From sequence record OP889247.1: a stretch of 64,000 bases of DNA; one strand, written 5' to 3'. The notes beneath the pieces were generated by a model that was given only the letters and a program-made list of their open reading frames with translations, did not search any database and had not been told where the DNA came from. Positions 1 through 64,000 of this stretch are shown here, one piece after another. The translations under genes and the position numbers were made by a program. Position 1 is the first letter of the stretch; each line of letters starts with the position of its first letter.

Positions 1-9
1 CTAAAGGGT

Positions 10-271
10 AATAAAATAAATGAATGTTAATATTGATAACCTTGAACATGTGTTTGATACATTGAATGGGTTTGAATCTCTCTCTAATGGAGATCTTACT
101 TCTCCAGATTCTGTTTATGCCAAGACGGTATTGAAACTCAACGGTGTAGATTTTAAAGGCAGAGAAGGTTCTGAGAGTTTTGTCTCTTCTGTTAAAGCAG
201 GTGCTCAAAAAGTTTATGAAATGATTAAGAACTTTATAAAAGCTATTAGAGATTTCTTCTTTGGTAGTAAA
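10..271 (+). repeat. Inverted repeat, copy 1 (262 bp; partner 12643..12904)
   Basis: Ungapped alignment to the reverse complement of 12643..12904; exact blocks of 89 bp (92..180), 32 bp (203..234) and 33 bp (239..271). Confidence 0.95.
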
Positions 272-943
272 ACAAAAGTTTCCAATGACATCAAAATTAC
301 TGAAAATAACACAAAGGAATTGGACACACTAATATTTGGAATCCCGAAGAGTGAATACGATGTATTTAAAGCCAAAGTTTCTGAAATTAAATTTGAAGGC
401 GAACCTTTGTTTAATATCGGGATGGAATTGGACACGTATGTTACTGGTTTAAATGGGTGGGAAGGTGGAGTAGAAAAACGAGGGTTTACAAGTCCGACAT
501 TATCGGTTGCAAAACTATTAAATGTTCCTAATATAGATTTTCACCACGTTACCAAAGTGGGGTTATTAGGTAAAGAAGTCACAAACACCCTGTCAAAAAT
601 AGAAGCTAACACTTTCTTTACTATGAATGTCGAAGCTCTAACTAAAATTAAATCAGATATTAAGAAAATCTTACCAGCTAGTGCAAAGTTTAACGAAGAA
701 GGTACCAAAACTCTTGAACACTGGACTAAGTTTCTGGAAAAATGTAATGAGGATTGTAAGGGTAGAACGGTTTCTAATGAAGAATGGAAACGTGAATTTA
801 ATGTTAGGTACGATATACTTACTTCCATAACCGTCAGTAAAGAACTAATCAGGGAATTAAAACACTGTCTTGATTATAACGCTAAACTCGTTGAAAAAAT
901 GAAAAACATGACTGGTAGGTGGAAAAAATATTTAGAACAATAA
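20..943 (+). CDS. Putative virion head protein, paralog A (conserved N-terminal ~84 aa, variable C-terminus)
   Basis: N-terminus nearly identical to 11941..12894; carries G-x-E-S motifs (NGFESL, EGSESF) like phiKZ-type prohead protease sites. Confidence 0.6.
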   Translation: MNVNIDNLEHVFDTLNGFESLSNGDLTSPDSVYAKTVLKLNGVDFKGREGSESFVSSVKAGAQKVYEMIKNFIKAIRDFFFGSKTKVSNDIKITENNTKELDTLIFGIPKSEYDVFKAKVSEIKFEGEPLFNIGMELDTYVTGLNGWEGGVEKRGFTSPTLSVAKLLNVPNIDFHHVTKVGLLGKEVTNTLSKIEANTFFTMNVEALTKIKSDIKKILPASAKFNEEGTKTLEHWTKFLEKCNEDCKGRTVSNEEWKREFNVRYDILTSITVSKELIRELKHCLDYNAKLVEKMKNMTGRWKKYLEQ

Positions 944-953
944 TAAACATATT

Positions 954-985
954 GCTAACTCTAGACCTCGAGGTCTAGAGTTAGC
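954..985. terminator. Perfect 32-bp palindrome, probable bidirectional terminator
   Basis: GCTAACTCTAGACCTCGAGGTCTAGAGTTAGC is its own reverse complement; lies between convergent genes. Confidence 0.75.
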
Positions 986-995
986 TTATTATGAA

Positions 996-1310
996 TTAAT
1001 TAGTACTAATACCAAAACTTCGATGACATACTACTTGATGTGTGTACGCATAACCACAAACAACACTAACAAGTCTAACACCACACTTGTCGTGAAAATT
1101 ATATTGTAGTTTATTTTCGCTGTCGTCTTTTAATACCAAATTAGTATCAGAGAACTTACTGTTAGTAACGAGAACTTTGGCATTTATATTTGAAATATAA
1201 CCACCGCTATCGATATCACAACCATTGATAACTACATTGGAAGATTTATCCATCATCGTGTTCAAATCTTCAGTGTTAATGCGTTCTTCATTAACCATTA
1301 AACTAATCAT
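996..1310 (-). CDS. Hypothetical protein
   Basis: 104-aa ORF co-oriented with and downstream of the helicase, ending at the palindrome. Confidence 0.55.
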   Translation of the reverse strand: MISLMVNEERINTEDLNTMMDKSSNVVINGCDIDSGGYISNINAKVLVTNSKFSDTNLVLKDDSENKLQYNFHDKCGVRLVSVVCGYAYTHQVVCHRSFGISTN

Positions 1311-1343
1311 GTTTATTCCCTTTTACTCGGTCAGTAAAGTTAA

Positions 1344-2882
1344 TTAACCCATGTCATCAAAATCAGAACCACCGCCCATAGCTTCACTGCGATGAGAGAG
1401 TGACTTTCTGAAAGTCTTCTTATCAAAGTTTATATCGTGAACTAACCCGTTTAGAGGGTCTAGTGGATAGATACCAAATCTAGCTGATTCAGCAGCACCT
1501 TCACCACGCATCTTACCTACATAGTAAGTAAAGTAACATTCATCATTACTCATCTTAGCAACATGGAACGTAATCTCTACATCTACCTCGTTGGTCAGCT
1601 TGGTAGAACCCTCAGTCATTGATTTACCACCAATGTCTCTTGCAAAGTAAATTTCAGAATCATCATCAGATTCACGAATAAACTTTTTAGCATCAGGGTT
1701 TAATTGATGAGGAGTAAAGAATGCAGCACCACGTGAACTAAAGAAGTTTCGAGCACGACGATACAAGTCTTGAAGTCTATCGGAACGAGATTCGCCTTGA
1801 CAACCAGTAAGATCAGCCATAGCCAAGTAATCATAAGCACCTACGATGATTTCATGACCACGAATTTCCAAGTTACGAACACGTTGCATAATTTCTGTGA
1901 TGTTATCGTGACTTGGGTTTACGCGAAAGAACTGGAAATCCCAACCATTATCTTTAAACCCGCTGATGATAGTTTCTACAACTGTATCAGTAGTTGCTTC
2001 AAAGAAGTTTGGTTTAACACCTGTTTTAGCAGTAACAAAAAGCTCGTACATACGTTTGAAAATCAAACCAAGAGAATCCTCAGCAGACATTAAACAAACA
2101 GTAGGAATACGACTCTTATCACGCAATACAGGTTTATTATAAAGTGGAACAGATGCCAAGATATGAGCTAGACCAAATGACTTACCACGGTTAGTCAGTG
2201 CGTTGATCATGTAGAACAATCCACGACGAATACCTAAGTCTGGATAAAGTGCTTCATTCAAACCAGCTAAACCAGTTTTCATGATACCTTCAGCAGAAGT
2301 CTCTACTTTCAATAGATCGATTACAGCTGCGATTGACTTTGGATCATTACTACTGGATTTCTCGACAACTGCTTTATCAAAGTTATTATCGGTATCTGAA
2401 ATCTTAGCGGAGATAAGTTCGTTAATTTTAATCCAATCTTCTCTTGTTAGATCTTCTTCACCATCAAACAAGAATGGGCGAACCATGGACTTAAATTCAT
2501 AACCAAATTTATTCTTAACATCATTATCACGAAGTTCTTTGATAATCTCAAAAATAAGTTTACGACTATCTTCTTCGTTATATTGATCGTTAAATGTATT
2601 ATTAAGAAGTTTCTCTAAAGTAGGATCAAGAATAACAATTTCACCAACTTTACTGACTGACAAAGATGTTATGATGTTGGAATCAACAGGTTGTTCCCTT
2701 ATCCAAACTAAAAGTTTACGTAAGAGCGCTTCTACTCGTTTATCTTGTTGAACAAGACTTTCCTTACTTTTAGGAACCGATTCAGCCAACAAACTCAATT
2801 CATCCATCATGTCTGTATCGTGCAACCGCCAAGCTTGAAACATTGCTGTTGCTATTTTGACAAGACGAATTAGGTTATTCAT
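1344..2882 (-). CDS. dnaB: DnaB-like (SF4) replicative helicase
   Basis: Walker A variant ALTNRGKS, YDYL Walker B region, TPHQLN motif; divergent from the capsid gene as in the phiKZ gp118-gp120 block. Confidence 0.85.
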   Translation of the reverse strand: MNNLIRLVKIATAMFQAWRLHDTDMMDELSLLAESVPKSKESLVQQDKRVEALLRKLLVWIREQPVDSNIITSLSVSKVGEIVILDPTLEKLLNNTFNDQYNEEDSRKLIFEIIKELRDNDVKNKFGYEFKSMVRPFLFDGEEDLTREDWIKINELISAKISDTDNNFDKAVVEKSSSNDPKSIAAVIDLLKVETSAEGIMKTGLAGLNEALYPDLGIRRGLFYMINALTNRGKSFGLAHILASVPLYNKPVLRDKSRIPTVCLMSAEDSLGLIFKRMYELFVTAKTGVKPNFFEATTDTVVETIISGFKDNGWDFQFFRVNPSHDNITEIMQRVRNLEIRGHEIIVGAYDYLAMADLTGCQGESRSDRLQDLYRRARNFFSSRGAAFFTPHQLNPDAKKFIRESDDDSEIYFARDIGGKSMTEGSTKLTNEVDVEITFHVAKMSNDECYFTYYVGKMRGEGAAESARFGIYPLDPLNGLVHDINFDKKTFRKSLSHRSEAMGGGSDFDDMG

Positions 2883-2920
2883 GCGTAACTCCTTGGTGAA
2901 AATTCTGTTAGGTAACTAAT

Positions 2921-3472
2921 ATGCAAGTTAAATTGGGATTGAAAGAGACCAACGTCTATTTCCTAAGGGAACAAGACCTTGATCTTTTGAATGCAAACAA
3001 GCTTCGACTTGTTGATCTACCTTATCTGCCTAAATTTGATAATGTGGTTGACAGTGACTGCTTGGACTGGTTGGAATACCAACGAGCAGTGGAAAAGCAA
3101 TACTGTGGTTTTAAGAATACAACTTATACACCTCTTGGTGATATTAAAAATGTTGAGTTTAACCGGACAGGTACGGTCTATAAAACAAAGTATCAAGATG
3201 TTCTAAATTCCGACAAGAAGGTTAAAACAGGAAAACATTTTTACTTCCACACAGCAGATGGTCAGGTATTCATCCTCAATAGTAATAATATTGTGAAGAA
3301 CGCCTTGTTCACTGAAGTGCCGGGAGATCTGTTTACTGCTGTTTATCGTTCCCTGCTAAATGCAGTGGGTTCTGTAGAGTTTTATTTCCGTGACTCTAAG
3401 GACTTATTCAAAACGTGCGAAGAACGCGGTTTCGTTGATCCTGGTTTTATTCTGTCCAAAGTAGTTGCGTAA
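2921..3472 (+). CDS. Hypothetical protein between helicase and capsid gene
   Basis: 183-aa ORF filling the gap; same position as phiKZ gp119 (gene order from memory). Confidence 0.7.
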   Translation: MQVKLGLKETNVYFLREQDLDLLNANKLRLVDLPYLPKFDNVVDSDCLDWLEYQRAVEKQYCGFKNTTYTPLGDIKNVEFNRTGTVYKTKYQDVLNSDKKVKTGKHFYFHTADGQVFILNSNNIVKNALFTEVPGDLFTAVYRSLLNAVGSVEFYFRDSKDLFKTCEERGFVDPGFILSKVVA

Positions 3473-3598
3473 TGCTTTGTGATTAATAAGGATAGTTGTA
3501 CGTTTAATGAATGTTATGCGTAAAACTCACTCCTGTTGCGCAAACAAATATATTTGTTTTCGATATCGACATGTCTTTTTAAATGGGAATTTCTCTTT

Positions 3599-5770
3599 AT
3601 GACTATCCAATTTTCCGTGAAGGGTGCTGGTAACAAAGGCGCTCACCTGAAGAACGTAATGGCTAACCTGCAGGCTGTACAATTCAAAGAAGGTAACGTC
3701 TGGGCTGGTATTACCGGTAACGAATCTCTGAACGCTGTTGAAACCACCATCAATGCCGGTATCGGTTTTAACCAGAAGAATGCTCTGGCTTCCGCTATTG
3801 GTTCTTTTGCTGATCAAAGCTTTGCTGATCGTGCTGCTAAATTTGCTGACATGGTTAAAGTCGGTGGTATGGAATCTTTCTCTGCTTCTATGGAAGCCGG
3901 TAAGATCAACCGTCACAAAGCCGCTACTCTGGAACTGAACGCTCGTGGTAACCGTCAATGGGATGCTGCTGAAGAACTGTTCAAAACTGTTACCATCGGC
4001 TATGCTGACGAAAACCTGCAACTGCCGATCGACGTAGCTGGTGTTGGTGCTTACAACGTTTCCGGTAACGTAAACGAATCTTTCGAAGATCTGCGCCCGA
4101 TTGCTTCTGTTCTGGCTGATGACAAGTTCTCCTCAGGTGATGACCTGAAACTGGTTCCGGTTTATCCTTCCGATGCAAGCAACCCCAATCGCGCAGCTTT
4201 CGTTGCTGAAGCCGACTGGACTCCTTGGGACGAAGCTTATGAAGCCAATGACCTGCTGGGTCGTGAAGCTCACAAGACCAACTATCTGGCAATCCGCAAA
4301 GCTAACAACCTGATGAGTCTGTGTCAAGCTCCTGGTGCTCCGCGTTTTGAACAGAACGATGAAATCGAATCTGGTTCCATCCGTCTGAACAGCTTCCTGC
4401 TGAAGATCAAAACCAAAGATGGTGAGGGTTTTGCTACCCTGGACACTTCTACCATGTCCTCTACCGCTATGCGTCCTGGTACCGGTCTGACCTCTGATGA
4501 GAAGCGTCAAATCGCTTTCGTTATCAACGGTATGGACGTCGCCAACCTGAAGACCAAAGCTGGTGCGCCGACCCAACTGTTCAAAACCCTGACTGATGCC
4601 GGTCTGCAAGTCTTTGTACAGTTCGAGTACTCTGCTACCTATCAGCGCTCTACCCGTGCTCTGTCCCCGACTGTATCTCCTGTTACCATTGCTTATGTAA
4701 TGAAGAACGGTGAGAAGCTGGTTCCGGGTACTGCTGGCATGCCTGCTGATATTCAAGCTCTGATCACCGCTCAGCTTGTAGAAGCTTCTGTTCACGGTGT
4801 TGTTCTGAAAATGAACCACAACAACGTTAACCAGAGCCGCTACGGTACCACCGTTGTGTTTGCTAACACCATCAAGAACTACGGTGTTCGTCGTCGTAAC
4901 CCGATCTCTGTTAAGTATCCGATGCAAGGTGATGACACCAACGCTGACGTGCTGGCTCAGCTGATCAAGCAGATGGATGTGCTGGTTACTCGTGAAATGT
5001 CCCATGACGCATTCCGTGCAGCCCATGGTCACTTTGCATACCTGTATGACAACAACGGCCAGCAGATGGTTAACATCAACGATGATAGCTCCTCTGTTCT
5101 GCCGGGTCAGCACTTCCTGAACACCACCGCTGTACACAGCAAGTTCAAGCTGCTGGAGCAAGTGTCTACTCTGGATTCCAAAGACGCTCTGGAGAACATC
5201 CGCGCTGTCCTGGTTAACAAGATCTATGACATCATCACCGCTCTGCGTGTGAACTCCAACGTAGCTGCTTTGAAAGAGCTGGATGGTCGTGCTGAAGAGT
5301 ATCGCGTAATCGCCCACTCCTCCATGGCCCCGTTCCTGATGAACGCAGGTGACTACCGTACCTTTGGTAACAACGTCAAGTTTGAAGTTGTTGAAACCAA
5401 CATCAACTCTGAGAAGGGTCTGCTGTGGGTTGTGCCGAAGTCCAACACCAAAGATGACGAAATCGACATCTATGGTGGTATGGGTATCTGCGTGACCAAG
5501 GAACTGTTGGTCATCGAAGGTACTGTATCCCAAGCTGATCGCCAGTACCGTATGCTGATCACCCAGCCTGCTTATCAGCACCACGCTCTGAGTTGTGTTG
5601 CTGGCCTGGCCGAGATCGAAGACATTGCTCAGCTGCTGAGTGACGAAGGTCTGATCAGTGCTGTCAACAAGCACATGGTACAAGTCAGTGGTTCCACCAA
5701 TCCTGCCGGTGTCCAGAAGGTAGAAGTAACTAACTTCCCGGCTGGTGCTGGTACTGTAACTGTACCGTAA
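3599..5770 (+). CDS. Major capsid protein (phiKZ gp120-like); start moved from 3536 to ATG 3599
   Basis: ~720 aa, strongest highly-expressed codon bias in the window, G-x-E-S processing motifs (TGNESL, GGMESF), conserved position, strong terminator downstream. Confidence 0.85.
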   Translation: MTIQFSVKGAGNKGAHLKNVMANLQAVQFKEGNVWAGITGNESLNAVETTINAGIGFNQKNALASAIGSFADQSFADRAAKFADMVKVGGMESFSASMEAGKINRHKAATLELNARGNRQWDAAEELFKTVTIGYADENLQLPIDVAGVGAYNVSGNVNESFEDLRPIASVLADDKFSSGDDLKLVPVYPSDASNPNRAAFVAEADWTPWDEAYEANDLLGREAHKTNYLAIRKANNLMSLCQAPGAPRFEQNDEIESGSIRLNSFLLKIKTKDGEGFATLDTSTMSSTAMRPGTGLTSDEKRQIAFVINGMDVANLKTKAGAPTQLFKTLTDAGLQVFVQFEYSATYQRSTRALSPTVSPVTIAYVMKNGEKLVPGTAGMPADIQALITAQLVEASVHGVVLKMNHNNVNQSRYGTTVVFANTIKNYGVRRRNPISVKYPMQGDDTNADVLAQLIKQMDVLVTREMSHDAFRAAHGHFAYLYDNNGQQMVNINDDSSSVLPGQHFLNTTAVHSKFKLLEQVSTLDSKDALENIRAVLVNKIYDIITALRVNSNVAALKELDGRAEEYRVIAHSSMAPFLMNAGDYRTFGNNVKFEVVETNINSEKGLLWVVPKSNTKDDEIDIYGGMGICVTKELLVIEGTVSQADRQYRMLITQPAYQHHALSCVAGLAEIEDIAQLLSDEGLISAVNKHMVQVSGSTNPAGVQKVEVTNFPAGAGTVTVP

Positions 5771-5810
5771 TAACTACGTAATGTAGTTAAGTTGTTAATA
5801 CGCTAACTAA

Positions 5811-5843
5811 AACTCCTACTCTCCCAAAAGGAGAGTAGGAGTT
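5811..5843 (+). terminator. Rho-independent terminator after the capsid gene
   Basis: 14-bp stem AACTCCTACTCTCC / GGAGAGTAGGAGTT, loop CAAAA, T-rich tail. Confidence 0.85.
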
Positions 5844-5865
5844 ATGTTTTGTCCTCTATTTTCTT

Positions 5866-5897
5866 TGTTCTATATTTTTTCAGATAGATATTATTAA
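5866..5897 (+). promoter_or_regulatory. Conserved phage promoter-like motif (probably early), copy 1
   Basis: TGTTCTATATTTTTTCAGATAGATATTATTAA, identical 32-mer at 46346..46377; variants at 35178 and 49337; all intergenic and upstream of + strand genes. Confidence 0.7.
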
Positions 5898-5950
5898 CTT
5901 GTAATGTCAGGGAGGTTTATTTCTGATGTATTAATAATAGAGAAAATAAG

Positions 5951-6979
5951 ATGAACAATTCACGAGTACATAAAAACTCTGAATTTGGATTTCGTTCTCT
6001 TATTGAGAACAACACTTTCGAAGATCTTTATCTGGTTCATCGTTCTGGTGTGAAGACTATTCTTCCTGCTAAGACTAGTGAAACATTGAATAGAGATCCT
6101 TTCATGGTTAATCAATTGATTATCTATGGGGAAGTGGGAGTGCCTGATTGTGTATTAACAGATATGATTGACACCAAAACTGGTGAGAGTCCTTTTCTGT
6201 TGGAACAACTGGGTAATCATCTATCCGAATTCAAACAAGAACATCCTTATTGTCAACATTGGGCAACACCTTGGGATCGCGCCTTCCATACTTGTCACGA
6301 TATTAACAAGAACTATTTTGTTAGTGAGTCACTGGGGGTATTGGTTTGTAAAGTTCCAGAGTTAGATAACGTTTTAGCTAAATCGGGATTCCTTCCCATG
6401 TACGCACTTCATAAAGAGATGCCAGAACCTAAGTTAGGTGACGACATGTCTATTGAGGACCGTAACTTTAGCAATAGTGATATTCTTCATGCAACAGCTG
6501 TAGTAATTGACAAGCGTAATAAAATGGGTACTCTCTGGACTACTGTGTTCGGACAGACTTACGAATTACCAGTCATCACCAACTCCCAATTGGAAGATGG
6601 TGTATATTTGAAATCAGGTAGCACTGGCAACGGTCCTTTTGAGTTTATTGCTTATAACTCTACTGATTTTGATAAACTGATTCGTGAACGCAATATCCAT
6701 CGTAAACGTGATGACGCAATCTTTGATCCGAGTAATAAAGAACTGGCAGCTAAGTTAACTGAACTCAGTAAACTAAAAGCTGAACATAAGAAAGTAAAAC
6801 TCGAATTACAAGAGTTGATAATTGAGCACAAGAAAGTCAAGGAGAAACATAAAGAAGAGTTTGATACCTTAAAAGGTAACAGGCTCAATAATACTATACT
6901 GGATTGGTTTAGAGCAATCATGGGTCCGTTTGGAGGGGATATCAAACGACTTATAGGTGGATTATTCACGTTTGCTTAG
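5951..6979 (+). CDS. Hypothetical protein with C-terminal coiled coil
   Basis: 342 aa; heptad-rich LTELSKLKAEHKKVKLELQELIIEHKKVK region; directly precedes the RNAP subunit. Confidence 0.75.
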   Translation: MNNSRVHKNSEFGFRSLIENNTFEDLYLVHRSGVKTILPAKTSETLNRDPFMVNQLIIYGEVGVPDCVLTDMIDTKTGESPFLLEQLGNHLSEFKQEHPYCQHWATPWDRAFHTCHDINKNYFVSESLGVLVCKVPELDNVLAKSGFLPMYALHKEMPEPKLGDDMSIEDRNFSNSDILHATAVVIDKRNKMGTLWTTVFGQTYELPVITNSQLEDGVYLKSGSTGNGPFEFIAYNSTDFDKLIRERNIHRKRDDAIFDPSNKELAAKLTELSKLKAEHKKVKLELQELIIEHKKVKEKHKEEFDTLKGNRLNNTILDWFRAIMGPFGGDIKRLIGGLFTFA

Positions 6980-7037
6980 TTGATAAACCAATCGGTATTG
7001 GAAATAACAAGCACGACTAACATACAAAGGAGAAGCA

Positions 7038-8738
7038 ATGGATCCGCAGTTGCTAAGAAAGATCTCCAAGACCAGAGAACCGTTTACACCGGAACTGGTT
7101 GAAGGATGGCACGAAAAAGATTTGAACAAGAGTGTCACGTATCTTGAAAACTGTTTTAGAAATATGTTTAGATCGTTAGAAGAAAAAGGATATGTTTTCG
7201 ACGGGATCGAAAAAGTTCCTCCTCTGGAGTTTTATAACGCAATCACCAAACCAGGTAACGGAACGAGTTCCGGAACAAAAGAGTTTGAAATTGCTAAGAA
7301 CTCTTTTTATGGTGTGCGCGTAAAACATCACTTCAAAGACCCTGTAACAGGTGTATGTCAAGAACTCAAAGAACCTTTGATGTTCCTACCGTACACTAAT
7401 CGACATGGAGATATTTATACTCGTAACTCACTGTATGGTTTACAGTATGTGTTATCAGAACGAGGTCCTTCCGTAGACGGCGGTAAAGATAAAACTATCT
7501 TTATTCGTGTAACAGGATACAAGTTCAAAGTAACCAAGGAATTGCATACCTTTAACAGGGTATATAAAGCAGGTGAAAATACAATCACCAATGCAATGAA
7601 CATGACGCTCCCCGCAAACCGCTTTTATCAAGCGCGCAAGGATCGTCGCATTACCAACACTAAGATTCCCATTCCTTTGTTGAGCTGGTATCTGTTTGGT
7701 AAATATGGTTTCTCTCACTGTATGGAAGAGTATGGTGAATGCGAGTATCGTTTAGATACTGTTGACACTTTGCTTGAACATTATAAAGAGAAAGATGGTT
7801 GGGAGATTTATAGTAATACAGGCGCTATTCACCCAAAGGCTTTTGACAGACCAGCTGGTATGCCTTTGATGGATGATCCTGCAATTGCTATTCGTAGTAA
7901 GAATAAAGATGGACAAGTTAGTAACCTAGCGCTGCAATATACTGCTGGACTGCTATACATGTTCGGAGTATTCAACCATGATCTTGATATTACCAAATTG
8001 GATGATATCAATTATTGGCGTTTAATCATTGGTCGCTGTTCTATTAAGTTAGCGCTGCGTACTGAAGATGATATTTATCTGAAACAGATGAACGAACATT
8101 TCCTGTCTGTTGAAGAGTACGCTGATGATCTTACCATTGACAAGTACAACAAGTTCGATATTGAAGTAAAGAACACGTATGACTTGCTCAATTATCTCAT
8201 GTTGAATTACTCTAATCTGATTAAGTTGTATGATCCAGCTGACATGCTCCACAAGGAACTTTCCTCTATGGAATTCCTAATGGATTACATGATCAACCAA
8301 GCTAACAACTTTAAGTTCCAAATCAGGAATAAAGCAGTTATCATTCCAAAGATCATTAATCGCGAAATTGATACGTTCTTCCGTCTGTTTAATATAGACA
8401 AGAGTGTTCGTGATAATAATGTTTGCTTGGAACAAACCGGAACGGATAATCCGTTTATCGATTATGGATTGGGTGTGATTCTTCAAACCAAGGCTAATGT
8501 TGGAAAAGGTCCTGGTAGAAAGAAAGAAGACTTCGATCCCAATCATCCGGGATCCAAGATTCATGCATCACAACCCTTTGTCTGTAGTTATCAATTTACA
8601 ACTAAACCGAATCCAGATGGACGAGGACTACTACAACCACGAGTAAGATTGGTTGCTGGTAGATTCGTAGCGCTCCATCCGGAAGATCGACAGTTGTATG
8701 AAGCAACGAATCATCGCCTCAAGTTTAGAGAGCGCTAA
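7038..8738 (+). CDS. Non-virion RNA polymerase beta subunit, N-terminal part (phiKZ gp123-like)
   Basis: LPY..G...YVLSERG segment resembling the RpoB N-terminal region; size and position two genes after the capsid gene match the phiKZ-like block. Confidence 0.7.
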   Translation: MDPQLLRKISKTREPFTPELVEGWHEKDLNKSVTYLENCFRNMFRSLEEKGYVFDGIEKVPPLEFYNAITKPGNGTSSGTKEFEIAKNSFYGVRVKHHFKDPVTGVCQELKEPLMFLPYTNRHGDIYTRNSLYGLQYVLSERGPSVDGGKDKTIFIRVTGYKFKVTKELHTFNRVYKAGENTITNAMNMTLPANRFYQARKDRRITNTKIPIPLLSWYLFGKYGFSHCMEEYGECEYRLDTVDTLLEHYKEKDGWEIYSNTGAIHPKAFDRPAGMPLMDDPAIAIRSKNKDGQVSNLALQYTAGLLYMFGVFNHDLDITKLDDINYWRLIIGRCSIKLALRTEDDIYLKQMNEHFLSVEEYADDLTIDKYNKFDIEVKNTYDLLNYLMLNYSNLIKLYDPADMLHKELSSMEFLMDYMINQANNFKFQIRNKAVIIPKIINREIDTFFRLFNIDKSVRDNNVCLEQTGTDNPFIDYGLGVILQTKANVGKGPGRKKEDFDPNHPGSKIHASQPFVCSYQFTTKPNPDGRGLLQPRVRLVAGRFVALHPEDRQLYEATNHRLKFRER

Positions 8739-8757
8739 CGCATAAGGTGGTATTATA

Positions 8758-11169
8758 ATGAACGGCGGAACACTTCTAGGTCGTAATAACCAGATGTTTA
8801 ACAACAATAACAGTAACCAACCGCAAGGTAATCAGCAACAACCCCAAGGTAATATGAATCAAGGTAATCAGTTGCTTGGTCAGCTGATCCAATTGTCAAA
8901 GGGTGGTGCTAACCTTAATCAACAAGGTGGCGGTTCTAGTAGTCTGTATAACTTTAATAATGGTAGTGATCCGTCTTTTAACCAATTCCTTGATCTTAGC
9001 GATGCTCAGAGCAATGAGATCCTTAAGGGACAATCATTAGCTGAAGCAAGTCAACTTGCTGGTGTAGTTTTGCAACATGGATTTAGACGTATTCAAGGTC
9101 CGTATTACAACGCTATTCGCCAAGGTATGGAGTTGTTCCGTCGACTGGATCGCAACGCTCCACATTTGGTAGATGATACTAGTGAGCTGTTCTATAACCA
9201 GATCATGAGTAACAACAACTTGTACAATCATATTGTCGCTAATAGCTGTTTGCAGCTTTCTGCTTTGGCCGCTATGCGACTAATGAATGGTGAGAACATT
9301 CGCGGGAACGCTAATGTAATTACCGAGATGATTGTAGATGCGGTTGGTGCGACCTGTGGTCTCCAGTTGTTGGATTGGATTTGTAAGAATCCTAATGGTT
9401 CTACTATCTTCCATAACTCCAGTCAGAACTTTAAAGCTCTCCTTCGTCGTATTGAAGGTTGCTGGGATAGTATCAAAGCACGATACGATTTTATCCCTGG
9501 TTCTGTAATCCCCTGGGAACGTGGACAGTTGACAGCTACCATGCGTAAAAATGATCTCCCTAATTACTTGCTTGATGCAAGAATGGGATTTAACTTTGAA
9601 GGTTTGATCGGTAACAGTTATCAAGCTGTGCAAGATCTTACTCCTTCCCACCATACTGTTAAAGATCATAATCAGGGAATCGATCCGGCTGGTTACCAAT
9701 TGATGATGGATTACTTCAATCGCACCAAGTGTTCTGTTGAAGACGGCACATACCCAACTGCCCCTAGTAAGGAAGAACGAGTTCAACAACGTCAAGATTA
9801 TCATAACGTTAATGATTTTGACCGCGAAGTTAAATCCACTAAGTACTTTACTATGGATACTCGTTTTGATTATCACTTTGACGATTACTTCGTTCAGATT
9901 GGTGATACTGGTTGGTACGTTGCTGAGAACCAAGTCATGATCGATGTCATGTCCAAGTTCACCAACATTAACACTGGTAAGAAATTTGTTAAATCTGAAG
10001 TGTTCTATCTTAACCTTGAATGGGTTTCACTGTGTCGTTTTGATGTAGCTAACGGAACTGCTGAAATCAAATTCTTACGTATCCCAGGAGAAGATGCATT
10101 GAGATTCGCTCTTACAGACCCGAATCGTGTTCTTCCATTCATGTGGGAACACAATGGAGAAGTTGTTTCCTCGTTTGTTGCTAATCCGGCAGAAACCAAT
10201 GACTTTGTTCGTGATAATAAAGTTATTAGTCTGGGTGAAATGCAACCTCTGGAGAAAGAACCGAACATCCTGTCTTCCAGCAATGTAGTTAAAGTAAACT
10301 CTGAAAGTGAAGCTTTTGCTAAGGTAGATGCTTCTCTGAAGACTTTTGACAAGCAAAATCATCTTGATGCATTCATTATGGCAACTGAACTGAATGCACC
10401 ATTTACATTTGAAGAAGGAGTTGAATCAAAGAAATTCTACGAGATGTTTAACACCTTGGTTATTGGAGAAGAATTGGATTACTCTAATAGCTACGACATG
10501 TTCAAGTCTTTGGAACGTAAAGTTAAACAATTCGGTTCTGCGATGTTTGAACAGTTCCTGCGTGCTCAACTGACCAACTTGGTTAATCGTTGGTTGAATG
10601 AGTGTCGTGGTTTCCCAGCAGAAAACGATGGTGTAAACTTCTTTGTTAAACTTGATGATCTGTTTGACGACCTGGATGCTTTCTGTGAGTTGTTGAAGAA
10701 TAAAGATCATGAGTCACTTCGCGCTTTCCTAAACCTGGCTGATAATGAATTCCTGAAAAGTAATTTGCAATTTATCAAACCGGCTAAAGAAACTGAAGAA
10801 GATCTGTTTAAGAATGTAGATAAAGATGATGCAGTAGCTGTAGCAGTTGCTACTAATGAGTTTGCTCAGTCAGTCGTATTCAAACGCCAAGTTATGATTA
10901 CCCAACTGAGAAAAGAGATCGGCCCTGTAAGTAACGATAAAGTAACTTTGATGGAATCACTTTCACCAGCAGTATTTGCTATTGTGAAAGAAGCACGTAA
11001 ACGTTCAGAGTTGTTGTTTGGACGTCAAGTTCCTGTGTTGCTGGAATTTGAAACTCCAAGTGGTAATCACACTCGTTCTGCTACGTACTGTGATTTTGAT
11101 CAATCTGTTATGAACATCTCGGCACTGAAAGGTCTGGGTGAACTTATCTTACTTCGTACTGTAGATTAA
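8758..11169 (+). CDS. Large hypothetical protein with N/Q/G-rich low-complexity N-terminus
   Basis: 803-aa ORF; first ~70 aa dominated by N, Q, G and S. Confidence 0.8.
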   Translation: MNGGTLLGRNNQMFNNNNSNQPQGNQQQPQGNMNQGNQLLGQLIQLSKGGANLNQQGGGSSSLYNFNNGSDPSFNQFLDLSDAQSNEILKGQSLAEASQLAGVVLQHGFRRIQGPYYNAIRQGMELFRRLDRNAPHLVDDTSELFYNQIMSNNNLYNHIVANSCLQLSALAAMRLMNGENIRGNANVITEMIVDAVGATCGLQLLDWICKNPNGSTIFHNSSQNFKALLRRIEGCWDSIKARYDFIPGSVIPWERGQLTATMRKNDLPNYLLDARMGFNFEGLIGNSYQAVQDLTPSHHTVKDHNQGIDPAGYQLMMDYFNRTKCSVEDGTYPTAPSKEERVQQRQDYHNVNDFDREVKSTKYFTMDTRFDYHFDDYFVQIGDTGWYVAENQVMIDVMSKFTNINTGKKFVKSEVFYLNLEWVSLCRFDVANGTAEIKFLRIPGEDALRFALTDPNRVLPFMWEHNGEVVSSFVANPAETNDFVRDNKVISLGEMQPLEKEPNILSSSNVVKVNSESEAFAKVDASLKTFDKQNHLDAFIMATELNAPFTFEEGVESKKFYEMFNTLVIGEELDYSNSYDMFKSLERKVKQFGSAMFEQFLRAQLTNLVNRWLNECRGFPAENDGVNFFVKLDDLFDDLDAFCELLKNKDHESLRAFLNLADNEFLKSNLQFIKPAKETEEDLFKNVDKDDAVAVAVATNEFAQSVVFKRQVMITQLRKEIGPVSNDKVTLMESLSPAVFAIVKEARKRSELLFGRQVPVLLEFETPSGNHTRSATYCDFDQSVMNISALKGLGELILLRTVD

Positions 11170-11195
11170 AGAGTTATTCGCGAATAAATCTAAAG

Positions 11196-11223
11196 CCTAT
11201 ACCTGGAACGATCCAGGTATAGG
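11196..11223 (+). terminator. Hairpin terminator
   Basis: CCTATACCTGGA-acga-TCCAGGTATAGG, 12-bp stem after the 803-aa gene. Confidence 0.7.
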
Positions 11224-11349
11224 TCTATTTCGTCGTGTAATTCTTTTTAAGCAATTGTTTATGTTAATCCAACAGAATGTATGGGATACTTGTTACTATT
11301 GATTAGAAAGCGTTATATAAGCTTTGGTGTTATTTTAAGATCCAAGAAA

Positions 11350-11370
11350 TCTCAGACCTATATTACTATA
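11350..11370 (+). promoter_or_regulatory. Early promoter-like site containing TATATTAC
   Basis: TATATTAC at 11359..11366 matches the reported phiKZ early consensus; context TCAGAccTATATTACT resembles the TCAGAtaGATATTATT motif. Confidence 0.45.
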
Positions 11371-11438
11371 GTGTATAAACATGACAAGTGTTTATCATAT
11401 TCAGATATTTTCCACAAGTCTAGATAAGGAATGTAATT

Positions 11439-11888
11439 ATGCCTATTATTAACACTTCTGCTCTGAACCTGAACTCCGACATGTCCGCTCCAGCGCCTAC
11501 CGTATCTACCAACACTGATAATCTCAGTCCGAACAAATGGATCGTTGCTGGCGTAGCTATCTCCGCTGCTCTGGCTGTTAACCTGACCGAACAGGTTAAA
11601 GAAGATCGTTTTGATCTGGTGTCAAACGTTGCAACTGTAAGCGCTGCTGTGCTGGCTGGTGGTGTATCGTACAAGCTAGCCAAAGACGTTGAAGGCGTAC
11701 CTACTTCACTAGTGGCCACTATGGGTGGTTCCTTGGGGATCCTGTCATCAGTAGTTGTAGCGCCTGCTGTTAACGTTCTGGGTAACAAGGTTAAAGATCA
11801 CTTCTCTACCAAGGTAGAAGAACAACCTGTTATGATCGTTGATAACGATGCACTACAGGAATACCTGGAACAGAAAGAAGTTGCATAA
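11439..11888 (+). CDS. Small membrane-associated protein, strongly codon-optimised
   Basis: 149 aa, three hydrophobic Ala/Val/Gly-rich segments, SD AAGGA, capsid-like codon usage. Confidence 0.75.
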   Translation: MPIINTSALNLNSDMSAPAPTVSTNTDNLSPNKWIVAGVAISAALAVNLTEQVKEDRFDLVSNVATVSAAVLAGGVSYKLAKDVEGVPTSLVATMGGSLGILSSVVVAPAVNVLGNKVKDHFSTKVEEQPVMIVDNDALQEYLEQKEVA

Positions 11889-11894
11889 TAAGTT

Positions 11895-11926
11895 TTCCTA
11901 CCTACCCTTAATTGGGTAGGTAGGAA
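11895..11926. terminator. Bidirectional hairpin terminator
   Basis: TTCCTACCTACCC-ttaatt-GGGTAGGTAGGAA between convergent genes. Confidence 0.8.
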
Positions 11927-11940
11927 CTTAAGATTTTTTT

Positions 11941-12894
11941 TTATTCTTTATTGTCTTCAACAATCTTTTTAAGTTTACTAATTCCAGATTCAATTTGTAA
12001 AATTTGGTTATCACAATGTTTAATCAAAGAGGTATTATTATTAGAAGCTTGAACCATGTGTTTACACAGTTTTTCAATTTCTTTTCCACGTTTGATAAAG
12101 ACTTCTTCTTTATCATTCAAATACTTCTTCGCTATTTCATTGTTATACTCAAGATCTTTGGTAACTTCAGCAAGACCTTGGGTTGCGACGTTCCGCATTT
12201 CTTGATAAAGCCCTTGGAGAGTTACTAGCGGAGCAATAGTTTTAAAAGAACTTATGAAGGTTGCAGGGGTCTTAATATCGTTAAAAACTTTATGCTCGGA
12301 TGCCACCTTATTAATCTTTTCATAAATTTCTTTAATCTCTTTAAACTTAAAACCTGAATCTGAAACTTTAGGACCAGGGACGTTCTCAACATCAAACCAT
12401 TTTAACAAAGCCTCATGCTGACCGGCTGTGTATGTGTCCTTAAACTTATAGTAATGATCAAAAGCAAGTGCAACCTCTTTGTTTTCCATGAGGTTTGTGA
12501 TGCGCACCATTTGTTTTTCAATCCTCTCCTTTGCTTCTTGAGTAAGTCCTGTAATTTCCACTGGTTTTACATTAGTTAAAAAAGTTAACTGACTCTTAGT
12601 ACTTTTAACTGCATCATCAATAGTTTTAGTTTGTTTAGATCCTTTACTACCAAAGAAGAAATCTCTAATAGCTTTCAAGAAGTTCTTAATCATTTCATAA
12701 ACTTTTTGAGCCCCAGCTTTCACAGAACCCATGAAACTCTCAGAACCTTCTCTGCCTTTAAAATCTACACCGTTGAGTTTCAATACCGTCTTGGCATAAA
12801 CAGAATCTGGAGAAGTAAGATCACCATTAGAAAGAGATTCAAAACCAGTTAAAGTACTTAATACATGTTCAAGATTATCAATATCGACATTCAT
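11941..12894 (-). CDS. Putative virion head protein, paralog B
   Basis: N-terminal ~84 aa nearly identical to 20..943; C-terminus not visibly similar. Confidence 0.6.
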   Translation of the reverse strand: MNVDIDNLEHVLSTLTGFESLSNGDLTSPDSVYAKTVLKLNGVDFKGREGSESFMGSVKAGAQKVYEMIKNFLKAIRDFFFGSKGSKQTKTIDDAVKSTKSQLTFLTNVKPVEITGLTQEAKERIEKQMVRITNLMENKEVALAFDHYYKFKDTYTAGQHEALLKWFDVENVPGPKVSDSGFKFKEIKEIYEKINKVASEHKVFNDIKTPATFISSFKTIAPLVTLQGLYQEMRNVATQGLAEVTKDLEYNNEIAKKYLNDKEEVFIKRGKEIEKLCKHMVQASNNNTSLIKHCDNQILQIESGISKLKKIVEDNKE

Positions 12895-12904
12895 TTATTT
12901 TATT
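12643..12904 (-). repeat. Inverted repeat, copy 2 (262 bp; partner 10..271)
   Basis: Includes 12734..12822, the exact reverse complement of 92..180. Confidence 0.95.
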
Positions 12905-12934
12905 CCTTTGGTTAAATACAAAGCATTTATAAAG

Positions 12935-12965
12935 TTATACACCTACCTTCTTGATAGGTGTATAA
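12935..12965. terminator. Hairpin after the portal gene
   Basis: TTATACACCTA / TAGGTGTATAA 11-bp stem. Confidence 0.55.
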
Positions 12966-12978
12966 AGATTAGTTATTT

Positions 12979-15906
12979 TTATTCTTCGTCAGGAAGTTTA
13001 TCCTCGGGAGCTACTTCTTCCTCATCATTTTCATTAGAGGTGTTTTCGTCTACCACAATGTCAGGATCAGCTGCCGGTAATTCATCTTCAGCAAATGGAT
13101 CAGTGTCGTTACTACCACCACTTAAAAATGAATCACCTCCACCCATTGGATCTACTTGAGTTTCATCGACACCAGGTTCATTACCTTCCGGTTCATCAAA
13201 CTTGGTATCTTGTTTCTCTTTCTTCTCAACGAGCTTCTTCATTTCCCTACGAGGTTTCTCTTGACCTTTGACATACTCACCAAGGAACTTAATTACGTTA
13301 CATTGCAAGTTAGTAATATCATTGACCATACTCAACATACCACCTCCATCACCATTATTAAGAATCATCTCAAATGGAGAAGGAATGTTAAAACGCTCAA
13401 AAGCATGTTGTAACAGAGCGGCTTTAATCTGACCAAGAAGTTCATCAGGCTCAATATTAAGTTCTTCAGCTTTCTTCTCAATGAACTTAACACCGCCGCC
13501 CATTTCTATCCAAGCAGAAACGAGCTTATTAATAGATTCGATCTTATCTTCGATCTTGTTAATAGTCTCGTTAATAGCCGGAGAAGGAAGTTCCACAAAG
13601 AAGTTATTGATAAAGTCAAGCAATACCATTTCAACATCATCTATTTCCTGAGATTGTTCCTCAGGAGTAATAACTTCTACGCCATCGCCTTCAACGTTCT
13701 CAGGATCCTGTTCTTCTTCCTTTTTCTTCTTACCTTTCTTAGTTCCTTCTACTTCCAACTCTTGCGCTTCTTCTTTTACTTCTTCAGAATCACGTTGAGC
13801 ATGAAGGGAACCAGTTTGATCAGGTTTACTATAAAGAGCTTTGTTCTCTTTAATAATAGTAATTAGATCAGTAAGAAGTGGTTCATTACACCGAATGTGT
13901 TTCTTCATAAAGTCTGAGAAGAAACCACTAAACAAGCGAGACCATTCAGCAGTTTGATTACGAAGTAGTTCTTGATCAGCAAGAGCTTCAATAGCAAAGT
14001 CATTACCTTCACCAGTGTCTTCCAACCAACTGCGTTTCAAGCAGAAATAACCAGCAATAGTATTAAGCAAACCTTCTTTACTAGACGGGTCAATAGTCTT
14101 CAAAGGTTCACGTTGCATCTGACTAGTTTCGATAGTAGGTGCAATAACATGTTTGTTATCACCAGCATCTACCTTAATAGTCAGACTCTGTTCTTTAAAG
14201 CGATCCAGTACAGCGTCAATACTAACGTTGTTATAACCCATGATATCGTGAAGAGTCGGGTTATTAGCGAAGTACTCATCCCGTACCAGTGCAATAGTGT
14301 TACGAGCATTGACATCTTCTTTCTCTAAACCAATACGAAGTTCAGAGTGAGAAATGGCATTCTCAACGTTAGCCAATATATCGGCAGTTTCCAGAATAGC
14401 TAAACGAGTAATGTGAAGTTTAGCTTCTTCAACCAAAGAACGACCAATACCAGCGTTAGAGAAGTCTACAGCGATATATGTGACGTATTCAGCAGGAACA
14501 AATACACAACGTACACCTTGCTGTTTAAATGCACGAGATAAGAATAGTTTCTTATTATTCTCGCTCAGTGAAACAGTTACCGATTTCTCCAGATCACCAT
14601 TAATGAAACCCTCAATGAACTCTTTCTCCAAAATAGCTGAGCTCATTTCTACCATCCACTCCATGTCAAGATTACACTCTTCACCCTGAGCAATCTGACG
14701 GATATGGTTAGCCATTTCATTAACTGAACCAAATGCTGGTCGCTGTGTTCCACCTGTATTATAAAACTTACTATCGCTAGTAGATTTCAGGTATTCACCA
14801 GTCTTAGGATCAACCATCAAGATGTAACCAAATGGTTTACCAATCTCACCGTTAACATGAACAGGAATACATGCTTCACTAGGAACGTGGTAAGTAACAC
14901 CTAATCCACGACCAGTACCAGTGTAGAACTTACTTTGACGAACAGAGAGATGTTCATTATAACCAAAGTTACGATTAGGATATAACTTACTTAATTGTTG
15001 ATCTAAAGATTTCTTCTCAGCAATAGCTACATTATTAGCATTAGTTTTATGACGAGTGTGTTTCTTTTTCTCAAAGACATTACCCAACACAGTTTGTAGA
15101 GTTTCTTGACCAGCTAAACTTGCTAAGCGATCTGCTCTGAGTTTCTGTTTAACTTCACCAACCTTCAATACGTTTACGTTATCGGTGAAAGTCCAACCTA
15201 ATGCGTCATTAACTAAGTTATACTCAGCCCCAGCTTCAGGGAGTTTACCGTACAGAGATTCAAATCCAGTTAGCTCATTAGCTGGTTTAGTTTTACGAAT
15301 AAAACCGATGTTACGAACTTTAGTGTAAGTTTCATCAGCATAAACCTGACTCAGTTGAGCTGTAGCTACTGTTTTGAAACTTTCTGTACCGGCGAGTTCA
15401 TAACCATTGATAAGATGGTCTAAAGCTGAATGAGGAAGATTTAACAAGACATATGAACCAGTACGGCACAGAACGTCTTTAATAATTTGAGCTGGCATTT
15501 CTTCAAAGGGATATTCTACTGTAAAGTAGTTTTCTACCCTTTGTAGCAGTGCATCATGCAACTTACCATTTTTTACAGCAGAACTAGTGGTGTCATACTG
15601 TAGAATATCTTGATTACCATTTGGTTTAAGAAGTAGTGTAGTCCAGATCTGTTCAGCACGTTTGATGTAATGTGTAACAGTGCGAAGATCATTAGCAGCC
15701 TGGATATTACTACTGATAATTTCTGATAAACGTTTAACTTTACGAATAGGAGCCTTGGCGCTCTCTTCTACCCGTTTTTCGCTACGGTGTTCCCTGTCTC
15801 TTACTAACAGTGCTTGGAGTCCTTTCTCCAAAGGAGAGGGGTTCTTTGTCCTGCTACTAAGAGCAGCGCGATCAATCGGTTTAAAACCTTTCGGTAGTCC
15901 ACTCAC
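12979..15906 (-). CDS. Portal protein (phiKZ gp129-like)
   Basis: 975 aa, divergent from a ~700-aa virion gene as in the phiKZ gp128/gp129 arrangement; N-terminal G-x-E motifs (AGTESF, TGFESL, AGQETL); acidic C-terminal tail. Confidence 0.7.
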   Translation of the reverse strand: MSGLPKGFKPIDRAALSSRTKNPSPLEKGLQALLVRDREHRSEKRVEESAKAPIRKVKRLSEIISSNIQAANDLRTVTHYIKRAEQIWTTLLLKPNGNQDILQYDTTSSAVKNGKLHDALLQRVENYFTVEYPFEEMPAQIIKDVLCRTGSYVLLNLPHSALDHLINGYELAGTESFKTVATAQLSQVYADETYTKVRNIGFIRKTKPANELTGFESLYGKLPEAGAEYNLVNDALGWTFTDNVNVLKVGEVKQKLRADRLASLAGQETLQTVLGNVFEKKKHTRHKTNANNVAIAEKKSLDQQLSKLYPNRNFGYNEHLSVRQSKFYTGTGRGLGVTYHVPSEACIPVHVNGEIGKPFGYILMVDPKTGEYLKSTSDSKFYNTGGTQRPAFGSVNEMANHIRQIAQGEECNLDMEWMVEMSSAILEKEFIEGFINGDLEKSVTVSLSENNKKLFLSRAFKQQGVRCVFVPAEYVTYIAVDFSNAGIGRSLVEEAKLHITRLAILETADILANVENAISHSELRIGLEKEDVNARNTIALVRDEYFANNPTLHDIMGYNNVSIDAVLDRFKEQSLTIKVDAGDNKHVIAPTIETSQMQREPLKTIDPSSKEGLLNTIAGYFCLKRSWLEDTGEGNDFAIEALADQELLRNQTAEWSRLFSGFFSDFMKKHIRCNEPLLTDLITIIKENKALYSKPDQTGSLHAQRDSEEVKEEAQELEVEGTKKGKKKKEEEQDPENVEGDGVEVITPEEQSQEIDDVEMVLLDFINNFFVELPSPAINETINKIEDKIESINKLVSAWIEMGGGVKFIEKKAEELNIEPDELLGQIKAALLQHAFERFNIPSPFEMILNNGDGGGMLSMVNDITNLQCNVIKFLGEYVKGQEKPRREMKKLVEKKEKQDTKFDEPEGNEPGVDETQVDPMGGGDSFLSGGSNDTDPFAEDELPAADPDIVVDENTSNENDEEEVAPEDKLPDEE

Positions 15907-15932
15907 GTTTATATTCTCCCTTAGGAAACATT

Positions 15933-18041
15933 ATGCTAGACAATGTAGAGTTTAACGCTTATATCCAAAAGACGATCGCATTCGCTCGTACTATTGTGAT
16001 TAAGTGTGAAGATCTCGCATTGCTTGATAACCGGTTGATGGAACAGTACTACGGGATTAACTCCGGGACAGATAAGTCCAAATGGCGTTATTATCTCCAC
16101 CTCAATGGCGAGTATCATAGCACTGATGAGATCATGAAAGTACAGTCACTAGATAATAGTGACGTTATTGATTTTACAAAGGCTAATCTGGATATTCATC
16201 CAGCCACTAAACGTGCATATAGACTAGGTAGTTACTACTACACTAGACTTACGGAAAAATATCCAGCTCAGTCTAATTTAATTAATGGTATTATAAACCC
16301 GATTCCACCTTCGGAATCCATACCAGCAAATAATTACCAAATCCTAAGATATAACAAAGATTATGTCCTTTGGAATGAGTATCAGTTGATTCCTGCTTTG
16401 CAAGAACATATTAATACCATGGTAATGACATCTTTCAAAACTGAGTATCTGTATACAGATAACTTGATGTTAACTATTTTGCTAGGTAATTTATATGCTT
16501 CACTAGTCTCAGCTATTTTGATGATTAGGGAAGAGGCCGAAGGTACTCGTTATGTACACGAATTCCACATCTGGTCAAAGTTAACAAGTCACGGTATTAG
16601 TCCGATCTATAAATCAGTGCTTGATAACAAACAAACCATGTGGCTTTATCGTAATATCGATTGGGTGCTTCGTAAGCAAGGTAGAATGCAAACCTTTGAC
16701 TCTTTAGTGGATATTATCCTTACCCATAGAAACATTCCACTAGCAAGACATGAGGCTCTACAAACTACTACCGACCAGTTAGAGAAACTAGTCCCTACCC
16801 CAGCGTTTATTTCTAGGCCAGTTAACTTACAAAATAAACTTGGTTTATCAAGCCGGATGTTAACTGTTAATGAGTTGATTGTTAAGGAAAACAAAGTAGC
16901 TATTGATAACGCACAGGAAGAGTCCTACAGCATCGCAACGGCGGAGTACGACATCTCTACTGGCGTGCACTCAGACATCCCCACAAAGGTGTTAGAGTCC
17001 ACTATGGTGGATGCTACAGATCGCAACCCAAATACGATCATGAGAGTTCTTCATAATCACTGGATTTATTTAACGGCTAATGATCTTTATCAAATCAACC
17101 ACGATTTCGTTGACTTTAGAACCGGAACACACTTTAAATTATCTACTAAAGATGCCTACATTCTCTGGGCTTACTTACTAGATAGAAATAGAAAAACTAC
17201 TCAAGAGTTTATTCCAGCTTACACTTACTTTAACGTAAGAAAGATCCTGCCTCCTAACTACCTTGTCTTAATGGGATTGGGAGATAAAGATATTCTCACT
17301 GAGGATGTTGCAAAAGACATTCTTAAAGTAACTGTTGAGTATTCAAGGATTATTTCTCCTGATGTATTTTTCCTTAAAGCAAAAGAGATCTTTGATAAAC
17401 AGTGGGATCATCGTAAACTCTATTCCAGAGTACTAAACCTTTTTACTCACACCAGAGTTAAAAATGCGGTAGAGAGTTTATATGAAACCGGGGCTGTTAA
17501 GTTAACCAATGAAACACGTTATAAAGATTGGTTAAATAAACTAGAACTTAACTTTGATGATTACAGTGAAGACGATTGTTTAGAATTGGCTTGGAACATC
17601 TGGAAGAAAGTAACAGGATGGGAAAATGCTGCATTCATGACAATTGCCGATCAACAGAAACAGTTGATTAACTTGATGAGAGATCTCACCAGTTACACTG
17701 TCCAGTACATCGGTTCTACTACTGAAGGTGAGGTAGAAGGACAAATCCAGTTAATGGATTTAGTTGATTCTGATATTTGGTCTCCTAATTCAGAAACCGG
17801 ATTAGAGTCTGATAATAAAGATCAGCTTGTACTAGATGCATTAAAGGGTACTAAGGAAGCTAGTTTAACAGCTAAAGAGTATCGAGGTTCTCCAGAAGGT
17901 AATATGGTGGATCACTTAGAAATCGAATCGTCAGGTTCTGGTGATATTCCTATTAATAGTTATTTGAAATACGTAGAAGCTGAACCTGATTTCTCTCCAT
18001 TCCATTTAAATGTCGGGTTAAGACTTCGAGAAGCTGTTTAA
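15933..18041 (+). CDS. Virion structural protein (phiKZ gp128-like, possibly baseplate)
   Basis: 702 aa; KWRYYLHLNGEYH / QSLD N-terminal motif recalled from this family; divergent from the portal gene. Confidence 0.6.
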   Translation: MLDNVEFNAYIQKTIAFARTIVIKCEDLALLDNRLMEQYYGINSGTDKSKWRYYLHLNGEYHSTDEIMKVQSLDNSDVIDFTKANLDIHPATKRAYRLGSYYYTRLTEKYPAQSNLINGIINPIPPSESIPANNYQILRYNKDYVLWNEYQLIPALQEHINTMVMTSFKTEYLYTDNLMLTILLGNLYASLVSAILMIREEAEGTRYVHEFHIWSKLTSHGISPIYKSVLDNKQTMWLYRNIDWVLRKQGRMQTFDSLVDIILTHRNIPLARHEALQTTTDQLEKLVPTPAFISRPVNLQNKLGLSSRMLTVNELIVKENKVAIDNAQEESYSIATAEYDISTGVHSDIPTKVLESTMVDATDRNPNTIMRVLHNHWIYLTANDLYQINHDFVDFRTGTHFKLSTKDAYILWAYLLDRNRKTTQEFIPAYTYFNVRKILPPNYLVLMGLGDKDILTEDVAKDILKVTVEYSRIISPDVFFLKAKEIFDKQWDHRKLYSRVLNLFTHTRVKNAVESLYETGAVKLTNETRYKDWLNKLELNFDDYSEDDCLELAWNIWKKVTGWENAAFMTIADQQKQLINLMRDLTSYTVQYIGSTTEGEVEGQIQLMDLVDSDIWSPNSETGLESDNKDQLVLDALKGTKEASLTAKEYRGSPEGNMVDHLEIESSGSGDIPINSYLKYVEAEPDFSPFHLNVGLRLREAV

Positions 18042-18049
18042 GGATAAAG

Positions 18050-18370
18050 ATGCAACGACTAAAAGACCGTTATCCTGATAGTCGTTCTTTCCATGTATTG
18101 GCTAATCAAGAACAGGAAGTTCTACTCCTACTTGATAACAGACATGTGAAGCACGAAAAGGATAACTTAGCATATCTCACTGGAATACTAGATAAAACGA
18201 ATAAACCTGATTTAAATGAACGTGATGTAGTTAGTCACGTATTTGAAAAGTATCCGTTTTTGTATTCTGAAGATATTGAAAAGATTCAAGAGTTCGATAA
18301 CTACTTTACAGTAAGTGTTTATCCTAACACACTTATTCACTTTGGACAGTTTAATATCTATAAGGGTTAA
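18050..18370 (+). CDS. Hypothetical (probable virion) protein
   Basis: 106 aa, tightly packed in the operon, SD AAGGA. Confidence 0.65.
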   Translation: MQRLKDRYPDSRSFHVLANQEQEVLLLLDNRHVKHEKDNLAYLTGILDKTNKPDLNERDVVSHVFEKYPFLYSEDIEKIQEFDNYFTVSVYPNTLIHFGQFNIYKG

Positions 18371-18372
18371 TC

Positions 18373-19290
18373 ATGGTAGATGTAATTGATAATGGTCGCA
18401 CTAAAAGTAAACTCCCAAGTCAACTGATCTCTCCTACTGCATTTGGTACGGTAGTTTCAGCTGCTGTGAACTGTAAGCAACCTTTTAATGTTCCGGCTAA
18501 TACTACTCTTAATGAGAAGTACGATGTTCTAGCCGTCGAATCAGTTGGTATGAAACATGGTAAGGATTTCAGTCTAGGTTATTACGGGATCGGTATTGGT
18601 GGTTCTCGCTCAGTTGGAGCAGATACTAATGGGCTGGAAGGTCGTAAGGTGTATCAACACAAAGCTACTGACCAAGCTGCTTTCTACCCAATTCCTTTCT
18701 TGATCCGCACTATTGATAATGACATCGATCCAGCTATTCGCGAAAACTATCGGATGCGTGTAGTGCGTAAGATCGGCGAAATTACTTATGTAATGTATTA
18801 CCTTAAGAAAATCGGATTCCAGTTGTTTGATCCGTCTGTTAAGATCGGTACTCGTGATGAGACCACTGGTAATGAAACCGAATATCCTTACGAGTATAAG
18901 AAAGAAGATCTTTCCCCTACTCCGTATGAACTCCTTACCAGTGATAGTATTCCACTTTCCAATAATTATGCTAATGGCACTGGTAAACTAGATCTCTCTT
19001 TGAACAGTAGCGATCTTAATGAGATCCGTAACGTTTGTACCATTCTCTTTAACGACGTTACTAAAGCCGCTATCAATGAGATGTATCTGGTACACGGGAT
19101 TGAAACTACCTTTGATGGTCAAATCGGTTCCGGCGGTACTGTTAACTATAAAGAGCTTCTTTCAGCAGTAACTAGTTTCACTATTACTGAAGCTTGGGCT
19201 CGTGATGCTAATGCTAACTCTACCATGCCTTGGTATTTCCATATTGGTAACTCTCTGCCCATGTTAGTTGCTCAAGACGCTTTAGTATAA
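18373..19290 (+). CDS. Probable virion structural protein
   Basis: 305 aa, YYGIGIGG motif, operon context. Confidence 0.6.
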   Translation: MVDVIDNGRTKSKLPSQLISPTAFGTVVSAAVNCKQPFNVPANTTLNEKYDVLAVESVGMKHGKDFSLGYYGIGIGGSRSVGADTNGLEGRKVYQHKATDQAAFYPIPFLIRTIDNDIDPAIRENYRMRVVRKIGEITYVMYYLKKIGFQLFDPSVKIGTRDETTGNETEYPYEYKKEDLSPTPYELLTSDSIPLSNNYANGTGKLDLSLNSSDLNEIRNVCTILFNDVTKAAINEMYLVHGIETTFDGQIGSGGTVNYKELLSAVTSFTITEAWARDANANSTMPWYFHIGNSLPMLVAQDALV

Positions 19291-19301
19291 AGGGGTATTC
19301 A

Positions 19302-19502
19302 ATGCCAAATAAAAATGGTATACATCATGTTGTTAAAGAACCAGATAGTAAACTTTGGCCAAAGGTAACACTTTGTGGTAAAGAAGTTTGGTATCATGAC
19401 ATGCCAATTGGCATTGAACACGCTAAAGCTTGTGTAGAACAAGGTACGTATCTTCAGCCTTGTAAGAAGTGTATGAAAAAAGCACCTAAAGAACAGGAGT
19501 GA
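19302..19502 (+). CDS. Small Cys/His-rich protein, possible Zn binder
   Basis: 66 aa with H..LCG and CKKC; SD GGGG upstream. Confidence 0.55.
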   Translation: MPNKNGIHHVVKEPDSKLWPKVTLCGKEVWYHDMPIGIEHAKACVEQGTYLQPCKKCMKKAPKEQE

Positions 19503-19504
19503 TT

Positions 19505-19999
19505 ATGACTGATCAATTCAGTCAGTTTTCTCCAAAGGACAGTTACTCCCAATCAGGGAGTAACTATTCTGGATCTAACTGGCGAGCAGAGCAACTTCCT
19601 AGTGAAGCTGTAAAGAACAGTGATGAATTGGAATATAAATTCCATCCTAAAGAGTGTCAGTTTCCATTGATTAATAAACACTTCACTGTTCAGATTAATA
19701 CTAAAGTAGAATTAACGTTTCTAAGTAACGTTGAACAGAACACTCCTTTTGATTATAAGAAATTTGGATTATCAATTCCAAGACAACTCATGACATTATT
19801 GAACCAATATAATATCGGAGATGGTTGGAGTTGTAATCCACAGCGTGGTAACAGTGTTGCTGCTTTCTCTCTACTCTATTTTGGAGTAGGTTCCTTAACC
19901 CCAACACAGTACCAGTTGAATCGTAAAGCTCCTCTAGTGGCAATTGTAGAAGTCGATACGTTTAACGGTAAAGAGGTGTTAAGTCTTGCTGTGAGATAA
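19505..19999 (+). CDS. Hypothetical protein (start moved to ATG 19505)
   Basis: SD GGAG at 19495..19498 fits ATG 19505; abuts the RuvC gene. Confidence 0.65.
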   Translation: MTDQFSQFSPKDSYSQSGSNYSGSNWRAEQLPSEAVKNSDELEYKFHPKECQFPLINKHFTVQINTKVELTFLSNVEQNTPFDYKKFGLSIPRQLMTLLNQYNIGDGWSCNPQRGNSVAAFSLLYFGVGSLTPTQYQLNRKAPLVAIVEVDTFNGKEVLSLAVR

Positions 20000-20001
20000 A
20001 C

Positions 20002-20574
20002 ATGACTATAAAAATACTCGGGATTGACCCAGGAACTAATAGCTTAGGGTGTGCTGCTCTTGAGTTAGATGTTTATAACAAGAAATCATTTAAACTAATT
20101 TATGCTGATACTATTCTAGGTCAGAATAATGAGTTTGGTGTTCAGAATGATAATCCTCATCAGGTAAGAGCTAAAGGGCTTACAAGAGTCTATTCTCACA
20201 TCTTTGATATGATTGATCCTAATGTAGTAGCTTGCGAAGATAACTTCTTAGGAATCAATCCTGCTTCGTTTAAACGCCTTATCGAAGTAGTCTCGTACTT
20301 TAATATCCACACTGTGATGAATAAATCTGATTGTCCATTTAAACTAGTACTCCCAAGACTTGCTAAACAAATTGTTAAAGCAGACTTTAAAGGTAGCACT
20401 AAGGATGATGTAACAATTGGATTAAAGAACTGTCCTTTTTTAGATTTAAATGGATTTGACTTAGATCAACTTACTGAACACGCTAACGATGCAATTCTTC
20501 TGGCCCTTTATATTGCAGTGCAATACTACAAAGATTTAGGGTGGGATATTGTAAATGACAGTAAACAACAATAA
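20002..20574 (+). CDS. ruvC: RuvC-like Holliday junction resolvase
   Basis: ILGIDPG, ACEDNF and HANDAILLA carry the RuvC catalytic D/E/D pattern. Confidence 0.85.
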   Translation: MTIKILGIDPGTNSLGCAALELDVYNKKSFKLIYADTILGQNNEFGVQNDNPHQVRAKGLTRVYSHIFDMIDPNVVACEDNFLGINPASFKRLIEVVSYFNIHTVMNKSDCPFKLVLPRLAKQIVKADFKGSTKDDVTIGLKNCPFLDLNGFDLDQLTEHANDAILLALYIAVQYYKDLGWDIVNDSKQQ

Positions 20575-21211
20575 AGAAATCACAGATAAGAATGATCCAG
20601 CTTATTACGATTGGATTCCTGCTGTATTAAGATCTACAGCAGGATTTAACTCTTGTATGACTGTTGCCGTTACTAGCTTAATATTTATTATGACCATTTA
20701 CCATGGTGTAATAGAAAATCAAAAAGGTTGGTTTAACGGCGTTCAGATGGTGTTGATGCTCTGCGGCCCGATAGTTATTGCATGGAATTTTTCTAATGCT
20801 AAGTCTATTCTCTCAACTGTATTAACAATAGATGAAACAGAAACTATCGAGCAAACTAAGAAAGAGATAAAGATACCACAAACAGCAGGTGTGGTAACGG
20901 ACAATGACATCGCTATTGAAAGAGAGCTATTTGGTCTAAGTACTGTTCTCATGAGAGCTATAGCTGGCTGTATTTCCGTACATGTTATCTGTTTTGTTAG
21001 TATTGTATTCACAATTACTATTAGGCAAGCTGCTATAGATGGAAAAGTTCTACCAAGTGATATGGAAGTATTACTGGCTGTCATTGGACCAGTGATTACC
21101 AGTTGGTCTTTTGTTAGAGCAGCTAATACTCTTGCTGTACTAATGAGCTCCGGTAGTAGTTTAATAAACCTTAGAGAAAAACTTGCAGATATCATCAGAC
21201 CAAGTAAATAA
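20555..21211 (+). CDS. Four-TM membrane protein, holin candidate
   Basis: Four hydrophobic segments in two similar pairs (GPIVIAWNF / GPVITSWSF); converges on the spanin pair. Confidence 0.5.
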   Translation: MTVNNNKEITDKNDPAYYDWIPAVLRSTAGFNSCMTVAVTSLIFIMTIYHGVIENQKGWFNGVQMVLMLCGPIVIAWNFSNAKSILSTVLTIDETETIEQTKKEIKIPQTAGVVTDNDIAIERELFGLSTVLMRAIAGCISVHVICFVSIVFTITIRQAAIDGKVLPSDMEVLLAVIGPVITSWSFVRAANTLAVLMSSGSSLINLREKLADIIRPSK

Positions 21212-21221
21212 ACATAAGACA

Positions 21222-21255
21222 TAACTCTCACTCTCCAGTTGGAGAGTGAGAGTTA
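21222..21255. terminator. Bidirectional terminator
   Basis: TAACTCTCACTCTCC-agtt-GGAGAGTGAGAGTTA, 15-bp stem between convergent genes. Confidence 0.85.
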
Positions 21256-21268
21256 ACTTATCTTTAAG

Positions 21269-21691
21269 TTATTTTTCGTTCAAGCTAGTGATAATCAAAT
21301 CAATATTTTTAATGAGTTTATCTACAACTTGATTCAACCCATTGATTTGTTCACTAGAGACATCTAACTCCTTAGTAGTTGCAATAAGAATTAAACGAGT
21401 AGTTGCATAACAAGCATCTTTCGCTACTTCCTTAGTGCAGTCATTGTGTTCAAGGAATTGATTAAGTTTATCCATCCTGGATTCACGCTTCTTCCAGTCA
21501 GGAACGTAAACAGAACTTGGTACATCAGTTAGGTTTTGTTTTAGTGCTACTAGCTGATCCTTGTAAAGCTGAAGCTTTGCTAACTCCGACTTCATCTCCA
21601 CGTAGTTTCCCGCTGCTGTTACTTTCGGTTGCGATGAGCAACTGCCGAGCGTAAAGATCATCAAGAGGACTGTCAATAGCCGTGTTATCAT
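21269..21691 (-). CDS. Outer-membrane lipoprotein, o-spanin candidate (start at ATG 21691)
   Basis: MITRLLTVLLMIFTLGSC lipobox-type signal; starts inside the upstream TM/coiled-coil gene. Confidence 0.7.
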   Translation of the reverse strand: MITRLLTVLLMIFTLGSCSSQPKVTAAGNYVEMKSELAKLQLYKDQLVALKQNLTDVPSSVYVPDWKKRESRMDKLNQFLEHNDCTKEVAKDACYATTRLILIATTKELDVSSEQINGLNQVVDKLIKNIDLIITSLNEK

Positions 21692-22004
21692 ATCCGTATT
21701 TCTCATAGATGCCTTTGTAACCTCTTTCAAGAAGTCGATTATTAAGGATCAATTGTTGTTCCAAGTTAGCAGCCCACTCACGCTGTTTAATCGCGGCTTG
21801 CGTGATACTATCAGTGGCCTTAGCAAACTTATCAACAGCAACAACCAACTTATCTACCGTCTCTTGATTTAGTTTATTAGGATCTTCTCTAAAAAACAAA
21901 AAGAAAGTGAGACAAAACACCATTATCCAAATACCTAGGGTATTCAGTAGTTTAGTTTTATCCACTTCCCCAAGAAACGACAAGGGGGTTGGAATAAGAC
22001 TCAT
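21525..22004 (-). CDS. Inner-membrane i-spanin candidate (start at ATG 22004)
   Basis: Single N-terminal TM (LGIWIMVFCLTFFLFF) then helical coiled coil; overlaps the lipoprotein gene. Confidence 0.7.
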   Translation of the reverse strand: MSLIPTPLSFLGEVDKTKLLNTLGIWIMVFCLTFFLFFREDPNKLNQETVDKLVVAVDKFAKATDSITQAAIKQREWAANLEQQLILNNRLLERGYKGIYEKYGYDNTAIDSPLDDLYARQLLIATESNSSGKLRGDEVGVSKASALQGSASSTKTKPN

Positions 22005-22005
22005 C

Positions 22006-23238
22006 TCATACCGCCTCAAACGTCACGCCAGAGATCTTAAATAAATATCCCCTAGGAAGCACTCCAGGATCACCTTGGTTGATTTCCATACTGTTATATG
22101 GACTACCAGCCAGATTACCTGAGGATTGAATAGGATAGTATCTAGAGATTCTGACATCGTGGTTTAACAAACGCTGCCCGATCCCATACGTCTTAATATA
22201 TGGAACAGGGAACAGCCCATTATCTAGCACAATCGGATGTTGAAAACGTTCCTCAGTGTGCAAGACATTAGGATAATTAAAAGTTGTCAATGGTACAACC
22301 TCTATTCCTAATGTAGGGTTACTGACCAGTAGAATAAAAGAGTTATGCATAGTTAATGCATCTTTCTTATACTGATCAAGCTTAGTAAAGTTTGTTAGTT
22401 TGGGAGTACGAGTAAATTCCCGATAAACTTGATAATGTTTAACAGCATCAAACCCGGATAGATTAACCATGACAGTATCTACACCGACTTGATAAACCAT
22501 TTCACTATCAGTTATCAATTGACCATTAACTACCATCCAGATGGTTTTATTGTTAAGGTCTGTATTTTCAAGTTTTACTTTCCAACTCTTTACACCATTA
22601 CTATCATATTCAAAGAGATTATCTTTGGTAATAGGAATGGTTTTTAAATTACCTAGTTTCTCAAAGCTTAACGCAGAAGCTCTTACATCGCGTTTAAGTT
22701 TAACATAGTCACTACCAGCACCAAGTAGATAAACGCCGTCAGAACGTCCTACAGACCGATAGAAAACACCGTTTACATTAAAGAGTGCTTTATCAACCTG
22801 TTCATTGTAATTAATCCCACCAGTGTACTTATAGTGAGTTAATCGAATGTCAGGCGCTGCTTCAGAAATAAGGTCGTTTTGTCTATCCTTTGCAAGATTA
22901 AGGTCTGCTGGATAGTGGTAAAATCCATGAGTAAATAACCGCTCTAGCTTAACAAATTTACGGTCTTTTCCAGGTATCAAAGGAGATTGTTTTAACACAT
23001 CTCCTACCTTGGTATTTAACCATTCTTGAATAGTCATCAGTGGTGTTTTAGCAAAACTTAACCGATAGTCATCAAGTGTTAAACAGATCTTCGTATTATA
23101 AAGAGTATCTGTCGCTACAATGTAAAGTACACTGTAGAGTTTCTCTAGATCTCCAACAGGATAAGAAGAGATATTAACAACGTGAAATCCCGGTTGATAA
23201 TCCTTAAAACGTCCCACTGCATATAAGTAATTGTACAT
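22006..23238 (-). CDS. Probable virion structural protein
   Basis: 410 aa, divergent from the tail gene cluster. Confidence 0.6.
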   Translation of the reverse strand: MYNYLYAVGRFKDYQPGFHVVNISSYPVGDLEKLYSVLYIVATDTLYNTKICLTLDDYRLSFAKTPLMTIQEWLNTKVGDVLKQSPLIPGKDRKFVKLERLFTHGFYHYPADLNLAKDRQNDLISEAAPDIRLTHYKYTGGINYNEQVDKALFNVNGVFYRSVGRSDGVYLLGAGSDYVKLKRDVRASALSFEKLGNLKTIPITKDNLFEYDSNGVKSWKVKLENTDLNNKTIWMVVNGQLITDSEMVYQVGVDTVMVNLSGFDAVKHYQVYREFTRTPKLTNFTKLDQYKKDALTMHNSFILLVSNPTLGIEVVPLTTFNYPNVLHTEERFQHPIVLDNGLFPVPYIKTYGIGQRLLNHDVRISRYYPIQSSGNLAGSPYNSMEINQGDPGVLPRGYLFKISGVTFEAV

Positions 23239-23270
23239 GCATTTTCACCTTTTGATACAGAGGTTCATCT

Positions 23271-24032
23271 ATGACAAATAATACCTCGGCGCTACAAGGA
23301 CAACTGGTTTATCCTTGGAACCCGTTCCAGGATCTAGCGAGTAATGATATTAAAGGTGAGGTTCACCACATTCCCGCTAATGCAGCAGGAAGTATCATTA
23401 TTCCTCGTTGTTCACCTTTATTCTCACGTAATGTAAAGATTAAACAACTGGATAGTTCTAGAGAGTTATCCCTAGAAGCTGGTGATTACTCTTTTGTTTT
23501 CCCATTTGGTAATTTCATTGGTAAGTACAATCGACTGGTTTATGGTGGGATTGTAATTAACAATGTATCTAGTCCGATTAACATTGAACTAGATTACTCA
23601 ACCATTGGTGGAGACTTCGTACTTGATGAGATTAAGTACTTAGAAGCTGTGGCCAACGCTCAGATTGCACCGCGCCGCGAAGATTGGGACAAGATCATCA
23701 ATCTCCCAACTGAGTGGCCAGTAGATCCTCATCCTCATCCTGCTTCTGATACTTATAACTACCAAGACATGATCACTGTCATGCGTAGTTATATTGACGC
23801 AATGTCAGGTACTGAGAACCCGCTAGCTGTTCAGCAACTACTAGAGGATCACCTCAAAGCTAATCTTCAATCTGCTCATAAAGCTGATCTAACATCACTA
23901 GGTGTAACTAACTTGGAAGACTGGAAGATGGCAACGGTTGATGATCTTGCTGGAAATAGTACGGAACTCCTAGTAAACGTCAACTTACTCAAGCAAGCTA
24001 TTCGGGGATTTGCACAAGGTACTTGGAAATAA
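23271..24032 (+). CDS. Tail/baseplate-associated protein, paralog 1
   Basis: HLKANLQSAHKADLTSLGVTNLEDW variant of the H-x6/7-H..GLGN..N fibre motif shared by the next three genes. Confidence 0.65.
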   Translation: MTNNTSALQGQLVYPWNPFQDLASNDIKGEVHHIPANAAGSIIIPRCSPLFSRNVKIKQLDSSRELSLEAGDYSFVFPFGNFIGKYNRLVYGGIVINNVSSPINIELDYSTIGGDFVLDEIKYLEAVANAQIAPRREDWDKIINLPTEWPVDPHPHPASDTYNYQDMITVMRSYIDAMSGTENPLAVQQLLEDHLKANLQSAHKADLTSLGVTNLEDWKMATVDDLAGNSTELLVNVNLLKQAIRGFAQGTWK

Positions 24033-24069
24033 TATCTCCGGTATTTTCTTTTAGAAGGATGTATCGTGT

Positions 24070-25344
24070 ATGATGCTAACTCCAGATGTACCTCGTTATA
24101 AGTTAGACCTGGAGGGAAACTCTAAGTTTAATCTTATCCCAAAAGAGTATGGTAAACGAAGTAATGAAAAGAACAATGATATCTTTGTTCCTCAATTTGC
24201 TCCGTTTTACATGAACAGTTTTAAGATGTATTTCAAAACCGGTGAACCGATGGTCCTTGACGAGGATTATGAGTTCTACGGGATTATGTCAAAGTTAACC
24301 GAATACACTGCTAAACCAGTAGGTTTGTTTGTTAAACTACTCAAACCAGAAATTACTGAATGGTATAGTAGTTACCAAGTAGTAGGTAACTTTAACAAAG
24401 TCAATGATGATATCATCCTGATGCTAAAAGCTATTGCTGAAGATGATAGAACAGTTGACTGGAATAACATCGATGGTAAACCAGAATGGTTTAATCCAAA
24501 ACTTCACCAACATGATCTTACTTATGAAATCTTTGGCTTTACTGATTTGATTAATGCTTGGGAAATGCTCATTGATAAAGATATCCTTGGGAAAGGTAAT
24601 CTTACAATGATGTTAGAGTCATTCGAAGAGAAGCTAGATGTTTATATCAATGGATTTAAACAACAAACAGTTAAACTCCTAGAAAGACATAAAGCGAATA
24701 AATCAGATGCTCATGGTGTACAGAAAGATCAGATTGGTTTAGATAAACTGGATAACTTCAAAACAGCTAGCTTGAATGAGACAGTGGAAGGTAAAGCTAC
24801 TGATCGACACATCACAGTTTATAATGCTGCGAAAGTAGCGACTATGATGACAGGTCAGAATGCTCGGTTGTTAGACAGTGGTAAACTCCCTATCTTTACC
24901 TTTGCTTGTGACCCGCTAGATCCGGTGATTACCAAATCTACTGTTGTTGGAGAATACGTTCTTTACTGTAAAGCTGTACCGATGTGTATAGTTGGCGGTA
25001 AACGTTATTCTATCCCTGTATCAGTTATTGATATTACTGACACCATTGCTAATCCAGTTAACAAAACTCTGTATGTTTATTTGAACTATAAATCAGGGTC
25101 TGTTAATTACGTTATTACTGAGATTGAAACTCAGGAAACAACTAGTAATGGATTAGTTGCATTGTTGACTTGTAATGCTTCTGGTATTAATTTCCTTGAG
25201 TGTTATGACAGGTTTACAATTGATGGATTAGGGATTACCGACGTTAGGACTGGTAGTGCAATCCTCGCTACCAATGAATCTATTTACGCCCAAACTAATG
25301 CTAGTAATATCTTTAATAAAGCGACTGACTTGTTACCAGAATAA
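24070..25344 (+). CDS. Tail fibre-related protein, paralog 2
   Basis: HKANKSDAHGVQKDQIGLDKLDNF motif; C-terminal domain similar to that of 25407..27995. Confidence 0.65.
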   Translation: MMLTPDVPRYKLDLEGNSKFNLIPKEYGKRSNEKNNDIFVPQFAPFYMNSFKMYFKTGEPMVLDEDYEFYGIMSKLTEYTAKPVGLFVKLLKPEITEWYSSYQVVGNFNKVNDDIILMLKAIAEDDRTVDWNNIDGKPEWFNPKLHQHDLTYEIFGFTDLINAWEMLIDKDILGKGNLTMMLESFEEKLDVYINGFKQQTVKLLERHKANKSDAHGVQKDQIGLDKLDNFKTASLNETVEGKATDRHITVYNAAKVATMMTGQNARLLDSGKLPIFTFACDPLDPVITKSTVVGEYVLYCKAVPMCIVGGKRYSIPVSVIDITDTIANPVNKTLYVYLNYKSGSVNYVITEIETQETTSNGLVALLTCNASGINFLECYDRFTIDGLGITDVRTGSAILATNESIYAQTNASNIFNKATDLLPE

Positions 25345-25355
25345 CCTTTAATTAC

Positions 25356-25389
25356 TTAGAGAGTGCGATCTTTTGATCGCACTCTCTAA
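25356..25389 (+). terminator. Hairpin terminator
   Basis: TTAGAGAGTGCGATC-tttt-GATCGCACTCTCTAA, 15-bp stem. Confidence 0.75.
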
Positions 25390-25406
25390 TCACATCTGAG
25401 GTTCCC

Positions 25407-27995
25407 ATGAAAGATTTAAATATAGTCGATATTGACTATACGGGATCCAATTCGGCTTATCGTAAAGAAGATCTTGTCGATACTTCTACTCTTTCCGGAT
25501 TTTGGATAGTACCAGAGGAAGCGCCTTTTTATACTGATTCTCTTCGTATCTTAAATGGTGGAACATTTCTAACCAAAGGTGACGATTATGAACCAGTAGA
25601 ACCAGTTACTGATTTAACTGAACTAACTGGTAAAAGTGTTTCCCTATATATCGAATTAAAACCGCACTTAGTAAACAACAAACACAACTTAGTTGCTATC
25701 TACCAGAAAGTAGGAAGTCCTGTCATTAGTCGTAAAGTCCTATTAAAGCTTTTCGAAGATATGGGGGTTTCTGGCGGGATTGTAGATTTCAACAAGAATG
25801 TGGTAAACATTCCTGAGACTGTTCCTAGTGCTCATCACCTGATGGATATGTCAAGCTCTGATGAGATGATTGGTTTCGGTGGACTAGTTGAACTCTTTAA
25901 ACATTTTACTGCTGATGAACGTAGTAAGTATTCAGCTGTCGATGGTTTATTGGAACAAACTCAACAAGACATTTTTACCCAATTAAATCTACAGCATAAA
26001 GTTCGTAAAGATCAACTGTTTGCTCATATTCAAAATTACCTCAATCCACACGGTTTAAAACCAAGTGATATTGAACTCGGTAATTTGAGTAACTTTAGTA
26101 CCGCTCATCCTCAGCAGGACTTGGATGGCGAACGTAGTGATCTTTATTCTACCCCTTATGGTTTACGTAGAGTAATTGAAGAGACCGAACCAGATACTGA
26201 TCCTTGGGTACTTCAAAACGAACTCCCGATGAGTTTCTACGGCACTGGTATTTACCTACCACCTCCTATTTACTCTGGTGTAGTGGAATCTACCACTGAA
26301 TATCAGAATGGGGTTTTTGTTAAAGAAGCTAATGGTTGGATCATTGGATTAGTAAAACGAGTATACGGTGGCACTCGCGGTCTTTATTACATTCACAATG
26401 ATAAACTAATTAATCGTTATAACAAAGATAAGTTTAGACATTCCAATGAGAAATATGATCACTCTCACTTCACTACTGTTGGGTTAACTCCTGATGCAGT
26501 GTTATCTGGTTCTGGTGATGAATTCCTTATTACACTTGATAGCGTGGCTAAACGCGGATTCATTACTTACAGCCAATCTAGTTTAGATCCTAGAAAACAC
26601 AAGTATAAAGAGATTGATTTTACTTTAATCAGGAATGCAACTGGAGCAGAAGACTTTATTGCTAATTCTCATTTTGCTAAAATTGGTGATTACATTTATT
26701 TGTTTGTAAATACTAATCAAGTAAGTGAAGAACAAGCTTTAGGTAATTATGTACCAGCTGGAACTGGTGAAGATGATCGTAGTCGTAACTGGACAACTAA
26801 GGTCTTTAGATTCCCTGTTAGTGAAGTAAGTTCTGCTAGTAGTTCTATTGTACCTACTTTGGTAACTTTGAACTACGACAACGTTGATCGTGTCAGACGC
26901 ACTAACCAGAATCGGTTTAACTTGTGTAATCATGTTAAAGGTGACGGAACTAAGTTACTCTCCTCATTAGTTAACTACAGCGCACCAGTTACTAATTCAG
27001 TTCTAGCTAAACGACGTTCTTATTTCATTGTAGAGAATCCTAATAACAAAACCCAAGCAAGAGTGAGAATTCTTGCACCACACTTCTGTAATACAGGGCA
27101 AGGTGGTAAGTACTTTGTTATTGTTGTTGATTACCTCTTTGACACTGTTACTAATACATTGACGTTAGATCCTAATTGGGTGAAACCAACTCTGGATGTT
27201 GTTAATAACACGTTTACTAATCTCAATGAGCAACAATATCTAAAAGAGATCGCTCTAGGGTCTCTAGAAAGCTTCTGTTTAAACGGAGATGAGATGACTA
27301 ATAGTTGGGTAGTCGGATTCGGTCCGATCACTGTAACGTCGTCTCAGGGCCTTAGAGATCGCATGAAGAAAATCATCGATAATGCGATTAATGCTTGTTG
27401 GCCTAACTCTATCTTTGAACCTAAGTTAGATCTGGATGTAGTTCCACCTTTATCTGTCGTGTACTTACAAAGTAATCATTGGGATAATCATCTTCGTGAT
27501 TACGAATCCATGGGATTGCCAGTAAACCAGTTAAACGACATTGATGATCTTAATAGTTTCAGTGAAGTTATGGTTGTAGATAAAACTGACGAGGGAATTC
27601 CTATTCCAAGTTACCCTTGGGTGCTTAGAGTAGGTGCCGATATGGAAGTGGTGTTTAATGGAATCTCTGTGAAAGCAAAACAGACCATGTTTAACTTAAG
27701 TGGAATCGCAACTGTTTATAAGAACACTGTGTTCTATTTATACTGTATGTTAAATGGTTCTACTGCCACTTACGAGATCACTAAGCAACTTAGGTTCACT
27801 AGTGGTACACAACTACTAGTGGCTAAAGTTACCACTAATGAAACTGGCATCAGTAACATTGAACGTTATAGTCCAATTGCTATTTCCGGATTCCCGATTA
27901 CTCGAGTACGAGAAACAGGCATTCCTGCCACTGAAGGAATGTTAAGTGAACCAGGTGAATACCAGTTCCTAAAAGCGTCAGAACTTATTAGCTAA
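25407..27995 (+). CDS. Tail fibre-related protein, paralog 3
   Basis: HIQNYLNPHGLKPSDIELGNLSNF motif; 862 aa; N-terminus similar to paralog 2 (APFY..S, G...DDYE, ELTGKSV). Confidence 0.65.
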   Translation: MKDLNIVDIDYTGSNSAYRKEDLVDTSTLSGFWIVPEEAPFYTDSLRILNGGTFLTKGDDYEPVEPVTDLTELTGKSVSLYIELKPHLVNNKHNLVAIYQKVGSPVISRKVLLKLFEDMGVSGGIVDFNKNVVNIPETVPSAHHLMDMSSSDEMIGFGGLVELFKHFTADERSKYSAVDGLLEQTQQDIFTQLNLQHKVRKDQLFAHIQNYLNPHGLKPSDIELGNLSNFSTAHPQQDLDGERSDLYSTPYGLRRVIEETEPDTDPWVLQNELPMSFYGTGIYLPPPIYSGVVESTTEYQNGVFVKEANGWIIGLVKRVYGGTRGLYYIHNDKLINRYNKDKFRHSNEKYDHSHFTTVGLTPDAVLSGSGDEFLITLDSVAKRGFITYSQSSLDPRKHKYKEIDFTLIRNATGAEDFIANSHFAKIGDYIYLFVNTNQVSEEQALGNYVPAGTGEDDRSRNWTTKVFRFPVSEVSSASSSIVPTLVTLNYDNVDRVRRTNQNRFNLCNHVKGDGTKLLSSLVNYSAPVTNSVLAKRRSYFIVENPNNKTQARVRILAPHFCNTGQGGKYFVIVVDYLFDTVTNTLTLDPNWVKPTLDVVNNTFTNLNEQQYLKEIALGSLESFCLNGDEMTNSWVVGFGPITVTSSQGLRDRMKKIIDNAINACWPNSIFEPKLDLDVVPPLSVVYLQSNHWDNHLRDYESMGLPVNQLNDIDDLNSFSEVMVVDKTDEGIPIPSYPWVLRVGADMEVVFNGISVKAKQTMFNLSGIATVYKNTVFYLYCMLNGSTATYEITKQLRFTSGTQLLVAKVTTNETGISNIERYSPIAISGFPITRVRETGIPATEGMLSEPGEYQFLKASELIS

Positions 27996-28053
27996 TTGTA
28001 AATAACGAAAGGGGAGGTAACACTTCCCTTCTTCCTTAAAGGAGTTGGTCTTT

Positions 28054-31000
28054 ATGTATGTTAATAAGGACAGACCTCTACCGATATTGGAAGATAAGAA
28101 AGATCCACTAGGTGGATTAATCAACTCTTTCATTAAGGTAGAACGAGAACGTGATAAGTTACAAGGTGATCCGGCTGGACAACTAAAACAGATCGCTGAT
28201 TTTAAAACTAGAATGCAAAGTAAAGTTAATACTTTTAGTAGTGATCTAAATAGTTTAATTTTAGGTCATAGTGAAGCTAAAGGTGCTTTGCACGGTGAAA
28301 CTAAAGAGACGGTTGGTTTAGGTAATAAAGATAACTTTGCTATGGGTACAATCGATGATCATATTTCTGGTCTTCGAAAGGATCTGTTCTGTAATCCAGA
28401 AGGTTTAAGTTATCTTGTTAAAGATCGTGTAACTATCGATCCCAATAGTTATCTTCCAGCCAAAGCTATCCCAATTGCTTCTGGTGGAATCTTTGGTGAA
28501 GTTCCTCAGATTACTTACCATATTAACAGAAATGATACAGAGCAGAGTTCTGCTAATCCTGTTAACTACATTGGTGAGTCTAACTGGGAGTTTTGTACAC
28601 CAGCTGGAATGTTCATTTATCCAATGATGAACAACTCTCCTATTGTGGGAGTATTTTCCGATGCTGGCAGTGAAGCCGCTAAAACAGTTCAAACACCTTG
28701 GGGTGGAACTAAAGTAAGATACTACGAGAAAGGTATTGTACCAAGACGCACCAGACCTGTCACAATGACTTCTGATAAGTTAGCTGGGCAAGGTGGTGGA
28801 GAGATGCTCAGAAGCGCTGAGGCGTTGTTTGAGCGTTCTACAGTACACTATCTGGAGGGTGGAGTACAAAAGGTAAGAGCATTAAATAGAAATCATCTAC
28901 CTTTTGATGTGTTTGATACTGAGGAAACAAATAACAAAGCTTTTGGTGGGGTGTTTGCTTCTAGAGAAAACATGTTGTATCACATTCTGGTAGACATGGA
29001 TCTTGGTGAACTGTTACCTATTGATCAACGACCGATGCTTGATTACATTGCTAACCAAGTTTGGCCTCGTTCTTCCCAGTATCCATTTGATGAAAAGAAT
29101 CGTTCTAGATTTGACTTTATTGTTAATAGGGACTTACCTCCTATTCCTGATGATCCTTATAACGGTCCGATCAGACGTTTCTTCGATAAAGCACTAAACT
29201 TCACTTATCCGAAAGATCCTGTAAAACGTCATCGTAATAAGTTCATGGAATATATTGACCGTGGCTTGAATGCGATATGGCCTGTTAGCAGAACTTCTAT
29301 CTACAGTAGAGAGGAGTTAGAACTCGTTGATATGGTAATTAACAAGTTCTGGCCTGGACCTCGTTCTGAAAGTCAAGTTGAAGGCGAGATTATCATCAAA
29401 CTAGACTTTGTTATCAGATCAATGTTGGAACGTGATTATCCGTTATCTACTAAGAGTACTGAAGGTGATGAGTTAATCTACAAAACCAATAAGAAGTTTG
29501 GTCAACAGTTCTTAGTTCCGTCTCACGGTAAGATTACTTCTAAGCTAAGAGATACTGGTACATTAGGTTTAGATATCAAACTTAAAGATATCATTGAACA
29601 CGATGTAAGTGGTTACGGTAAACTCATCAGACATATCGATAAGACACGTTGTCAATTGGTCTCTTTTGCTTGGCGTAATCGACTGGAAGGTAAGGCGACT
29701 GTTAGGTTAAGTATTGGCTGGTACACTGTTAACAAGAGTAACTATGTTCACGCTTATCTTGATTTGGATTTACATTTTGATGATAATGCAGGAACAGTTA
29801 CCTCTACCGTAAACGTTGAAACAAGTGATAGTTGGAACCGTGTTAAACAGGAGCTTAATGACAATCTGGAAGTGGTTACCGAAGGTTTGTTTAAGATGTA
29901 CTCTGGGGATGTAAAAGAACAACCTACTCACCCAGCGGTGATTGGTGGGGTGTTCGAAACCCAAGGTGGTCATATGAAGTCTTATAACTTCTATAACCGC
30001 CAGTACATTGGTTACTATCGACATGGTGTAGGTTCTACTCTTGAGTTTATTAATCAAGAGAATAACCTTATTCCAACTCCAACTGAATACAGTTACAACA
30101 TCCAGTCTGTAATTAATGGTGATATGTTCTACGGTGATCACTTACGTCATATTCCGGTTAAAGTAGATACTACTAATAAAACAGTTCTGTATCTTACTCA
30201 AACTAGGGATTGGAAGAACAACTATCGTTGGGCTTTTGTAAACGTAGAGTCAGAAACACCTGTGGTTCAACCTGATGGTTATGTTGGACCTAAACGGTTA
30301 AGTCGTAAATGGGTAGAAGATCGTAAAGCTTACGTTCCCAGTATGTTAATTGAGAATGACGAAACAAGCGCTACAATGAACATCGCTCCACTGGTATTTA
30401 ACAACTGGAACAACTTCACTGGTTACGCTAACTACACTCTTGATGAGAACTCTGATCGTCACCCAATTACTGGTGTGAATGAAGTTCAATTGAGTGTAGA
30501 AATTACTAACTGGATTAAGAACCACGTTGTAGACTGGAAGAGTAGTTATAAGCAGTACTTCTTACTGCAAGGTAATTTGTACTGGATTGTACAAACTCTT
30601 GATAGTAAAGAGATGTTATCTGATGGAACAGATTGTTACTACGGCGTAATTAAGAGCTGTAGTATTCAAACTACCCAGGAGAACATTAGAACTGTAATTG
30701 CTAATAACTCTATTGCTAGTTCCATCACAGTGAGTAAAACCAATGTCAACACCAAAGCCAGCTTAGATATTGATACTGGTTCAGTGTTTGGTTTTGATCA
30801 ATTAGCTGGACTAGATGTCTACGCTTTGAAAGTATTGGATGATGCAAGGGAAACTAAGTATGAAGTCATGCTTAACGTTGCACCATTTAACAACTTCTAC
30901 GTAGAGATGAGAATTGAGATCAATAAGCAAACTGGTGAAGTAACATTCAAACCTAAGTATGATGCTGTTGATCCTATATTCCCTTACAGTACAGCAATTG

Positions 31001-31575
31001 GTTATCAGATTGATTACGATTCATTGAACAAGTATGGAAGTAAGATTCCCCATCGTGTTCATGTTAACTATCAATCACCAGTGATGTTGAAAAAGGGCTT
31101 ATCTAGTTTTAGAAAGACGCCTAATAACTACGGGTTCTTTACTAAGTCAGATGGCTTCGTTGTGATCAATGGAAGAGTCCAAGATAAAGTTCAAGGTATT
31201 CCTTTATATCCGTTGGGTTCCGCTATTACCATTGGTGGTGAAACATTAGTTATTAAACAACCCATTGATTTGTTTAGTAGTGATTTTCCCACTAATGACG
31301 AACTGTTTGTAACTAGAGATAGTAACAACCAGTTTAAGGTATTTGGGCGTTATAACAACAAAGGGTTTAATATTGAACCTAGTTTGAATTGTGTTCCTGT
31401 TGGTTTTATTAATGATGGTAAGTTTACTTACCACGATCCTAACAGTTATCGCAATTCACTGTTCCCTGTATTTGAGAATAAACGACTCAGTATAGGTAAT
31501 GCTGGTCAATCTATTCCAGCATTCTACGGTAAACCCGGGTCTAAAACTCCTAAGAACCTTTTCTTTAAGAAATAA
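28054..31575 (+). CDS. Large tail fibre-related protein, paralog 4 (start at ATG 28054)
   Basis: HSEAKGALHGETKETVGLGNKDNF motif; SD AAGGAG 9 nt before the ATG; internal 24-aa repeat. Confidence 0.65.
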   Translation: MYVNKDRPLPILEDKKDPLGGLINSFIKVERERDKLQGDPAGQLKQIADFKTRMQSKVNTFSSDLNSLILGHSEAKGALHGETKETVGLGNKDNFAMGTIDDHISGLRKDLFCNPEGLSYLVKDRVTIDPNSYLPAKAIPIASGGIFGEVPQITYHINRNDTEQSSANPVNYIGESNWEFCTPAGMFIYPMMNNSPIVGVFSDAGSEAAKTVQTPWGGTKVRYYEKGIVPRRTRPVTMTSDKLAGQGGGEMLRSAEALFERSTVHYLEGGVQKVRALNRNHLPFDVFDTEETNNKAFGGVFASRENMLYHILVDMDLGELLPIDQRPMLDYIANQVWPRSSQYPFDEKNRSRFDFIVNRDLPPIPDDPYNGPIRRFFDKALNFTYPKDPVKRHRNKFMEYIDRGLNAIWPVSRTSIYSREELELVDMVINKFWPGPRSESQVEGEIIIKLDFVIRSMLERDYPLSTKSTEGDELIYKTNKKFGQQFLVPSHGKITSKLRDTGTLGLDIKLKDIIEHDVSGYGKLIRHIDKTRCQLVSFAWRNRLEGKATVRLSIGWYTVNKSNYVHAYLDLDLHFDDNAGTVTSTVNVETSDSWNRVKQELNDNLEVVTEGLFKMYSGDVKEQPTHPAVIGGVFETQGGHMKSYNFYNRQYIGYYRHGVGSTLEFINQENNLIPTPTEYSYNIQSVINGDMFYGDHLRHIPVKVDTTNKTVLYLTQTRDWKNNYRWAFVNVESETPVVQPDGYVGPKRLSRKWVEDRKAYVPSMLIENDETSATMNIAPLVFNNWNNFTGYANYTLDENSDRHPITGVNEVQLSVEITNWIKNHVVDWKSSYKQYFLLQGNLYWIVQTLDSKEMLSDGTDCYYGVIKSCSIQTTQENIRTVIANNSIASSITVSKTNVNTKASLDIDTGSVFGFDQLAGLDVYALKVLDDARETKYEVMLNVAPFNNFYVEMRIEINKQTGEVTFKPKYDAVDPIFPYSTAIGYQIDYDSLNKYGSKIPHRVHVNYQSPVMLKKGLSSFRKTPNNYGFFTKSDGFVVINGRVQDKVQGIPLYPLGSAITIGGETLVIKQPIDLFSSDFPTNDELFVTRDSNNQFKVFGRYNNKGFNIEPSLNCVPVGFINDGKFTYHDPNSYRNSLFPVFENKRLSIGNAGQSIPAFYGKPGSKTPKNLFFKK
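29041..29403 (+). repeat. Protein-level tandem repeat, five units with 24-aa (72-nt) period
   Basis: D-x3-N-x2-[WLY]-P begins at nt 29041, 29113, 29185, 29257 and 29329. Confidence 0.8.
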
Positions 31576-31581
31576 CTAATA

Positions 31582-31615
31582 AACTCTCTACTCCCTTAAT
31601 TGGGAGTAGAGAGTT
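31582..31615. terminator. Bidirectional terminator; identical inverted copy at 54228..54261
   Basis: AACTCTCTACTCCC-ttaatt-GGGAGTAGAGAGTT. Confidence 0.85.
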
Positions 31616-31629
31616 ACTTTTATGTTTGT

Positions 31630-32583
31630 TTAATGTGCGATACTAGTATCGTTACCGTCACCTTGGTCCCTGTGAACGTGTTTGAGCATACTGACATTAC
31701 CAGCAGAAACGTCACCACTGGATTTCATGTCTCCAGCAGAACTAATACCTGCTGTGTTGGTAAGCGTTCCTGATTGGGTCATATTCCCTTCATGGTCTAT
31801 GTCGCCCACTAGTTTAATAGTTGGAGATTTAATAGTAGCCGAAACTGTCGCTGACATATCAAATGTTTCACATGCAGCGGTAATACGTTTAGCCTTCAAA
31901 CCAATATGTTCTTTACCATGAAATAGGATTTCATCTTCACAAGAAGCTATAATCTTTTTCTTATCTATAGCAAAGGTAGATTTCTCTTGATTTGAAAACG
32001 ACCAGAAATGTTTCATAGAGTTTAGAATGAACATGTTCTGTTCACCATCTACTAAACTAAATCCACCTTCACCGGTATCTAGTGTTATAGCGTAATTTGT
32101 TGGTTCGCCGTTACCCTGACCGGTTAGTAATTGAATCTTTTTAGTGTGGGAAGAGATTAAGAAGATATAATAGTTATCTGGGGTTAGAGGAGCGTCTTCT
32201 TTTACATTAGGAGTAGCCGAGAAAGCGTATATGACTGTCTCCAGACGAAGCGTCCCGTCCATCCCAAAGTACATCCACCGAAATGTCGATTGTCCTTTAA
32301 ACTTGTAGACAACCACCTTACTACCCTTTCTGACATCTGGGGCAGTTATTCTATTAGTATTAAATGGTAACCACTTCATCATTACAGCGTTAGAACTTAA
32401 TCCAGAACTGGAGGTAGTATCTCCTGTCGGGGATTGTATTGTTACATCTTTCTTTTCTGCTTGAGCTACTACCTCTCCATCCGCCTCTGGATATAGAGAA
32501 GGAAGATATACCAATACTTCATCAGTGTCAGTAGCTTTATCCTCAGCTACAGTAGCGACACCATAACACTCTAATACATTCAT
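31630..32583 (-). CDS. Baseplate central spike (gpV/gp5-like); start probably ATG 32583
   Basis: N-terminal OB-like region, short beta-strand C-terminus and terminal HVH metal-binding motif (MLKHVHRD) typical of gpV spikes. Confidence 0.7.
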   Translation of the reverse strand: MNVLECYGVATVAEDKATDTDEVLVYLPSLYPEADGEVVAQAEKKDVTIQSPTGDTTSSSGLSSNAVMMKWLPFNTNRITAPDVRKGSKVVVYKFKGQSTFRWMYFGMDGTLRLETVIYAFSATPNVKEDAPLTPDNYYIFLISSHTKKIQLLTGQGNGEPTNYAITLDTGEGGFSLVDGEQNMFILNSMKHFWSFSNQEKSTFAIDKKKIIASCEDEILFHGKEHIGLKAKRITAACETFDMSATVSATIKSPTIKLVGDIDHEGNMTQSGTLTNTAGISSAGDMKSSGDVSAGNVSMLKHVHRDQGDGNDTSIAH

Positions 32584-32607
32584 AACGAACATCCTTAAGA
32601 GGAATCT

Positions 32608-35091
32608 ATGATAACTGGTTTGATTTTGAAAAACTATTCTCCTCTTTATAAAAAGGGAGTTAAGTATATTGAGCTTGATACCAAAGAAATCTTTAACATT
32701 ATCTTAGGTAGAAATGGCTTTGGTAAAACCTCATTACTACAAGAACTTTCTCCTCTGCCACCTGATAACGGAAGTTACGAGCAAGGCGGTTATAAGGAAG
32801 TTAGGCTAGTTAATGAAAACGGAACTTATATCCTCAAATCATCAACTGGTAAATCTAGCCATCACGAGTTTATTCACAATGGTAAGAACCTTAACGAAGG
32901 TAACACACTATTGGTGCAAAAGGAGTTGGTGAAGATTCACTTCAAGCTAACTAACAATGTCAAGAACATTTTAAGTGGATTGGATGTAAGAGATCTCTTT
33001 ACTACATTAAGTACTGCTAGACGTAAAGACTTCTTAATGTCCATCAATCCTAACGATACAAGTTATGCATTGAAAATATTTGAGAAGCTTAAGTCTAACT
33101 TAAGCACTATCAAAGGTGGACTGAAAACACAACGTCAACGTTTAGTATCTGAGGAATCAAGAGCTAAACAACTAGCTTCCCTTTCTCCAGAAGAGTTGCA
33201 AAAAGAAATTAGTTTGATGGACAATCAAATTAAGAATGCATTGTTAATTCACGGAATGTTTTCTAATGTTGAATTTGAACAATACGGAGAGTTGAAAAAC
33301 CAGATTGGTAACATTATCTCTAGACTAATGAGTAATGATGTTAGAATCAAATTCCCTAAAAGTACTTATCAAGAACAGTTGGATTTTCGTTATAAGGAAC
33401 TTGATCGTTCTGAAAAAATGAATCTGAAGTTAACTACTGTACTGGCTGAAGTTACTACCCAGTTACAAGGTTTAGATTCTTCTACTCAAAGTCTGGATGG
33501 ATATAAGTCTAGACTGGAGATGATCGAGACTAGTTTGGAGCTATTTACTCAAGAAATCGATAATGTTCAAAGTTACTTTGTTAGTCATGAGTTGTTTAAT
33601 GACAATCAACTTTATAAGAACGAAGTAGTTTATCGTTATTGTAATGAACTGATTGATCAGCTACAACAAGTTAGTCGTGCTAGGGATTTGGATATCACTA
33701 GTCAAGTGTTTGCTAAAGCTCAACAAGATTTGGTACACGCTACTAATGAGAAGAGCAATATTGATAGAGAGATAAGTTCTATCAATCACTCTATTGAACA
33801 CTTTAACAAAGCTGAATCAGTAGAATGTCCAGATTGTAATAACAAATTCAAATTAGGATTTGAGAAGTTTAACATTAAAGAACTTGAAGTTAAATGCAAT
33901 GACTTAGTAAGAGTAAAGGAGAACCTCACAGAACGCATCCAGAAGCTCTCAGATTACATTGAGGCTAACGAAGACTGGTATTCGTCTATGCAAGGGTTCC
34001 ATCGCTTCCTACGTCGATTGGAGAACTCTGAAGTAATCTATCAAATTGTTGATCATTATCAAGTTGGTAAGAAAGATCTCACTAGTTTGATTGAATTACT
34101 AAGAAGGACTATTCGTTATAATGATCTAGTTAAACAAATTGACTTGTTAGAGAAAGAACAAGTTCAAGTAAAAGCTCAAATTAACTTCTTGGAAAGTTCT
34201 GATATCAACGCATTGTTTCAACGAGCCGAAGATGTAGAACGAGAGTTGGCTATTACTCAACGTTCTATCGGTAGATTGAAAGTGGAGATTAAAGAACATC
34301 TGGAGTTAATCGATATTATTAATGGCGATGAGCAGCTAAGAGATCAGCTACACATTCTGGTAGAAGAGTTAAAAGAGAAAGTTGAGAATAATGGGAAGTA
34401 TAAAGTAAAGCAGAAAGTAGAACAACTTATCTCTGATTTAACCCCTCGTAAAGATCAACTTATCAGTAACTTAATTCGTGCAGAATCTTTGAATTCCGTT
34501 ATTCAATCTATAGCGGATAATATCAAAGAGCTAGAGAAACGAGAGAAACACACTTTACTGTTGATGGACGGACTATCACCTGTTAAAGGACTGATAGGGT
34601 ATTTGATGAATGATTTCTTGGTTGCTGTAATTGCCAATATGAACGCAGTAATTCAGCCTATTTGGAGTAATCGTTTACAGATACTGAATTGTTCAACAAG
34701 TAAGTCTGATGACGATGTTGATCTTAGCTACATCTTCCCTGCAATAACTGGTGATAACAACACGCCGATTAAAGACGTCGGTGATTGTTCAGGTGGTGAG
34801 AGGGAGATGGTTAACCTTGCGTTCCGTTGGGTTATTCTCCAGTATCTCGGTAAGAACTGTGGGATGCCGTTAATAATGGATGAGGTGGGCGTAGCTCTAG
34901 ATGAACTGCATAGAGGGAGGTTCTGCTCTTGGGTAGCCGAACAATACAGACTGGACAAAATTAATCAATCTTTCTTAGTAAGTCATTATGTTAATCAATT
35001 TGGTATGTTCACAAATGCTAACGTAATCGCGCTAAACATAGAAGGTTTGAACATCCCAGTCAAGGTAAATAGTAAAGCAATAATTAAATAA
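32608..35091 (+). CDS. sbcC: SbcC/Rad50-like SMC-family ATPase
   Basis: Walker A GRNGFGKT, long coiled coil, CPDC zinc hook, signature CSGGE, Walker B IMDEVG. Confidence 0.9.
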   Translation: MITGLILKNYSPLYKKGVKYIELDTKEIFNIILGRNGFGKTSLLQELSPLPPDNGSYEQGGYKEVRLVNENGTYILKSSTGKSSHHEFIHNGKNLNEGNTLLVQKELVKIHFKLTNNVKNILSGLDVRDLFTTLSTARRKDFLMSINPNDTSYALKIFEKLKSNLSTIKGGLKTQRQRLVSEESRAKQLASLSPEELQKEISLMDNQIKNALLIHGMFSNVEFEQYGELKNQIGNIISRLMSNDVRIKFPKSTYQEQLDFRYKELDRSEKMNLKLTTVLAEVTTQLQGLDSSTQSLDGYKSRLEMIETSLELFTQEIDNVQSYFVSHELFNDNQLYKNEVVYRYCNELIDQLQQVSRARDLDITSQVFAKAQQDLVHATNEKSNIDREISSINHSIEHFNKAESVECPDCNNKFKLGFEKFNIKELEVKCNDLVRVKENLTERIQKLSDYIEANEDWYSSMQGFHRFLRRLENSEVIYQIVDHYQVGKKDLTSLIELLRRTIRYNDLVKQIDLLEKEQVQVKAQINFLESSDINALFQRAEDVERELAITQRSIGRLKVEIKEHLELIDIINGDEQLRDQLHILVEELKEKVENNGKYKVKQKVEQLISDLTPRKDQLISNLIRAESLNSVIQSIADNIKELEKREKHTLLLMDGLSPVKGLIGYLMNDFLVAVIANMNAVIQPIWSNRLQILNCSTSKSDDDVDLSYIFPAITGDNNTPIKDVGDCSGGEREMVNLAFRWVILQYLGKNCGMPLIMDEVGVALDELHRGRFCSWVAEQYRLDKINQSFLVSHYVNQFGMFTNANVIALNIEGLNIPVKVNSKAIIK

Positions 35092-35124
35092 ATACTGCTA
35101 GTTTAATATGTTATGTAACTGTAT

Positions 35125-35153
35125 CCGGTAAATACCTCACTGGTATTTACCGG
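35125..35153 (+). terminator. Hairpin terminator
   Basis: CCGGTAAATACC-tcact-GGTATTTACCGG. Confidence 0.7.
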
Positions 35154-35177
35154 GATTTAACAGTCATTTTAACCACT

Positions 35178-35205
35178 CTATAATTTTTCAAACAGATATT
35201 ATTAT
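35178..35205 (+). promoter_or_regulatory. Promoter-like motif, variant copy
   Basis: CTATAATTTTTCAAACAGATATTATTAT resembles the 5866/46346 motif. Confidence 0.55.
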
Positions 35206-35279
35206 CATGTTACACACTAGGAGTGTTACTCTAAGTCACTGAAACAAACTGTATAACCAAACTTAAGGAAATGATCGAA

Positions 35280-36047
35280 ATGAAGACTCTAACCCTAATG
35301 CTTGTTCTGTTTCTGACGAGCATGACAGTGAACGCCTCACAGTCGACCACCACCCGTAAGTATAGCGAACACAGTAAAGCCGTTATGCTAGAGCGTTTTG
35401 ACCAGATCAAAGGTGATCTGTACCACGCATCTGTTACTGCCGGAATCTCAATGGCAGAACTTACAGCTCTTGGAAGTCTAGAATCTAAACTAAGAGTGAA
35501 AGCTAAGAACCCACACAGTACAGCAGCAGGTGTTCTCCAGTACACTAGCGGCACTTGGAAGAGTAAGAAGAAGCTCTACGGTAAAGAGCTAGGTATTAAA
35601 CCTAATGCACATCAGTATGATGTAAAAGCAAATTTACTGATTGGTGCTAAAGATATGCAAGAAACCAAGAAAACCATTATCGAGAAGACTCACTTGACCA
35701 ATGAGACTATTCGACTTGGTGATCTGTATATCTTGCACTTCGTCGGAACGGATGGTGGACTTAAACTAATTAACTCTTATTCCCATAAGCCGATTAATCA
35801 GATCATCAAACTCCATAAGGGTAATAGCCGTTACTATTACAAACCTAATGGACAAGTGCGTACAGCAAGGGAGTTCCGTCAATTCATGGACACTATTGCT
35901 CAAGCTGAACTCAAGGTTTATGAACAACGTATTGTAAAGTACCAGATGAAACAGTTCTTCCGAGATATCAAACAGGTTGTAACTGATTTCAATCCAGTAC
36001 TGGAAATCGCCAAACTGAGTCGATATCAAGATCGACCATTTGGTTAA
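35280..36047 (+). CDS. SLT-family lytic transglycosylase with N-terminal signal peptide (start ATG 35280)
   Basis: LES catalytic Glu, STAAGVLQYTSGTW motif and LYILHFVG motif as in phiKZ gp144-type enzymes; MKTLTLMLVLFLTSMTVNA signal; SD AAGGA fits 35280. Confidence 0.8.
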   Translation: MKTLTLMLVLFLTSMTVNASQSTTTRKYSEHSKAVMLERFDQIKGDLYHASVTAGISMAELTALGSLESKLRVKAKNPHSTAAGVLQYTSGTWKSKKKLYGKELGIKPNAHQYDVKANLLIGAKDMQETKKTIIEKTHLTNETIRLGDLYILHFVGTDGGLKLINSYSHKPINQIIKLHKGNSRYYYKPNGQVRTAREFRQFMDTIAQAELKVYEQRIVKYQMKQFFRDIKQVVTDFNPVLEIAKLSRYQDRPFG

Positions 36048-36115
36048 AACAATACGACGACCTTGATGTTCTGAACAAGATATAATAATTTTCATTTTCA
36101 TAAGGTATTATTGCT

Positions 36116-36376
36116 ATGTTGCAGCAACTTCATTGCGTCGTTAATAATGATTACACTCTTTCTCCCGTTCCTTCTCCTGTTAGTAATGGTGTAATTGTTT
36201 CTTTAGCAGTTAGTTCCGATCCAGTGGGTGGAACAACTGGGGTGTTGAGTTGGAATAACCAACCACAAGCATTCATCGTTTACGATCTAACTGGTACTCG
36301 TATTAATGGCTATACGCCTGTAAGTACAGACCCTGTTACCATTAGATCAATTGACAATATCATTCAGTCTTTGTAA
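36116..36376 (+). CDS. Hypothetical protein
   Basis: 86 aa, SD AAGG, followed by a hairpin. Confidence 0.55.
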   Translation: MLQQLHCVVNNDYTLSPVPSPVSNGVIVSLAVSSDPVGGTTGVLSWNNQPQAFIVYDLTGTRINGYTPVSTDPVTIRSIDNIIQSL

Positions 36377-36394
36377 TGTTAAGTGTAAAGGTTA

Positions 36395-36430
36395 AACTCT
36401 AGAGCTGACCGCTTGGTCAGCTCTAGAGTT
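36395..36430 (+). terminator. Hairpin terminator
   Basis: AACTCTAGAGCTGACC-gctt-GGTCAGCTCTAGAGTT, 16-bp stem. Confidence 0.8.
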
Positions 36431-36462
36431 ATGTTTATCCAAAGTCTAGATAAGGAATATTA

Positions 36463-37149
36463 ATGAATTATAACAAAGTACGTTCTTATTCTAAATCGTT
36501 TCTAACTACCAAAGTTGGAAATACTTCTGTTCAAGCTACTAGATTGATAACTGGTGTATTCTCTTTTGATGTTTGGTTTAATCCTGCTCAGAGCGATGTC
36601 TGTTATAATGTCGGATTTGAGTTTGAAGGTAAACCAGGTAGAGAGAAAGTTTATAACCTCTTTATGGAAACTGTCACAACTGAGTATGAAAGTTTTCCAG
36701 ATGAAATTAAAGTGGTTGTAGACGATTTTATTAAACAACTTCGAAAAGGTAGAACTAAAGGTAACCTTTTAACACTATTCCATCGCTGCATAAAAGAAGT
36801 GCTATACGACTATGAGAAGTTGGAAAACGTTAATAGCGTTAAATCATCCTTTAACTACAAAGTTAATCTAGGTGAAAAAGAAACTTTGATTCTAACCTTT
36901 GGTTTCTCTCAAGGTAAGCGTCACGTTAGCGCTAACTTTGTATTAGGTGTTCAAACGTTTGGATTTAGAGATGTATTAGGACAATGGAGTCTAGAAGGTA
37001 TTTTATCTGAGATTCGTAGACAGCTTGATTTGAGAGATATTGCTAGAAAAGAAAAGTTCTTTAATATAATTTCCACACACGTTCGTGGTAATAAGGAACA
37101 ACTGGAACATTTATTGTACAGGTTTAATAATAACTTAAATATATTCTAG
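36463..37149 (+). CDS. Hypothetical protein
   Basis: 228 aa, preceded by AAGTCTAGATAAGGA. Confidence 0.75.
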   Translation: MNYNKVRSYSKSFLTTKVGNTSVQATRLITGVFSFDVWFNPAQSDVCYNVGFEFEGKPGREKVYNLFMETVTTEYESFPDEIKVVVDDFIKQLRKGRTKGNLLTLFHRCIKEVLYDYEKLENVNSVKSSFNYKVNLGEKETLILTFGFSQGKRHVSANFVLGVQTFGFRDVLGQWSLEGILSEIRRQLDLRDIARKEKFFNIISTHVRGNKEQLEHLLYRFNNNLNIF

Positions 37150-37158
37150 GGATAAGAA

Positions 37159-37338
37159 ATGGGAACCACTGTTATATACGAAAGAGAAGAGATTGTATTA
37201 AACTTTGAAAAGTTCACTTTAGTTAAAGTAGAGACTGACAAAGGTACTTATCAATCTAGTCTACGTGGTCACGACCATAATCACGATAAATTAAAACGTA
37301 CTGCGCAAGGAATTGTTCAGTATGTAAACACACATTAA
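37159..37338 (+). CDS. Small hypothetical protein, 59 aa (not in the ORF track)
   Basis: MGTTVIYEREEIVLNFEKF...YVNTH fills the gap between neighbours. Confidence 0.55.
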   Translation: MGTTVIYEREEIVLNFEKFTLVKVETDKGTYQSSLRGHDHNHDKLKRTAQGIVQYVNTH

Positions 37339-37352
37339 AGGGGGATTTAATA

Positions 37353-38108
37353 ATGAAACATTTTGACTCCACTGTTACCCGCTTGGTTGTATTTCAAAAT
37401 AGTACTAATCAAATCGTTGCTACTATTTCCAGAAGTTCTGCAAACATTTATACCTTGTTGATGACTTTGTGCGATATAAAGAACGCTTACATCAAATCTC
37501 ACACAACTACTCACACCACTCCAATTACAATGCGTATTTTGGAAAATCATGTTAGTGAGATGATTGATAATAGTGGTGGGCTCCTAGAGGGTGACTTTGC
37601 AGCTCTTGTACAGTTCCGTGAACAGTTTAGTCGGACTAACCCAAGGAAACGTATTAGTAAACAACTGAAATTGTTTACAGCTGGTTTGATGTACCAATAC
37701 GAGAACCAGAGTTGGTATTCCAGACACAAAGGTAACACAGTAATTGAATTGGTAAAGAAAGTTTATGTTGATCTTGAACAATCTGTAGATGAACAAGACA
37801 ATAATAAGGTATTTCTAAAGTTACATAACGTGGTAGATAAACTAGGTGATTACTCTTTTGTTCTCGAGTATCGTTTACTGGTTGGTGAAGAATATGTCCC
37901 AGGACGTGTTATTCTCAAAGAGAAAATTAAAGATAATGACGATTTTGTTTCACTAATCAGAAAAGGACTGTTGGTAGCTAAACAACGTGGTAAACTATCA
38001 ATCCATGAAGTTGAAGCTTTCTATAAAGAAGTCACTTCTTTTGTAATGAATAATGAATTTGCAATAGAAGAGATCATTGATCGATTGAATGCTAGACTTC
38101 CGATTTAA
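37353..38108 (+). CDS. Hypothetical protein
   Basis: 251 aa, SD GGGG. Confidence 0.75.
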   Translation: MKHFDSTVTRLVVFQNSTNQIVATISRSSANIYTLLMTLCDIKNAYIKSHTTTHTTPITMRILENHVSEMIDNSGGLLEGDFAALVQFREQFSRTNPRKRISKQLKLFTAGLMYQYENQSWYSRHKGNTVIELVKKVYVDLEQSVDEQDNNKVFLKLHNVVDKLGDYSFVLEYRLLVGEEYVPGRVILKEKIKDNDDFVSLIRKGLLVAKQRGKLSIHEVEAFYKEVTSFVMNNEFAIEEIIDRLNARLPI

Positions 38109-38117
38109 GGAGTTAAT

Positions 38118-40055
38118 ATGAAAAATGGTATTAAAGAGCTTCTTGAATTGGAAGCTAAAATTCGTTATCACGACTATTTGTATTTTGTTGCTGATAAACC
38201 ATCTATTTCAGATACTGAATATGACCAGCTGGTTTACAAACGTGAAGAACTACTTAAAGAGAATCCTGGCTATCGGCCAGGGTTACCACCTGGTTTCATT
38301 GAAGACAACAGTGGTTTGAAAACAGTTGTCATTGATGAACCTATGATATCAGTAGTTAAGAAGAAAACACGTGATGATATTGAACTGTGGCGTAAACGCA
38401 ATGTAAAGGGTACTGTAAGCTACGAAGAGAAACTGGATGGATTGTCTATCCGGTTAGTCTATCATTACGGTAAGCTCGTACAGGGTCATTTACGAGGTAC
38501 TGGGTTAGAAGGGACCGATGTTACCCACAGACTTCATATGTTGCGAGATATCCCTACCGAAATCCCCGAGTATAAAGACATTCCTTATTTCAAAGTAACA
38601 GGTGAAGGATACTGTACTTATAAGGATCTTCTTGATTACTGTGAACAATGGGATCTTGATCCTAAGGAAACGGAAAGTAGAACTACTTGTTCTGGTATCA
38701 TGAAGCGTCTTTATCCTAGTGAGAGAGATACACTTTATCTGTACTTTAAAGCTTATAATGTAAGTAAAGTACTAAGGGATAAAGTTAGCACTTATCCAGA
38801 ACTTCGTGAGTTGATGGTTAACATGGGATTTGATATCCCAATGCCGTTTAATGGAAGTCTGCTCAATGAACTGTTCTCATTAAGGGAGAAGCCTAATTTT
38901 GGTTACGCCATTGATGGGATCGTCGTTAAGGATGATGACCTAAGTGTTTGGAAAGATGACAAGATGCAAGGTTATTGGAATTACGCGGCTTGTTATAAGT
39001 TCCCTACTGCTTCAATGACGACTACTCTGATTGGTGTGGAGTGGGGATTGACTACCAAAGGCTATTTAACTGGAACATTAGTTTACGAACCTGTTAACTA
39101 CGATGGTACTACATTACGACGTGCTAAATTCGATTATCCGGATAAGTACATCAAAGATGGTTTACGAATAGGTAGCGTGATCCAGATTACTAAGTCTAAT
39201 GAAATCATTCCTAACATTATTGGGATGAAAGAAGCTGGAACTGGTAAGAAGGTAGAGTTCCCTAAATTCTGTCCATGTTGTAATCAACCTGTAGTAGTGG
39301 AATCACCTAGCATGGTTCGTTGTGTTAACGATAGCTGTGTAGGACTACTAATCTCTCATCTAGAACGTTTGGGTGAGAAGAAGGGTCTGAATATACTTGG
39401 GTTGGGAAGTGCTCGTATAACAGCTCTGGTGGATGCTGGTCACTTGTCAGAACCTAGTGACATCTTCAAGATAACTTTTGAAGATTATATTAAGCTAGAT
39501 TTGGTTGATGAGAACACTGCAAGATCAATTGTTGATCAAGTAGAGAACGCAAGTAAACTCTCTTTACAAAACTGGATCTTTGCAGCTTGTATTCCCAACA
39601 TCGGATATGTACGAGCCGGAGAACTTGCTGATCAACAGGGAATATTGTTTACTGAATTAAATACTTTCTTAGCAGCTATGAAAGATCAGAAAGTAATGGA
39701 AGAACTTTTTGGTTTAGACGGCGTAGTAGCTTGCGAGTATGTCAATAGTAATGAAAACGAGTTGGTTAATTTCTTTATTCATTATGATTTTGATAAGGAG
39801 ATTAAAGTACAAGATAAGTTAATTCCAATTGGGATTACTGGTTCTTGGAATATCACTCGTGATCAGTTAACAGAACAACTAGCAGAAGTTGGTTATGAAC
39901 TTGCTGATAAAGTAAGTAAAAGTATCACTAAACTGTTAGTTGGTAAAACACCTAGTCCAGGTAAGATTGCTAAAGCAGAGAAATGGAATATCCCTGTAAT
40001 AGAAATCACCCCTATGACCACCTTTGATCAAATCGTAAAGAAATTGAGAGGTTAA
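38118..40055 (+). CDS. ligA: NAD-dependent DNA ligase
   Basis: YY..DKP.ISD.EYD Ia domain, EKLDG adenylation motif, IDGIVVK, YKFP, CPCC/C zinc finger, HhH, C-terminal BRCT (ITGS...SKSITKLLVG...K..KA). Confidence 0.92.
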   Translation: MKNGIKELLELEAKIRYHDYLYFVADKPSISDTEYDQLVYKREELLKENPGYRPGLPPGFIEDNSGLKTVVIDEPMISVVKKKTRDDIELWRKRNVKGTVSYEEKLDGLSIRLVYHYGKLVQGHLRGTGLEGTDVTHRLHMLRDIPTEIPEYKDIPYFKVTGEGYCTYKDLLDYCEQWDLDPKETESRTTCSGIMKRLYPSERDTLYLYFKAYNVSKVLRDKVSTYPELRELMVNMGFDIPMPFNGSLLNELFSLREKPNFGYAIDGIVVKDDDLSVWKDDKMQGYWNYAACYKFPTASMTTTLIGVEWGLTTKGYLTGTLVYEPVNYDGTTLRRAKFDYPDKYIKDGLRIGSVIQITKSNEIIPNIIGMKEAGTGKKVEFPKFCPCCNQPVVVESPSMVRCVNDSCVGLLISHLERLGEKKGLNILGLGSARITALVDAGHLSEPSDIFKITFEDYIKLDLVDENTARSIVDQVENASKLSLQNWIFAACIPNIGYVRAGELADQQGILFTELNTFLAAMKDQKVMEELFGLDGVVACEYVNSNENELVNFFIHYDFDKEIKVQDKLIPIGITGSWNITRDQLTEQLAEVGYELADKVSKSITKLLVGKTPSPGKIAKAEKWNIPVIEITPMTTFDQIVKKLRG

Positions 40056-40056
40056 A

Positions 40057-40563
40057 ATGCAATTAGTTATTTCTGCTTTTCCAGGTTGTGGTAAATCAAG
40101 TATTTTTAATAATGGTCAGGAATATGATTTAGTTCCCGTCCCGTTTAATAAAGATTTGCTTGAACTAGGTAAGATCGAGCGTAAGGAAGGTCAAACTTTA
40201 GTTTTTGATTCCGATAGCTCTAATTTTGATAAAACGCATTTCCCAGGTAACTACATTAGTTATATTAAGTCACTGTTGGAAATGTTTGACGATGTTGTCG
40301 TCTTTGTTTCGTCCCATATTGGTGTAAGGGAAGCTCTTGCTGAAGCCGGGGTGGAATATGTTCTTGTATATCCAGAACCTTATTTGAAACAACAATATCT
40401 TGATCGCTATGTAAAACGCGGTTCTCCAGAAGGGTTTATTAAACTACTGGATGAAAAGTGGCTGGAATGGCTAGAATCTTGCTACAAGGACGAAAACGCC
40501 ATTAGCCATTATAAATTGTCCAATGGTCAGTATTTAAGTGACCTGTTTGAGAACTTTAAATAA
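40057..40563 (+). CDS. P-loop NTPase, nucleotide-kinase-like
   Basis: ISAFPGCGKSS Walker A, DSDSS, FVSSH. Confidence 0.65.
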   Translation: MQLVISAFPGCGKSSIFNNGQEYDLVPVPFNKDLLELGKIERKEGQTLVFDSDSSNFDKTHFPGNYISYIKSLLEMFDDVVVFVSSHIGVREALAEAGVEYVLVYPEPYLKQQYLDRYVKRGSPEGFIKLLDEKWLEWLESCYKDENAISHYKLSNGQYLSDLFENFK

Positions 40564-40569
40564 GTTATA

Positions 40570-40596
40570 CCTTACACTCCTAGTTGGAGTGTAAGG
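40570..40596 (+). terminator. Hairpin terminator
   Basis: CCTTACACTCC-tagtt-GGAGTGTAAGG plus T-rich tail. Confidence 0.75.
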
Positions 40597-40663
40597 TTAT
40601 TTATTTGTTTACTGTAGCGACTTTATATGAAAGTAATCAATTTATTCTAGGAGATAAGAAATT

Positions 40664-40984
40664 ATGTCAAACTCTATGAAAATCCATCTGACTTTTAAAT
40701 CTGATATTACTGAACGTCAGGTTAAAGATTTGTCTACAGCTTTAGATGGATCCGATAACGTTCGTATTTACGATTATACCAAACGTACTATCGTAGTGAT
40801 CGTACTGGATCGTCAGAAAACTAATAATCAGATATTTGATCAACTGGCTAACGTTATGTGTTGTAAGGTTGTAACACAAACCGGTTGTGACGATCGTGGT
40901 GATAACATCTATGTTTTCGTATCTCCATCCAGAACTATTGTTGATACCTCAGCTACTGCTAACGCTGTTCAGAAACTCTTTTAA
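40664..40984 (+). CDS. Hypothetical protein
   Basis: 106 aa, SD GGAG. Confidence 0.7.
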   Translation: MSNSMKIHLTFKSDITERQVKDLSTALDGSDNVRIYDYTKRTIVVIVLDRQKTNNQIFDQLANVMCCKVVTQTGCDDRGDNIYVFVSPSRTIVDTSATANAVQKLF

Positions 40985-40996
40985 AAGGAATTTATC

Positions 40997-41611
40997 ATGT
41001 CAATGATCATTGATGTAGAAATTGGTGATAAAGAGCGTCGTGTTGATATCTTTAATGGAGAACAACGTTTAGTATTCGTATCTGATAATGTAACCACTAA
41101 AGTGTTTAACAATGAAGGCGAACATGTACTTTGGGTAGAGTGTCATATCAGTTTTGCAACTGACTATCCAGGGATCACTGAGATCGTTAAGAAGTACATA
41201 GCTGGTATCAACCTTGGGTTTGATACACGGTTACTAGTTAATCAACGTCACACCTACTTCCAGTTGTTAAGCGAATATATAGAAATTGTGGAAGGTAGGA
41301 AAACTCCTTCGGGTCTTAGTACTGGCGAAACAGAATGGGTTCGGTTACCTCTAGGTGGGATTAGTGGTAAACTTTCAACCTCTGATGAGCAAGGCAATGA
41401 AATTACTTACGAAGTTCATCGCAAGATCAAACATCGTGAATTTGTTACTCATATTGTAAAGAAGATTAATCAAAAGTCAGAAGACTTTACTGATCGTAAT
41501 CAGATTGAACATGTGAATACTTATCACATCCACACTCAGATCGCAAACCCTTTGAAGAGTATTGCAGATATTGAGAAGTTCCTATGCGATCACGTACGAG
41601 GATATAAATAA
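40997..41611 (+). CDS. Hypothetical protein
   Basis: 204 aa, SD AAGGA. Confidence 0.7.
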   Translation: MSMIIDVEIGDKERRVDIFNGEQRLVFVSDNVTTKVFNNEGEHVLWVECHISFATDYPGITEIVKKYIAGINLGFDTRLLVNQRHTYFQLLSEYIEIVEGRKTPSGLSTGETEWVRLPLGGISGKLSTSDEQGNEITYEVHRKIKHREFVTHIVKKINQKSEDFTDRNQIEHVNTYHIHTQIANPLKSIADIEKFLCDHVRGYK

Positions 41612-41997
41612 TGAAAAGAGATCCTAAATTAAATCCTTTTGATCCACGTAATCCAGAGTACTGGTTTCGTAAGCACTTGATTGGTACTACTAAGGTTGAC
41701 TATAGTGTCAGTGTTAACCCTACCCCAGGAAACTGGGGTTATAACCAGTATCTGTTTGAACCTAAAGCTATTTCGTTAATCAATCCAGCTTTGATCAAAG
41801 ATTGGAATGAACGTAGTTATGCTGTTTCTATGGATCCTAATCCAGCTGAAGAAGAACTTGTGTTTATGTTAGCGCAGGAATATCCTGCTGATCCAGATTT
41901 CATTAAAGAGATTCTGGAGAATCCTGACACTGATCCTTGGATTCTGAACAAGATCAAAGAAACCAAGAAAATGATGGAAAATAAAATTACCCATTAA
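41611..41997 (+). CDS. Hypothetical protein
   Basis: 128 aa, TAATG coupling to the upstream gene. Confidence 0.7.
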   Translation: MKRDPKLNPFDPRNPEYWFRKHLIGTTKVDYSVSVNPTPGNWGYNQYLFEPKAISLINPALIKDWNERSYAVSMDPNPAEEELVFMLAQEYPADPDFIKEILENPDTDPWILNKIKETKKMMENKITH

Positions 41998-42017
41998 AAT
42001 TAATTAGGAGTCTAGGA

Positions 42018-42704
42018 ATGTTTAATGCTAGATTAATTGATTTCTGTTTCCATATTTGCCCTGAAAAGACATTTGGTGAGATGTCAAAGTTTGCTGAAGA
42101 GTTGTTTAAGATCAGAGATGGTCTTGCTAACGGAACAGAATACAATCCAATCATTGGAATAGTAGACGGTCAACAGATCATCTTGACGCCCATTTCTACT
42201 GAAAACTCTATTACTTATAAACTAGAACTAGGTTCTCTTATTTGGGTTATACATGATAACATCAATGAAGAACCTAATCAGGATTTTAGTAGACAAATTT
42301 TACAGTACATGGCTTGGCATTTTAATGATAAGACTTTGTACGATATTTTTAACTTGGAACATCGAGTAGTTAAACCGAAGATTTCTGATCTTTATGCTCT
42401 TTGGATTAAACTAATTGACGGGTTTAACTTGAACCCATTGGGATTTAGCGAAAGGACGATATCCCTAGGGCAAGAAAAATGCATTAGGATAATTAAACCG
42501 CGGACCACTAAGTATCCTGATCTTGTCATTGGTAGAGTGGATATCATAGATAACGGCGTCCTTGATAGTTTTGTGTTCACTACAGACGGAATACCCTTTA
42601 AGGAAGCTATGAAACTTAGAACTACTCTGATTAAACAGAAAGGCAGTTTTATTCCACAACCTACTCTTAGTTCTAATCCAGATTTTACCCAGAAGGAATT
42701 TTAA
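42018..42704 (+). CDS. Hypothetical protein
   Basis: 228 aa, SD AGGAG. Confidence 0.7.
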   Translation: MFNARLIDFCFHICPEKTFGEMSKFAEELFKIRDGLANGTEYNPIIGIVDGQQIILTPISTENSITYKLELGSLIWVIHDNINEEPNQDFSRQILQYMAWHFNDKTLYDIFNLEHRVVKPKISDLYALWIKLIDGFNLNPLGFSERTISLGQEKCIRIIKPRTTKYPDLVIGRVDIIDNGVLDSFVFTTDGIPFKEAMKLRTTLIKQKGSFIPQPTLSSNPDFTQKEF

Positions 42705-42705
42705 A

Positions 42706-43380
42706 ATGGATATGTTTCAAGAAAAGCTCAAGTCTTATGAAGAAGTACTAGAAGCTGTCACTTATCGTAGACAGATGGTCAGAGACCCCTCAATTGGTCA
42801 GGAACAGATAGTCGATCAATTGATCGTGTATAAACACGGGTTCTTTATCAATTGTAATAAAACTGTTGTGGAGATTTGTCCTACAGTTAGTTCATATTCG
42901 GGTGGTTTTTCGCACTTAGGAAATAGCGTAAAGATAGGTGTTAAGCTACTTATCAATGGTGATGAAGTTTTATCCATTAAAGAAGTACAACATGTAGACG
43001 ACTGGATTGATTATAAGAATATTAAAATGATTGACTTCGTTGCAAACATGGTTGTTCTTGGGTATTTAAAACCAGGTTACGAACTTGATAAAGTTATCGG
43101 ATTACTGTATCCTTGTTTTCAATCATTAGGTATTGTTTATCATTCCAGTGTTGAAAATTGGGTGGATATTCCATTTGATGATGGTGATATTCAAAAATCT
43201 ATAGATGGTAAGACTTATTGGTGTATGAGAAAGTACAGTAATGGTTATTATATAACCAAGTATATGACATCAAGCTACCATAAACACTTGGAATGTCCTG
43301 GTAGTAAAGTGGTAATTAGTGAGAAAACTAAAGAAGCACTCCCTGTGACTTTACAGGAGGCTTTAGACGCCTTGTCATAA
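42706..43380 (+). CDS. Hypothetical protein
   Basis: 224 aa, abuts both neighbours. Confidence 0.7.
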   Translation: MDMFQEKLKSYEEVLEAVTYRRQMVRDPSIGQEQIVDQLIVYKHGFFINCNKTVVEICPTVSSYSGGFSHLGNSVKIGVKLLINGDEVLSIKEVQHVDDWIDYKNIKMIDFVANMVVLGYLKPGYELDKVIGLLYPCFQSLGIVYHSSVENWVDIPFDDGDIQKSIDGKTYWCMRKYSNGYYITKYMTSSYHKHLECPGSKVVISEKTKEALPVTLQEALDALS

Positions 43381-43390
43381 GGAGTTTGTA

Positions 43391-43945
43391 ATGGAAGATT
43401 GTAAAGAGACTAAAAGTTGGGTTTGTTACACTGACGGTTCAAAATTAGGTGAAAACACCACTGACGGCGGAAATGGCGGATGGGGATTTCACGCCATTTT
43501 CGGAGAATTGATAGTAGAGAAGTCTTGTGGGTATTTTAAGACTACTAATAATAGGATGGAGATATTAGCTATTATCTCTTTCCTAGAGGAGTTTCAAGAA
43601 CCCACTAAGGTTACTATACGAAGTGATTCTCAGTACACTATCGATGCTGTTACTAAATGGATCTATGGTTGGATTAAGAATGACTGGGTAACTTCTCAAG
43701 GACAACCTGTAAAGAACAAAGATCTATTTGAACGATTGTTTAAATTAGTAAAGTTCCATACAGTGAAGTTTGAGAAGGTAAAGGCCCACTCTAATATTCC
43801 CGGTAATGAAAGAGCCGACACTTTAGCTAAGGAAGCTGCTGGTAATCCAACATTAATCGATGAGGGTTATATCCCTCCTGACCCTAATGAAGTTAAACTG
43901 ATTGTTGTAAAGAAACCTTGGTGGATGAAACATAAAAAGAAATAA
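43391..43945 (+). CDS. rnhA: Ribonuclease HI
   Basis: YTDGS, TNNRMEILA, SDSQY, VKAHS..PGNERAD.LA, the canonical RNase HI motifs. Confidence 0.95.
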   Translation: MEDCKETKSWVCYTDGSKLGENTTDGGNGGWGFHAIFGELIVEKSCGYFKTTNNRMEILAIISFLEEFQEPTKVTIRSDSQYTIDAVTKWIYGWIKNDWVTSQGQPVKNKDLFERLFKLVKFHTVKFEKVKAHSNIPGNERADTLAKEAAGNPTLIDEGYIPPDPNEVKLIVVKKPWWMKHKKK

Positions 43946-43994
43946 AATAACTCTACTTACTCCTAAGGGAGTAAGTAGAGTTTAAATTAATTAA
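43943..43994 (-). repeat. Conserved cassette-end element, copy A (inverted)
   Basis: Reverse complement reads TTAATTAATTTAAACTCTACTTACTCC-ctta-GGAGTAAGTAGAGTTATTTTA. Confidence 0.95.
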
Positions 43995-44001
43995 TTTTTA
44001 T

Positions 44002-46170
44002 TTATCTCGAAAAGTTATTATGTTCCACAAATTCAGTATAATTAGTTTTAGAATATGGTTTATTGCAATTTATGGTTAAATTATTATAAACCTCAGCTGT
44101 AGTAGAGTAGTCATAACTTATTCCGATATCAAAGTTAGATACCCTACAACCAGAAACTCTATAGTTATTTGAAGATAACCCAGCACCAGCTGCTTTATCA
44201 CCGTCTTTTTCTACTAAAGTATCTATAAAAATAGAATCATTAGAGACTAACGCCCCATAAGTCCCACCTATGGTTTTTAATCTTACCGATTTTATTTTAA
44301 CAACCCCAGAAGAAGTAGAACTTGAGGTAAGAATTGGAATCCCTGAACTTGTGATGTAACCGCCACTCATATCGAAAATTAAAGCATCGTGTGTGGATTT
44401 GAATAATCCTACAGCTGTACACGTTATTTCTGATCCGCCATCAATAACAATAATCCCGGTAGCTGCCAAAGAAACAATACCGTTACCAGTATTAATAATT
44501 TTAAAATTATTAATACTTAGAGTTTCTATATTACCAGAAACAACCACCAACCCAGCACCAGTTCCAGTGAGACTGTAAACAGAACTATTGCTTATACTCC
44601 CCCACCTAGAATTTTCTACCTCTATACCTCCGTAGTTGATTACATCAGGGATATTGCCCTTTATTCTTATCTCTGTGTTACTTACTTTGAAAAAGTCGGA
44701 CCCGCTATAGAACTTTATTGGTGCCGCGTTTCCTATTGTTTCTATTGAACTGTTCACAATCTTAGTGTTAGCAGCCGAAGACGTCACACCGATCCCGGTG
44801 GCATTCTTAATTGTCACATCGTTTATAACTGTATTAATACCGTATGTTTCTAGTGACGCTAAACAATTAGTGCCGTCAATTAATGAGTTAGAAACAGAAC
44901 AATTGGGAGCCTGAACCTTAATACCACGTTTTTTAACACCACTAACTTTTACATTGTTAATGTTAAACTTACTTCTATTATCTATATTAGTGTATCCACC
45001 ATGAAATAGCTGAATACCATCACTATCTTCGGCCGGATCTATACCGCCAGAACTGACATTTTTAACTGTACCAGAAATACTTACGTTCGGAGTAGAAGCG
45101 GCGTCGTTAAAAGCCACTAAAATCCCTCTTGCTGTCCCACCACTATCTCCAATCGTCCCATTAGATTTTGCCATTATATCGGAAACATGCGCATTGATGC
45201 TAGCAGTTATGTTTTGGTTTATAACAGAACTAGAAGATTTATATAAAGCCACACCGATACACTGTTCTGTATCGGTATTATTTTTAATATCTGTTACAAC
45301 ACAATCTATCATGACCTTATCACTAGAAACCACCAAACCTACATCAGTAAATAAACCGTATTGTAAGTTATCGCATTCTCTACCATCTAAATTAGTTATT
45401 ATTTTGGCAGGTCTGTCACAGTAAATTGCTGCGTTTAGTTCGGTCTGCATATTTAATCCAGTTGGTTTAAATATACTTTTAGCAGCAAGAAGAGATCCCT
45501 TTAAGTTAAGCTGTTTATTATGGATATAAACAGATCCAGGTAACCCATTTATCTCTTTATTTGTACAATACGCGAATGCTGCGTTTATTGCCAGGGATGA
45601 TTCTTTACCACTTTTTGCACCGAAGTATTCTATAAACATTTTTTGGTTTGGGTATAAAACTGCGGTATTCCCATTCGAAGCATCTAGTATACCATACCCA
45701 TCGGGAACACCTCCCTTTACAACCTCAAATAAAGCACCAGCGCGATCTGATAAAAACAAAAAAGATCCAATGTTAAATAGACCGGATTTTATTTCCTCTA
45801 CCGAACTGACACCGATATAAGAAGAATTTTTCTCCACTACTTTCCAGCCTTTTTTACCACCTGGGGTAGGAGAACTATTAGCTTGAACTACATAAGGTAA
45901 TTTACCATTCCAACTGTACCAGTATCCATCCGTTGGATAAAAGACACATTTATCCCGATCACCAATACCTAAAGTTCCGCCACTAACAAAATCAAACCCA
46001 GCTGGTTTAAACCCAACATCTTTCAAAGCTTGCTGTACAGTTTTATGTTGCTTACCGAAACGATCCTGCCACAAAGCAGCCGGGGAATTCATCGCATAAT
46101 CAAACGAAATAGCGTTGTCTTGTAAGTCTTCATTCGCTGAAGATCCAATAGGGTTTTGTGTGAAAAACAT
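44002..46170 (-). CDS. Tailspike/depolymerase TSP1 (beta-helix type)
   Basis: NPIGS..DL.DN..DRFG anchor, Tail_spike_N-like module (GFKPAGFDF..GG...WYSWNGKLP), G.KSG..SS.AINAA start of a beta-helix, Asn/Ser/Gly-rich strands. Confidence 0.85.
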   Translation of the reverse strand: MFFTQNPIGSSANEDLQDNAISFDYAMNSPAALWQDRFGKQHKTVQQALKDVGFKPAGFDFVSGGTLGIGDRDKCVFYPTDGYWYSWNGKLPYVVQANSSPTPGGKKGWKVVEKNSSYIGVSSVEEIKSGLFNIGSFLFLSDRAGALFEVVKGGVPDGYGILDASNGNTAVLYPNQKMFIEYFGAKSGKESSLAINAAFAYCTNKEINGLPGSVYIHNKQLNLKGSLLAAKSIFKPTGLNMQTELNAAIYCDRPAKIITNLDGRECDNLQYGLFTDVGLVVSSDKVMIDCVVTDIKNNTDTEQCIGVALYKSSSSVINQNITASINAHVSDIMAKSNGTIGDSGGTARGILVAFNDAASTPNVSISGTVKNVSSGGIDPAEDSDGIQLFHGGYTNIDNRSKFNINNVKVSGVKKRGIKVQAPNCSVSNSLIDGTNCLASLETYGINTVINDVTIKNATGIGVTSSAANTKIVNSSIETIGNAAPIKFYSGSDFFKVSNTEIRIKGNIPDVINYGGIEVENSRWGSISNSSVYSLTGTGAGLVVVSGNIETLSINNFKIINTGNGIVSLAATGIIVIDGGSEITCTAVGLFKSTHDALIFDMSGGYITSSGIPILTSSSTSSGVVKIKSVRLKTIGGTYGALVSNDSIFIDTLVEKDGDKAAGAGLSSNNYRVSGCRVSNFDIGISYDYSTTAEVYNNLTINCNKPYSKTNYTEFVEHNNFSR

Positions 46171-46231
46171 ATAAAACCTCTTTGATTAATAGGTAGTTAA
46201 AGAAGTCATTTAAGCCTCTTTAAAAATCAGT

Positions 46232-46242
46232 TCATAAGATCT
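46232..46242 (-). promoter_or_regulatory. Late-promoter-like header AGATCTTATGA upstream of TSP1
   Basis: Same 11-mer at 54286..54296 upstream of TSP2; contains TATG, the reported phiKZ late consensus. Confidence 0.45.
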
Positions 46243-46284
46243 GAGTTAATGATTATTGAATTCTTTACTCTGTCAAATAAAAAA

Positions 46285-46318
46285 TAACCTACCTAACCAA
46301 TTACGGTTAGGTAGGTTA
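46285..46318. terminator. Hairpin between divergent TSP1 and HTH genes
   Basis: TAACCTACCTAACC-aattac-GGTTAGGTAGGTTA. Confidence 0.65.
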
Positions 46319-46345
46319 ATAATCAGTGTAATTAAAAATTTACTG

Positions 46346-46377
46346 TGTTCTATATTTTTTCAGATAGATATTATTAA
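46346..46377 (+). promoter_or_regulatory. Conserved promoter-like motif, copy 2
   Basis: Identical 32-mer to 5866..5897. Confidence 0.7.
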
Positions 46378-46419
46378 GATGGTAAACCAAGTAAGTTATT
46401 TCAAAAACAGTCTAGGAGA

Positions 46420-46797
46420 ATGGGTATGCGTTTTAAACACGATAGCTTAATGAAAGTAAAGAAGGTTTTAATGACCCGTGTAAGTTACATTATTAACTTA
46501 CAAATCCGTAATGGTGAGAAAGCTGTTGATCTCGCTACCAAGTACAACATCAACCCTACTACTATTTCTGAATTGAAACTTCAGAAAGTTGATAAGATGA
46601 GTTTAGATCGTCTTATTACTTGTGTTGATAAAATGGGATTAGAATACTCTATCGGGATAGCTAACTCTAATGGTTATAAAACGATCGATGTTTCTTTACC
46701 CAAGTATGACAATGATCCAGTAATCCGTCAGATTGACATGAAACGTCATCAACACAAGCATAAATCTAACGATAACGTAACAACTCAAGCGGTATAA
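46420..46797 (+). CDS. XRE/HigA-like helix-turn-helix protein
   Basis: LATKYNINPTTISELKLQKVDKMSLDRLITCVDKMG fits the XRE HTH pattern. Confidence 0.6.
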   Translation: MGMRFKHDSLMKVKKVLMTRVSYIINLQIRNGEKAVDLATKYNINPTTISELKLQKVDKMSLDRLITCVDKMGLEYSIGIANSNGYKTIDVSLPKYDNDPVIRQIDMKRHQHKHKSNDNVTTQAV

Positions 46798-46801
46798 AGA
46801 G

Positions 46802-47143
46802 ATGATCAAAGAAATTCTATCCAATAGTGAATGTGTAGAGAAACAACTCATTAAAACATTCCCCGAGTTTAAACAGCAGTTCCCTGAAGAGTTGAAGCTA
46901 ACTTTGATCAATATGATCAAACACGATGAAACGGTTACTGTATTCCCTAACACTGTGGAAGTTCAAAACAGTACCTTTAAGCAACTTGTAATCAAAATCT
47001 GTAAAGAGTGGGTAATCTTTATTACTGAAGAGTTGACCGAATACACTTGTTTCTATCGACAAGCTAATTTGGATAAACTTAAATCTTTTATTGCACTACA
47101 CAGTGAACAAACACTAGTAGGAGAATTATACGCTAAGTGTTAG
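46802..47143 (+). CDS. Hypothetical protein
   Basis: 113 aa in operon. Confidence 0.65.
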   Translation: MIKEILSNSECVEKQLIKTFPEFKQQFPEELKLTLINMIKHDETVTVFPNTVEVQNSTFKQLVIKICKEWVIFITEELTEYTCFYRQANLDKLKSFIALHSEQTLVGELYAKC

Positions 47144-47156
47144 GAGATTTGTTAAA

Positions 47157-47258
47157 ATGAAATTAACAAAACGTTCCGGAACAGTTATTGTAATTACAGT
47201 AGTGTTCTGGGTAATAACTGGGATAGTTGGGTACCAACTTTACCATGCCGCAGTGTAA
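47157..47258 (+). CDS. 33-aa single-TM peptide (not in the ORF track)
   Basis: MKLTKRSGTVIVITVVFWVITGIVGYQLYHAAV; SD AGGAG. Confidence 0.6.
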   Translation: MKLTKRSGTVIVITVVFWVITGIVGYQLYHAAV

Positions 47259-47272
47259 AAGGAAACAATGAA

Positions 47273-48610
47273 ATGACTAAGAAAAACAAAGAAGCTAAAT
47301 CAACAGAAGTTCCCCCGGTAGAAACTACCGAAGTTGTGGTTGAAGAAATTAAAGATCAATCAGAAGCTACTTTTGATTTCTCGGAACTGCCGAAACCAGA
47401 AACACTCCCCTCTGTAGAATTAGAAAATGTTGAGGTTAAACCCAAGTACGTTCTCGATAATATTACCAACAAACCAAAGCTGAAAGTTGGTGATAAAGAA
47501 ATTGAACTTAAAGAAGTTCAACTCACCACTGACTATTTCTTTAACATTACTGGATATCGTTATCGTCCAAGTCATTACCGGTTTAGTAACCACTACAATG
47601 AAAATGAAATGAAGAAGGTTGAAGGTCACCCTAAATGGTACGCTGCTGAAGTTAACGGGATTCAATTCTTCCTGACCCAAGGTTCTGTTGTAGAAGTCAA
47701 GCGCCTTGATAACCAAACTAGTTATAACGGATCCAACACCGATGGTCGTAAACCTTGCGTTAAAGTAGCTTACTCAACCATCATTGCTGATAACCTTTCT
47801 GTCCGTGGATTTGAAGAGAATAGACTATTTAATGTAGGGTTGATTGGGGGCTGGATTTCCTTTGACAAGGTTTCTTTGTCAGATGGTAAGGTGGATATTG
47901 AAAACTCTATTGATCTTACAAATATGGATCTAAGTGTTTTCAGTATTACTCGCGCAAACTCTCTTAATGTTAATCGGTTTAACGGAAGTCGAGTTTCATT
48001 GGATGGGTTTAATTCGATCAACATTTACAACAGTAGTTGTTACTGTCATAACGATAGTTCGTTCATTCTTGAATTGTCAAATAAGAAGATGGTCGACCTT
48101 TCCATTGGAAAGACTACTCTTAGTGATTTCAAGCTTGTTAATTATGGTCATACTCTTTGCGAGGGATTAGATGTTAACTCTAAAATCGTTATCGATAAAC
48201 GTATTGACTATGGTTATATCACTGGGCTGAAACCTGTTCCGTTTGTCCGAGTCGGTCGTAGTGGAATCTTGGTAGGTAATCAGTACTTCACCGCTGTGGA
48301 GATGTTGGGTAAAATCAGTACTACTACTTTGCACGAAATTACCCCTATCTCTCCATGGTACCCAACCCCGACCTTTGGTTCTCCAAGGACACTAGATCCG
48401 TTGGTTGGTCGTGATACTGCCGATAAAGCGTATAACGTAGCTTTTAATGCTGGCGGAAAGGGGAAGGTTCCCGAACATCAACCTGATCAAATCGTAGTGG
48501 ATGTTGTTCAAACTACAATTGATCAAATTCGATCTAAAGTTAAAGTGTTTGCTTTGATCGACACTCTGAATCCTGGTGACTTTGAATATGCCGATGAATA
48601 TCCGTACTGA
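47273..48610 (+). CDS. Hypothetical protein, acidic N-terminus
   Basis: 445 aa, SD AAGGA. Confidence 0.75.
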   Translation: MTKKNKEAKSTEVPPVETTEVVVEEIKDQSEATFDFSELPKPETLPSVELENVEVKPKYVLDNITNKPKLKVGDKEIELKEVQLTTDYFFNITGYRYRPSHYRFSNHYNENEMKKVEGHPKWYAAEVNGIQFFLTQGSVVEVKRLDNQTSYNGSNTDGRKPCVKVAYSTIIADNLSVRGFEENRLFNVGLIGGWISFDKVSLSDGKVDIENSIDLTNMDLSVFSITRANSLNVNRFNGSRVSLDGFNSINIYNSSCYCHNDSSFILELSNKKMVDLSIGKTTLSDFKLVNYGHTLCEGLDVNSKIVIDKRIDYGYITGLKPVPFVRVGRSGILVGNQYFTAVEMLGKISTTTLHEITPISPWYPTPTFGSPRTLDPLVGRDTADKAYNVAFNAGGKGKVPEHQPDQIVVDVVQTTIDQIRSKVKVFALIDTLNPGDFEYADEYPY

Positions 48611-49295
48611 TACATTAGAACGATTAACTAGAAAATTTGGGAATTTATTTCTTCATATTTCTGGTGAAAGCAAGGTGTCTTTCTTAGGTCTGAAAGGTAA
48701 CTCTTGGAATGGGTTTATTACAACCTGTTTTGATGGGGACTTAGGTTGCATGGAACGGATTGAAGATGAAAGACCTTCCGCTCTAGACAACGCTTTTCAG
48801 TTTATGAGAGACTTGACAATAACACCTCATTTAAACTTAGATGAAAACTCTAAGTATACTCTTACAGAAGAAGAGTGGAATAGTGAACTCGATCAGTTTC
48901 TAGAGTTTATTGAAAGTAATCCATTCAATAAAACATATCAACATTATGTTTACCATAAAGGTGAAACTAATAAGATTGAAACTGTCGTCACTATCCAACT
49001 CAAACCTCTTTGCAATACGTACGTTATTGGTGAATATCAAGCTAGTAACGAAGCGGAGTTTGTTGGGGAGGTAACTGCGGTTAAGAGTAAGGATGGGTTT
49101 GATACACTAATTTTCTCACGCGATAAATTTGCTTTTCTATTGGAAACCACCAATGATAAACATCTTTATACAAATGAGAACTCTATAAAGTACCGTGAAC
49201 ACATCCCCACGAAAGGTGATTACCTTTTACGAGATAACGGAACTGGTAAATTAGTAATCTTACCCAAAAATGATTACATGGGCTATTACCATTAA
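48576..49295 (+). CDS. Hypothetical protein (true start probably a few codons later)
   Basis: 239-aa ORF overlapping the upstream stop. Confidence 0.65.
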   Translation: MTLNMPMNIRTDTLERLTRKFGNLFLHISGESKVSFLGLKGNSWNGFITTCFDGDLGCMERIEDERPSALDNAFQFMRDLTITPHLNLDENSKYTLTEEEWNSELDQFLEFIESNPFNKTYQHYVYHKGETNKIETVVTIQLKPLCNTYVIGEYQASNEAEFVGEVTAVKSKDGFDTLIFSRDKFAFLLETTNDKHLYTNENSIKYREHIPTKGDYLLRDNGTGKLVILPKNDYMGYYH

Positions 49296-49300
49296 GTTAG

Positions 49301-49328
49301 AGTGCAACTGGGAGTTCCCAGTTGCACT
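49301..49328 (+). terminator. Hairpin terminator
   Basis: AGTGCAACTGGGA-gt-TCCCAGTTGCACT. Confidence 0.7.
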
Positions 49329-49336
49329 ATTTTACC

Positions 49337-49367
49337 TGTTCTATATTTTTTCAAGTAGATATTATTT
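49337..49367 (+). promoter_or_regulatory. Promoter-like motif, variant copy
   Basis: TGTTCTATATTTTTTCAAGTAGATATTATTT. Confidence 0.65.
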
Positions 49368-49402
49368 AAGTGTAAATCTAGGAGTGTATAAAGGAAACTA
49401 AG

Positions 49403-50200
49403 ATGTCTAATAAGAAAAAGAGAAATGAAACTAAAAATCAGAAGAAGAAACAAGCTATTGCCGCTCACAAACAGTTCTTTGCTCATCGCGCTAAAGTAAC
49501 ACATATCACCCAATCACTTAACCACGCTCTAGGTAAGTTTTATATCATTGGGGATAAGAATCATCTTCCTATGACCTTTGGGTTGTGTGAACTTAAGAAC
49601 CGATTAAAAGGAGAAGATCTTAAAATCGGGTTAGAAGAAGCTATGAAGTTTCTGCTCGATACACCTAATACCTGGGTGATTGCGATTTATCACTTCTTTG
49701 ATATCGATGGGATAGTAGAGGTAATCCCTGTTACTTGCACAGTTTCAGATTTCACTTTAGGTATTGCTTGTGATCTAGTTCCTGCTTTAACAGAGGAAAC
49801 TAAAGTTTGTATTTTGGAAACTGAAGAGTATAAAGACCTTAAAGATCATTACTCTCATTATGCTTATTACATTAACTACGGAAATGATCTTAATTTTGAT
49901 AAAATGGATGGTGATTTAATTAACGCCATGTTCACCGTCAGTAAAGACCTTCAGATGACTTCTGAAAACATTCCAGAGGTAAACGGATATAAGGTACTAG
50001 ACAACATTCTGAAGGATCCTAGCGAGGTTACAGGAAGTTCTGAGAGTGTTCCTCTTTGTAGTAATATGGTTGAACTAACTGAGGAATTGTTAAATAGTTT
50101 TATTTTGAATAAAGAAGAAAGTGTAGAAGAACTGGATGAGTTGTTTTCTGGGATTATGGGGAAGGAATTAGATGAATCAGTTGCAGTTGAGTGTTGTTAA
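49403..50200 (+). CDS. Hypothetical protein
   Basis: 265 aa, basic N-terminus, first gene after the promoter motif. Confidence 0.75.
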   Translation: MSNKKKRNETKNQKKKQAIAAHKQFFAHRAKVTHITQSLNHALGKFYIIGDKNHLPMTFGLCELKNRLKGEDLKIGLEEAMKFLLDTPNTWVIAIYHFFDIDGIVEVIPVTCTVSDFTLGIACDLVPALTEETKVCILETEEYKDLKDHYSHYAYYINYGNDLNFDKMDGDLINAMFTVSKDLQMTSENIPEVNGYKVLDNILKDPSEVTGSSESVPLCSNMVELTEELLNSFILNKEESVEELDELFSGIMGKELDESVAVECC

Positions 50201-50501
50201 TAGTCAAGCAAAAATTGAAGCATTTCTCAAATCTAGTTTTGAAGCCAGTTATAATACAGGTGAAACTCTGGATCTTTGCCTTTCCGATAAACTTCATCTT
50301 ACTGTTACACTACATGCTGATAGTAAGCAGGGTTGGATTCAACCTTGGTTGTTTTTAAAGAACGGTAAAAACTACTGGGAAGACAGTACTGGATATTACC
50401 TTAATACCATTTACTGTAAATCGAATAACACTGACAAGGTTGCAAATATTGTTTCGCATCAACTTCACCAAGTTGTATTGAATCAACTTTGTAATCTTTA
50501 A
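50172..50501 (+). CDS. Hypothetical protein
   Basis: 109 aa, SD AAGGA. Confidence 0.6.
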   Translation: MNQLQLSVVNSQAKIEAFLKSSFEASYNTGETLDLCLSDKLHLTVTLHADSKQGWIQPWLFLKNGKNYWEDSTGYYLNTIYCKSNNTDKVANIVSHQLHQVVLNQLCNL

Positions 50502-50539
50502 TGCCAATTTAATTAGTCTAGATAAAAGGAATATAGAAA

Positions 50540-50917
50540 ATGAAACAACAACACATTGATAAACTCGCTTCCCTGATGACCAACGAAAAGTCAGAGTTTC
50601 GGATGCAGGTTTCTGCTCTAAATGGCAAAGGTGAACTGCGTATCGGAGGAAGTACTTTTGCGGTAGGTACTTTCGAGATCGTTGCGCATTATGACGGCAA
50701 AGAAGTAACCTGTTCTGGTCACATGGGTCGTCAATACCTCACTATGACACAAGTCAGTAACGCTGAAATTGATCCTAGTAAACCTTGCTTCAAAGTTAAC
50801 ATTACTCGTCGCAATGGTGCTTTTATCAAGAATGATCAGTACATCAAAGCTGAAGAACACGCCGTAGCTAAGTTCTTTGCTGACTGGAGCATTGATGTAG
50901 AACTTGATAATAAATAG
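50540..50917 (+). CDS. Hypothetical protein
   Basis: 125 aa, preceded by GTCTAGATAAAAGGA. Confidence 0.7.
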   Translation: MKQQHIDKLASLMTNEKSEFRMQVSALNGKGELRIGGSTFAVGTFEIVAHYDGKEVTCSGHMGRQYLTMTQVSNAEIDPSKPCFKVNITRRNGAFIKNDQYIKAEEHAVAKFFADWSIDVELDNK

Positions 50918-50926
50918 GAACTTGTA

Positions 50927-51319
50927 ATGAGTACCATATCTGCGAATGTGTTTAATCAGATCATTGACTCCATCATTAGTGCCGGTGGAGTCGGATTCTG
51001 GGTAGAAGATAACTTAATTAGAACATTGAAACAACATAATCATTTACGGTTCTGGCAAACAGCTAGTCATAGACCAGAACTGTCTATTGAGAGTGTTAAA
51101 GCTAAACTAGAGTTTCGTTTAGTTAATCCTCGTAATCATGAGTGGTCATTCACTATTAGTTCTCAAACCGGAATGAGAAAGTCTGTAAGTTTAACCTGGA
51201 TGGGAAACTTGTCTAATCCTAAAACTAATCACGAACAAGGTAAATTACTTAGAAGTGAAGTAGGATTAGTATTAAGACAGTTTCTAGTTCAATCGGGAAT
51301 TAAATTCATTCCAAGTTAA
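50927..51319 (+). CDS. Hypothetical protein
   Basis: 130 aa in operon. Confidence 0.65.
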   Translation: MSTISANVFNQIIDSIISAGGVGFWVEDNLIRTLKQHNHLRFWQTASHRPELSIESVKAKLEFRLVNPRNHEWSFTISSQTGMRKSVSLTWMGNLSNPKTNHEQGKLLRSEVGLVLRQFLVQSGIKFIPS

Positions 51320-51331
51320 AGGGTTATAGTT

Positions 51332-51727
51332 ATGCCAGATCCTAATTTGAAATTATTACCTATTAGTAAAGACATTGTTTCAACTATTGATAAAAGTAAT
51401 ATTGATACTTGGACTAAACACTTGCTCCCTCATCCAACACCTTTCTGGGAGTTCTGGAATACAGAGGAAGAGTTTAAATATCCATTTGTTTCTCTTTGTA
51501 CTATTTATAACGAAGAGGGATTAATTAAACCTGAATTGTTGGTAGCGAAACCTGGAATTAACTATGAAGATGCAATTAAACATCTGGAATTGGTTTTAGT
51601 TCCAAATGTCTGGATCCTGCATGATGAGATTGGAATTCGTGCTGGTTCTTATTTGATTGCACTTTGGTTTACACCTGAAAGTGTTGTTTCTGAATTGAAA
51701 AGATTATTAGGTGACGTTCATGGATAA
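51332..51727 (+). CDS. Hypothetical protein
   Basis: 131 aa in operon. Confidence 0.65.
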   Translation: MPDPNLKLLPISKDIVSTIDKSNIDTWTKHLLPHPTPFWEFWNTEEEFKYPFVSLCTIYNEEGLIKPELLVAKPGINYEDAIKHLELVLVPNVWILHDEIGIRAGSYLIALWFTPESVVSELKRLLGDVHG

Positions 51728-52316
51728 CAATTTTCCTTATAACCATCGTATTAATTATAACACATTTGTAACAGGTGTTTGGATTCCGTATAACGGGTGG
51801 CGAGTAAAGAGTCTTCACGACATTAAACTTCACGATGGTACTATCCTAAAACAGATGCAACCAAATGCTTGTGCTTGGTTTGGTTCCGCAGGAAGGGTTG
51901 AAGATGATCAAGTTTTAGCCATTCGGGTTGTTCCTGATGAAGAACGTGGTAAATATGAATACACTGGTAAATCTAGAATTGAACGCGATCTTCGTTATTT
52001 TGGTCACTCTATCCCTGTTTGGTTGGAAGATGAACAACGTTTCATTTATCCTGACGAAGTTCCAGAAGGTAAATTCATTACCCCTTTGCAACAAGCGCTG
52101 TGGAAGAAGTGTTGTACAAAGGAAGGTGATAAAGAAGAGTCATGGGAAGTAATTGTTTTAACAATTACTGGCAATCTAACCGATATGAATCTTAAAAGTT
52201 TCACTGATGGTGAACTTACTCGTTTATTCGATGAATGTGACGAGAGGTTGGTTACACCGGATGAACTTTCTGAAAGAATCAGAAGACGTGTTCTTTCTAA
52301 CTACAACAGTTTTTAA
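51711..52316 (+). CDS. Hypothetical protein (start possibly 51720)
   Basis: 201-aa ORF in operon. Confidence 0.65.
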   Translation: MTFMDNNFPYNHRINYNTFVTGVWIPYNGWRVKSLHDIKLHDGTILKQMQPNACAWFGSAGRVEDDQVLAIRVVPDEERGKYEYTGKSRIERDLRYFGHSIPVWLEDEQRFIYPDEVPEGKFITPLQQALWKKCCTKEGDKEESWEVIVLTITGNLTDMNLKSFTDGELTRLFDECDERLVTPDELSERIRRRVLSNYNSF

Positions 52317-52327
52317 GGATAAGTAAA

Positions 52328-52645
52328 GTGGAAACGGTATTTGAAAACCTTACGGATAAAGGTAAAGAGCGGTTGTTGTACGGATTGGAAACCAGTATCA
52401 AATCTTTTAGTACATCTCGACATAAAGATTTTAAAAGATTCAATCTATGTAATGGTTCTTCAGTTTTGGTAAAGTTGGAACCTTACATGAGTTACAAAGA
52501 ACATCTATCAGTTTTAATTACAAACCCCAAATCCAAGCAAGTTGTTAAAGAAGATTTCTATTTCCCTCTAACAGCTATAGGAAGGACAGGGGTATTTGAA
52601 ACTAAGGCTAAAGAAATGATTAAAGTGATTTCTGAATTAATGTAA
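52328..52645 (+). CDS. Hypothetical protein
   Basis: 105 aa, GTG start, SD AAGGA. Confidence 0.6.
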   Translation: METVFENLTDKGKERLLYGLETSIKSFSTSRHKDFKRFNLCNGSSVLVKLEPYMSYKEHLSVLITNPKSKQVVKEDFYFPLTAIGRTGVFETKAKEMIKVISELM

Positions 52646-52676
52646 TCGTAACCTTAAGTCTAGATAAGGATATGCC

Positions 52677-53027
52677 GTGAAAGCTCTTGTAACACTCTGT
52701 ATTGTATTTCTGTTAACTATCTTTAGCTTCACAGCTATTAGCAAAGATAATCAACCTAATACCTCTCAGAAACGTTATATGAAAGGTACAGTTGTGCACG
52801 TAGATAACTGTGATGTAGAAACCAGTTATCACAAACTCTGTGTTGTGGTTATTGAACATAATGGGGTGGATAAACCTGTTACTGTTCTAGGTAAAGTTGA
52901 TATCGGATCTGTAGTATACAAAGAGTGCAGAGTTAAACTAGGGTCTGTCCAGTGTAAAGAAGATTGGAAGAACTATATTAATGAAGACTTCTTAACTGGC
53001 GGAATTTACATTAAGGATAACACATGA
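52677..53027 (+). CDS. Secreted or membrane-anchored small protein
   Basis: MKALVTLCIVFLLTIFSFTAIS signal-like N-terminus; four further Cys. Confidence 0.65.
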   Translation: MKALVTLCIVFLLTIFSFTAISKDNQPNTSQKRYMKGTVVHVDNCDVETSYHKLCVVVIEHNGVDKPVTVLGKVDIGSVVYKECRVKLGSVQCKEDWKNYINEDFLTGGIYIKDNT

Positions 53028-53179
53028 CCTTGCAAGAACGTTTGGAACAAGAGGATTTGCTGTTTGGACTTAAAGGTTATAATGTAGATGATTTCCTACA
53101 TCGTTGGAAGAAAGAGCTTTCTTTATTGGAAAGTGTCTGTTCTGAAGATGCTAAATGTCCTTACCATAATAGAGTTTAA
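53024..53179 (+). CDS. 51-aa hypothetical protein (not in the ORF track)
   Basis: ATGA overlap with the upstream stop; MTLQERLEQEDLLFGLKGY... Confidence 0.5.
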   Translation: MTLQERLEQEDLLFGLKGYNVDDFLHRWKKELSLLESVCSEDAKCPYHNRV

Positions 53180-53203
53180 AATGTTAGAGGTAAACAAATA
53201 CTT

Positions 53204-54220
53204 ATGAACTTACATAGGGAGATTGATAAAAGACTACTTGCGTATAAACCAATCTCTGTTACACTTAATTTTGATTGGGATAAAATGTCTTATGACGAAA
53301 GAGTGCTAGCAAGACATAATTACATTGAAGAACAGAAAAAGAAAGATCCTAACTATGTTGGATATGATTTTCCTGAACATTTTAGCGGAACTTCGCATAA
53401 CGTCGTTGTAATTTTTAACCGCTTAGTTAGTACAATAGGACAAATATTTTCATTAGTAAATAATAAAATTTATATTTCATTCGGAGGGAATGGAAAGTGG
53501 TATAGATCAATCGGGTTATGGAAAAATGGTAAATCTATTGGTATAAAGGTCCACCGTATCGTCGCTTGTACCTTTATACCAATTCCAGAACATTTGAAAA
53601 AATTTCGTAATGAAATAGTAGTTAACCATAAGGATGATGTTAAATATAATAACATCAGATCTAATCTTGAATGGTGTACACATAAAGAAAACACAATAAA
53701 GGCTATAGAAACAGGTACGATGTCATCGTCCTCTTTTAAGCTTACCATTACAAGACCAGGACGGTATTTTGGAAATTTTTATTACTTCGACAACCTCAAC
53801 AGCCTAATAGATCATGGTTTCAATCCCAGTAGAGTTTATGGGTTTATGAGGGAAGGGATAAAGTACCTATGTGGGAATTGGGAAACCGTAACTAAAGATG
53901 AAATAATAGGTAAACCTATAGGGATGGGAAAAGATGTCATTGAATATATTAAAGACCCCATTTATGGGTTTGTGTCTGCCACTGGTAGTGTCGGTACTAT
54001 TCTTTCCGAAGGTCCTTGTAAAGGGGAGTGTTTTGCTCTTTACGGTAGTACACAATTAAGAAAATGGGGGTTTGATGCGGGAGAGGTTTGTAAAGTTATA
54101 AAGGGCAGACGTAAAAATTATAAAGGCTGTAAATGGGAAAGAATGACCAGAGAAAAAACTGTAGATATTCCCATTGGGTTAACAGAAGCTCAAAAAGAAC
54201 ATATATTTGGGAATAAGTAA
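53204..54220 (+). mobile_element. Free-standing HNH homing endonuclease
   Basis: VHRIVA.TF, VNHKDDVKYNN..SNLEWCT..EN; two NUMOD1-like C-terminal units (GFNPSRVYGFMREG / GFDAGEVCKVIKG). Confidence 0.85.
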
Positions 54221-54227
54221 TAACATA

Positions 54228-54261
54228 AACTCTCTACTCCCAATTAAGGGAGTAGAGAGTT
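54228..54261 (+). terminator. Hairpin terminator; inverted identical copy of 31582..31615
   Basis: AACTCTCTACTCCC-aattaa-GGGAGTAGAGAGTT. Confidence 0.85.
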
Positions 54262-54352
54262 ATTAATTCTATTTTTTTTGTTTCAAGATCTTATGACCGT
54301 TCTGAGGAATCACTTTAATAGTGATCTGAATTTTCATAAGAGGAACAGATTA

Positions 54353-56713
54353 ATGTCCAGTAACAAACCTTTCCCATCGTCAGATCTTGACGTATTTAAA
54401 GAAAACAGTCTTATATTAGATAACTTTGTCAACAGTCAGGAAAATGAACACCCGGATCGTTTTGGTCGTAAGAGACCAACTATTACAGGGATCATCAAAG
54501 AAGCTTTTAACGTTCGTACTGATATTTCCAATATGAATGAAACTCTTATTGGTCAAAGTCGTTGGGATGTGGTTCCTAAGAACACCAGTTTGAGTTTAGG
54601 TGGTGATAACGGAGCTTTGAATAAACAAGCTCAAGCTTTGTTTAACCGCACTGTAATGTTAAAGGTTCACACAAGAGAAGCGTTGCGTAGAACTTATCAA
54701 GAAGTTGGTCTAGTTTTAGTACCTGGCAGCTTTGAAGATGGTGGTGTTTTAGAAACTATTACTGATGTTCTATTAGAAGAGAAAACAGGTAAAGTTTATA
54801 GCTGGACAGGTAGTTTTCCGAAAGTTGTCGCTAAAGGAACATCACCAACTAGTGAGATTGAATTTTTAGAACAAAATATTAAATCGCTTTATGGTATGTT
54901 ATCAAGAACTTTTGATAACGATGGTATTGTTTTTAACACTGTAGAGTTAGAAAATACTTCACTACCCATCGGAACAACAATAAGGGTTGATGGGCGGTAT
55001 GGGGGAAGATTTAAAATTATACCCAGAGGGTCGAAGATCCCTGACGGGTACTTTTTACTATCGGTCGGGGGTGATAAACTCGCCGAGTTGCAATTTTCTA
55101 ATATTCTTAAGCCAGAATGGTTTGGGGTTTTTTCCAACACACCAGGAACATTAGAATCTGAAACTGCCGATGGTTTAAATGCCATGTTTTCAGCATTAAA
55201 AAATAAAACCGGGTTGGTTTTTGAACTTAATGGCGTTTATTATGTTAATAAACAAATTACAGTTCCATTCTGCGAAACTACTTCTCCGCATATCCTAAGA
55301 ATTTTTACTATTTCAGGTAAAAATTCTATAATAGCAAGCTCACACCAAGAAAAAACACTAGTAATTAAAACTTCTTCAGATATCGGTCAGCGTAATTATG
55401 GATTTTCAGTAGAGGATTTAACACTTAGAAATACCGTAGGTTGGGTAAAGGGTACCGGGCTTTATATCGAGGGGTCTTTTAGCCCTATATTTTCTAGGGT
55501 TTTTTGTCATAACTTTGACAAATGTTTTGAAATTTACTGTTCATCCGAAGTAATATTTGATAAATGCGTCGCTACCACGTGCAACTATGGTGTGTATGGT
55601 GACCAGCTGGCTAACCCTAATGGAGTTAATGGTAACGATTACTCTGTCATTACTTATAATCAGTTTGTTTGTTTCGGATTTGAAAAATGTGCCATTAGAT
55701 CTAATGGTGGTGGTTCAGCCAAACATATTGGCGGGACTATGGCATCCCCCGGGCTAGCAGCTAGGAGCTTTATACAATATCAAGGTTCTATAAGAGACGT
55801 TGTGATAGAAGACGTTCTCTTGGAATGTCAAAATGTTACATTGGATGGTTGTATATCATTCCTAGGGAATGGATTAAAACGTTCCATTAAAATATCTGGG
55901 GTGGTACAAGAGGTTATTTCTTCACCCAATAATGTTCTTATAAGGGCAGATGGTGTTGAAAATATTACTATAGAAAACATTCCATTTACGGTTCAAGGTG
56001 ATGTATTTGAACATATAAAATATGTTCGCATTGACGGAGCCAAGGTTGTTTCCTTTATCAACAATGCTCGTTCTTATAACTATTTGAATAAAGTAGACTT
56101 ATATGATGTAGAAGAGGTTTTTGTCGATGGATACAATTTTATAGAAATTAACCCCCAATCTACGATAAGATACACAACTACGGGTGAACCGGTTGGAATA
56201 TACACACTTAATAGTTATCAGCCAGGTGAACTATTGGACCATACTGGGAAGGCTGGATTTAAATGTTCAACGGTATATAACCGTCTACATTTTTCGGAAT
56301 TAATGGCTTTTCTTGCATCTAAAAAACCAATGATTTCTTGTGCCAAAGTTTTAACTCTTAGTGATGCATTGGGGGTTAAATTAGTCAATGGTAACGTTAA
56401 CAAAGGTCAATATACCTATGGTTGTATTCCTGGAAGATGGAAGACACAGTTTTTTGTACTCCCTACTTCTGGATTAACCGTCGTAGATAGCAGTGTGAAT
56501 GGACCTGTATATTTTAATATCGCAGGTTGTTCAGGAGTTTATATGTTAACGCAAGAAAATTTTTATAACCCGCAGATTGCGATCCCAGAGAGTGAATTAA
56601 ATAACATCACCGGTTGGCCTGTGTATAAAACTTTGTACAATTCAGATACCACACCCAATACACCAATAGGTTGGGTTAATACATATGGTGGTAAAAAGGC
56701 TATTAAAATTTAA
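54353..56713 (+). CDS. Tailspike/depolymerase TSP2 (start moved to ATG 54353)
   Basis: PFPSSDL....N...LD.FVNS....DRFG anchor, Tail_spike_N-like module (GSFEDGG.L...DVLL...GKVYSW.GSFPK), PEWFG..TADGLNA beta-helix entry; SD AGAGGA. Confidence 0.85.
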   Translation: MSSNKPFPSSDLDVFKENSLILDNFVNSQENEHPDRFGRKRPTITGIIKEAFNVRTDISNMNETLIGQSRWDVVPKNTSLSLGGDNGALNKQAQALFNRTVMLKVHTREALRRTYQEVGLVLVPGSFEDGGVLETITDVLLEEKTGKVYSWTGSFPKVVAKGTSPTSEIEFLEQNIKSLYGMLSRTFDNDGIVFNTVELENTSLPIGTTIRVDGRYGGRFKIIPRGSKIPDGYFLLSVGGDKLAELQFSNILKPEWFGVFSNTPGTLESETADGLNAMFSALKNKTGLVFELNGVYYVNKQITVPFCETTSPHILRIFTISGKNSIIASSHQEKTLVIKTSSDIGQRNYGFSVEDLTLRNTVGWVKGTGLYIEGSFSPIFSRVFCHNFDKCFEIYCSSEVIFDKCVATTCNYGVYGDQLANPNGVNGNDYSVITYNQFVCFGFEKCAIRSNGGGSAKHIGGTMASPGLAARSFIQYQGSIRDVVIEDVLLECQNVTLDGCISFLGNGLKRSIKISGVVQEVISSPNNVLIRADGVENITIENIPFTVQGDVFEHIKYVRIDGAKVVSFINNARSYNYLNKVDLYDVEEVFVDGYNFIEINPQSTIRYTTTGEPVGIYTLNSYQPGELLDHTGKAGFKCSTVYNRLHFSELMAFLASKKPMISCAKVLTLSDALGVKLVNGNVNKGQYTYGCIPGRWKTQFFVLPTSGLTVVDSSVNGPVYFNIAGCSGVYMLTQENFYNPQIAIPESELNNITGWPVYKTLYNSDTTPNTPIGWVNTYGGKKAIKI

Positions 56714-56760
56714 TTAATTTAAACTCTACTTACTCCTTATGAGTAAGTAGAGTTATTTTA
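56710..56760 (+). repeat. Conserved cassette-end element, copy B
   Basis: TTAATTAATTTAAACTCTACTTACTCC-ttat-GAGTAAGTAGAGTTATTTTA; contains the TSP2 stop codon. Confidence 0.95.
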
Positions 56761-56777
56761 TATTATTTATTTTTGAC

Positions 56778-56792
56778 GATTTTATGTACTTT
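56778..56792 (+). promoter_or_regulatory. Late-promoter-like header GATTTTATGTACTTT
   Basis: Same 15-mer at 59536..59550 and 14-mer at 61510..61523; contains TATG. Confidence 0.6.
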
Positions 56793-56818
56793 GTTATTAA
56801 CAGAGAAGGTAAGAACTT

Positions 56819-59080
56819 ATGAATTCCACTGGTAACGATTTAGAATCCAATGACATCTTGGATTTTGAAGATAACTGTGAAAACTTAGATGTTTTAATGA
56901 ATGCTGATCAAGACTATTGGACTGATCGTCTTGGTAATAAACGCCCTACAATTGATTACGGTTTGCGTATGGCTGGGTTTACCCCTGCTGGGTTTGACTT
57001 CACCACAGGTGGTGTTTTAAAGAATGGTGACAGAAACAAGTGTGTATTTAACCAAGCTGATCAAACTTGGTATAGTTGGTCAGGAGATCTTCCTTATAAT
57101 GTAATTGCTGGAAGTACGCCTGGGGAAGGTTGGAAAGTAGTTGTTTATACAGCTGATTTTTTAAGTTTTATTAAACCAGTAACTTGGTCAGGATTTGCTG
57201 GTGGTGCTGACTCTAGCGGGAATAACGACTCCAGCAATTCATTTCAAGCGGCGGTGATGCAAACCAAGGGACAAAACGTTAACCCTTCTATATATAATTC
57301 AGTACCTACACCAGATGTTATAACATTAAGAATTCCTACTGGTAAATATAAAATAAATAAAAAGATTTCTCCCAAGGGTAAACTTGTAATATGGTTATGT
57401 GATAGCGGGGTAGAAATAGACAATCACGATAACCTGTGTGGTAAGATAATACAGAATGGGTTACGTCACAATGCTATAACATCTGGTATATTGGATAATG
57501 CGGTTGGGTTTTCTGTTTCCGTAAATAGGGGGCTCGGTAAACCTGCTGCAATACAGGGAATAACAGACCCTTCTAATTTGTCAAGCGTAACAGAACGTGA
57601 CGCAGTAGGCTTCTATGCCGATTGCGGTTCTAGGCCACCAAATATCACAGTCGCAATGTCTTCTTATACGGCGACTAAAGCTCTCCCTAATGTCCCTGTC
57701 GACACATCCAGTTTAGTTAGGGGTATGATTATAGATACCGACAATGGTTACGCTGGTGTAGTAGATCACTGGGCTGAAGATGGTAAGGAGATAACAGTTT
57801 CAAAGGGATGGTATAAAACACCCAGTAATACCGGTCCAGAAATACCCCCAAATGCCGGATTTAGAGTAAATGATATAACTAAGATTTGGGCTCATAACGC
57901 CAATTTAGAACTAGTAGAAAACGCTAATACCACTAGAGCAGCTGGTTTCGAACTCGGGCTTAGAAATTCTAAAAATAATTTCACGGATCCAGATAACACT
58001 ACCGACTATATGTGGGGTTATGATGTTGTTGGGTTTGGGCCTTATAACGCTACTGTTGGGTTTATTCAAAGAACAGGGGTGTTGCGTGGGTTTGAATCTT
58101 CAGGTGCTCTCAAAGAAGGGTATGTTGTCACCAAACGTGGCGGAGTGTTTCCGACCACAGCCATTGGTACTAGATGTAACTCTTTTGAACAATTAGCATT
58201 ACGTCCTAACGGTATTGATTCATGTTTTAAAGTCATTAACACTGGCGACGTAGATATAGGTGGACAAGTATACCCAGGAACCCGTTCAGTAAGAATGCGG
58301 TCAAGTGGGCTTAATAATGATTTTGATACAAGATTTCAATCGATAGGCGGCGGGGAAGGTTCCGGATTAGGTACATTTAGGGTATCTGCCAACTTTACAG
58401 AAGTTACTGGTGGTCTACGTCCAGTTACTACTAACGCTTCCCCGTGTGGAACATCCTCCAATGCATGGTCCGGCGGACACACACAAACTGCATTTATTGT
58501 AACTTCTGACGAGAATGAGAAAACGTCACCAGAAGAAATTACTGACGATATGCTTGATGCCGCCGGTGAAGTTGATTGGTGTTTATTCCAATATCTTGAT
58601 AGCGTAAAAATTAAAGGTGAAGATGGGGCAAGATGGCACTTTGGGGGTGTGGCTCAGCGCTTTGTTGAAGCATTTAAACGACACCATTTAGACCCGTTCA
58701 AATATGCTTTTATTTGTTATGATAAATGGGAAGATGAATATGAATTAGTACAAGTCAACGAGGGGGAGTGGCATTCAGAAATAGTCACCGTCGAGGAACC
58801 TGTTAGAACCGAGCGTGTTTTATACTGTGATGGAACTCCATTGTTAGATCAGAATGGTGAAAAATATAGTACTATAAGCACGAGTATCGTTAAGAAAGAA
58901 ATAGAAATTACAGTTCCCGATGAACCAGTGTTTGAAAAGGTATTGCGGGTCAAAGCTGGAGAAAGGTATGGGATACGGTACGATCAGGCGATCATTCTTA
59001 AACAGAAACAAATAGAAAGGGATCATAATCGTTTAATAAGTGCCTTAGAAGCTAGAATATCCGCTTTGGAAAATAAATAA
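56819..59080 (+). CDS. Tailspike TSP3 with C-terminal intramolecular chaperone (peptidase S74-like)
   Basis: Anchor plus Tail_spike_N-like module; IVT/SDENEK autocleavage-type site, RWHFGGVAQ, YGIRYDQ, terminal coiled coil. Confidence 0.85.
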   Translation: MNSTGNDLESNDILDFEDNCENLDVLMNADQDYWTDRLGNKRPTIDYGLRMAGFTPAGFDFTTGGVLKNGDRNKCVFNQADQTWYSWSGDLPYNVIAGSTPGEGWKVVVYTADFLSFIKPVTWSGFAGGADSSGNNDSSNSFQAAVMQTKGQNVNPSIYNSVPTPDVITLRIPTGKYKINKKISPKGKLVIWLCDSGVEIDNHDNLCGKIIQNGLRHNAITSGILDNAVGFSVSVNRGLGKPAAIQGITDPSNLSSVTERDAVGFYADCGSRPPNITVAMSSYTATKALPNVPVDTSSLVRGMIIDTDNGYAGVVDHWAEDGKEITVSKGWYKTPSNTGPEIPPNAGFRVNDITKIWAHNANLELVENANTTRAAGFELGLRNSKNNFTDPDNTTDYMWGYDVVGFGPYNATVGFIQRTGVLRGFESSGALKEGYVVTKRGGVFPTTAIGTRCNSFEQLALRPNGIDSCFKVINTGDVDIGGQVYPGTRSVRMRSSGLNNDFDTRFQSIGGGEGSGLGTFRVSANFTEVTGGLRPVTTNASPCGTSSNAWSGGHTQTAFIVTSDENEKTSPEEITDDMLDAAGEVDWCLFQYLDSVKIKGEDGARWHFGGVAQRFVEAFKRHHLDPFKYAFICYDKWEDEYELVQVNEGEWHSEIVTVEEPVRTERVLYCDGTPLLDQNGEKYSTISTSIVKKEIEITVPDEPVFEKVLRVKAGERYGIRYDQAIILKQKQIERDHNRLISALEARISALENK

Positions 59081-59481
59081 TGATTTTACAAAATTTCCTT
59101 TCTCACTATCAATACCAACCTGATCCAATTAAGAAAGACATTTGGACAATTCCTAACAAAGTTAACAATCAATATCTTGATGATTGCGATGGCTTTTGTT
59201 TAGGCATTCTTTACTATGTTCTTGCTAATAGCTCGCTTCTTACGTTCTGGTATTTGTTACTGTTTACAGACACTAGAATTTATTATGTGATTACTAGTAA
59301 AAACATTGGCCATGTGGTATTGAAACACAAAGGTCTTTATATTGACACTTATTCAAAAGCTTGGGTGAGTAAAGAACAGATGTTGTCTTATGGACATAAA
59401 TTCCATTGGTCTAAAATGTTCTTTTTCTGGCAAGTCGCTTTGAAGATGTTAATTGGTAAGATCTTAGTTAAAATGAAATAG
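59080..59481 (+). CDS. Transglutaminase-like cysteine protease candidate (BTLCP-like)
   Basis: DDCDGF...GHVVL...YID resembles the GDCEDY / GHAVL / D triad; TAATG-coupled to TSP3. Confidence 0.5.
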   Translation: MILQNFLSHYQYQPDPIKKDIWTIPNKVNNQYLDDCDGFCLGILYYVLANSSLLTFWYLLLFTDTRIYYVITSKNIGHVVLKHKGLYIDTYSKAWVSKEQMLSYGHKFHWSKMFFFWQVALKMLIGKILVKMK

Positions 59482-59492
59482 TAATAAATACT

Positions 59493-59522
59493 CTCTACTT
59501 CTCCAATTAAGGAGAAGTAGAG
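59493..59522 (+). terminator. Hairpin terminator of the same family
   Basis: CTCTACTTCTCC-aattaa-GGAGAAGTAGAG. Confidence 0.75.
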
Positions 59523-59580
59523 GGATTCTTTTATTGATTTTATGTACTTTAGTTTAACAGTAAAGAGAAGGTAAAGAATT

Positions 59581-61449
59581 ATGAGCTTTAACACAGGTAA
59601 CCCTATAGGGTCGATTTCGGAAGAAGATTGCTACGACAACATGGCTAATCTTGACCAAGCGATGAATAGCACCGATCCAACTTGGAGGGACAGGTTTGGA
59701 GTTGAGAAGCCTACTATTGACGCAGCTTTGAGATCCACAGGATTTATGCCAGCTGGATTTGATTTTGTAACTGGCGGAACACTTCAACCTGGAGATCGTA
59801 ATAAAGCTGTTTATAATCCGGCCCCAAATGGCGATAATAATTGGTATCGTTGGAATGGTGTATTCCCGAAAGATATTGCAGCTAACAGTCAACCTAATCC
59901 CAAAGATGAAAATAATTGGGTTCCAGTTCTAATTAAAACAGGAACTGTTGAAAGAGAAGCACTTCGTAGAACTTATCAGGAAGTTGGTTTAAATCTTGTT
60001 GATGGAAGTTTTGAAGAAGGTGGTACCTTACAATCAGCAACAGATGTTCTCTTGGAAGAAAAAACAGGTAAAGTTTATAGCTGGTCTGGTGTGTTTCCTA
60101 AAGTAGTTAATAAAGGAACTTTACCAACTAGCGAAGCTGAATTTGTTGATAAAGCTTTAGATTCACTGGCGGAGAATGTGGTTGGCGTTGATGGGAATGT
60201 TCCAACTACCATTCAAATAGTCACACATAGAGGGAGTACTCTATTTACCAAAACCACAGATGAGGCCAAACTGGGAGACGTCGTTATAGGAAACGTTGTA
60301 TATAGACTCTCACCATCTAATATTGAATCGTCGACTGGACTTTCAGACACCCCTATCAATGGAGGGTGTGGGTGGCGGCAGCTAATGCAGTTAGAAGAAA
60401 AGATGTTGAAATCCAGAGATGCACCATTACAAATAACCGTTGACGATATATCTACCAATAGGACTCTTAAAGCTTGGCGTCTAGCCGAAGGTATCTGTGA
60501 TCCAGCCGCAGCCGGGTCGTTTATGATGGGTTATGATTCTGAACCACAAACACAAGTAATAGGTTTTGACTCATACGATAAAATAGGAACTTACCAGGCT
60601 AGAGATTCTGTAGCATTATTTTCCCAAGTTCAAGGTCAGCTCCCAATAGCTCAAGGGTCATTTAACTATTCTGACACAAGTGTTACCGGCCCCGAAATCC
60701 AAGCACAATGGGAAAAAATAAAGGTAGGAATGATTTTTGATACCAATCTTGGTAACACCACCTTGTTCAAAGGGGCAGTTATCATAGATAAAGTCGATCC
60801 ATATACACTGATAGTTTCACCATGGACTGGAGCGAATGGAGGGGTGGTATCAGCACCAGCAAATGGTACCAAAGGTGTAATAAACCAGAGAACCCATTTA
60901 TGGGGATTGAATTCCAATACAATAGTTAATAATGGTGCCATCCAAGGAATTGGTTCTGAAATAGGAATGATGTGTTTAACTACCGGGAGTGGAACAAATT
61001 CCAAGGTTATTTATGCAGTAAATTTAGGTGGAGAAGCACCAGAATTTGGGTTTTTTGCTAAAGGACCTTTCAGAAAGGGATATACTGCTTTATCTTCGGA
61101 AGAATATGCATTTTACTCTAAGGGATTAGGGGGGGTTAACTCTTCACATTTCAGGGCTGTAAGCAGTACTGGGGAATTAGAATACGACTACGGTCCAAAT
61201 GGGGTAAGGTACGAAACGGTGGATTTCGCTTATTGTGGTGTTAGTGGGACTCTCACCACCAGACCACTTTCCATCGGGACCGGAAATAATCTTGTACTTT
61301 CCCTACCTACTGTAAAACCAGGAAGGAAATTGGCATATAAAAACGCTTCGGGCACCACACACACTGTAAACAATGTCACCGTACCATCTGGGGGGTATAT
61401 TGTGTTTGTTTGTGATGGAACAACTTGGTTAACAATGTTTAAAATATAA
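59581..61449 (+). CDS. Tailspike TSP4 with two tandem Tail_spike_N-like modules
   Basis: NPIGS anchor, module A (GFMPAGFDF) shared with TSP1 and TSP3, module B (REALRRTYQEVGL) shared with TSP2; body homologous to TSP3. Confidence 0.85.
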   Translation: MSFNTGNPIGSISEEDCYDNMANLDQAMNSTDPTWRDRFGVEKPTIDAALRSTGFMPAGFDFVTGGTLQPGDRNKAVYNPAPNGDNNWYRWNGVFPKDIAANSQPNPKDENNWVPVLIKTGTVEREALRRTYQEVGLNLVDGSFEEGGTLQSATDVLLEEKTGKVYSWSGVFPKVVNKGTLPTSEAEFVDKALDSLAENVVGVDGNVPTTIQIVTHRGSTLFTKTTDEAKLGDVVIGNVVYRLSPSNIESSTGLSDTPINGGCGWRQLMQLEEKMLKSRDAPLQITVDDISTNRTLKAWRLAEGICDPAAAGSFMMGYDSEPQTQVIGFDSYDKIGTYQARDSVALFSQVQGQLPIAQGSFNYSDTSVTGPEIQAQWEKIKVGMIFDTNLGNTTLFKGAVIIDKVDPYTLIVSPWTGANGGVVSAPANGTKGVINQRTHLWGLNSNTIVNNGAIQGIGSEIGMMCLTTGSGTNSKVIYAVNLGGEAPEFGFFAKGPFRKGYTALSSEEYAFYSKGLGGVNSSHFRAVSSTGELEYDYGPNGVRYETVDFAYCGVSGTLTTRPLSIGTGNNLVLSLPTVKPGRKLAYKNASGTTHTVNNVTVPSGGYIVFVCDGTTWLTMFKI

Positions 61450-61450
61450 T

Positions 61451-61501
61451 TTAATTAATTTAAACTCTACTTACTCCTAAGGAGTAAGTAGAGTTATTTT
61501 A
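61451..61501 (+). repeat. Conserved cassette-end element, copy C
   Basis: TTAATTAATTTAAACTCTACTTACTCC-taa-GGAGTAAGTAGAGTTATTTTA. Confidence 0.95.
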
Positions 61502-61678
61502 TATTCTTTATTTTATGTACTTTTTGAACAATAGTTTACATCGTTAACTATTGTAAAGTTAACAGAAAAGATAGTAAATAGTTTTGAAATATTAAATAGT
61601 TCTCAAACCTGTTGGTAATATTTTTTATTACTTATCTTACTATTTACTGTTATACTAGGCTTAAAGGATAATATTTAA

Positions 61679-61861
61679 ATGAATAAAGATCAAGCTTTTG
61701 CGGCGCAGCGTTTTCTTAGTCGTGTAGACCTTAAAGGTAGCGAGGTACCTGCCTTTATAGACGTAATGGACTCTTTAGAGGAAATTATTGTGTCACAATC
61801 TACTAAAAATACTCCTAATCCAGAAGATAAAACACCGGAGGTGGGTGTAAATGGAAATTAA
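61679..61861 (+). CDS. Small hypothetical protein
   Basis: 60 aa, SD AAGGA. Confidence 0.6.
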   Translation: MNKDQAFAAQRFLSRVDLKGSEVPAFIDVMDSLEEIIVSQSTKNTPNPEDKTPEVGVNGN

Positions 61862-62348
61862 ACCTAACTTAAGTTGTCTTTCTATAATTTTGAAAGATAA
61901 AAGATCAACATCAATATGGTTTAATGACAATTATTATTTAAAAAGTAATGAGTTAACAAGTGAAGAAATAATTTCCGCGATATTAAGTTCTAACACTATC
62001 CCAGTTTTTAATGAAATCCCCGATATACTGTTGTATTTTTCTTATTATGGAAAAACAATTAATGTGTCATGGGATGGGGTTAATGTTAATGTTTCGGGAA
62101 ATACGGAATTAAATAAAGAGATTGAGACTTGTCTAATTGACATCGGAAAGGGTTTAGTTTTATCCTACGATCCAAACATCATTACTGTTGATAGTTCTTT
62201 ATTAGAAGGTTCAATAGATTTCAAGAAGGGATTATCAATCCGTGATAATCCATACAAGAATAAAGAACAAATAAAAAATGATGACTGGATTTACGGCTGG
62301 GAACTTGCCAAATCTTTTAATCCAGATTCAATATTAAAATTTAATTAA
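61851..62348 (+). CDS. Hypothetical protein
   Basis: 165 aa, SD GGAGG, stop codon lies inside repeat copy D. Confidence 0.65.
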   Translation: MEIKPNLSCLSIILKDKRSTSIWFNDNYYLKSNELTSEEIISAILSSNTIPVFNEIPDILLYFSYYGKTINVSWDGVNVNVSGNTELNKEIETCLIDIGKGLVLSYDPNIITVDSSLLEGSIDFKKGLSIRDNPYKNKEQIKNDDWIYGWELAKSFNPDSILKFN

Positions 62349-62392
62349 TTTAAACTCTACTTACTCCTAAGGGAGTAAGTAGAGTTATTTTA
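62341..62392 (+). repeat. Conserved cassette-end element, copy D
   Basis: TTAATTAATTTAAACTCTACTTACTCC-taag-GGAGTAAGTAGAGTTATTTTA; holds the stop codons of both convergent genes. Confidence 0.95.
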
Positions 62393-64000
62393 CCTTTTCA
62401 TTTCGATATTAACAGTTGTATCCCAACTACGTTCGGTGTCTGTTAAAATCACCCTTAGTTGTGTTTTACCTATTTTACCAGTACTTCCAACATTTATTCT
62501 ATATTTACTGTTTTCTATTAATTTAATTTTACTATTAATAGTTGTGATAAACGTTGGATCAAAATCAACTCTTCCGATTTCTATGGCTTCAAGGGAAACA
62601 TCTGGTTCATTGTATTTATCCAACTTAACAGTAAAATCTATATCCGAATTCACATTTAGTACCGCTATTCCGTCAGATACTTTCGAAACTTTTGGAATAA
62701 CCGGATTTACCTCAATATTAGTTACGTCGGAACTCACGGTAACACCGCCCAAGTTTACACTTATAATAAATCCACCGTTACCACCCAGATGACTTAACAT
62801 TAAGTGTGATTGATAAATACCGTTTACGGGATCAATAAGTTCTATAAAGTTATCCGTCCCAATAATGGTCGGTAAATTATTTTCTCCATTCTCATAACCC
62901 ACACCTGCTGTTCTAGCATTGTAGATATAAGACCCAGTTTGATCTTTTAGTTTATACAAAATAACTTGCTTGGTACTAGCCGTAAAGTTCTTAGTTAGTA
63001 ATTCAACAGTTATCCCTGTAATGACCTTCCTTGTTACCTGTACTAATCCCCCTATTTCCTTCCTATATAAACTAACTCCATCTAATAATCTAACTTCCAA
63101 ATCTATTTCAGAAATATCAACTTCTCCCATAGAAACTGACTTAGTAGTTTCTAAAATTATTCCATCTGGTTCAATTGATTTAACTAAAACTTCTGAGGAA
63201 CTTAATTTTACATTTACAGTTATTCTAGGATCTGTTAACAAAACAAAATTTCCATTATAACTAACTGAAACATTAAGCTTTTTACTTAAGTACGATTCAA
63301 TACTAACCTTTCCGTCCATATTGACTTTCAACGGATAAGAAGGTTGGATATCACTGTTTACTAACAACTCACCGATATCATCAGGATTAATTCTATCATT
63401 GAACTTCAATACTGATGCCGTTGAGCCTTGTTCCACTAAACTATAACCAATAGTAATAAACTGTTCAGTTACTTTCTTCAGTGGATTAAAATTGATATTA
63501 GGATACAAAGTTGACAACTCAGGTTTATATCGAACCCTGGTATTTATCCGATCACGTTTATTGTAAACGCAAACATCAAATTCCCCAGTTTCCAATTCCC
63601 TTCCTTCCAAGTCTTTAGATTTAGGTAACAAAACCAAATCAGGTCCAGTGTAACCTAAAATCTCAAACTCCTGTTCCCAAGAGAAGTCCTTCTCAATCCC
63701 ATCTACCAAAACTTTAAATTTGAAATTAACTTTCTTATTAGTAGTTACACTTTCACCATCAACAACGATCCAAGTTTCCTGAATAGTCCAAGGATCAAAG
63801 CTCATTATTACTGGAGATGTTTCGCTGTCCTCAATAGTTACATCTCTAACTTTATCACTTGACTCATTACCATTAATATAAACTTGAAATGGTAAAGGTC
63901 CTTTCTGATAACGTTCAACAGATTTATTGAAACTATTCCTAGGTCTAAGATCTACGGTAGAAACTTTAATAACTTCTACATTTAACTTATCAGTTCTAGA
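62390..64000 (-). CDS. Beta-rich, probably Ig-like repeat virion protein; 5'-truncated by the window edge
   Basis: The frame is open from 64000 (SRTDKLNVEVIK...SPVIMSFDP), so ATG 63805 is probably internal; alternating hydrophobic beta-strand pattern. Confidence 0.6.
   Translation of the reverse strand, partial: SRTDKLNVEVIKVSTVDLRPRNSFNKSVERYQKGPLPFQVYINGNESSDKVRDVTIEDSETSPVIMSFDPWTIQETWIVVDGESVTTNKKVNFKFKVLVDGIEKDFSWEQEFEILGYTGPDLVLLPKSKDLEGRELETGEFDVCVYNKRDRINTRVRYKPELSTLYPNINFNPLKKVTEQFITIGYSLVEQGSTASVLKFNDRINPDDIGELLVNSDIQPSYPLKVNMDGKVSIESYLSKKLNVSVSYNGNFVLLTDPRITVNVKLSSSEVLVKSIEPDGIILETTKSVSMGEVDISEIDLEVRLLDGVSLYRKEIGGLVQVTRKVITGITVELLTKNFTASTKQVILYKLKDQTGSYIYNARTAGVGYENGENNLPTIIGTDNFIELIDPVNGIYQSHLMLSHLGGNGGFIISVNLGGVTVSSDVTNIEVNPVIPKVSKVSDGIAVLNVNSDIDFTVKLDKYNEPDVSLEAIEIGRVDFDPTFITTINSKIKLIENSKYRINVGSTGKIGKTQLRVILTDTERSWDTTVNIEMKR

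Follow-up and report, generated by a model that had tools for sequence, protein, structure and literature searches.

Two convergent genes of the jumbo phage AVP1 begin nearly alike, diverge toward their 3' ends, and face each other across a block of replication and capsid genes; the question raised by this locus is whether the inverted repeat formed by their 5' ends makes the intervening DNA invertible, or whether the repeat has another origin. The window analyzed, 64,000 nucleotides of record OP889247.1, is the start of the 234,448-bp genome of Aeromonas phage AVP1, a phiKZ/OBP-like jumbo phage. A preliminary description of this DNA had proposed that a gapless 262-bp repeat, RBS region included, covers the 5' ends of the two paralogs, and a repeat search together with an alignment confirms this. 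The arms (10-271 and 12643-12904) lie 12371 nt apart and are 91% complementary in the repeat search; they align without gaps through all 262 nt with 24 mismatches (90.8% identity), each starting 10 nt 5' of its own ATG and ending at codon 84. On recounting, the exact blocks of 89, 33, and 32 bp fall, in left-arm coordinates, at 92-180, 239-271, and 203-234, with a further exact run of 18 nt at 10-27. The abrupt end of similarity near codon 84 holds for DNA, where the next 100 nt inward of the arms have 28% ungapped identity, which is the background level, and for pairwise BLASTP, in which the left and right C-termini of AVP1 have no significant similarity (E = 1.1); it does not hold in the family alignment, where a weakly conserved C-terminal motif, TKxLE..NE, remains.

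In a self-BLAST of the whole AVP1 genome the 262-nt pair is the longest repeat, the runner-up being 194 nt at 78%. ACP1, an independently deposited phage 98% identical to AVP1, has both arms in the same arrangement, and left-type and right-type genes occupy matching slots on metagenomic contigs, so the repeat is not a quirk of a single assembled record; among the genomes and contigs examined, both arms occur together only in AVP1 and ACP1, both of which are consensus assemblies. A repeat of this kind is a spot where assemblers may break or mis-orient the 12-kb block. The AVP1 record is itself linearised 9 nt outside the left arm, at a point that could be the trace of an assembler break at the repeat.

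Table 1. Features of the AVP1 locus (positions are those of the window; a dot marks features without a strand).
Feature	Position	Strand	Basis or remark
Left arm: RBS region and codons 1-84 (leader) of left paralog	10..271	+	Repeat search, alignment
Left paralog, 307 aa, divergent phiKZ_IP-like internal head protein, left-type C-terminus	20..943	+	ORF list, profile searches
G17-F18-E19, candidate prohead-protease site of S/A/G-X-E type	68..76	+	Right-copy counterpart 12838-12846
Gene-conversion tract, left copy, 89 nt identical to right copy	92..180	+	Arm mosaic
G50-S51-E52, candidate maturation cleavage site	167..175	+	Right-copy counterpart 12739-12747
Bidirectional terminator hairpin, 14-bp stem, just 3' of left paralog	954..985	.	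Also present in relatives with an empty slot
Bracketed block	996..11888	.	Order and orientation conserved in all relatives
104-aa ORF	in block 996..11888	-	
DnaB-like helicase	1344-2882	-	
183-aa ORF	between helicase and major head protein genes		
Major head protein	3536-5770		
342-aa ORF	between major head protein and RNA polymerase subunit genes		
phiKZ-like RNA polymerase subunit	7038-8738		
803-aa protein	8758-11169		
149-aa ORF	11439-11888	+	
Bidirectional terminator hairpin, 13-bp stem, common to 149-aa gene and right paralog	11895..11926	.	
Right paralog, 317 aa, same family, right-type C-terminus	11941..12894	-	ORF list, profile searches
Right arm: RBS region and codons 1-84 (leader) of right paralog	12643..12904	-	Repeat search, alignment
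Gene-conversion tract, right copy, counterpart of 92-180	12734..12822	-	
Portal protein gene, 975 aa, outer right flank	12979..15906	-	AerS_266 annotation

Both genes occupy sites at which relatives may carry nothing. The left paralog starts 19 nt past the stop codon of an upstream 448-aa virion-protein gene and, because of this short distance, is probably co-transcribed with it; the left cassette is the DNA between that stop codon and the hairpin at 954-985, and the hairpin is kept in relatives whose left slot is empty. The right paralog follows the portal gene, and an upstream region of its own, 84 nt long, contains ATGCTTTGTATTTAAC; the hairpin at 11895-11926 is the inner boundary of its cassette, and its C-terminus is related to those of the "home" copies of PS1 and pAEv1810 (33-57% at the amino acid level). 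A sigma-70 promoter scan gave 31 sites against 32 expected from shuffled sequence, no excess, and is not relevant here because the phage has its own RNA polymerases.

The comparison covered seven cultured phages from two genera (AVP1, ACP1, pAEv1810, PS1, PS2, CF8, and AerS_266) and five metagenomic contigs (L008/L013, L009, L010, and L014). IMG/VR scans anchored on two outer-flank genes returned zero relatives. No public sequencing run contained AVP1, the best sharing 0.49 of the sampled words; the runs matching the AVP1 stretch were all metagenomes or metatranscriptomes, available as contigs. At three slots these relatives either carry or lack a single-gene cassette, and the junctions are clean; a fourth slot is suspected at about 11332-11366. 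Left-type genes fill the left slot in AVP1, ACP1, and two metagenomic phages, and the right slot is filled in AVP1, ACP1, pAEv1810, and some contigs; both are empty in PS1, CF8, and AerS_266. Among contigs aligned to 10000-15900, variants with an empty right slot were also found in two metagenomes, as were other junctions. The gain and loss of single ORFs at terminator- or promoter-bounded intergenic sites recalls the promoter-stem-loop mobile regulatory cassettes that shuffle single ORFs in T4-type phages; AVP1 also has intergenic elements that recur around its genome. The three slots differ from such cassettes in having no one flanking repeat in common, an upstream element of about 36 nt being shared by the right and home cassettes only.

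How the two leaders came to be so similar can be read from the distribution of their mismatches. In gene coordinates, 13 of the AVP1 arm mismatches fall in nt 1-72, none in 73-161, and 11 in 162-252, and the chance of an exact 89-nt run given 24 mismatches is 0.0006. Within nt 1-72 the right copy of AVP1 matches only the right copy of pAEv1810 at 11 sites and only the AVP1 left copy at 1, while within nt 73-161 the corresponding counts are 0 and 16 (Fisher p = 5.6e-7 for the contrast). This mosaic indicates gene conversion rather than simple recent duplication, so that of the earlier suggestion of "recent duplication or ongoing gene conversion" the second half is supported and the first is not. 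A recent duplication without conversion, whether of the leader or of an entire gene whose C-terminal part was then replaced, would account for the AVP1 arms being 90.5% alike when any arm is 80-88% alike to the copies of other phages; we consider it very improbable, given the strong clustering of the mismatches and the fact that nt 1-72 of the right copy side with the right copy of pAEv1810. In addition, left-type genes with their own leader haplotype are already found in the left slot of other phages, which means that the left gene does not derive from the right gene. Duplication alone is rejected by the mosaic. Because every other family copy differs from the tract by 16-26 of its 89 nt, the DNA does not point to a donor; an amino acid motif indicates that it was probably the right copy. 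The motif variants GREGSE and HRAGTEG are each found in all four C-terminal classes. A single difference between the right and home copies of pAEv1810 over nt 1-72 is suggestive of a second conversion tract, which is not statistically separable because AVP1-right has the same haplotype.

The proposal of an invertible 12.4-kb segment fared less well, at least in a functional sense. Both orientations were sought by synteny and only one was found: relative to the flanks shown, the block has an identical orientation in 7/7 cultured phages and 5/5 metagenomic contigs, with the qualification that AVP1 and ACP1 are consensus assemblies in which a minority inverted isomer would be invisible. Metagenomic contigs over 10000-15900 break inside the arm and are therefore uninformative on inversion. 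Neither a recombinase nor an invertase domain came up in Pfam and PHROG searches, which took in the outer neighbours and every ORF of at least 100 aa in 1-16000 not nested in a longer assigned gene on another frame or strand. An RBS and an ATG are present in each arm, so that inversion acts on no single fixed promoter or start, and a flip would switch nothing on or off. In the Mu G/Gin and P1 C/Cin systems, by comparison, short crossover sites lie next to a serine invertase, the single promoter and start are outside the segment, and inversion changes the C-terminus that is made. A programmed segment of this type, in which a dedicated invertase switches the C-terminal cargo at a given promoter, resembles the AVP1 locus formally, in having an inverted repeat within the constant 5' part of genes with alternative C-termini; beyond this resemblance, AVP1 differs in lacking an invertase domain in or beside the block, in arms that are 262 nt of coding sequence and not short crossover sites, in expressing both genes either way, and in enclosing essential core replication and capsid genes in place of alternative cargo. 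The configuration with both arms is moreover limited to two closely related genomes, and relatives with zero or one arm have the same block orientation. Programmed inversion is thus contradicted on those of its defining features that were examined (a recombinase, two orientations, a single start), and we regard it as very improbable, the least likely of the explanations considered. A passive isomerisation, rather than a regulated switch, is less remote: if the arms were substrates for general homologous recombination of the UvsX/RuvC type, minority inverted genomes would arise in which the C-termini are exchanged between leaders. The conversion tract shows that the arms, or their ancestors, physically interacted, and an 89-nt perfect tract within 262 nt at 91% is a plausible substrate; since the arms are co-linear and in frame, both hybrid ORFs would stay intact, and since bidirectional terminators bound the block, a flip raises no obvious expression problem. 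A RuvC-like resolvase is also annotated nearby in relatives. Against this, the inverted arrangement occurs in no genome or contig examined, AVP1 and ACP1 both retain the ancestral orientation, and the identical tract is non-reciprocal, so that a crossover is not itself required; we consider such isomerisation possible but on balance unlikely.

The identity of the two genes bears on why their 5' ends are constant. Pfam's gathering threshold for PF12699 is 27 bits; the left paralog scores 17.5 bits (E = 0.0026), below this threshold, and the Pfam scan of the right paralog gave no match to PF12699. The sub-threshold matches share one register, the left and right paralogs have PHROG matches in common, the homolog OBP_262 reaches 26.2 bits, and 47 of 72 distant relatives match PF12699 at E <= 0.01 (best 9e-9). 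The family with the leader comprises 278 cluster representatives. In profile-profile comparison it gave E = 0.015 against one canonical PF12699 sequence and failed against five canonical members (hhalign, E = 0.004); the E of 4.7e-9 obtained when OBP_262 is included is driven by OBP_262 and is not independent evidence. Since the AVP1 proteins are sub-threshold or unmatched and the canonical-only comparison fails, the link to PF12699 is a transitive one, via OBP_262 and the distant relatives, and on these sequence comparisons we read the AVP1 paralogs as a divergent branch of the PF12699 superfamily and not as members by Pfam's cut-off. A census of the AVP1 genome counts four leader-bearing genes, the canonical PF12699 gene AVP1_0235, and a weak match, AVP1_0236. 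The annotations of the OBP and N1M2 homologs call them virion or internal head proteins, and the leader homolog RisingSun gp71 has been detected by LC-MS/MS of crude lysate (PMC6034870).

The two parts of these proteins are conserved to different degrees. The leader has 88-99% amino acid identity among all copies; for the C-termini the figure is 21-65% when copies from different slots or different phage lineages are compared. Between AVP1 and pAEv1810, the backbone is 96-97% identical and the C-terminal part of the right gene 49-66%. Within the leader, G17 never varies in the family, nor does E19 in the closer set; G50 and E52 are retained by all 72 distant relatives, and in the predicted structure G50-S51-E52 lies in a loop directly before helix 52-80. 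The AlphaFold model is mainly helical (pLDDT 76, pTM 0.72); a fold search against the PDB found no counterpart, all matches being generic helical bundles with E > 0.05, and the BFVD matches were all jumbo-phage proteins of unknown function, virion structural proteins of 201phi2-1, Psa21, and Noxifer being matched weakly. By their sequence, the G-x-E motifs fit prohead-protease sites, and AVP1 encodes a prohead protease, AVP1_0125. The idea of a head-targeting leader that is constant, probably processed by a protease, and followed by variable C-termini is supported by the PF12699 link, the invariant G17, G50, and E52, and the presence of this protease.

Known internal head proteins offer a close parallel. 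The N-termini of PF12699 paralogs are nearly identical; the proteins have long propeptides and are cleaved at A/S/G-X-E, as in SPN3US and phiKZ, and their copy number, which varies in these two phages as well, is 2-7 per phage (PMC5694885). The proteins phiKZ gp93-95, gp162, and gp163 and SPN3US family A gp53/gp54 are multi-copy, like the AVP1 paralogs, and phiKZ-like internal head protein genes sit among head genes; AVP1 likewise has a multi-copy paralog family among its head genes, the left slot ending a virion-gene operon and the right slot following the portal gene. The AVP1 proteins differ from PF12699 proteins in their 84-aa leader, their candidate cleavage sites at E19 and E52, and their sub-threshold score, and the passages of PMC5694885 examined make no mention of slot-to-slot presence/absence or of a conversion tract for PF12699 paralogs. 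In T-even phages, the genes for Ip1, Ip2, Ip3, and others lie in hypervariable hotspots and several of the products are anti-restriction factors (PMC12373910). Their capsid targeting sequence is a short constant N-terminal leader for head packaging (PMC5694885); the prohead protease cuts it off after a glutamate, and the remainder, unrelated between members, is injected (PMC12373910; PMC5694885). AVP1 is like these systems in its constant leader and variable remainder, with packaging and ejection proposed only by analogy, and unlike them in having no sequence relationship and a leader of 84 aa as against 10-20 aa in T4. From SPN3US, phiKZ, and T4 we infer that the AVP1 paralogs would be packaged, cleaved, and located in the virion: the leader would direct the protein into the prohead, the prohead protease would trim it after E19 and/or E52, and the variable C-terminal part would remain inside the head, perhaps to be ejected along with the DNA.

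Our preferred reading, to which we assign a probability of roughly 75%, is that the arms are the constant 5' module of two paralogs of the phiKZ_IP superfamily, and that the repeat is a by-product of their placement on either side of the block, not a programmed switch. Each paralog is a single-ORF cassette set beside a bidirectional terminator, the left one behind the virion-protein operon and the right one behind the portal gene, and it is by chance that the two face each other across the block. The leader is under strong purifying selection, and at least one non-reciprocal exchange, in the ancestor common to AVP1 and ACP1, made 89 nt of the two copies identical; selection and conversion together explain why the arms are still 91% identical. 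The repeat, the mosaic, the variable occupancy of the slots, the fixed orientation, and the PF12699 link are direct results of the analysis; packaging, cleavage, ejection, and co-transcription with upstream genes are inferred. A further proposal, which we put forward tentatively and think rather unlikely, is that the leader serves both as portable homology and as packaging signal, so that recombination within it re-assorts fast-diverging C-terminal cargo, moves cassettes, and could flip the block. Such recombination would act between paralogs in one genome and between co-infecting phages, cassettes would move between intergenic slots, of which there would be three or four at least, and the capsid block of AVP1 and ACP1 could occasionally be flipped. 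If true, nucleus-forming jumbo phages would have a system that diversifies packaged and possibly ejected proteins, in a way comparable to the Ip hotspot of T-even phages.

Reading the arms as leader modules of placed cassettes places two AVP1 genes that had no annotation, together with about 280 related protein clusters, on a divergent branch of jumbo-phage internal head proteins. The locus also provides a natural example of paralog evolution in which cassettes are gained and lost at terminator-bounded slots in phage backbones that are about 95% identical, C-termini change fast, and gene conversion homogenises the leader in patches. Should the C-terminal parts be ejected like T4 Ip proteins, the hypervariable cassettes would be candidates for a role in host takeover or anti-defence, in Aeromonas phages that are under consideration for aquaculture therapy.

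By megablast, window 1-13000 matches positions 1-13000 of Aeromonas phage AVP1 (OP889247.1, 234,448 bp, genus Ferozepurvirus) at 100% identity, followed by ACP1 (98.1%), pAEv1810 (94.8%) and PS1 and PS2 (92%). AVP1 is a phiKZ/OBP-like phage and encodes a DnaB-like helicase, a phiKZ-type major head protein, a phiKZ-like RNA polymerase subunit, a tubulin-like protein and a prohead serine protease. The 262-bp inverted repeat that the preliminary description placed around its helicase-capsid-RNA polymerase block is borne out: the arms align without a gap over 262 nt with 24 mismatches and exact runs of 89, 33, 32 and 18 nt, each extending from 10 nt 5' of an ATG to codon 84 of its gene. Over the next 100 nt inward identity is 28%, and the repeat is the longest in the entire AVP1 genome. 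The GenBank record ends (234448) exactly at the AVP1_0244 stop codon, with the left arm 9 nt away (window 1-9); this linearisation point might reflect a break made by the assembler in a circular map at the repeat.

Features of the locus and other repeats (window coordinates unless a genome or stretch is named; L004, L018 and L020 are stretches of AVP1 and L005 of pAEv1810, other L numbers contigs of relatives)
Feature	Position	Filled in	Empty in
Inverted-repeat arms	10-271; 12643-12904		
Left gene; right gene	20..943 (+); 11941..12894 (-)		
Left slot	between 448-aa virion-protein gene and 104-aa ORF + helicase	AVP1, ACP1, metagenomic L021 and L022	pAEv1810, PS1, CF8, AerS_266, L013, L014; PS2 by megablast match coordinates
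Right slot	between 149-aa gene and portal gene	AVP1, ACP1, pAEv1810, L008/L013, L009, L010	PS1, CF8, AerS_266, variants in two metagenomes; PS2 by megablast match coordinates
'Home' slot	~29 kb upstream; empty in AVP1 at 204776-204874 (L004 ~14777-14875)	PS1, pAEv1810, L011	AVP1, ACP1
Upstream element TTTATACAC then AAATG(C/A)TTTGTATTTAAC, ~35 nt before ATG	12895-12978; L005 5910-6000 (pAEv1810 home copy)		
~60-nt intergenic element AATTTAATTAATTTAAACTCTACTTACTCC-loop-GGAGTAAGTAGAGTTATTTTATATT	56704-56774; 61445-61516; 62332-62392; 43928-44000 (inverted); AVP1 144864-144945		
Direct repeat, 194 nt, 78% identity	54673-54865 vs 59952-60144		
ORFs holding the direct repeat	54278-56713 (811 aa); 59581-61449 (622 aa)		
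Further copies of ~100-nt home-slot element	AVP1 139491-139592; 82476-82549 (88-90% identity)		

The pattern of differences among copies confirms the proposed gene conversion between the two AVP1 arms. In gene nt 1-72 the AVP1 right copy differs by 3 nt from the pAEv1810 right copy, by 2 from the pAEv1810 home copy and by 13 from AVP1-left; in nt 73-161 the two AVP1 copies are identical and differ by 16-26 nt from all others; and in nt 162-252 all copies, close orthologs excepted, differ from one another by ~8-20 nt. Informative sites (AVP1-left/pAEv1810-right) divide 1/11 in nt 1-72 and 16/0 in nt 73-161 (Fisher p=5.6e-7), and an exact run of 89 nt would arise by chance with a probability of 0.0006. 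Because the two arms do not differ within the tract, the exchange was non-reciprocal, and thus gene conversion rather than a pair of crossovers; since ACP1 also carries it, it predates the AVP1-ACP1 split. The tract-encoded motif GREGSE occurs in 4/4 right-type relatives and in neither of two left-type relatives, suggesting transfer from right to left, a direction that DNA-level comparison of the tract is too saturated to decide. Each of the four C-terminal classes includes both leader motif variants, GREGSE and HRAGTEG, a distribution that points to repeated exchange inside the leader.

The further proposal that the arms delimit an invertible segment is not supported. Gene order and orientation, relative to the flanks shown, are identical in every record or contig spanning or entering the block. 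Because most of these have one arm or none, the AVP1 orientation is ancestral; both arms occur only in AVP1 and ACP1, each in that orientation. No recombinase domain was found in the ORFs examined within 1-16000 or in the outer neighbours, each arm brings a start codon of its own, which would keep both genes intact and expressed after a flip, and core genes lie in the segment; we therefore reject a programmed switch. Rare inversion of the block by general homologous recombination might occur, given that the arms lie in frame, have a perfect 89-nt tract in common and interacted in the past, and that bidirectional terminators bound the block; metagenome contigs at the locus break inside the arm.

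Apart from gene conversion, the paralogs behave as single-gene cassettes that occupy or leave empty defined intergenic slots, with clean junctions throughout. The left cassette, an RBS and ORF, is flanked by the upstream stop codon and a bidirectional terminator with a 14-bp stem, and lacks the TTTATACAC upstream element; right and home cassettes have in common ~36 nt upstream of the ATG. This upstream element may be a phage promoter, and a 16-mer from it has one further AVP1 site, 227110, with two mismatches. Contig loose ends fall in the intergenic region ~11332-11366 (803-aa/149-aa genes) in 4/4 metagenome runs, with a leader-bearing copy joined to 11352 in one run (X2) and 11334 in another (X4), which suggests a fourth slot in relatives. 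Contig L022 (Logan SRR21374458_114425) folds back at 989-1089, via the palindromic terminator, onto a reverse-complemented empty-slot junction, indicating that its sample contains the left slot in both filled and empty form. Several free-standing HNH endonuclease genes are annotated in AVP1 (AVP1_0222, AVP1_0116, AVP1_0186; stretches L004, 19427-20425 region, L018 and L020); one is ~3.5 kb away from the home slot, with an HNH gene at the corresponding position in PS1.

Other repeats were also found. The ~60-nt element, a hairpin with a 14-bp stem and with A and T runs on its flanks, present in at least five near-identical copies, is probably a reused bidirectional terminator; the ~100-nt element kept by the empty AVP1 home slot represents a second repeated intergenic family; and the two large ORFs containing the direct repeat look like another paralog pair.

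Both proteins match the same PHROG families (function unknown) via their N-termini. Used as a tblastn query, the 84-aa leader hits 103 places across 36 jumbo-phage records, at 1 to 8 copies per genome, including OBP_262 ('internal head protein') and an N1M2 'virion structural protein', and profile search of the leader family retrieved 278 cluster representatives. Against PF12699 the left copy scores 17.5 bits, under the Pfam threshold, the right copy has no match in a Pfam scan, OBP_262 scores 26.2 bits (cut-off 27), and further members give sub-threshold matches in the same register; 47/72 distant relatives match (best E=9e-9). A strong profile-profile match to PF12699 hinged on inclusion of OBP_262, and comparison with canonical members alone failed to match. 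Because the AVP1 proteins are sub-threshold and reach PF12699 via OBP_262 and distant relatives, we place the leader family, on sequence similarity, as a divergent and transitively linked branch of the phiKZ internal-head-protein superfamily. AVP1 has four leader-bearing genes (left, right, AVP1_0103 and the distant AVP1_0239), in addition to a canonical PF12699 gene, AVP1_0235.

The reading of these proteins as a constant leader fused to variable cargo is reasonable and fits a known family. Among seven copies from four phages leaders are 88-99% identical in amino acids, whereas C-termini, AVP1-ACP1 orthologs excepted, are 21-65% identical. The AVP1 left and right C-termini have no significant BLASTP similarity (E=1.1), and between AVP1 and pAEv1810 the backbone is 96-97% and the right gene's C-terminal part 49-66% identical. 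G17, G50 and E52 are invariant in every set compared, and the G-x-E motifs to which they belong fit the S/A/G-X-E specificity described for phiKZ-type prohead proteases (PMC5694885). An AlphaFold model (pLDDT 76) is mostly helical, with G50-x-E52 in a loop preceding a long helix; a fold search found no solved-structure counterpart. Proteomic support for the mechanism proposed below is indirect and consists solely of RisingSun gp71, detected in crude lysate (PMC6034870). On the model of SPN3US gp53/gp54 and phiKZ gp93 (PMC5694885) and of T4 internal proteins (PMC12373910), the leader would direct its protein to the prohead core. Cleavage by the prohead protease AVP1_0125 would follow E19 and/or E52, with the variable C-terminal part staying in the head, perhaps to be ejected.

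What the first reader, a model, noticed from the sequence alone, without database searches (positions are those of the whole stretch)
43943..62392. Repeat-anchored receptor-binding-protein cassettes: one 51-52 bp palindromic element closes four horizontally variable genes
Seen: four copies (43943..43994 inverted, 56710..56760, 61451..61501, 62341..62392) share an exact 27-bp left arm TTAATTAATTTAAACTCTACTTACTCC and an exact 20-bp right arm GAGTAAGTAGAGTTATTTTA; only the short loop differs. Each copy sits at the 3' end of TSP1, TSP2, TSP4 or the 61851 gene, always with the TTAATTAA side facing that gene. Copies B and D supply the stop codon of that gene. Copies A and D also supply the stop of the convergent gene. 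Other terminators in the window share the hairpin style but not these asymmetric flanks. Inference: conserved 5' header/N-terminal modules plus this 3' element form two homology arms, so whole depolymerase bodies could be swapped as self-terminating cassettes. This would be an integron-like logic for host-range change, with no integrase visible in the window.
Basis: partly seen in the sequence, partly recalled or inferred. Interest (0 to 1): 0.82.

Follow-up and report, generated by a model that had tools for sequence, protein, structure and literature searches.

The report
Repeated terminator hairpin beside tailspike genes
A 51-base hairpin that most likely stops transcription is repeated next to every tailspike gene of an Aeromonas jumbo phage, and related phages show it sometimes marks the point where tailspike-region DNA has been exchanged, much as promoter-terminator repeats do in T4-like phages.

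Summary
The window is Aeromonas phage AVP1 (OP889247.1, bases 1-64000), a phiKZ-like jumbo phage. The four copies are real and exact. A fifth copy lies outside the window at record 144870-144920.

The element (X) looks like a strong intrinsic terminator: an AT-rich box with TAA stops, a 14-15 bp stem (RNA -20 to -24 kcal/mol) and a U-rich tail. It is one variant among about 69 intergenic palindromic hairpins at gene ends.

All five copies adjoin members of a five-gene tailspike family. The fifth member, AVP1_0147, is annotated only as hypothetical. PS2 has X exactly twice, both upstream of tailspike genes.

- Copies B and E are conserved across the genus. They head a module of terminator, spacer, ribosome site and tailspike N-terminus.
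- Copies A, C and D are lineage-specific and lie inside the variable blocks, so they travel with the tailspike bodies.
- Only at B is X the conserved 3' boundary of a variable body.
- PS1 and PS2 are 100% identical up to the X stem, then drop to 56-72% at its loop.
- PS1/PS2 use a second repeat (Y) in the same way at the TSP1 and TSP4 ends.

The cassette idea is partly supported. The integron analogy is not. The closest known system is PeSL-mediated shuffling in T4-like phages.

The parts
43943..43994 (-). Copy A of element X, at the convergent junction between RNase H and TSP1. It is lineage-specific: AVP1 and ACP1 only.
   Evidence: Exact arms. RNA hairpin -23.4 kcal/mol, z -6.8. pAEv1810, PS1 and PS2 carry hairpin Y here, and homology to them ends at 43946.
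56710..56760 (+). Copy B of X, between TSP2 and TSP3. It is present at this position in all five Ferozepurvirus genomes examined.
   Evidence: Homology with pAEv1810, PS1 and PS2 resumes at 56702-56713. pAEv1810 has a compensatory stem change. The PS1/PS2 identity break falls in the loop of their B copy.
56761..56818 (+). U-rich tail and conserved spacer with a ribosome site, leading to the TSP3 start codon.
   Evidence: The spacer is alignable among B and E copies of all phages and contains a conserved TTTTATG box.
61451..61501 (+). Copy C of X, 3' of TSP4. AVP1 only.
   Evidence: Similarity to the B/E spacers continues to about 61529.
62341..62392 (+). Copy D of X, at the convergent junction between ORF 61851 and the gene at 62390-65539. 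AVP1 only.
   Evidence: Relatives carry Y or another hairpin here, and homology resumes at 62388-62389.
44002..46170 (-). TSP1. The conserved N-terminal module is encoded at 45844-46170; the variable body is at 44002-45843.
   Evidence: Weak Tail_spike_N and PHROG tail-spike hits. Breakpoints.
54353..56713 (+). TSP2. The conserved header runs to about 54745-54848; the variable body runs to 56709.
56819..59080 (+). TSP3. Header to 57141; variable body 57142-59078. It has no X at its 3' end and abuts gene 59080-59481.
   Evidence: (Tail_spike_N and Peptidase_S74).
59080..59481 (+). Conserved 133-aa gene that forms the 3' boundary of the TSP3 variable block. It is followed by its own hairpin at 59493-59522.
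59581..61449 (+). TSP4. Header to about 59937-60074; the body is unique to AVP1.
   Evidence: The body matches a solved tailspike depolymerase, E 6e-13.
61502..62340 (+). AT-rich interval (29.6% GC) between direct copies C and D. It holds two orphan ORFs, 61679-61861 and 61851-62348.
54228..54261 (.). A different repeated terminator hairpin, upstream of TSP2. It is the right edge of the replaceable HNH block at 53204-54220.
   Evidence: The same family is at window 31582 and record 215303, and at the same three places in PS2.

Best explanation
X is an intrinsic transcription terminator that can act in both directions. It is one sequence variant in a genome-wide family of palindromic terminators typical of phiKZ-like phages.

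In the RNA, a 14-15 bp stem followed by AUUUUAUAUU would stop the polymerase after the tailspike message. The AT-rich left flank carries TAA in two frames on each strand, so reading frames that run into it end there.

As DNA, X is part of the repeated flanks of a five-member tailspike family. At slots B and E it heads a conserved unit made of terminator, spacer, ribosome site and tailspike N-terminal anchor. At A, C and D it closes a tailspike block.

These 51-110 bp repeats are among the few stretches shared between otherwise unrelated tailspike blocks. General homologous recombination or gene conversion between slots and between co-infecting relatives therefore sometimes resolves in them. 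X thus acts secondarily as a module boundary, in the manner of PeSL cassettes in T4-like phages.

Most tailspike body replacements cross over in the N-terminal module and in the next conserved sequence downstream. That sequence is X only in slot 2.

Shown: the repeat, the hairpin, its positions, the tailspike association and the breakpoints. Inferred: termination activity, and that recombination uses the repeat.
For: - Terminator features: every copy was called terminator-like. RNA folds are -19.8 to -24.4 kcal/mol with z -5.3 to -6.8.
- Genome census: 79 perfect hairpins with stems of at least 10 bp; 67 lie outside proxy ORFs, 62 of those within 150 nt of a gene end, and 17 at convergent junctions. 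The window has 22, against 0-1 in each shuffle.
- A compensatory stem change occurs in pAEv1810 copy B.
- phiKZ-like phages are reported to have motif-sharing terminators, 15 of 132 bidirectional (PMC11512511).
- Tailspike association: AVP1_0147, just downstream of copy E, is a tailspike paralog (32% identity to TSP2, E 8e-23). Four of the 8 hairpin sites flanking tailspike genes are X, against 1 of 61 elsewhere, P = 4e-4. In the whole PS2 genome X occurs twice, both upstream of tailspike genes, and Y occurs twice, both 3' of tailspike genes.
- Boundary role: homology resumes at the left edge of B. PS1 versus PS2 is 100% identical for at least 700 nt up to the X stem, then 56-72% from the loop for about 250 nt.
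- Spacer types after X do not follow slot or phage phylogeny. For example, PS2-B is 98.7% identical to AVP1-E but only 75% to its sister PS1-B.
- Metagenome contigs join the left context of E to genes of the B slot.
- Six of 20 breakpoint clusters lie within 25 nt of a hairpin, P = 1.4e-5.
Against: - No transcript data exist for this phage, so termination is inferred from sequence alone.
- Copies A, C and D are inside the variable blocks, so for them X need not have been a crossover site.
- AVP1 versus ACP1 shows no change in divergence at A or B.
- Donors of the tailspike bodies were not found: tblastn identities are 30% or less. No swap can therefore be traced end to end.
- The metagenome junctions at X could be assembly chimeras at a repeat.
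- Breakpoints at hairpins are partly expected simply because hairpins sit between genes.
Confidence: 0.7

Rival explanations
1. X is only a relic. The tailspike paralogs arose by duplication, each copy carried its terminator along, and the repeat plays no part in later exchange.
For: All five copies adjoin paralogs of one family. Other terminator variants are also repeated with their flanks at non-tailspike sites, for example at 31582 and 215303. A, C and D lie inside variable blocks.
Against: The paralog headers are only 32-50% identical as protein, yet the X copies are identical over 47-51 nt, so the copies are much younger than the gene duplications or have been homogenised. A, C and D are absent from the orthologous sites of relatives. 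The PS1/PS2 identity break falls inside the hairpin. Spacer types are reticulate.
Confidence: 0.15
2. X is a dedicated cassette-exchange site, selected so that whole tailspike bodies can be swapped between slots as self-terminating units.
For: At B the element is the 3' boundary. The left arm closes unrelated ORFs in different frames. In PS1/PS2 a second repeat, Y, carries 180-350 nt of shared flank (88% identity) behind two unrelated bodies. Contig L015 and the 3' end of pAEv1810 TSP5 carry an X-type hairpin plus a remnant of the RNase H tail in another slot.
Against: No integrase or other site-specific recombinase is annotated among the 247 features. X is a perfect palindrome with no attC-like asymmetry. 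The 3' breakpoints of slots 1, 4 and 5 lie beyond the terminator, and that of slot 3 is at the start of the next gene with no X. No body type was found in two different slots among five phages.
Confidence: 0.08
3. X acts at the DNA level as a protein-binding palindrome. It could be an operator for the helix-turn-helix protein at 46426-46797, or a recognition site for the HNH endonucleases that sit nearby.
For: X has perfect 15-bp dyad symmetry. HNH genes lie next to hairpins upstream of tailspike genes: AVP1_0056, PS2_0010, PS2_0172 and contig L016.
Against: About 69 dissimilar intergenic palindromes occupy equivalent places at gene ends. A compensatory change keeps the pairing but alters the sequence. 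Loop sequences vary freely. The U-rich tail is conserved on the side expected for a terminator.
Confidence: 0.04
4. X is a small mobile palindromic element (REP- or MITE-like) that inserts at TTAA- or TAAA-rich sites.
For: The junctions of X with the RNase H and gp63 stops overlap by TAAA. Copies appear at new sites in single lineages.
Against: No transposase or RAYT-like gene is annotated. New copies always arrive together with new flanking genes, never as a bare insertion into otherwise conserved DNA. X is absent from GTDB genomes and IMG/VR.
Confidence: 0.03

Closest known systems
PeSL (promoter-early stem-loop) regulatory cassettes of T4-like phages (Arbiol et al. 2010, PMC2839356; Comeau et al. 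2014, PMC4122927)
   Same: Both are short repeated intergenic units. Each starts with the stop codon of the upstream gene in an AT-rich stretch, contains a terminator stem-loop, and ends with the ribosome site and start codon of the next gene. Both sit beside the most variable genes, flank orphan ORFs (compare the C-D interval), and coincide with replacement breakpoints between close relatives.
   Different: No sigma-70 promoter is detectable in X, and phiKZ-like phages transcribe with their own polymerases (PMC4666361). AVP1 has 5 copies, not about 50. The copies are tied to one structural gene family, not to early orphan-gene regions. No mini-circles are known.
Motif-sharing intrinsic and bidirectional terminators of phiKZ-like phages (201phi2-1 and phiKZ transcriptomes, PMC11512511)
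   Same: Dozens of stem-loop terminators share sequence motifs, some are bidirectional, and long stems give strong termination. AVP1 has about 69 such intergenic hairpins with shared CTCTAC-type stems.
   Different: Those studies describe transcription only. A single variant confined to tailspike genes, or a role as a recombination boundary, is not reported in the passages read.
Multi-tailspike phages with a conserved N-terminal anchor and exchangeable bodies (CBA120 TSP1-4 and G7C gp66 type, Pfam Tail_spike_N PF18668; Klebsiella phage receptor-binding protein modularity, PMC8262889)
   Same: The four window tailspikes carry Tail_spike_N-type modules, above Pfam's cut-off in TSP3 and TSP4 and just below it in TSP1 and TSP2. 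Variation between relatives starts right after the N-terminal module.
   Different: Those systems are defined at the protein level. A shared repeated terminator at the DNA level is not part of their description.
Tail-gene cassette of the K1-5, K1E and SP6 phages, with a conserved intergenic region between tail-protein genes (recalled from my own knowledge of Scholl et al. 2001 and 2004; not retrieved here)
   Same: A conserved upstream region and a short conserved intergenic stretch with dyad symmetry bracket exchangeable tailspike genes.
   Different: These are small T7-like podoviruses with one or two slots. The comparison rests on memory and was not tested.

Membership tests
Intrinsic (factor-independent) transcription terminator | Stable stem-loop in the transcript | tested here: met
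   14-15 bp stems, -19.8 to -24.4 kcal/mol, z -5.3 to -6.8, no shuffle folds as well.
Intrinsic (factor-independent) transcription terminator | U-rich tract directly 3' of the stem | tested here: met
   ATTTTATATT follows all copies on the side away from the closed gene. All four window copies pass the terminator scan. The reverse direction has a weaker A/U-rich tail.
Intrinsic (factor-independent) transcription terminator | Placed just after a stop codon and oriented with the gene | tested here: met
   The gene stop lies from 10 nt upstream of the element to 8 nt inside it for TSP1, TSP2, TSP4, ORF 61851 and AVP1_0146.
Intrinsic (factor-independent) transcription terminator | Pairing kept by compensatory change | tested here: met
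   pAEv1810 copy B has T>C in the left arm and A>G in the right arm at paired positions. This is a single case.
Intrinsic (factor-independent) transcription terminator | RNA 3' ends form there during infection | not testable with these tools
   No transcript data for AVP1 or its relatives were available.
PeSL-type mobile regulatory cassette (T4-like phages) | Contains a sigma-70-like early promoter | tested here: not met
   No promoter-like site was called in or just after copies A, B or D. The only call after C is a weak 9/12 match 140 nt downstream. Promoter-like sites in the region are fewer than in shuffles, 57 against 67.8.
PeSL-type mobile regulatory cassette (T4-like phages) | Unit runs from the upstream stop codon in AT-rich DNA, through the stem-loop, to the ribosome site and start codon of the next gene | tested here: met
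   True of copies B and E and of their orthologues in ACP1, pAEv1810, PS1 and PS2. Not true of A and D, which sit at convergent junctions.
PeSL-type mobile regulatory cassette (T4-like phages) | Replacement and indel breakpoints between close relatives fall in the cassettes | tested here: inconclusive
   Met at B and in PS1 versus PS2. Not met at A, C and D, which lie inside the replaced blocks.
PeSL-type mobile regulatory cassette (T4-like phages) | Circular excision products between neighbouring copies | not testable with these tools
   This needs read-level data from phage DNA.
Integron gene-cassette system | Integron integrase next to the cassette array | tested here: not met
   No integrase or recombinase is annotated among the features of the record. 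Pfam found none in the ten proteins scanned.
Integron gene-cassette system | attC-type imperfect palindrome with conserved core sites, and promoterless cassettes all in one orientation | tested here: not met
   X is a perfect palindrome. TSP1 is inverted relative to the others. Each tailspike keeps its own conserved 5' module.
Modular tailspikes with Tail_spike_N anchor (CBA120 and G7C type) | N-terminal anchor domain present and conserved, with C-terminal body variable between relatives | tested here: met
   PF18668 hits are above Pfam's 25-bit cut-off in TSP3 and TSP4 and just below it in TSP1 and TSP2. Breakpoints fall 100-165 codons into each gene. Bodies are unrelated between phages.

The most novel reading that the evidence does not exclude
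X in AVP1 and ACP1, and the analogous Y repeat in PS1 and PS2, are maintained as portable 3' handles. Together with the shared N-terminal modules, they would let receptor-binding bodies be exchanged between non-orthologous tailspike slots and between co-infecting Ferozepurviruses. This would be a PeSL-like shuffling system specialised for host recognition in a nucleus-forming jumbo phage.
Probability: 0.2. Interest if true: 0.7.

Novelty: new variant of a known kind. Interest (0 to 1): 0.45.

Why it matters
Tailspikes decide which bacterial strains a phage can attack, and how large phages re-assort them is only partly understood. This locus offers a concrete case that can be checked by sequence alone. 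One terminator variant marks all five tailspike slots of a jumbo phage. Sister phages switch from identity to divergence inside it. A second, unrelated repeat plays the same positional role in related phages. If the pattern holds in more genomes, repeated regulatory hairpins would be a general guide to module boundaries in phiKZ-like phages, as PeSLs are in T4-like phages. They would also help annotation: the fifth tailspike gene here was found through the repeat. If the pattern does not hold, the element is simply a well-defined strong terminator family.

Tried and rejected
- Exact-pattern scans for the hairpin found nothing in IMG/VR or in GTDB genomes. A looser core pattern found one IMG/VR contig (L022) with no similarity to AVP1.
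- The best hit in CF8 (genus Chaoshanvirus) is an ordinary convergent terminator beside a polymerase-like gene. X proper is therefore confined to Ferozepurvirus and four metagenome contigs.
- Rfam has no family in 43000-63500.
- Donors of the tailspike bodies were sought by tblastn. The best foreign matches are 30% identity or less. ORF 61851 has no homologue in the phage collection. No swap could be traced to a source.
- No body type is shared between different slots in the five phages.
- A test for a phiKZ-type late promoter (TATG) in the spacers was not informative. TTTATG lies upstream of only 9 of 231 proxy genes. B lacks the upstream half of the early-promoter-like consensus.
- AVP1 versus ACP1 shows no divergence step at A or B.
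- TSP body composition is close to the genome average, so there is no compositional sign of recent foreign origin.
- Housekeeping: re-fetched parts of the AVP1 record because I misread how locus files are stored.
- My first script contained a line that would have joined the record's pieces in memory for coordinate scanning. It stopped with an error before reaching that line. All later scans were run piece by piece.

Full report
**Identity of the window.** Megablast places window 43000-63900 at 100% identity on Aeromonas phage AVP1 (OP889247.1, 234,448 bp, genus Ferozepurvirus, host A. veronii), with window and record coordinates equal. The record carries a tubulin-like gene, split RNA polymerase subunits and a phiKZ-like internal head protein, so this is a phiKZ-like jumbo phage. 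Relatives in the phage collection are ACP1 (about 95% identity), pAEv1810 (about 90%), and PS1 and PS2 (about 82%).

**Observation.**
- Both arms occur exactly four times in the window at the stated places. No extra hits appear at up to three mismatches, and shuffles give none.
- Only the loops differ.
- The annotation and the ORF list confirm that the TTAATTAA side faces TSP1, TSP2, TSP4 and ORF 61851.
- The stops of TSP2 and ORF 61851 lie in the left arm, in different frames.
- The stops of RNase H and of gene 62390-65539 overlap the end of the right arm. Relatives that carry another hairpin at those junctions keep the same stops, so those codons belong to the neighbouring genes and overlap X by about four bases.

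**What the element is.**
- Each copy folds as RNA into a 14-15 bp stem of -19.8 to -24.4 kcal/mol (z -5.3 to -6.8), in either direction.
- Each is followed by ATTTTATATT on the side away from the gene it closes, and each passes the terminator scan.
- The AVP1 record holds 79 perfect hairpins with stems of at least 10 bp. Of these, 67 lie outside proxy ORFs, 62 within 150 nt of a gene 3' end and 17 at convergent junctions. Shuffled sequence gives 0-1 per 64 kb, against 22 in the window.
- Many share CTCTAC-type stems, and other variants are also repeated with their flanks. AACTCTCTACTCCC occurs three times, at the same three orthologous places in PS2.
- This matches published transcriptomes of phiKZ-like phages: 132 termination sites in 201phi2-1, most sharing sequence motifs, 15 of them bidirectional (PMC11512511).
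- pAEv1810 copy B carries a compensatory pair change in the stem.
- Rfam has no family here.
- X is therefore best read as a strong terminator that can act in both directions. All 51 bases are parts such a site needs: a stop-rich AT box, the stem and the U-tail.

**Genome-wide distribution.**
- AVP1 has a fifth copy, E, at record 144870-144920. It matches 25/27 and 20/20 of the arms and has the same 15 downstream bases as C.
- E follows the small gene AVP1_0146 and supplies its stop. It lies 55 nt upstream of AVP1_0147, which is annotated as hypothetical.
- AVP1_0147 is a fifth tailspike paralog. Its N-terminus is 32% identical to TSP2 (E 8e-23) and 49% identical to the first 45 residues of TSP3. 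The ACP1 orthologue is noted as a putative tail fiber.
- All five copies therefore adjoin the tailspike family. Four of the 8 hairpin sites that flank tailspike genes are X, against 1 of 61 elsewhere (P = 4e-4).
- In the complete PS2 record X occurs exactly twice, both upstream of tailspike-family genes. A second repeat, Y (stem GTTCACCCAACTC), also occurs exactly twice, both at tailspike 3' ends.
- X is absent from IMG/VR and GTDB genomes and present in four metagenome contigs.

**The tailspike genes.** The four window genes carry the Tail_spike_N domain, above Pfam's cut-off in TSP3 and TSP4 and just below it in TSP1 and TSP2. TSP3 also has the endosialidase chaperone domain, and the TSP4 body matches a solved tailspike depolymerase. 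Their N-terminal modules are paralogous at 32-50% identity.

**Breakpoints against relatives.**

| Slot | Conserved header ends | Variable block | Where homology resumes | Position of X |
|---|---|---|---|---|
| TSP1 | encoded at 45844-46170 | 43947-45843 | RNase H stop | A is inside the block; pAEv1810, PS1 and PS2 have Y there |
| TSP2 | 54745-54848 | to 56709 | 56702-56713, the left edge of B | B is the 3' boundary |
| TSP3 | 57141 | 57142-59078 | start of gene 59080 | no X |
| TSP4 | 59937-60074 | to 62388 | stop of gene 62390-65539 | C, two orphan ORFs and D are inside the block |
| TSP5 | 145276 | to about 147347 | thymidylate kinase stop | private terminator inside the block |

X is the shared 3' arm only for TSP2. 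Elsewhere the terminator travels with the body. B and E are present at the same sites in all genomes examined. A is shared only with ACP1, and C and D are unique to AVP1.

**Evidence that the repeat is nevertheless a place of exchange.**
1. PS1 and PS2 are 100% identical for at least 700 nt up to the left stem of their B copy. Identity then falls to 56-72% from the loop onward for about 250 nt.
2. The roughly 58-nt spacers between X and the next start codon come in four types whose distribution follows neither slot nor phage. PS2-B is 98.7% identical to AVP1-E and 96.8% to PS2-E, but only 75% to PS1-B.
3. Metagenome contigs join the left context of E (AVP1_0146) through X to genes that follow B in the isolates: the TSP3 stub, the gp59 homologue, an HNH gene and a TSP4-type header. 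Another contig, and in diverged form the 3' end of pAEv1810 TSP5, carry an X-type hairpin plus a remnant of the RNase H tail next to the thymidylate kinase gene. These metagenome junctions could be assembly chimeras.
4. In PS1 and PS2 the unrelated TSP1 and TSP4 bodies are followed, in inverted orientation, by 180-350 nt of shared non-coding flank ending in Y (88% identity). This repeats the AVP1 A/D arrangement with a different sequence.
5. B and D share 35 nt of left flank that is read in different frames by two unrelated genes.
6. Six of 20 breakpoint clusters in 40-66 kb lie within 25 nt of a hairpin (P = 1.4e-5). Hairpins do mark intergenic DNA in any case.

**Evidence against a stronger reading.**
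- No body type is found in two slots, and donors are unsampled.
- AVP1 versus ACP1 shows no step in divergence at A or B.
- No integrase is annotated.
- Free-standing HNH endonuclease genes sit beside hairpins upstream of TSP2, TSP4 and TSP5 in various phages. They offer an alternative source of local recombination.

**Comparison with known systems.**
- The closest described system is the PeSL cassette of T4-like phages. A PeSL is an AT-rich stretch with the upstream stop, a stem-loop terminator, a promoter, and the ribosome site and start of the next gene. PeSLs flank orphan genes and mark replacement breakpoints between close relatives (PMC2839356, PMC4122927).
- Copies B and E have that layout, and the C-D interval (29.6% GC, two orphan ORFs) looks like a PeSL-flanked orphan.
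- X lacks the defining sigma-70 promoter. phiKZ-type phages use their own polymerases, whose late promoters are defined only by TATG (PMC4666361). A conserved TTTTATG box lies in the spacers, but its role could not be tested.
- X works like a PeSL but is not a member of that family.

**Verdict.** The element is a tailspike-associated terminator variant. The cassette interpretation is partly supported, and the integron analogy is not. I rate it a new variant of a known kind, of moderate interest.

Noticed in passing
AVP1 record 144976-147252 (L003:30976-33252), outside the window: AVP1_0147, annotated as hypothetical, is a fifth tailspike paralog. Its first ~100 codons are conserved in ACP1 and pAEv1810, its body is variable, and it has a private terminator.
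   Followed up: yes
window 11359; record 82501, 124686, 139528, 174278, 180993, 204813 and others: About a dozen copies of a long AT-rich consensus ending in TTTTCAAACC TATATTAC lie upstream of genes. They look like early promoters of the phiKZ type.
   Followed up: partly
window 53204-54261; PS2 L021:14209-15290 and L013:32580-33660: Free-standing HNH endonuclease genes sit directly beside terminator hairpins upstream of tailspike genes. In PS2 two HNH paralogs (80% nt identity) are each followed by the same hairpin (stem CAACACCTTCC), and one is inserted between the E hairpin and its spacer. The AVP1 HNH block is replaced by other genes in relatives, and its right edge is at hairpin 54228-54261.
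   Followed up: partly
PS2 L013:17278-17307 and 36193-36222; PS1 L014:4482-4511 and 21358-21387: A second repeated terminator, Y, with 180-350 nt of shared flank, sits in inverted orientation behind the unrelated TSP1 and TSP4 bodies. ACP1 has X at one end of the tailspike region and Y at the other.
   Followed up: yes
window 31582-31615 and 54228-54261; record 215303-215336: Another terminator variant (stem AACTCTCTACTCCC) is present three times with similar flanks, at the same three orthologous sites in PS2.
   Followed up: partly
PS2 L013:31676-32068; PS1 L014:17997-18392; pAEv1810 L012:21346-23384: In PS1 and PS2 the TSP3 slot holds only a 130-aa N-terminal stub. In pAEv1810 TSP4 is annotated as two adjoining ORFs.
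   Followed up: no
window 61502-62340: The interval between direct copies C and D is 29.6% GC, against a genome average of about 38%. It encodes two ORFs with no homologue in the phage collection.
   Followed up: partly
PS2 L013:31276-31570 and 35862-36192: The PS2 TSP2 and TSP4 bodies are each followed by their own GC-rich hairpin (AAAGCCCC...GGGGCTTT) and about 300 nt of non-coding DNA before the resident X or Y terminator. This looks as if imported bodies brought a terminator of their own.
   Followed up: no
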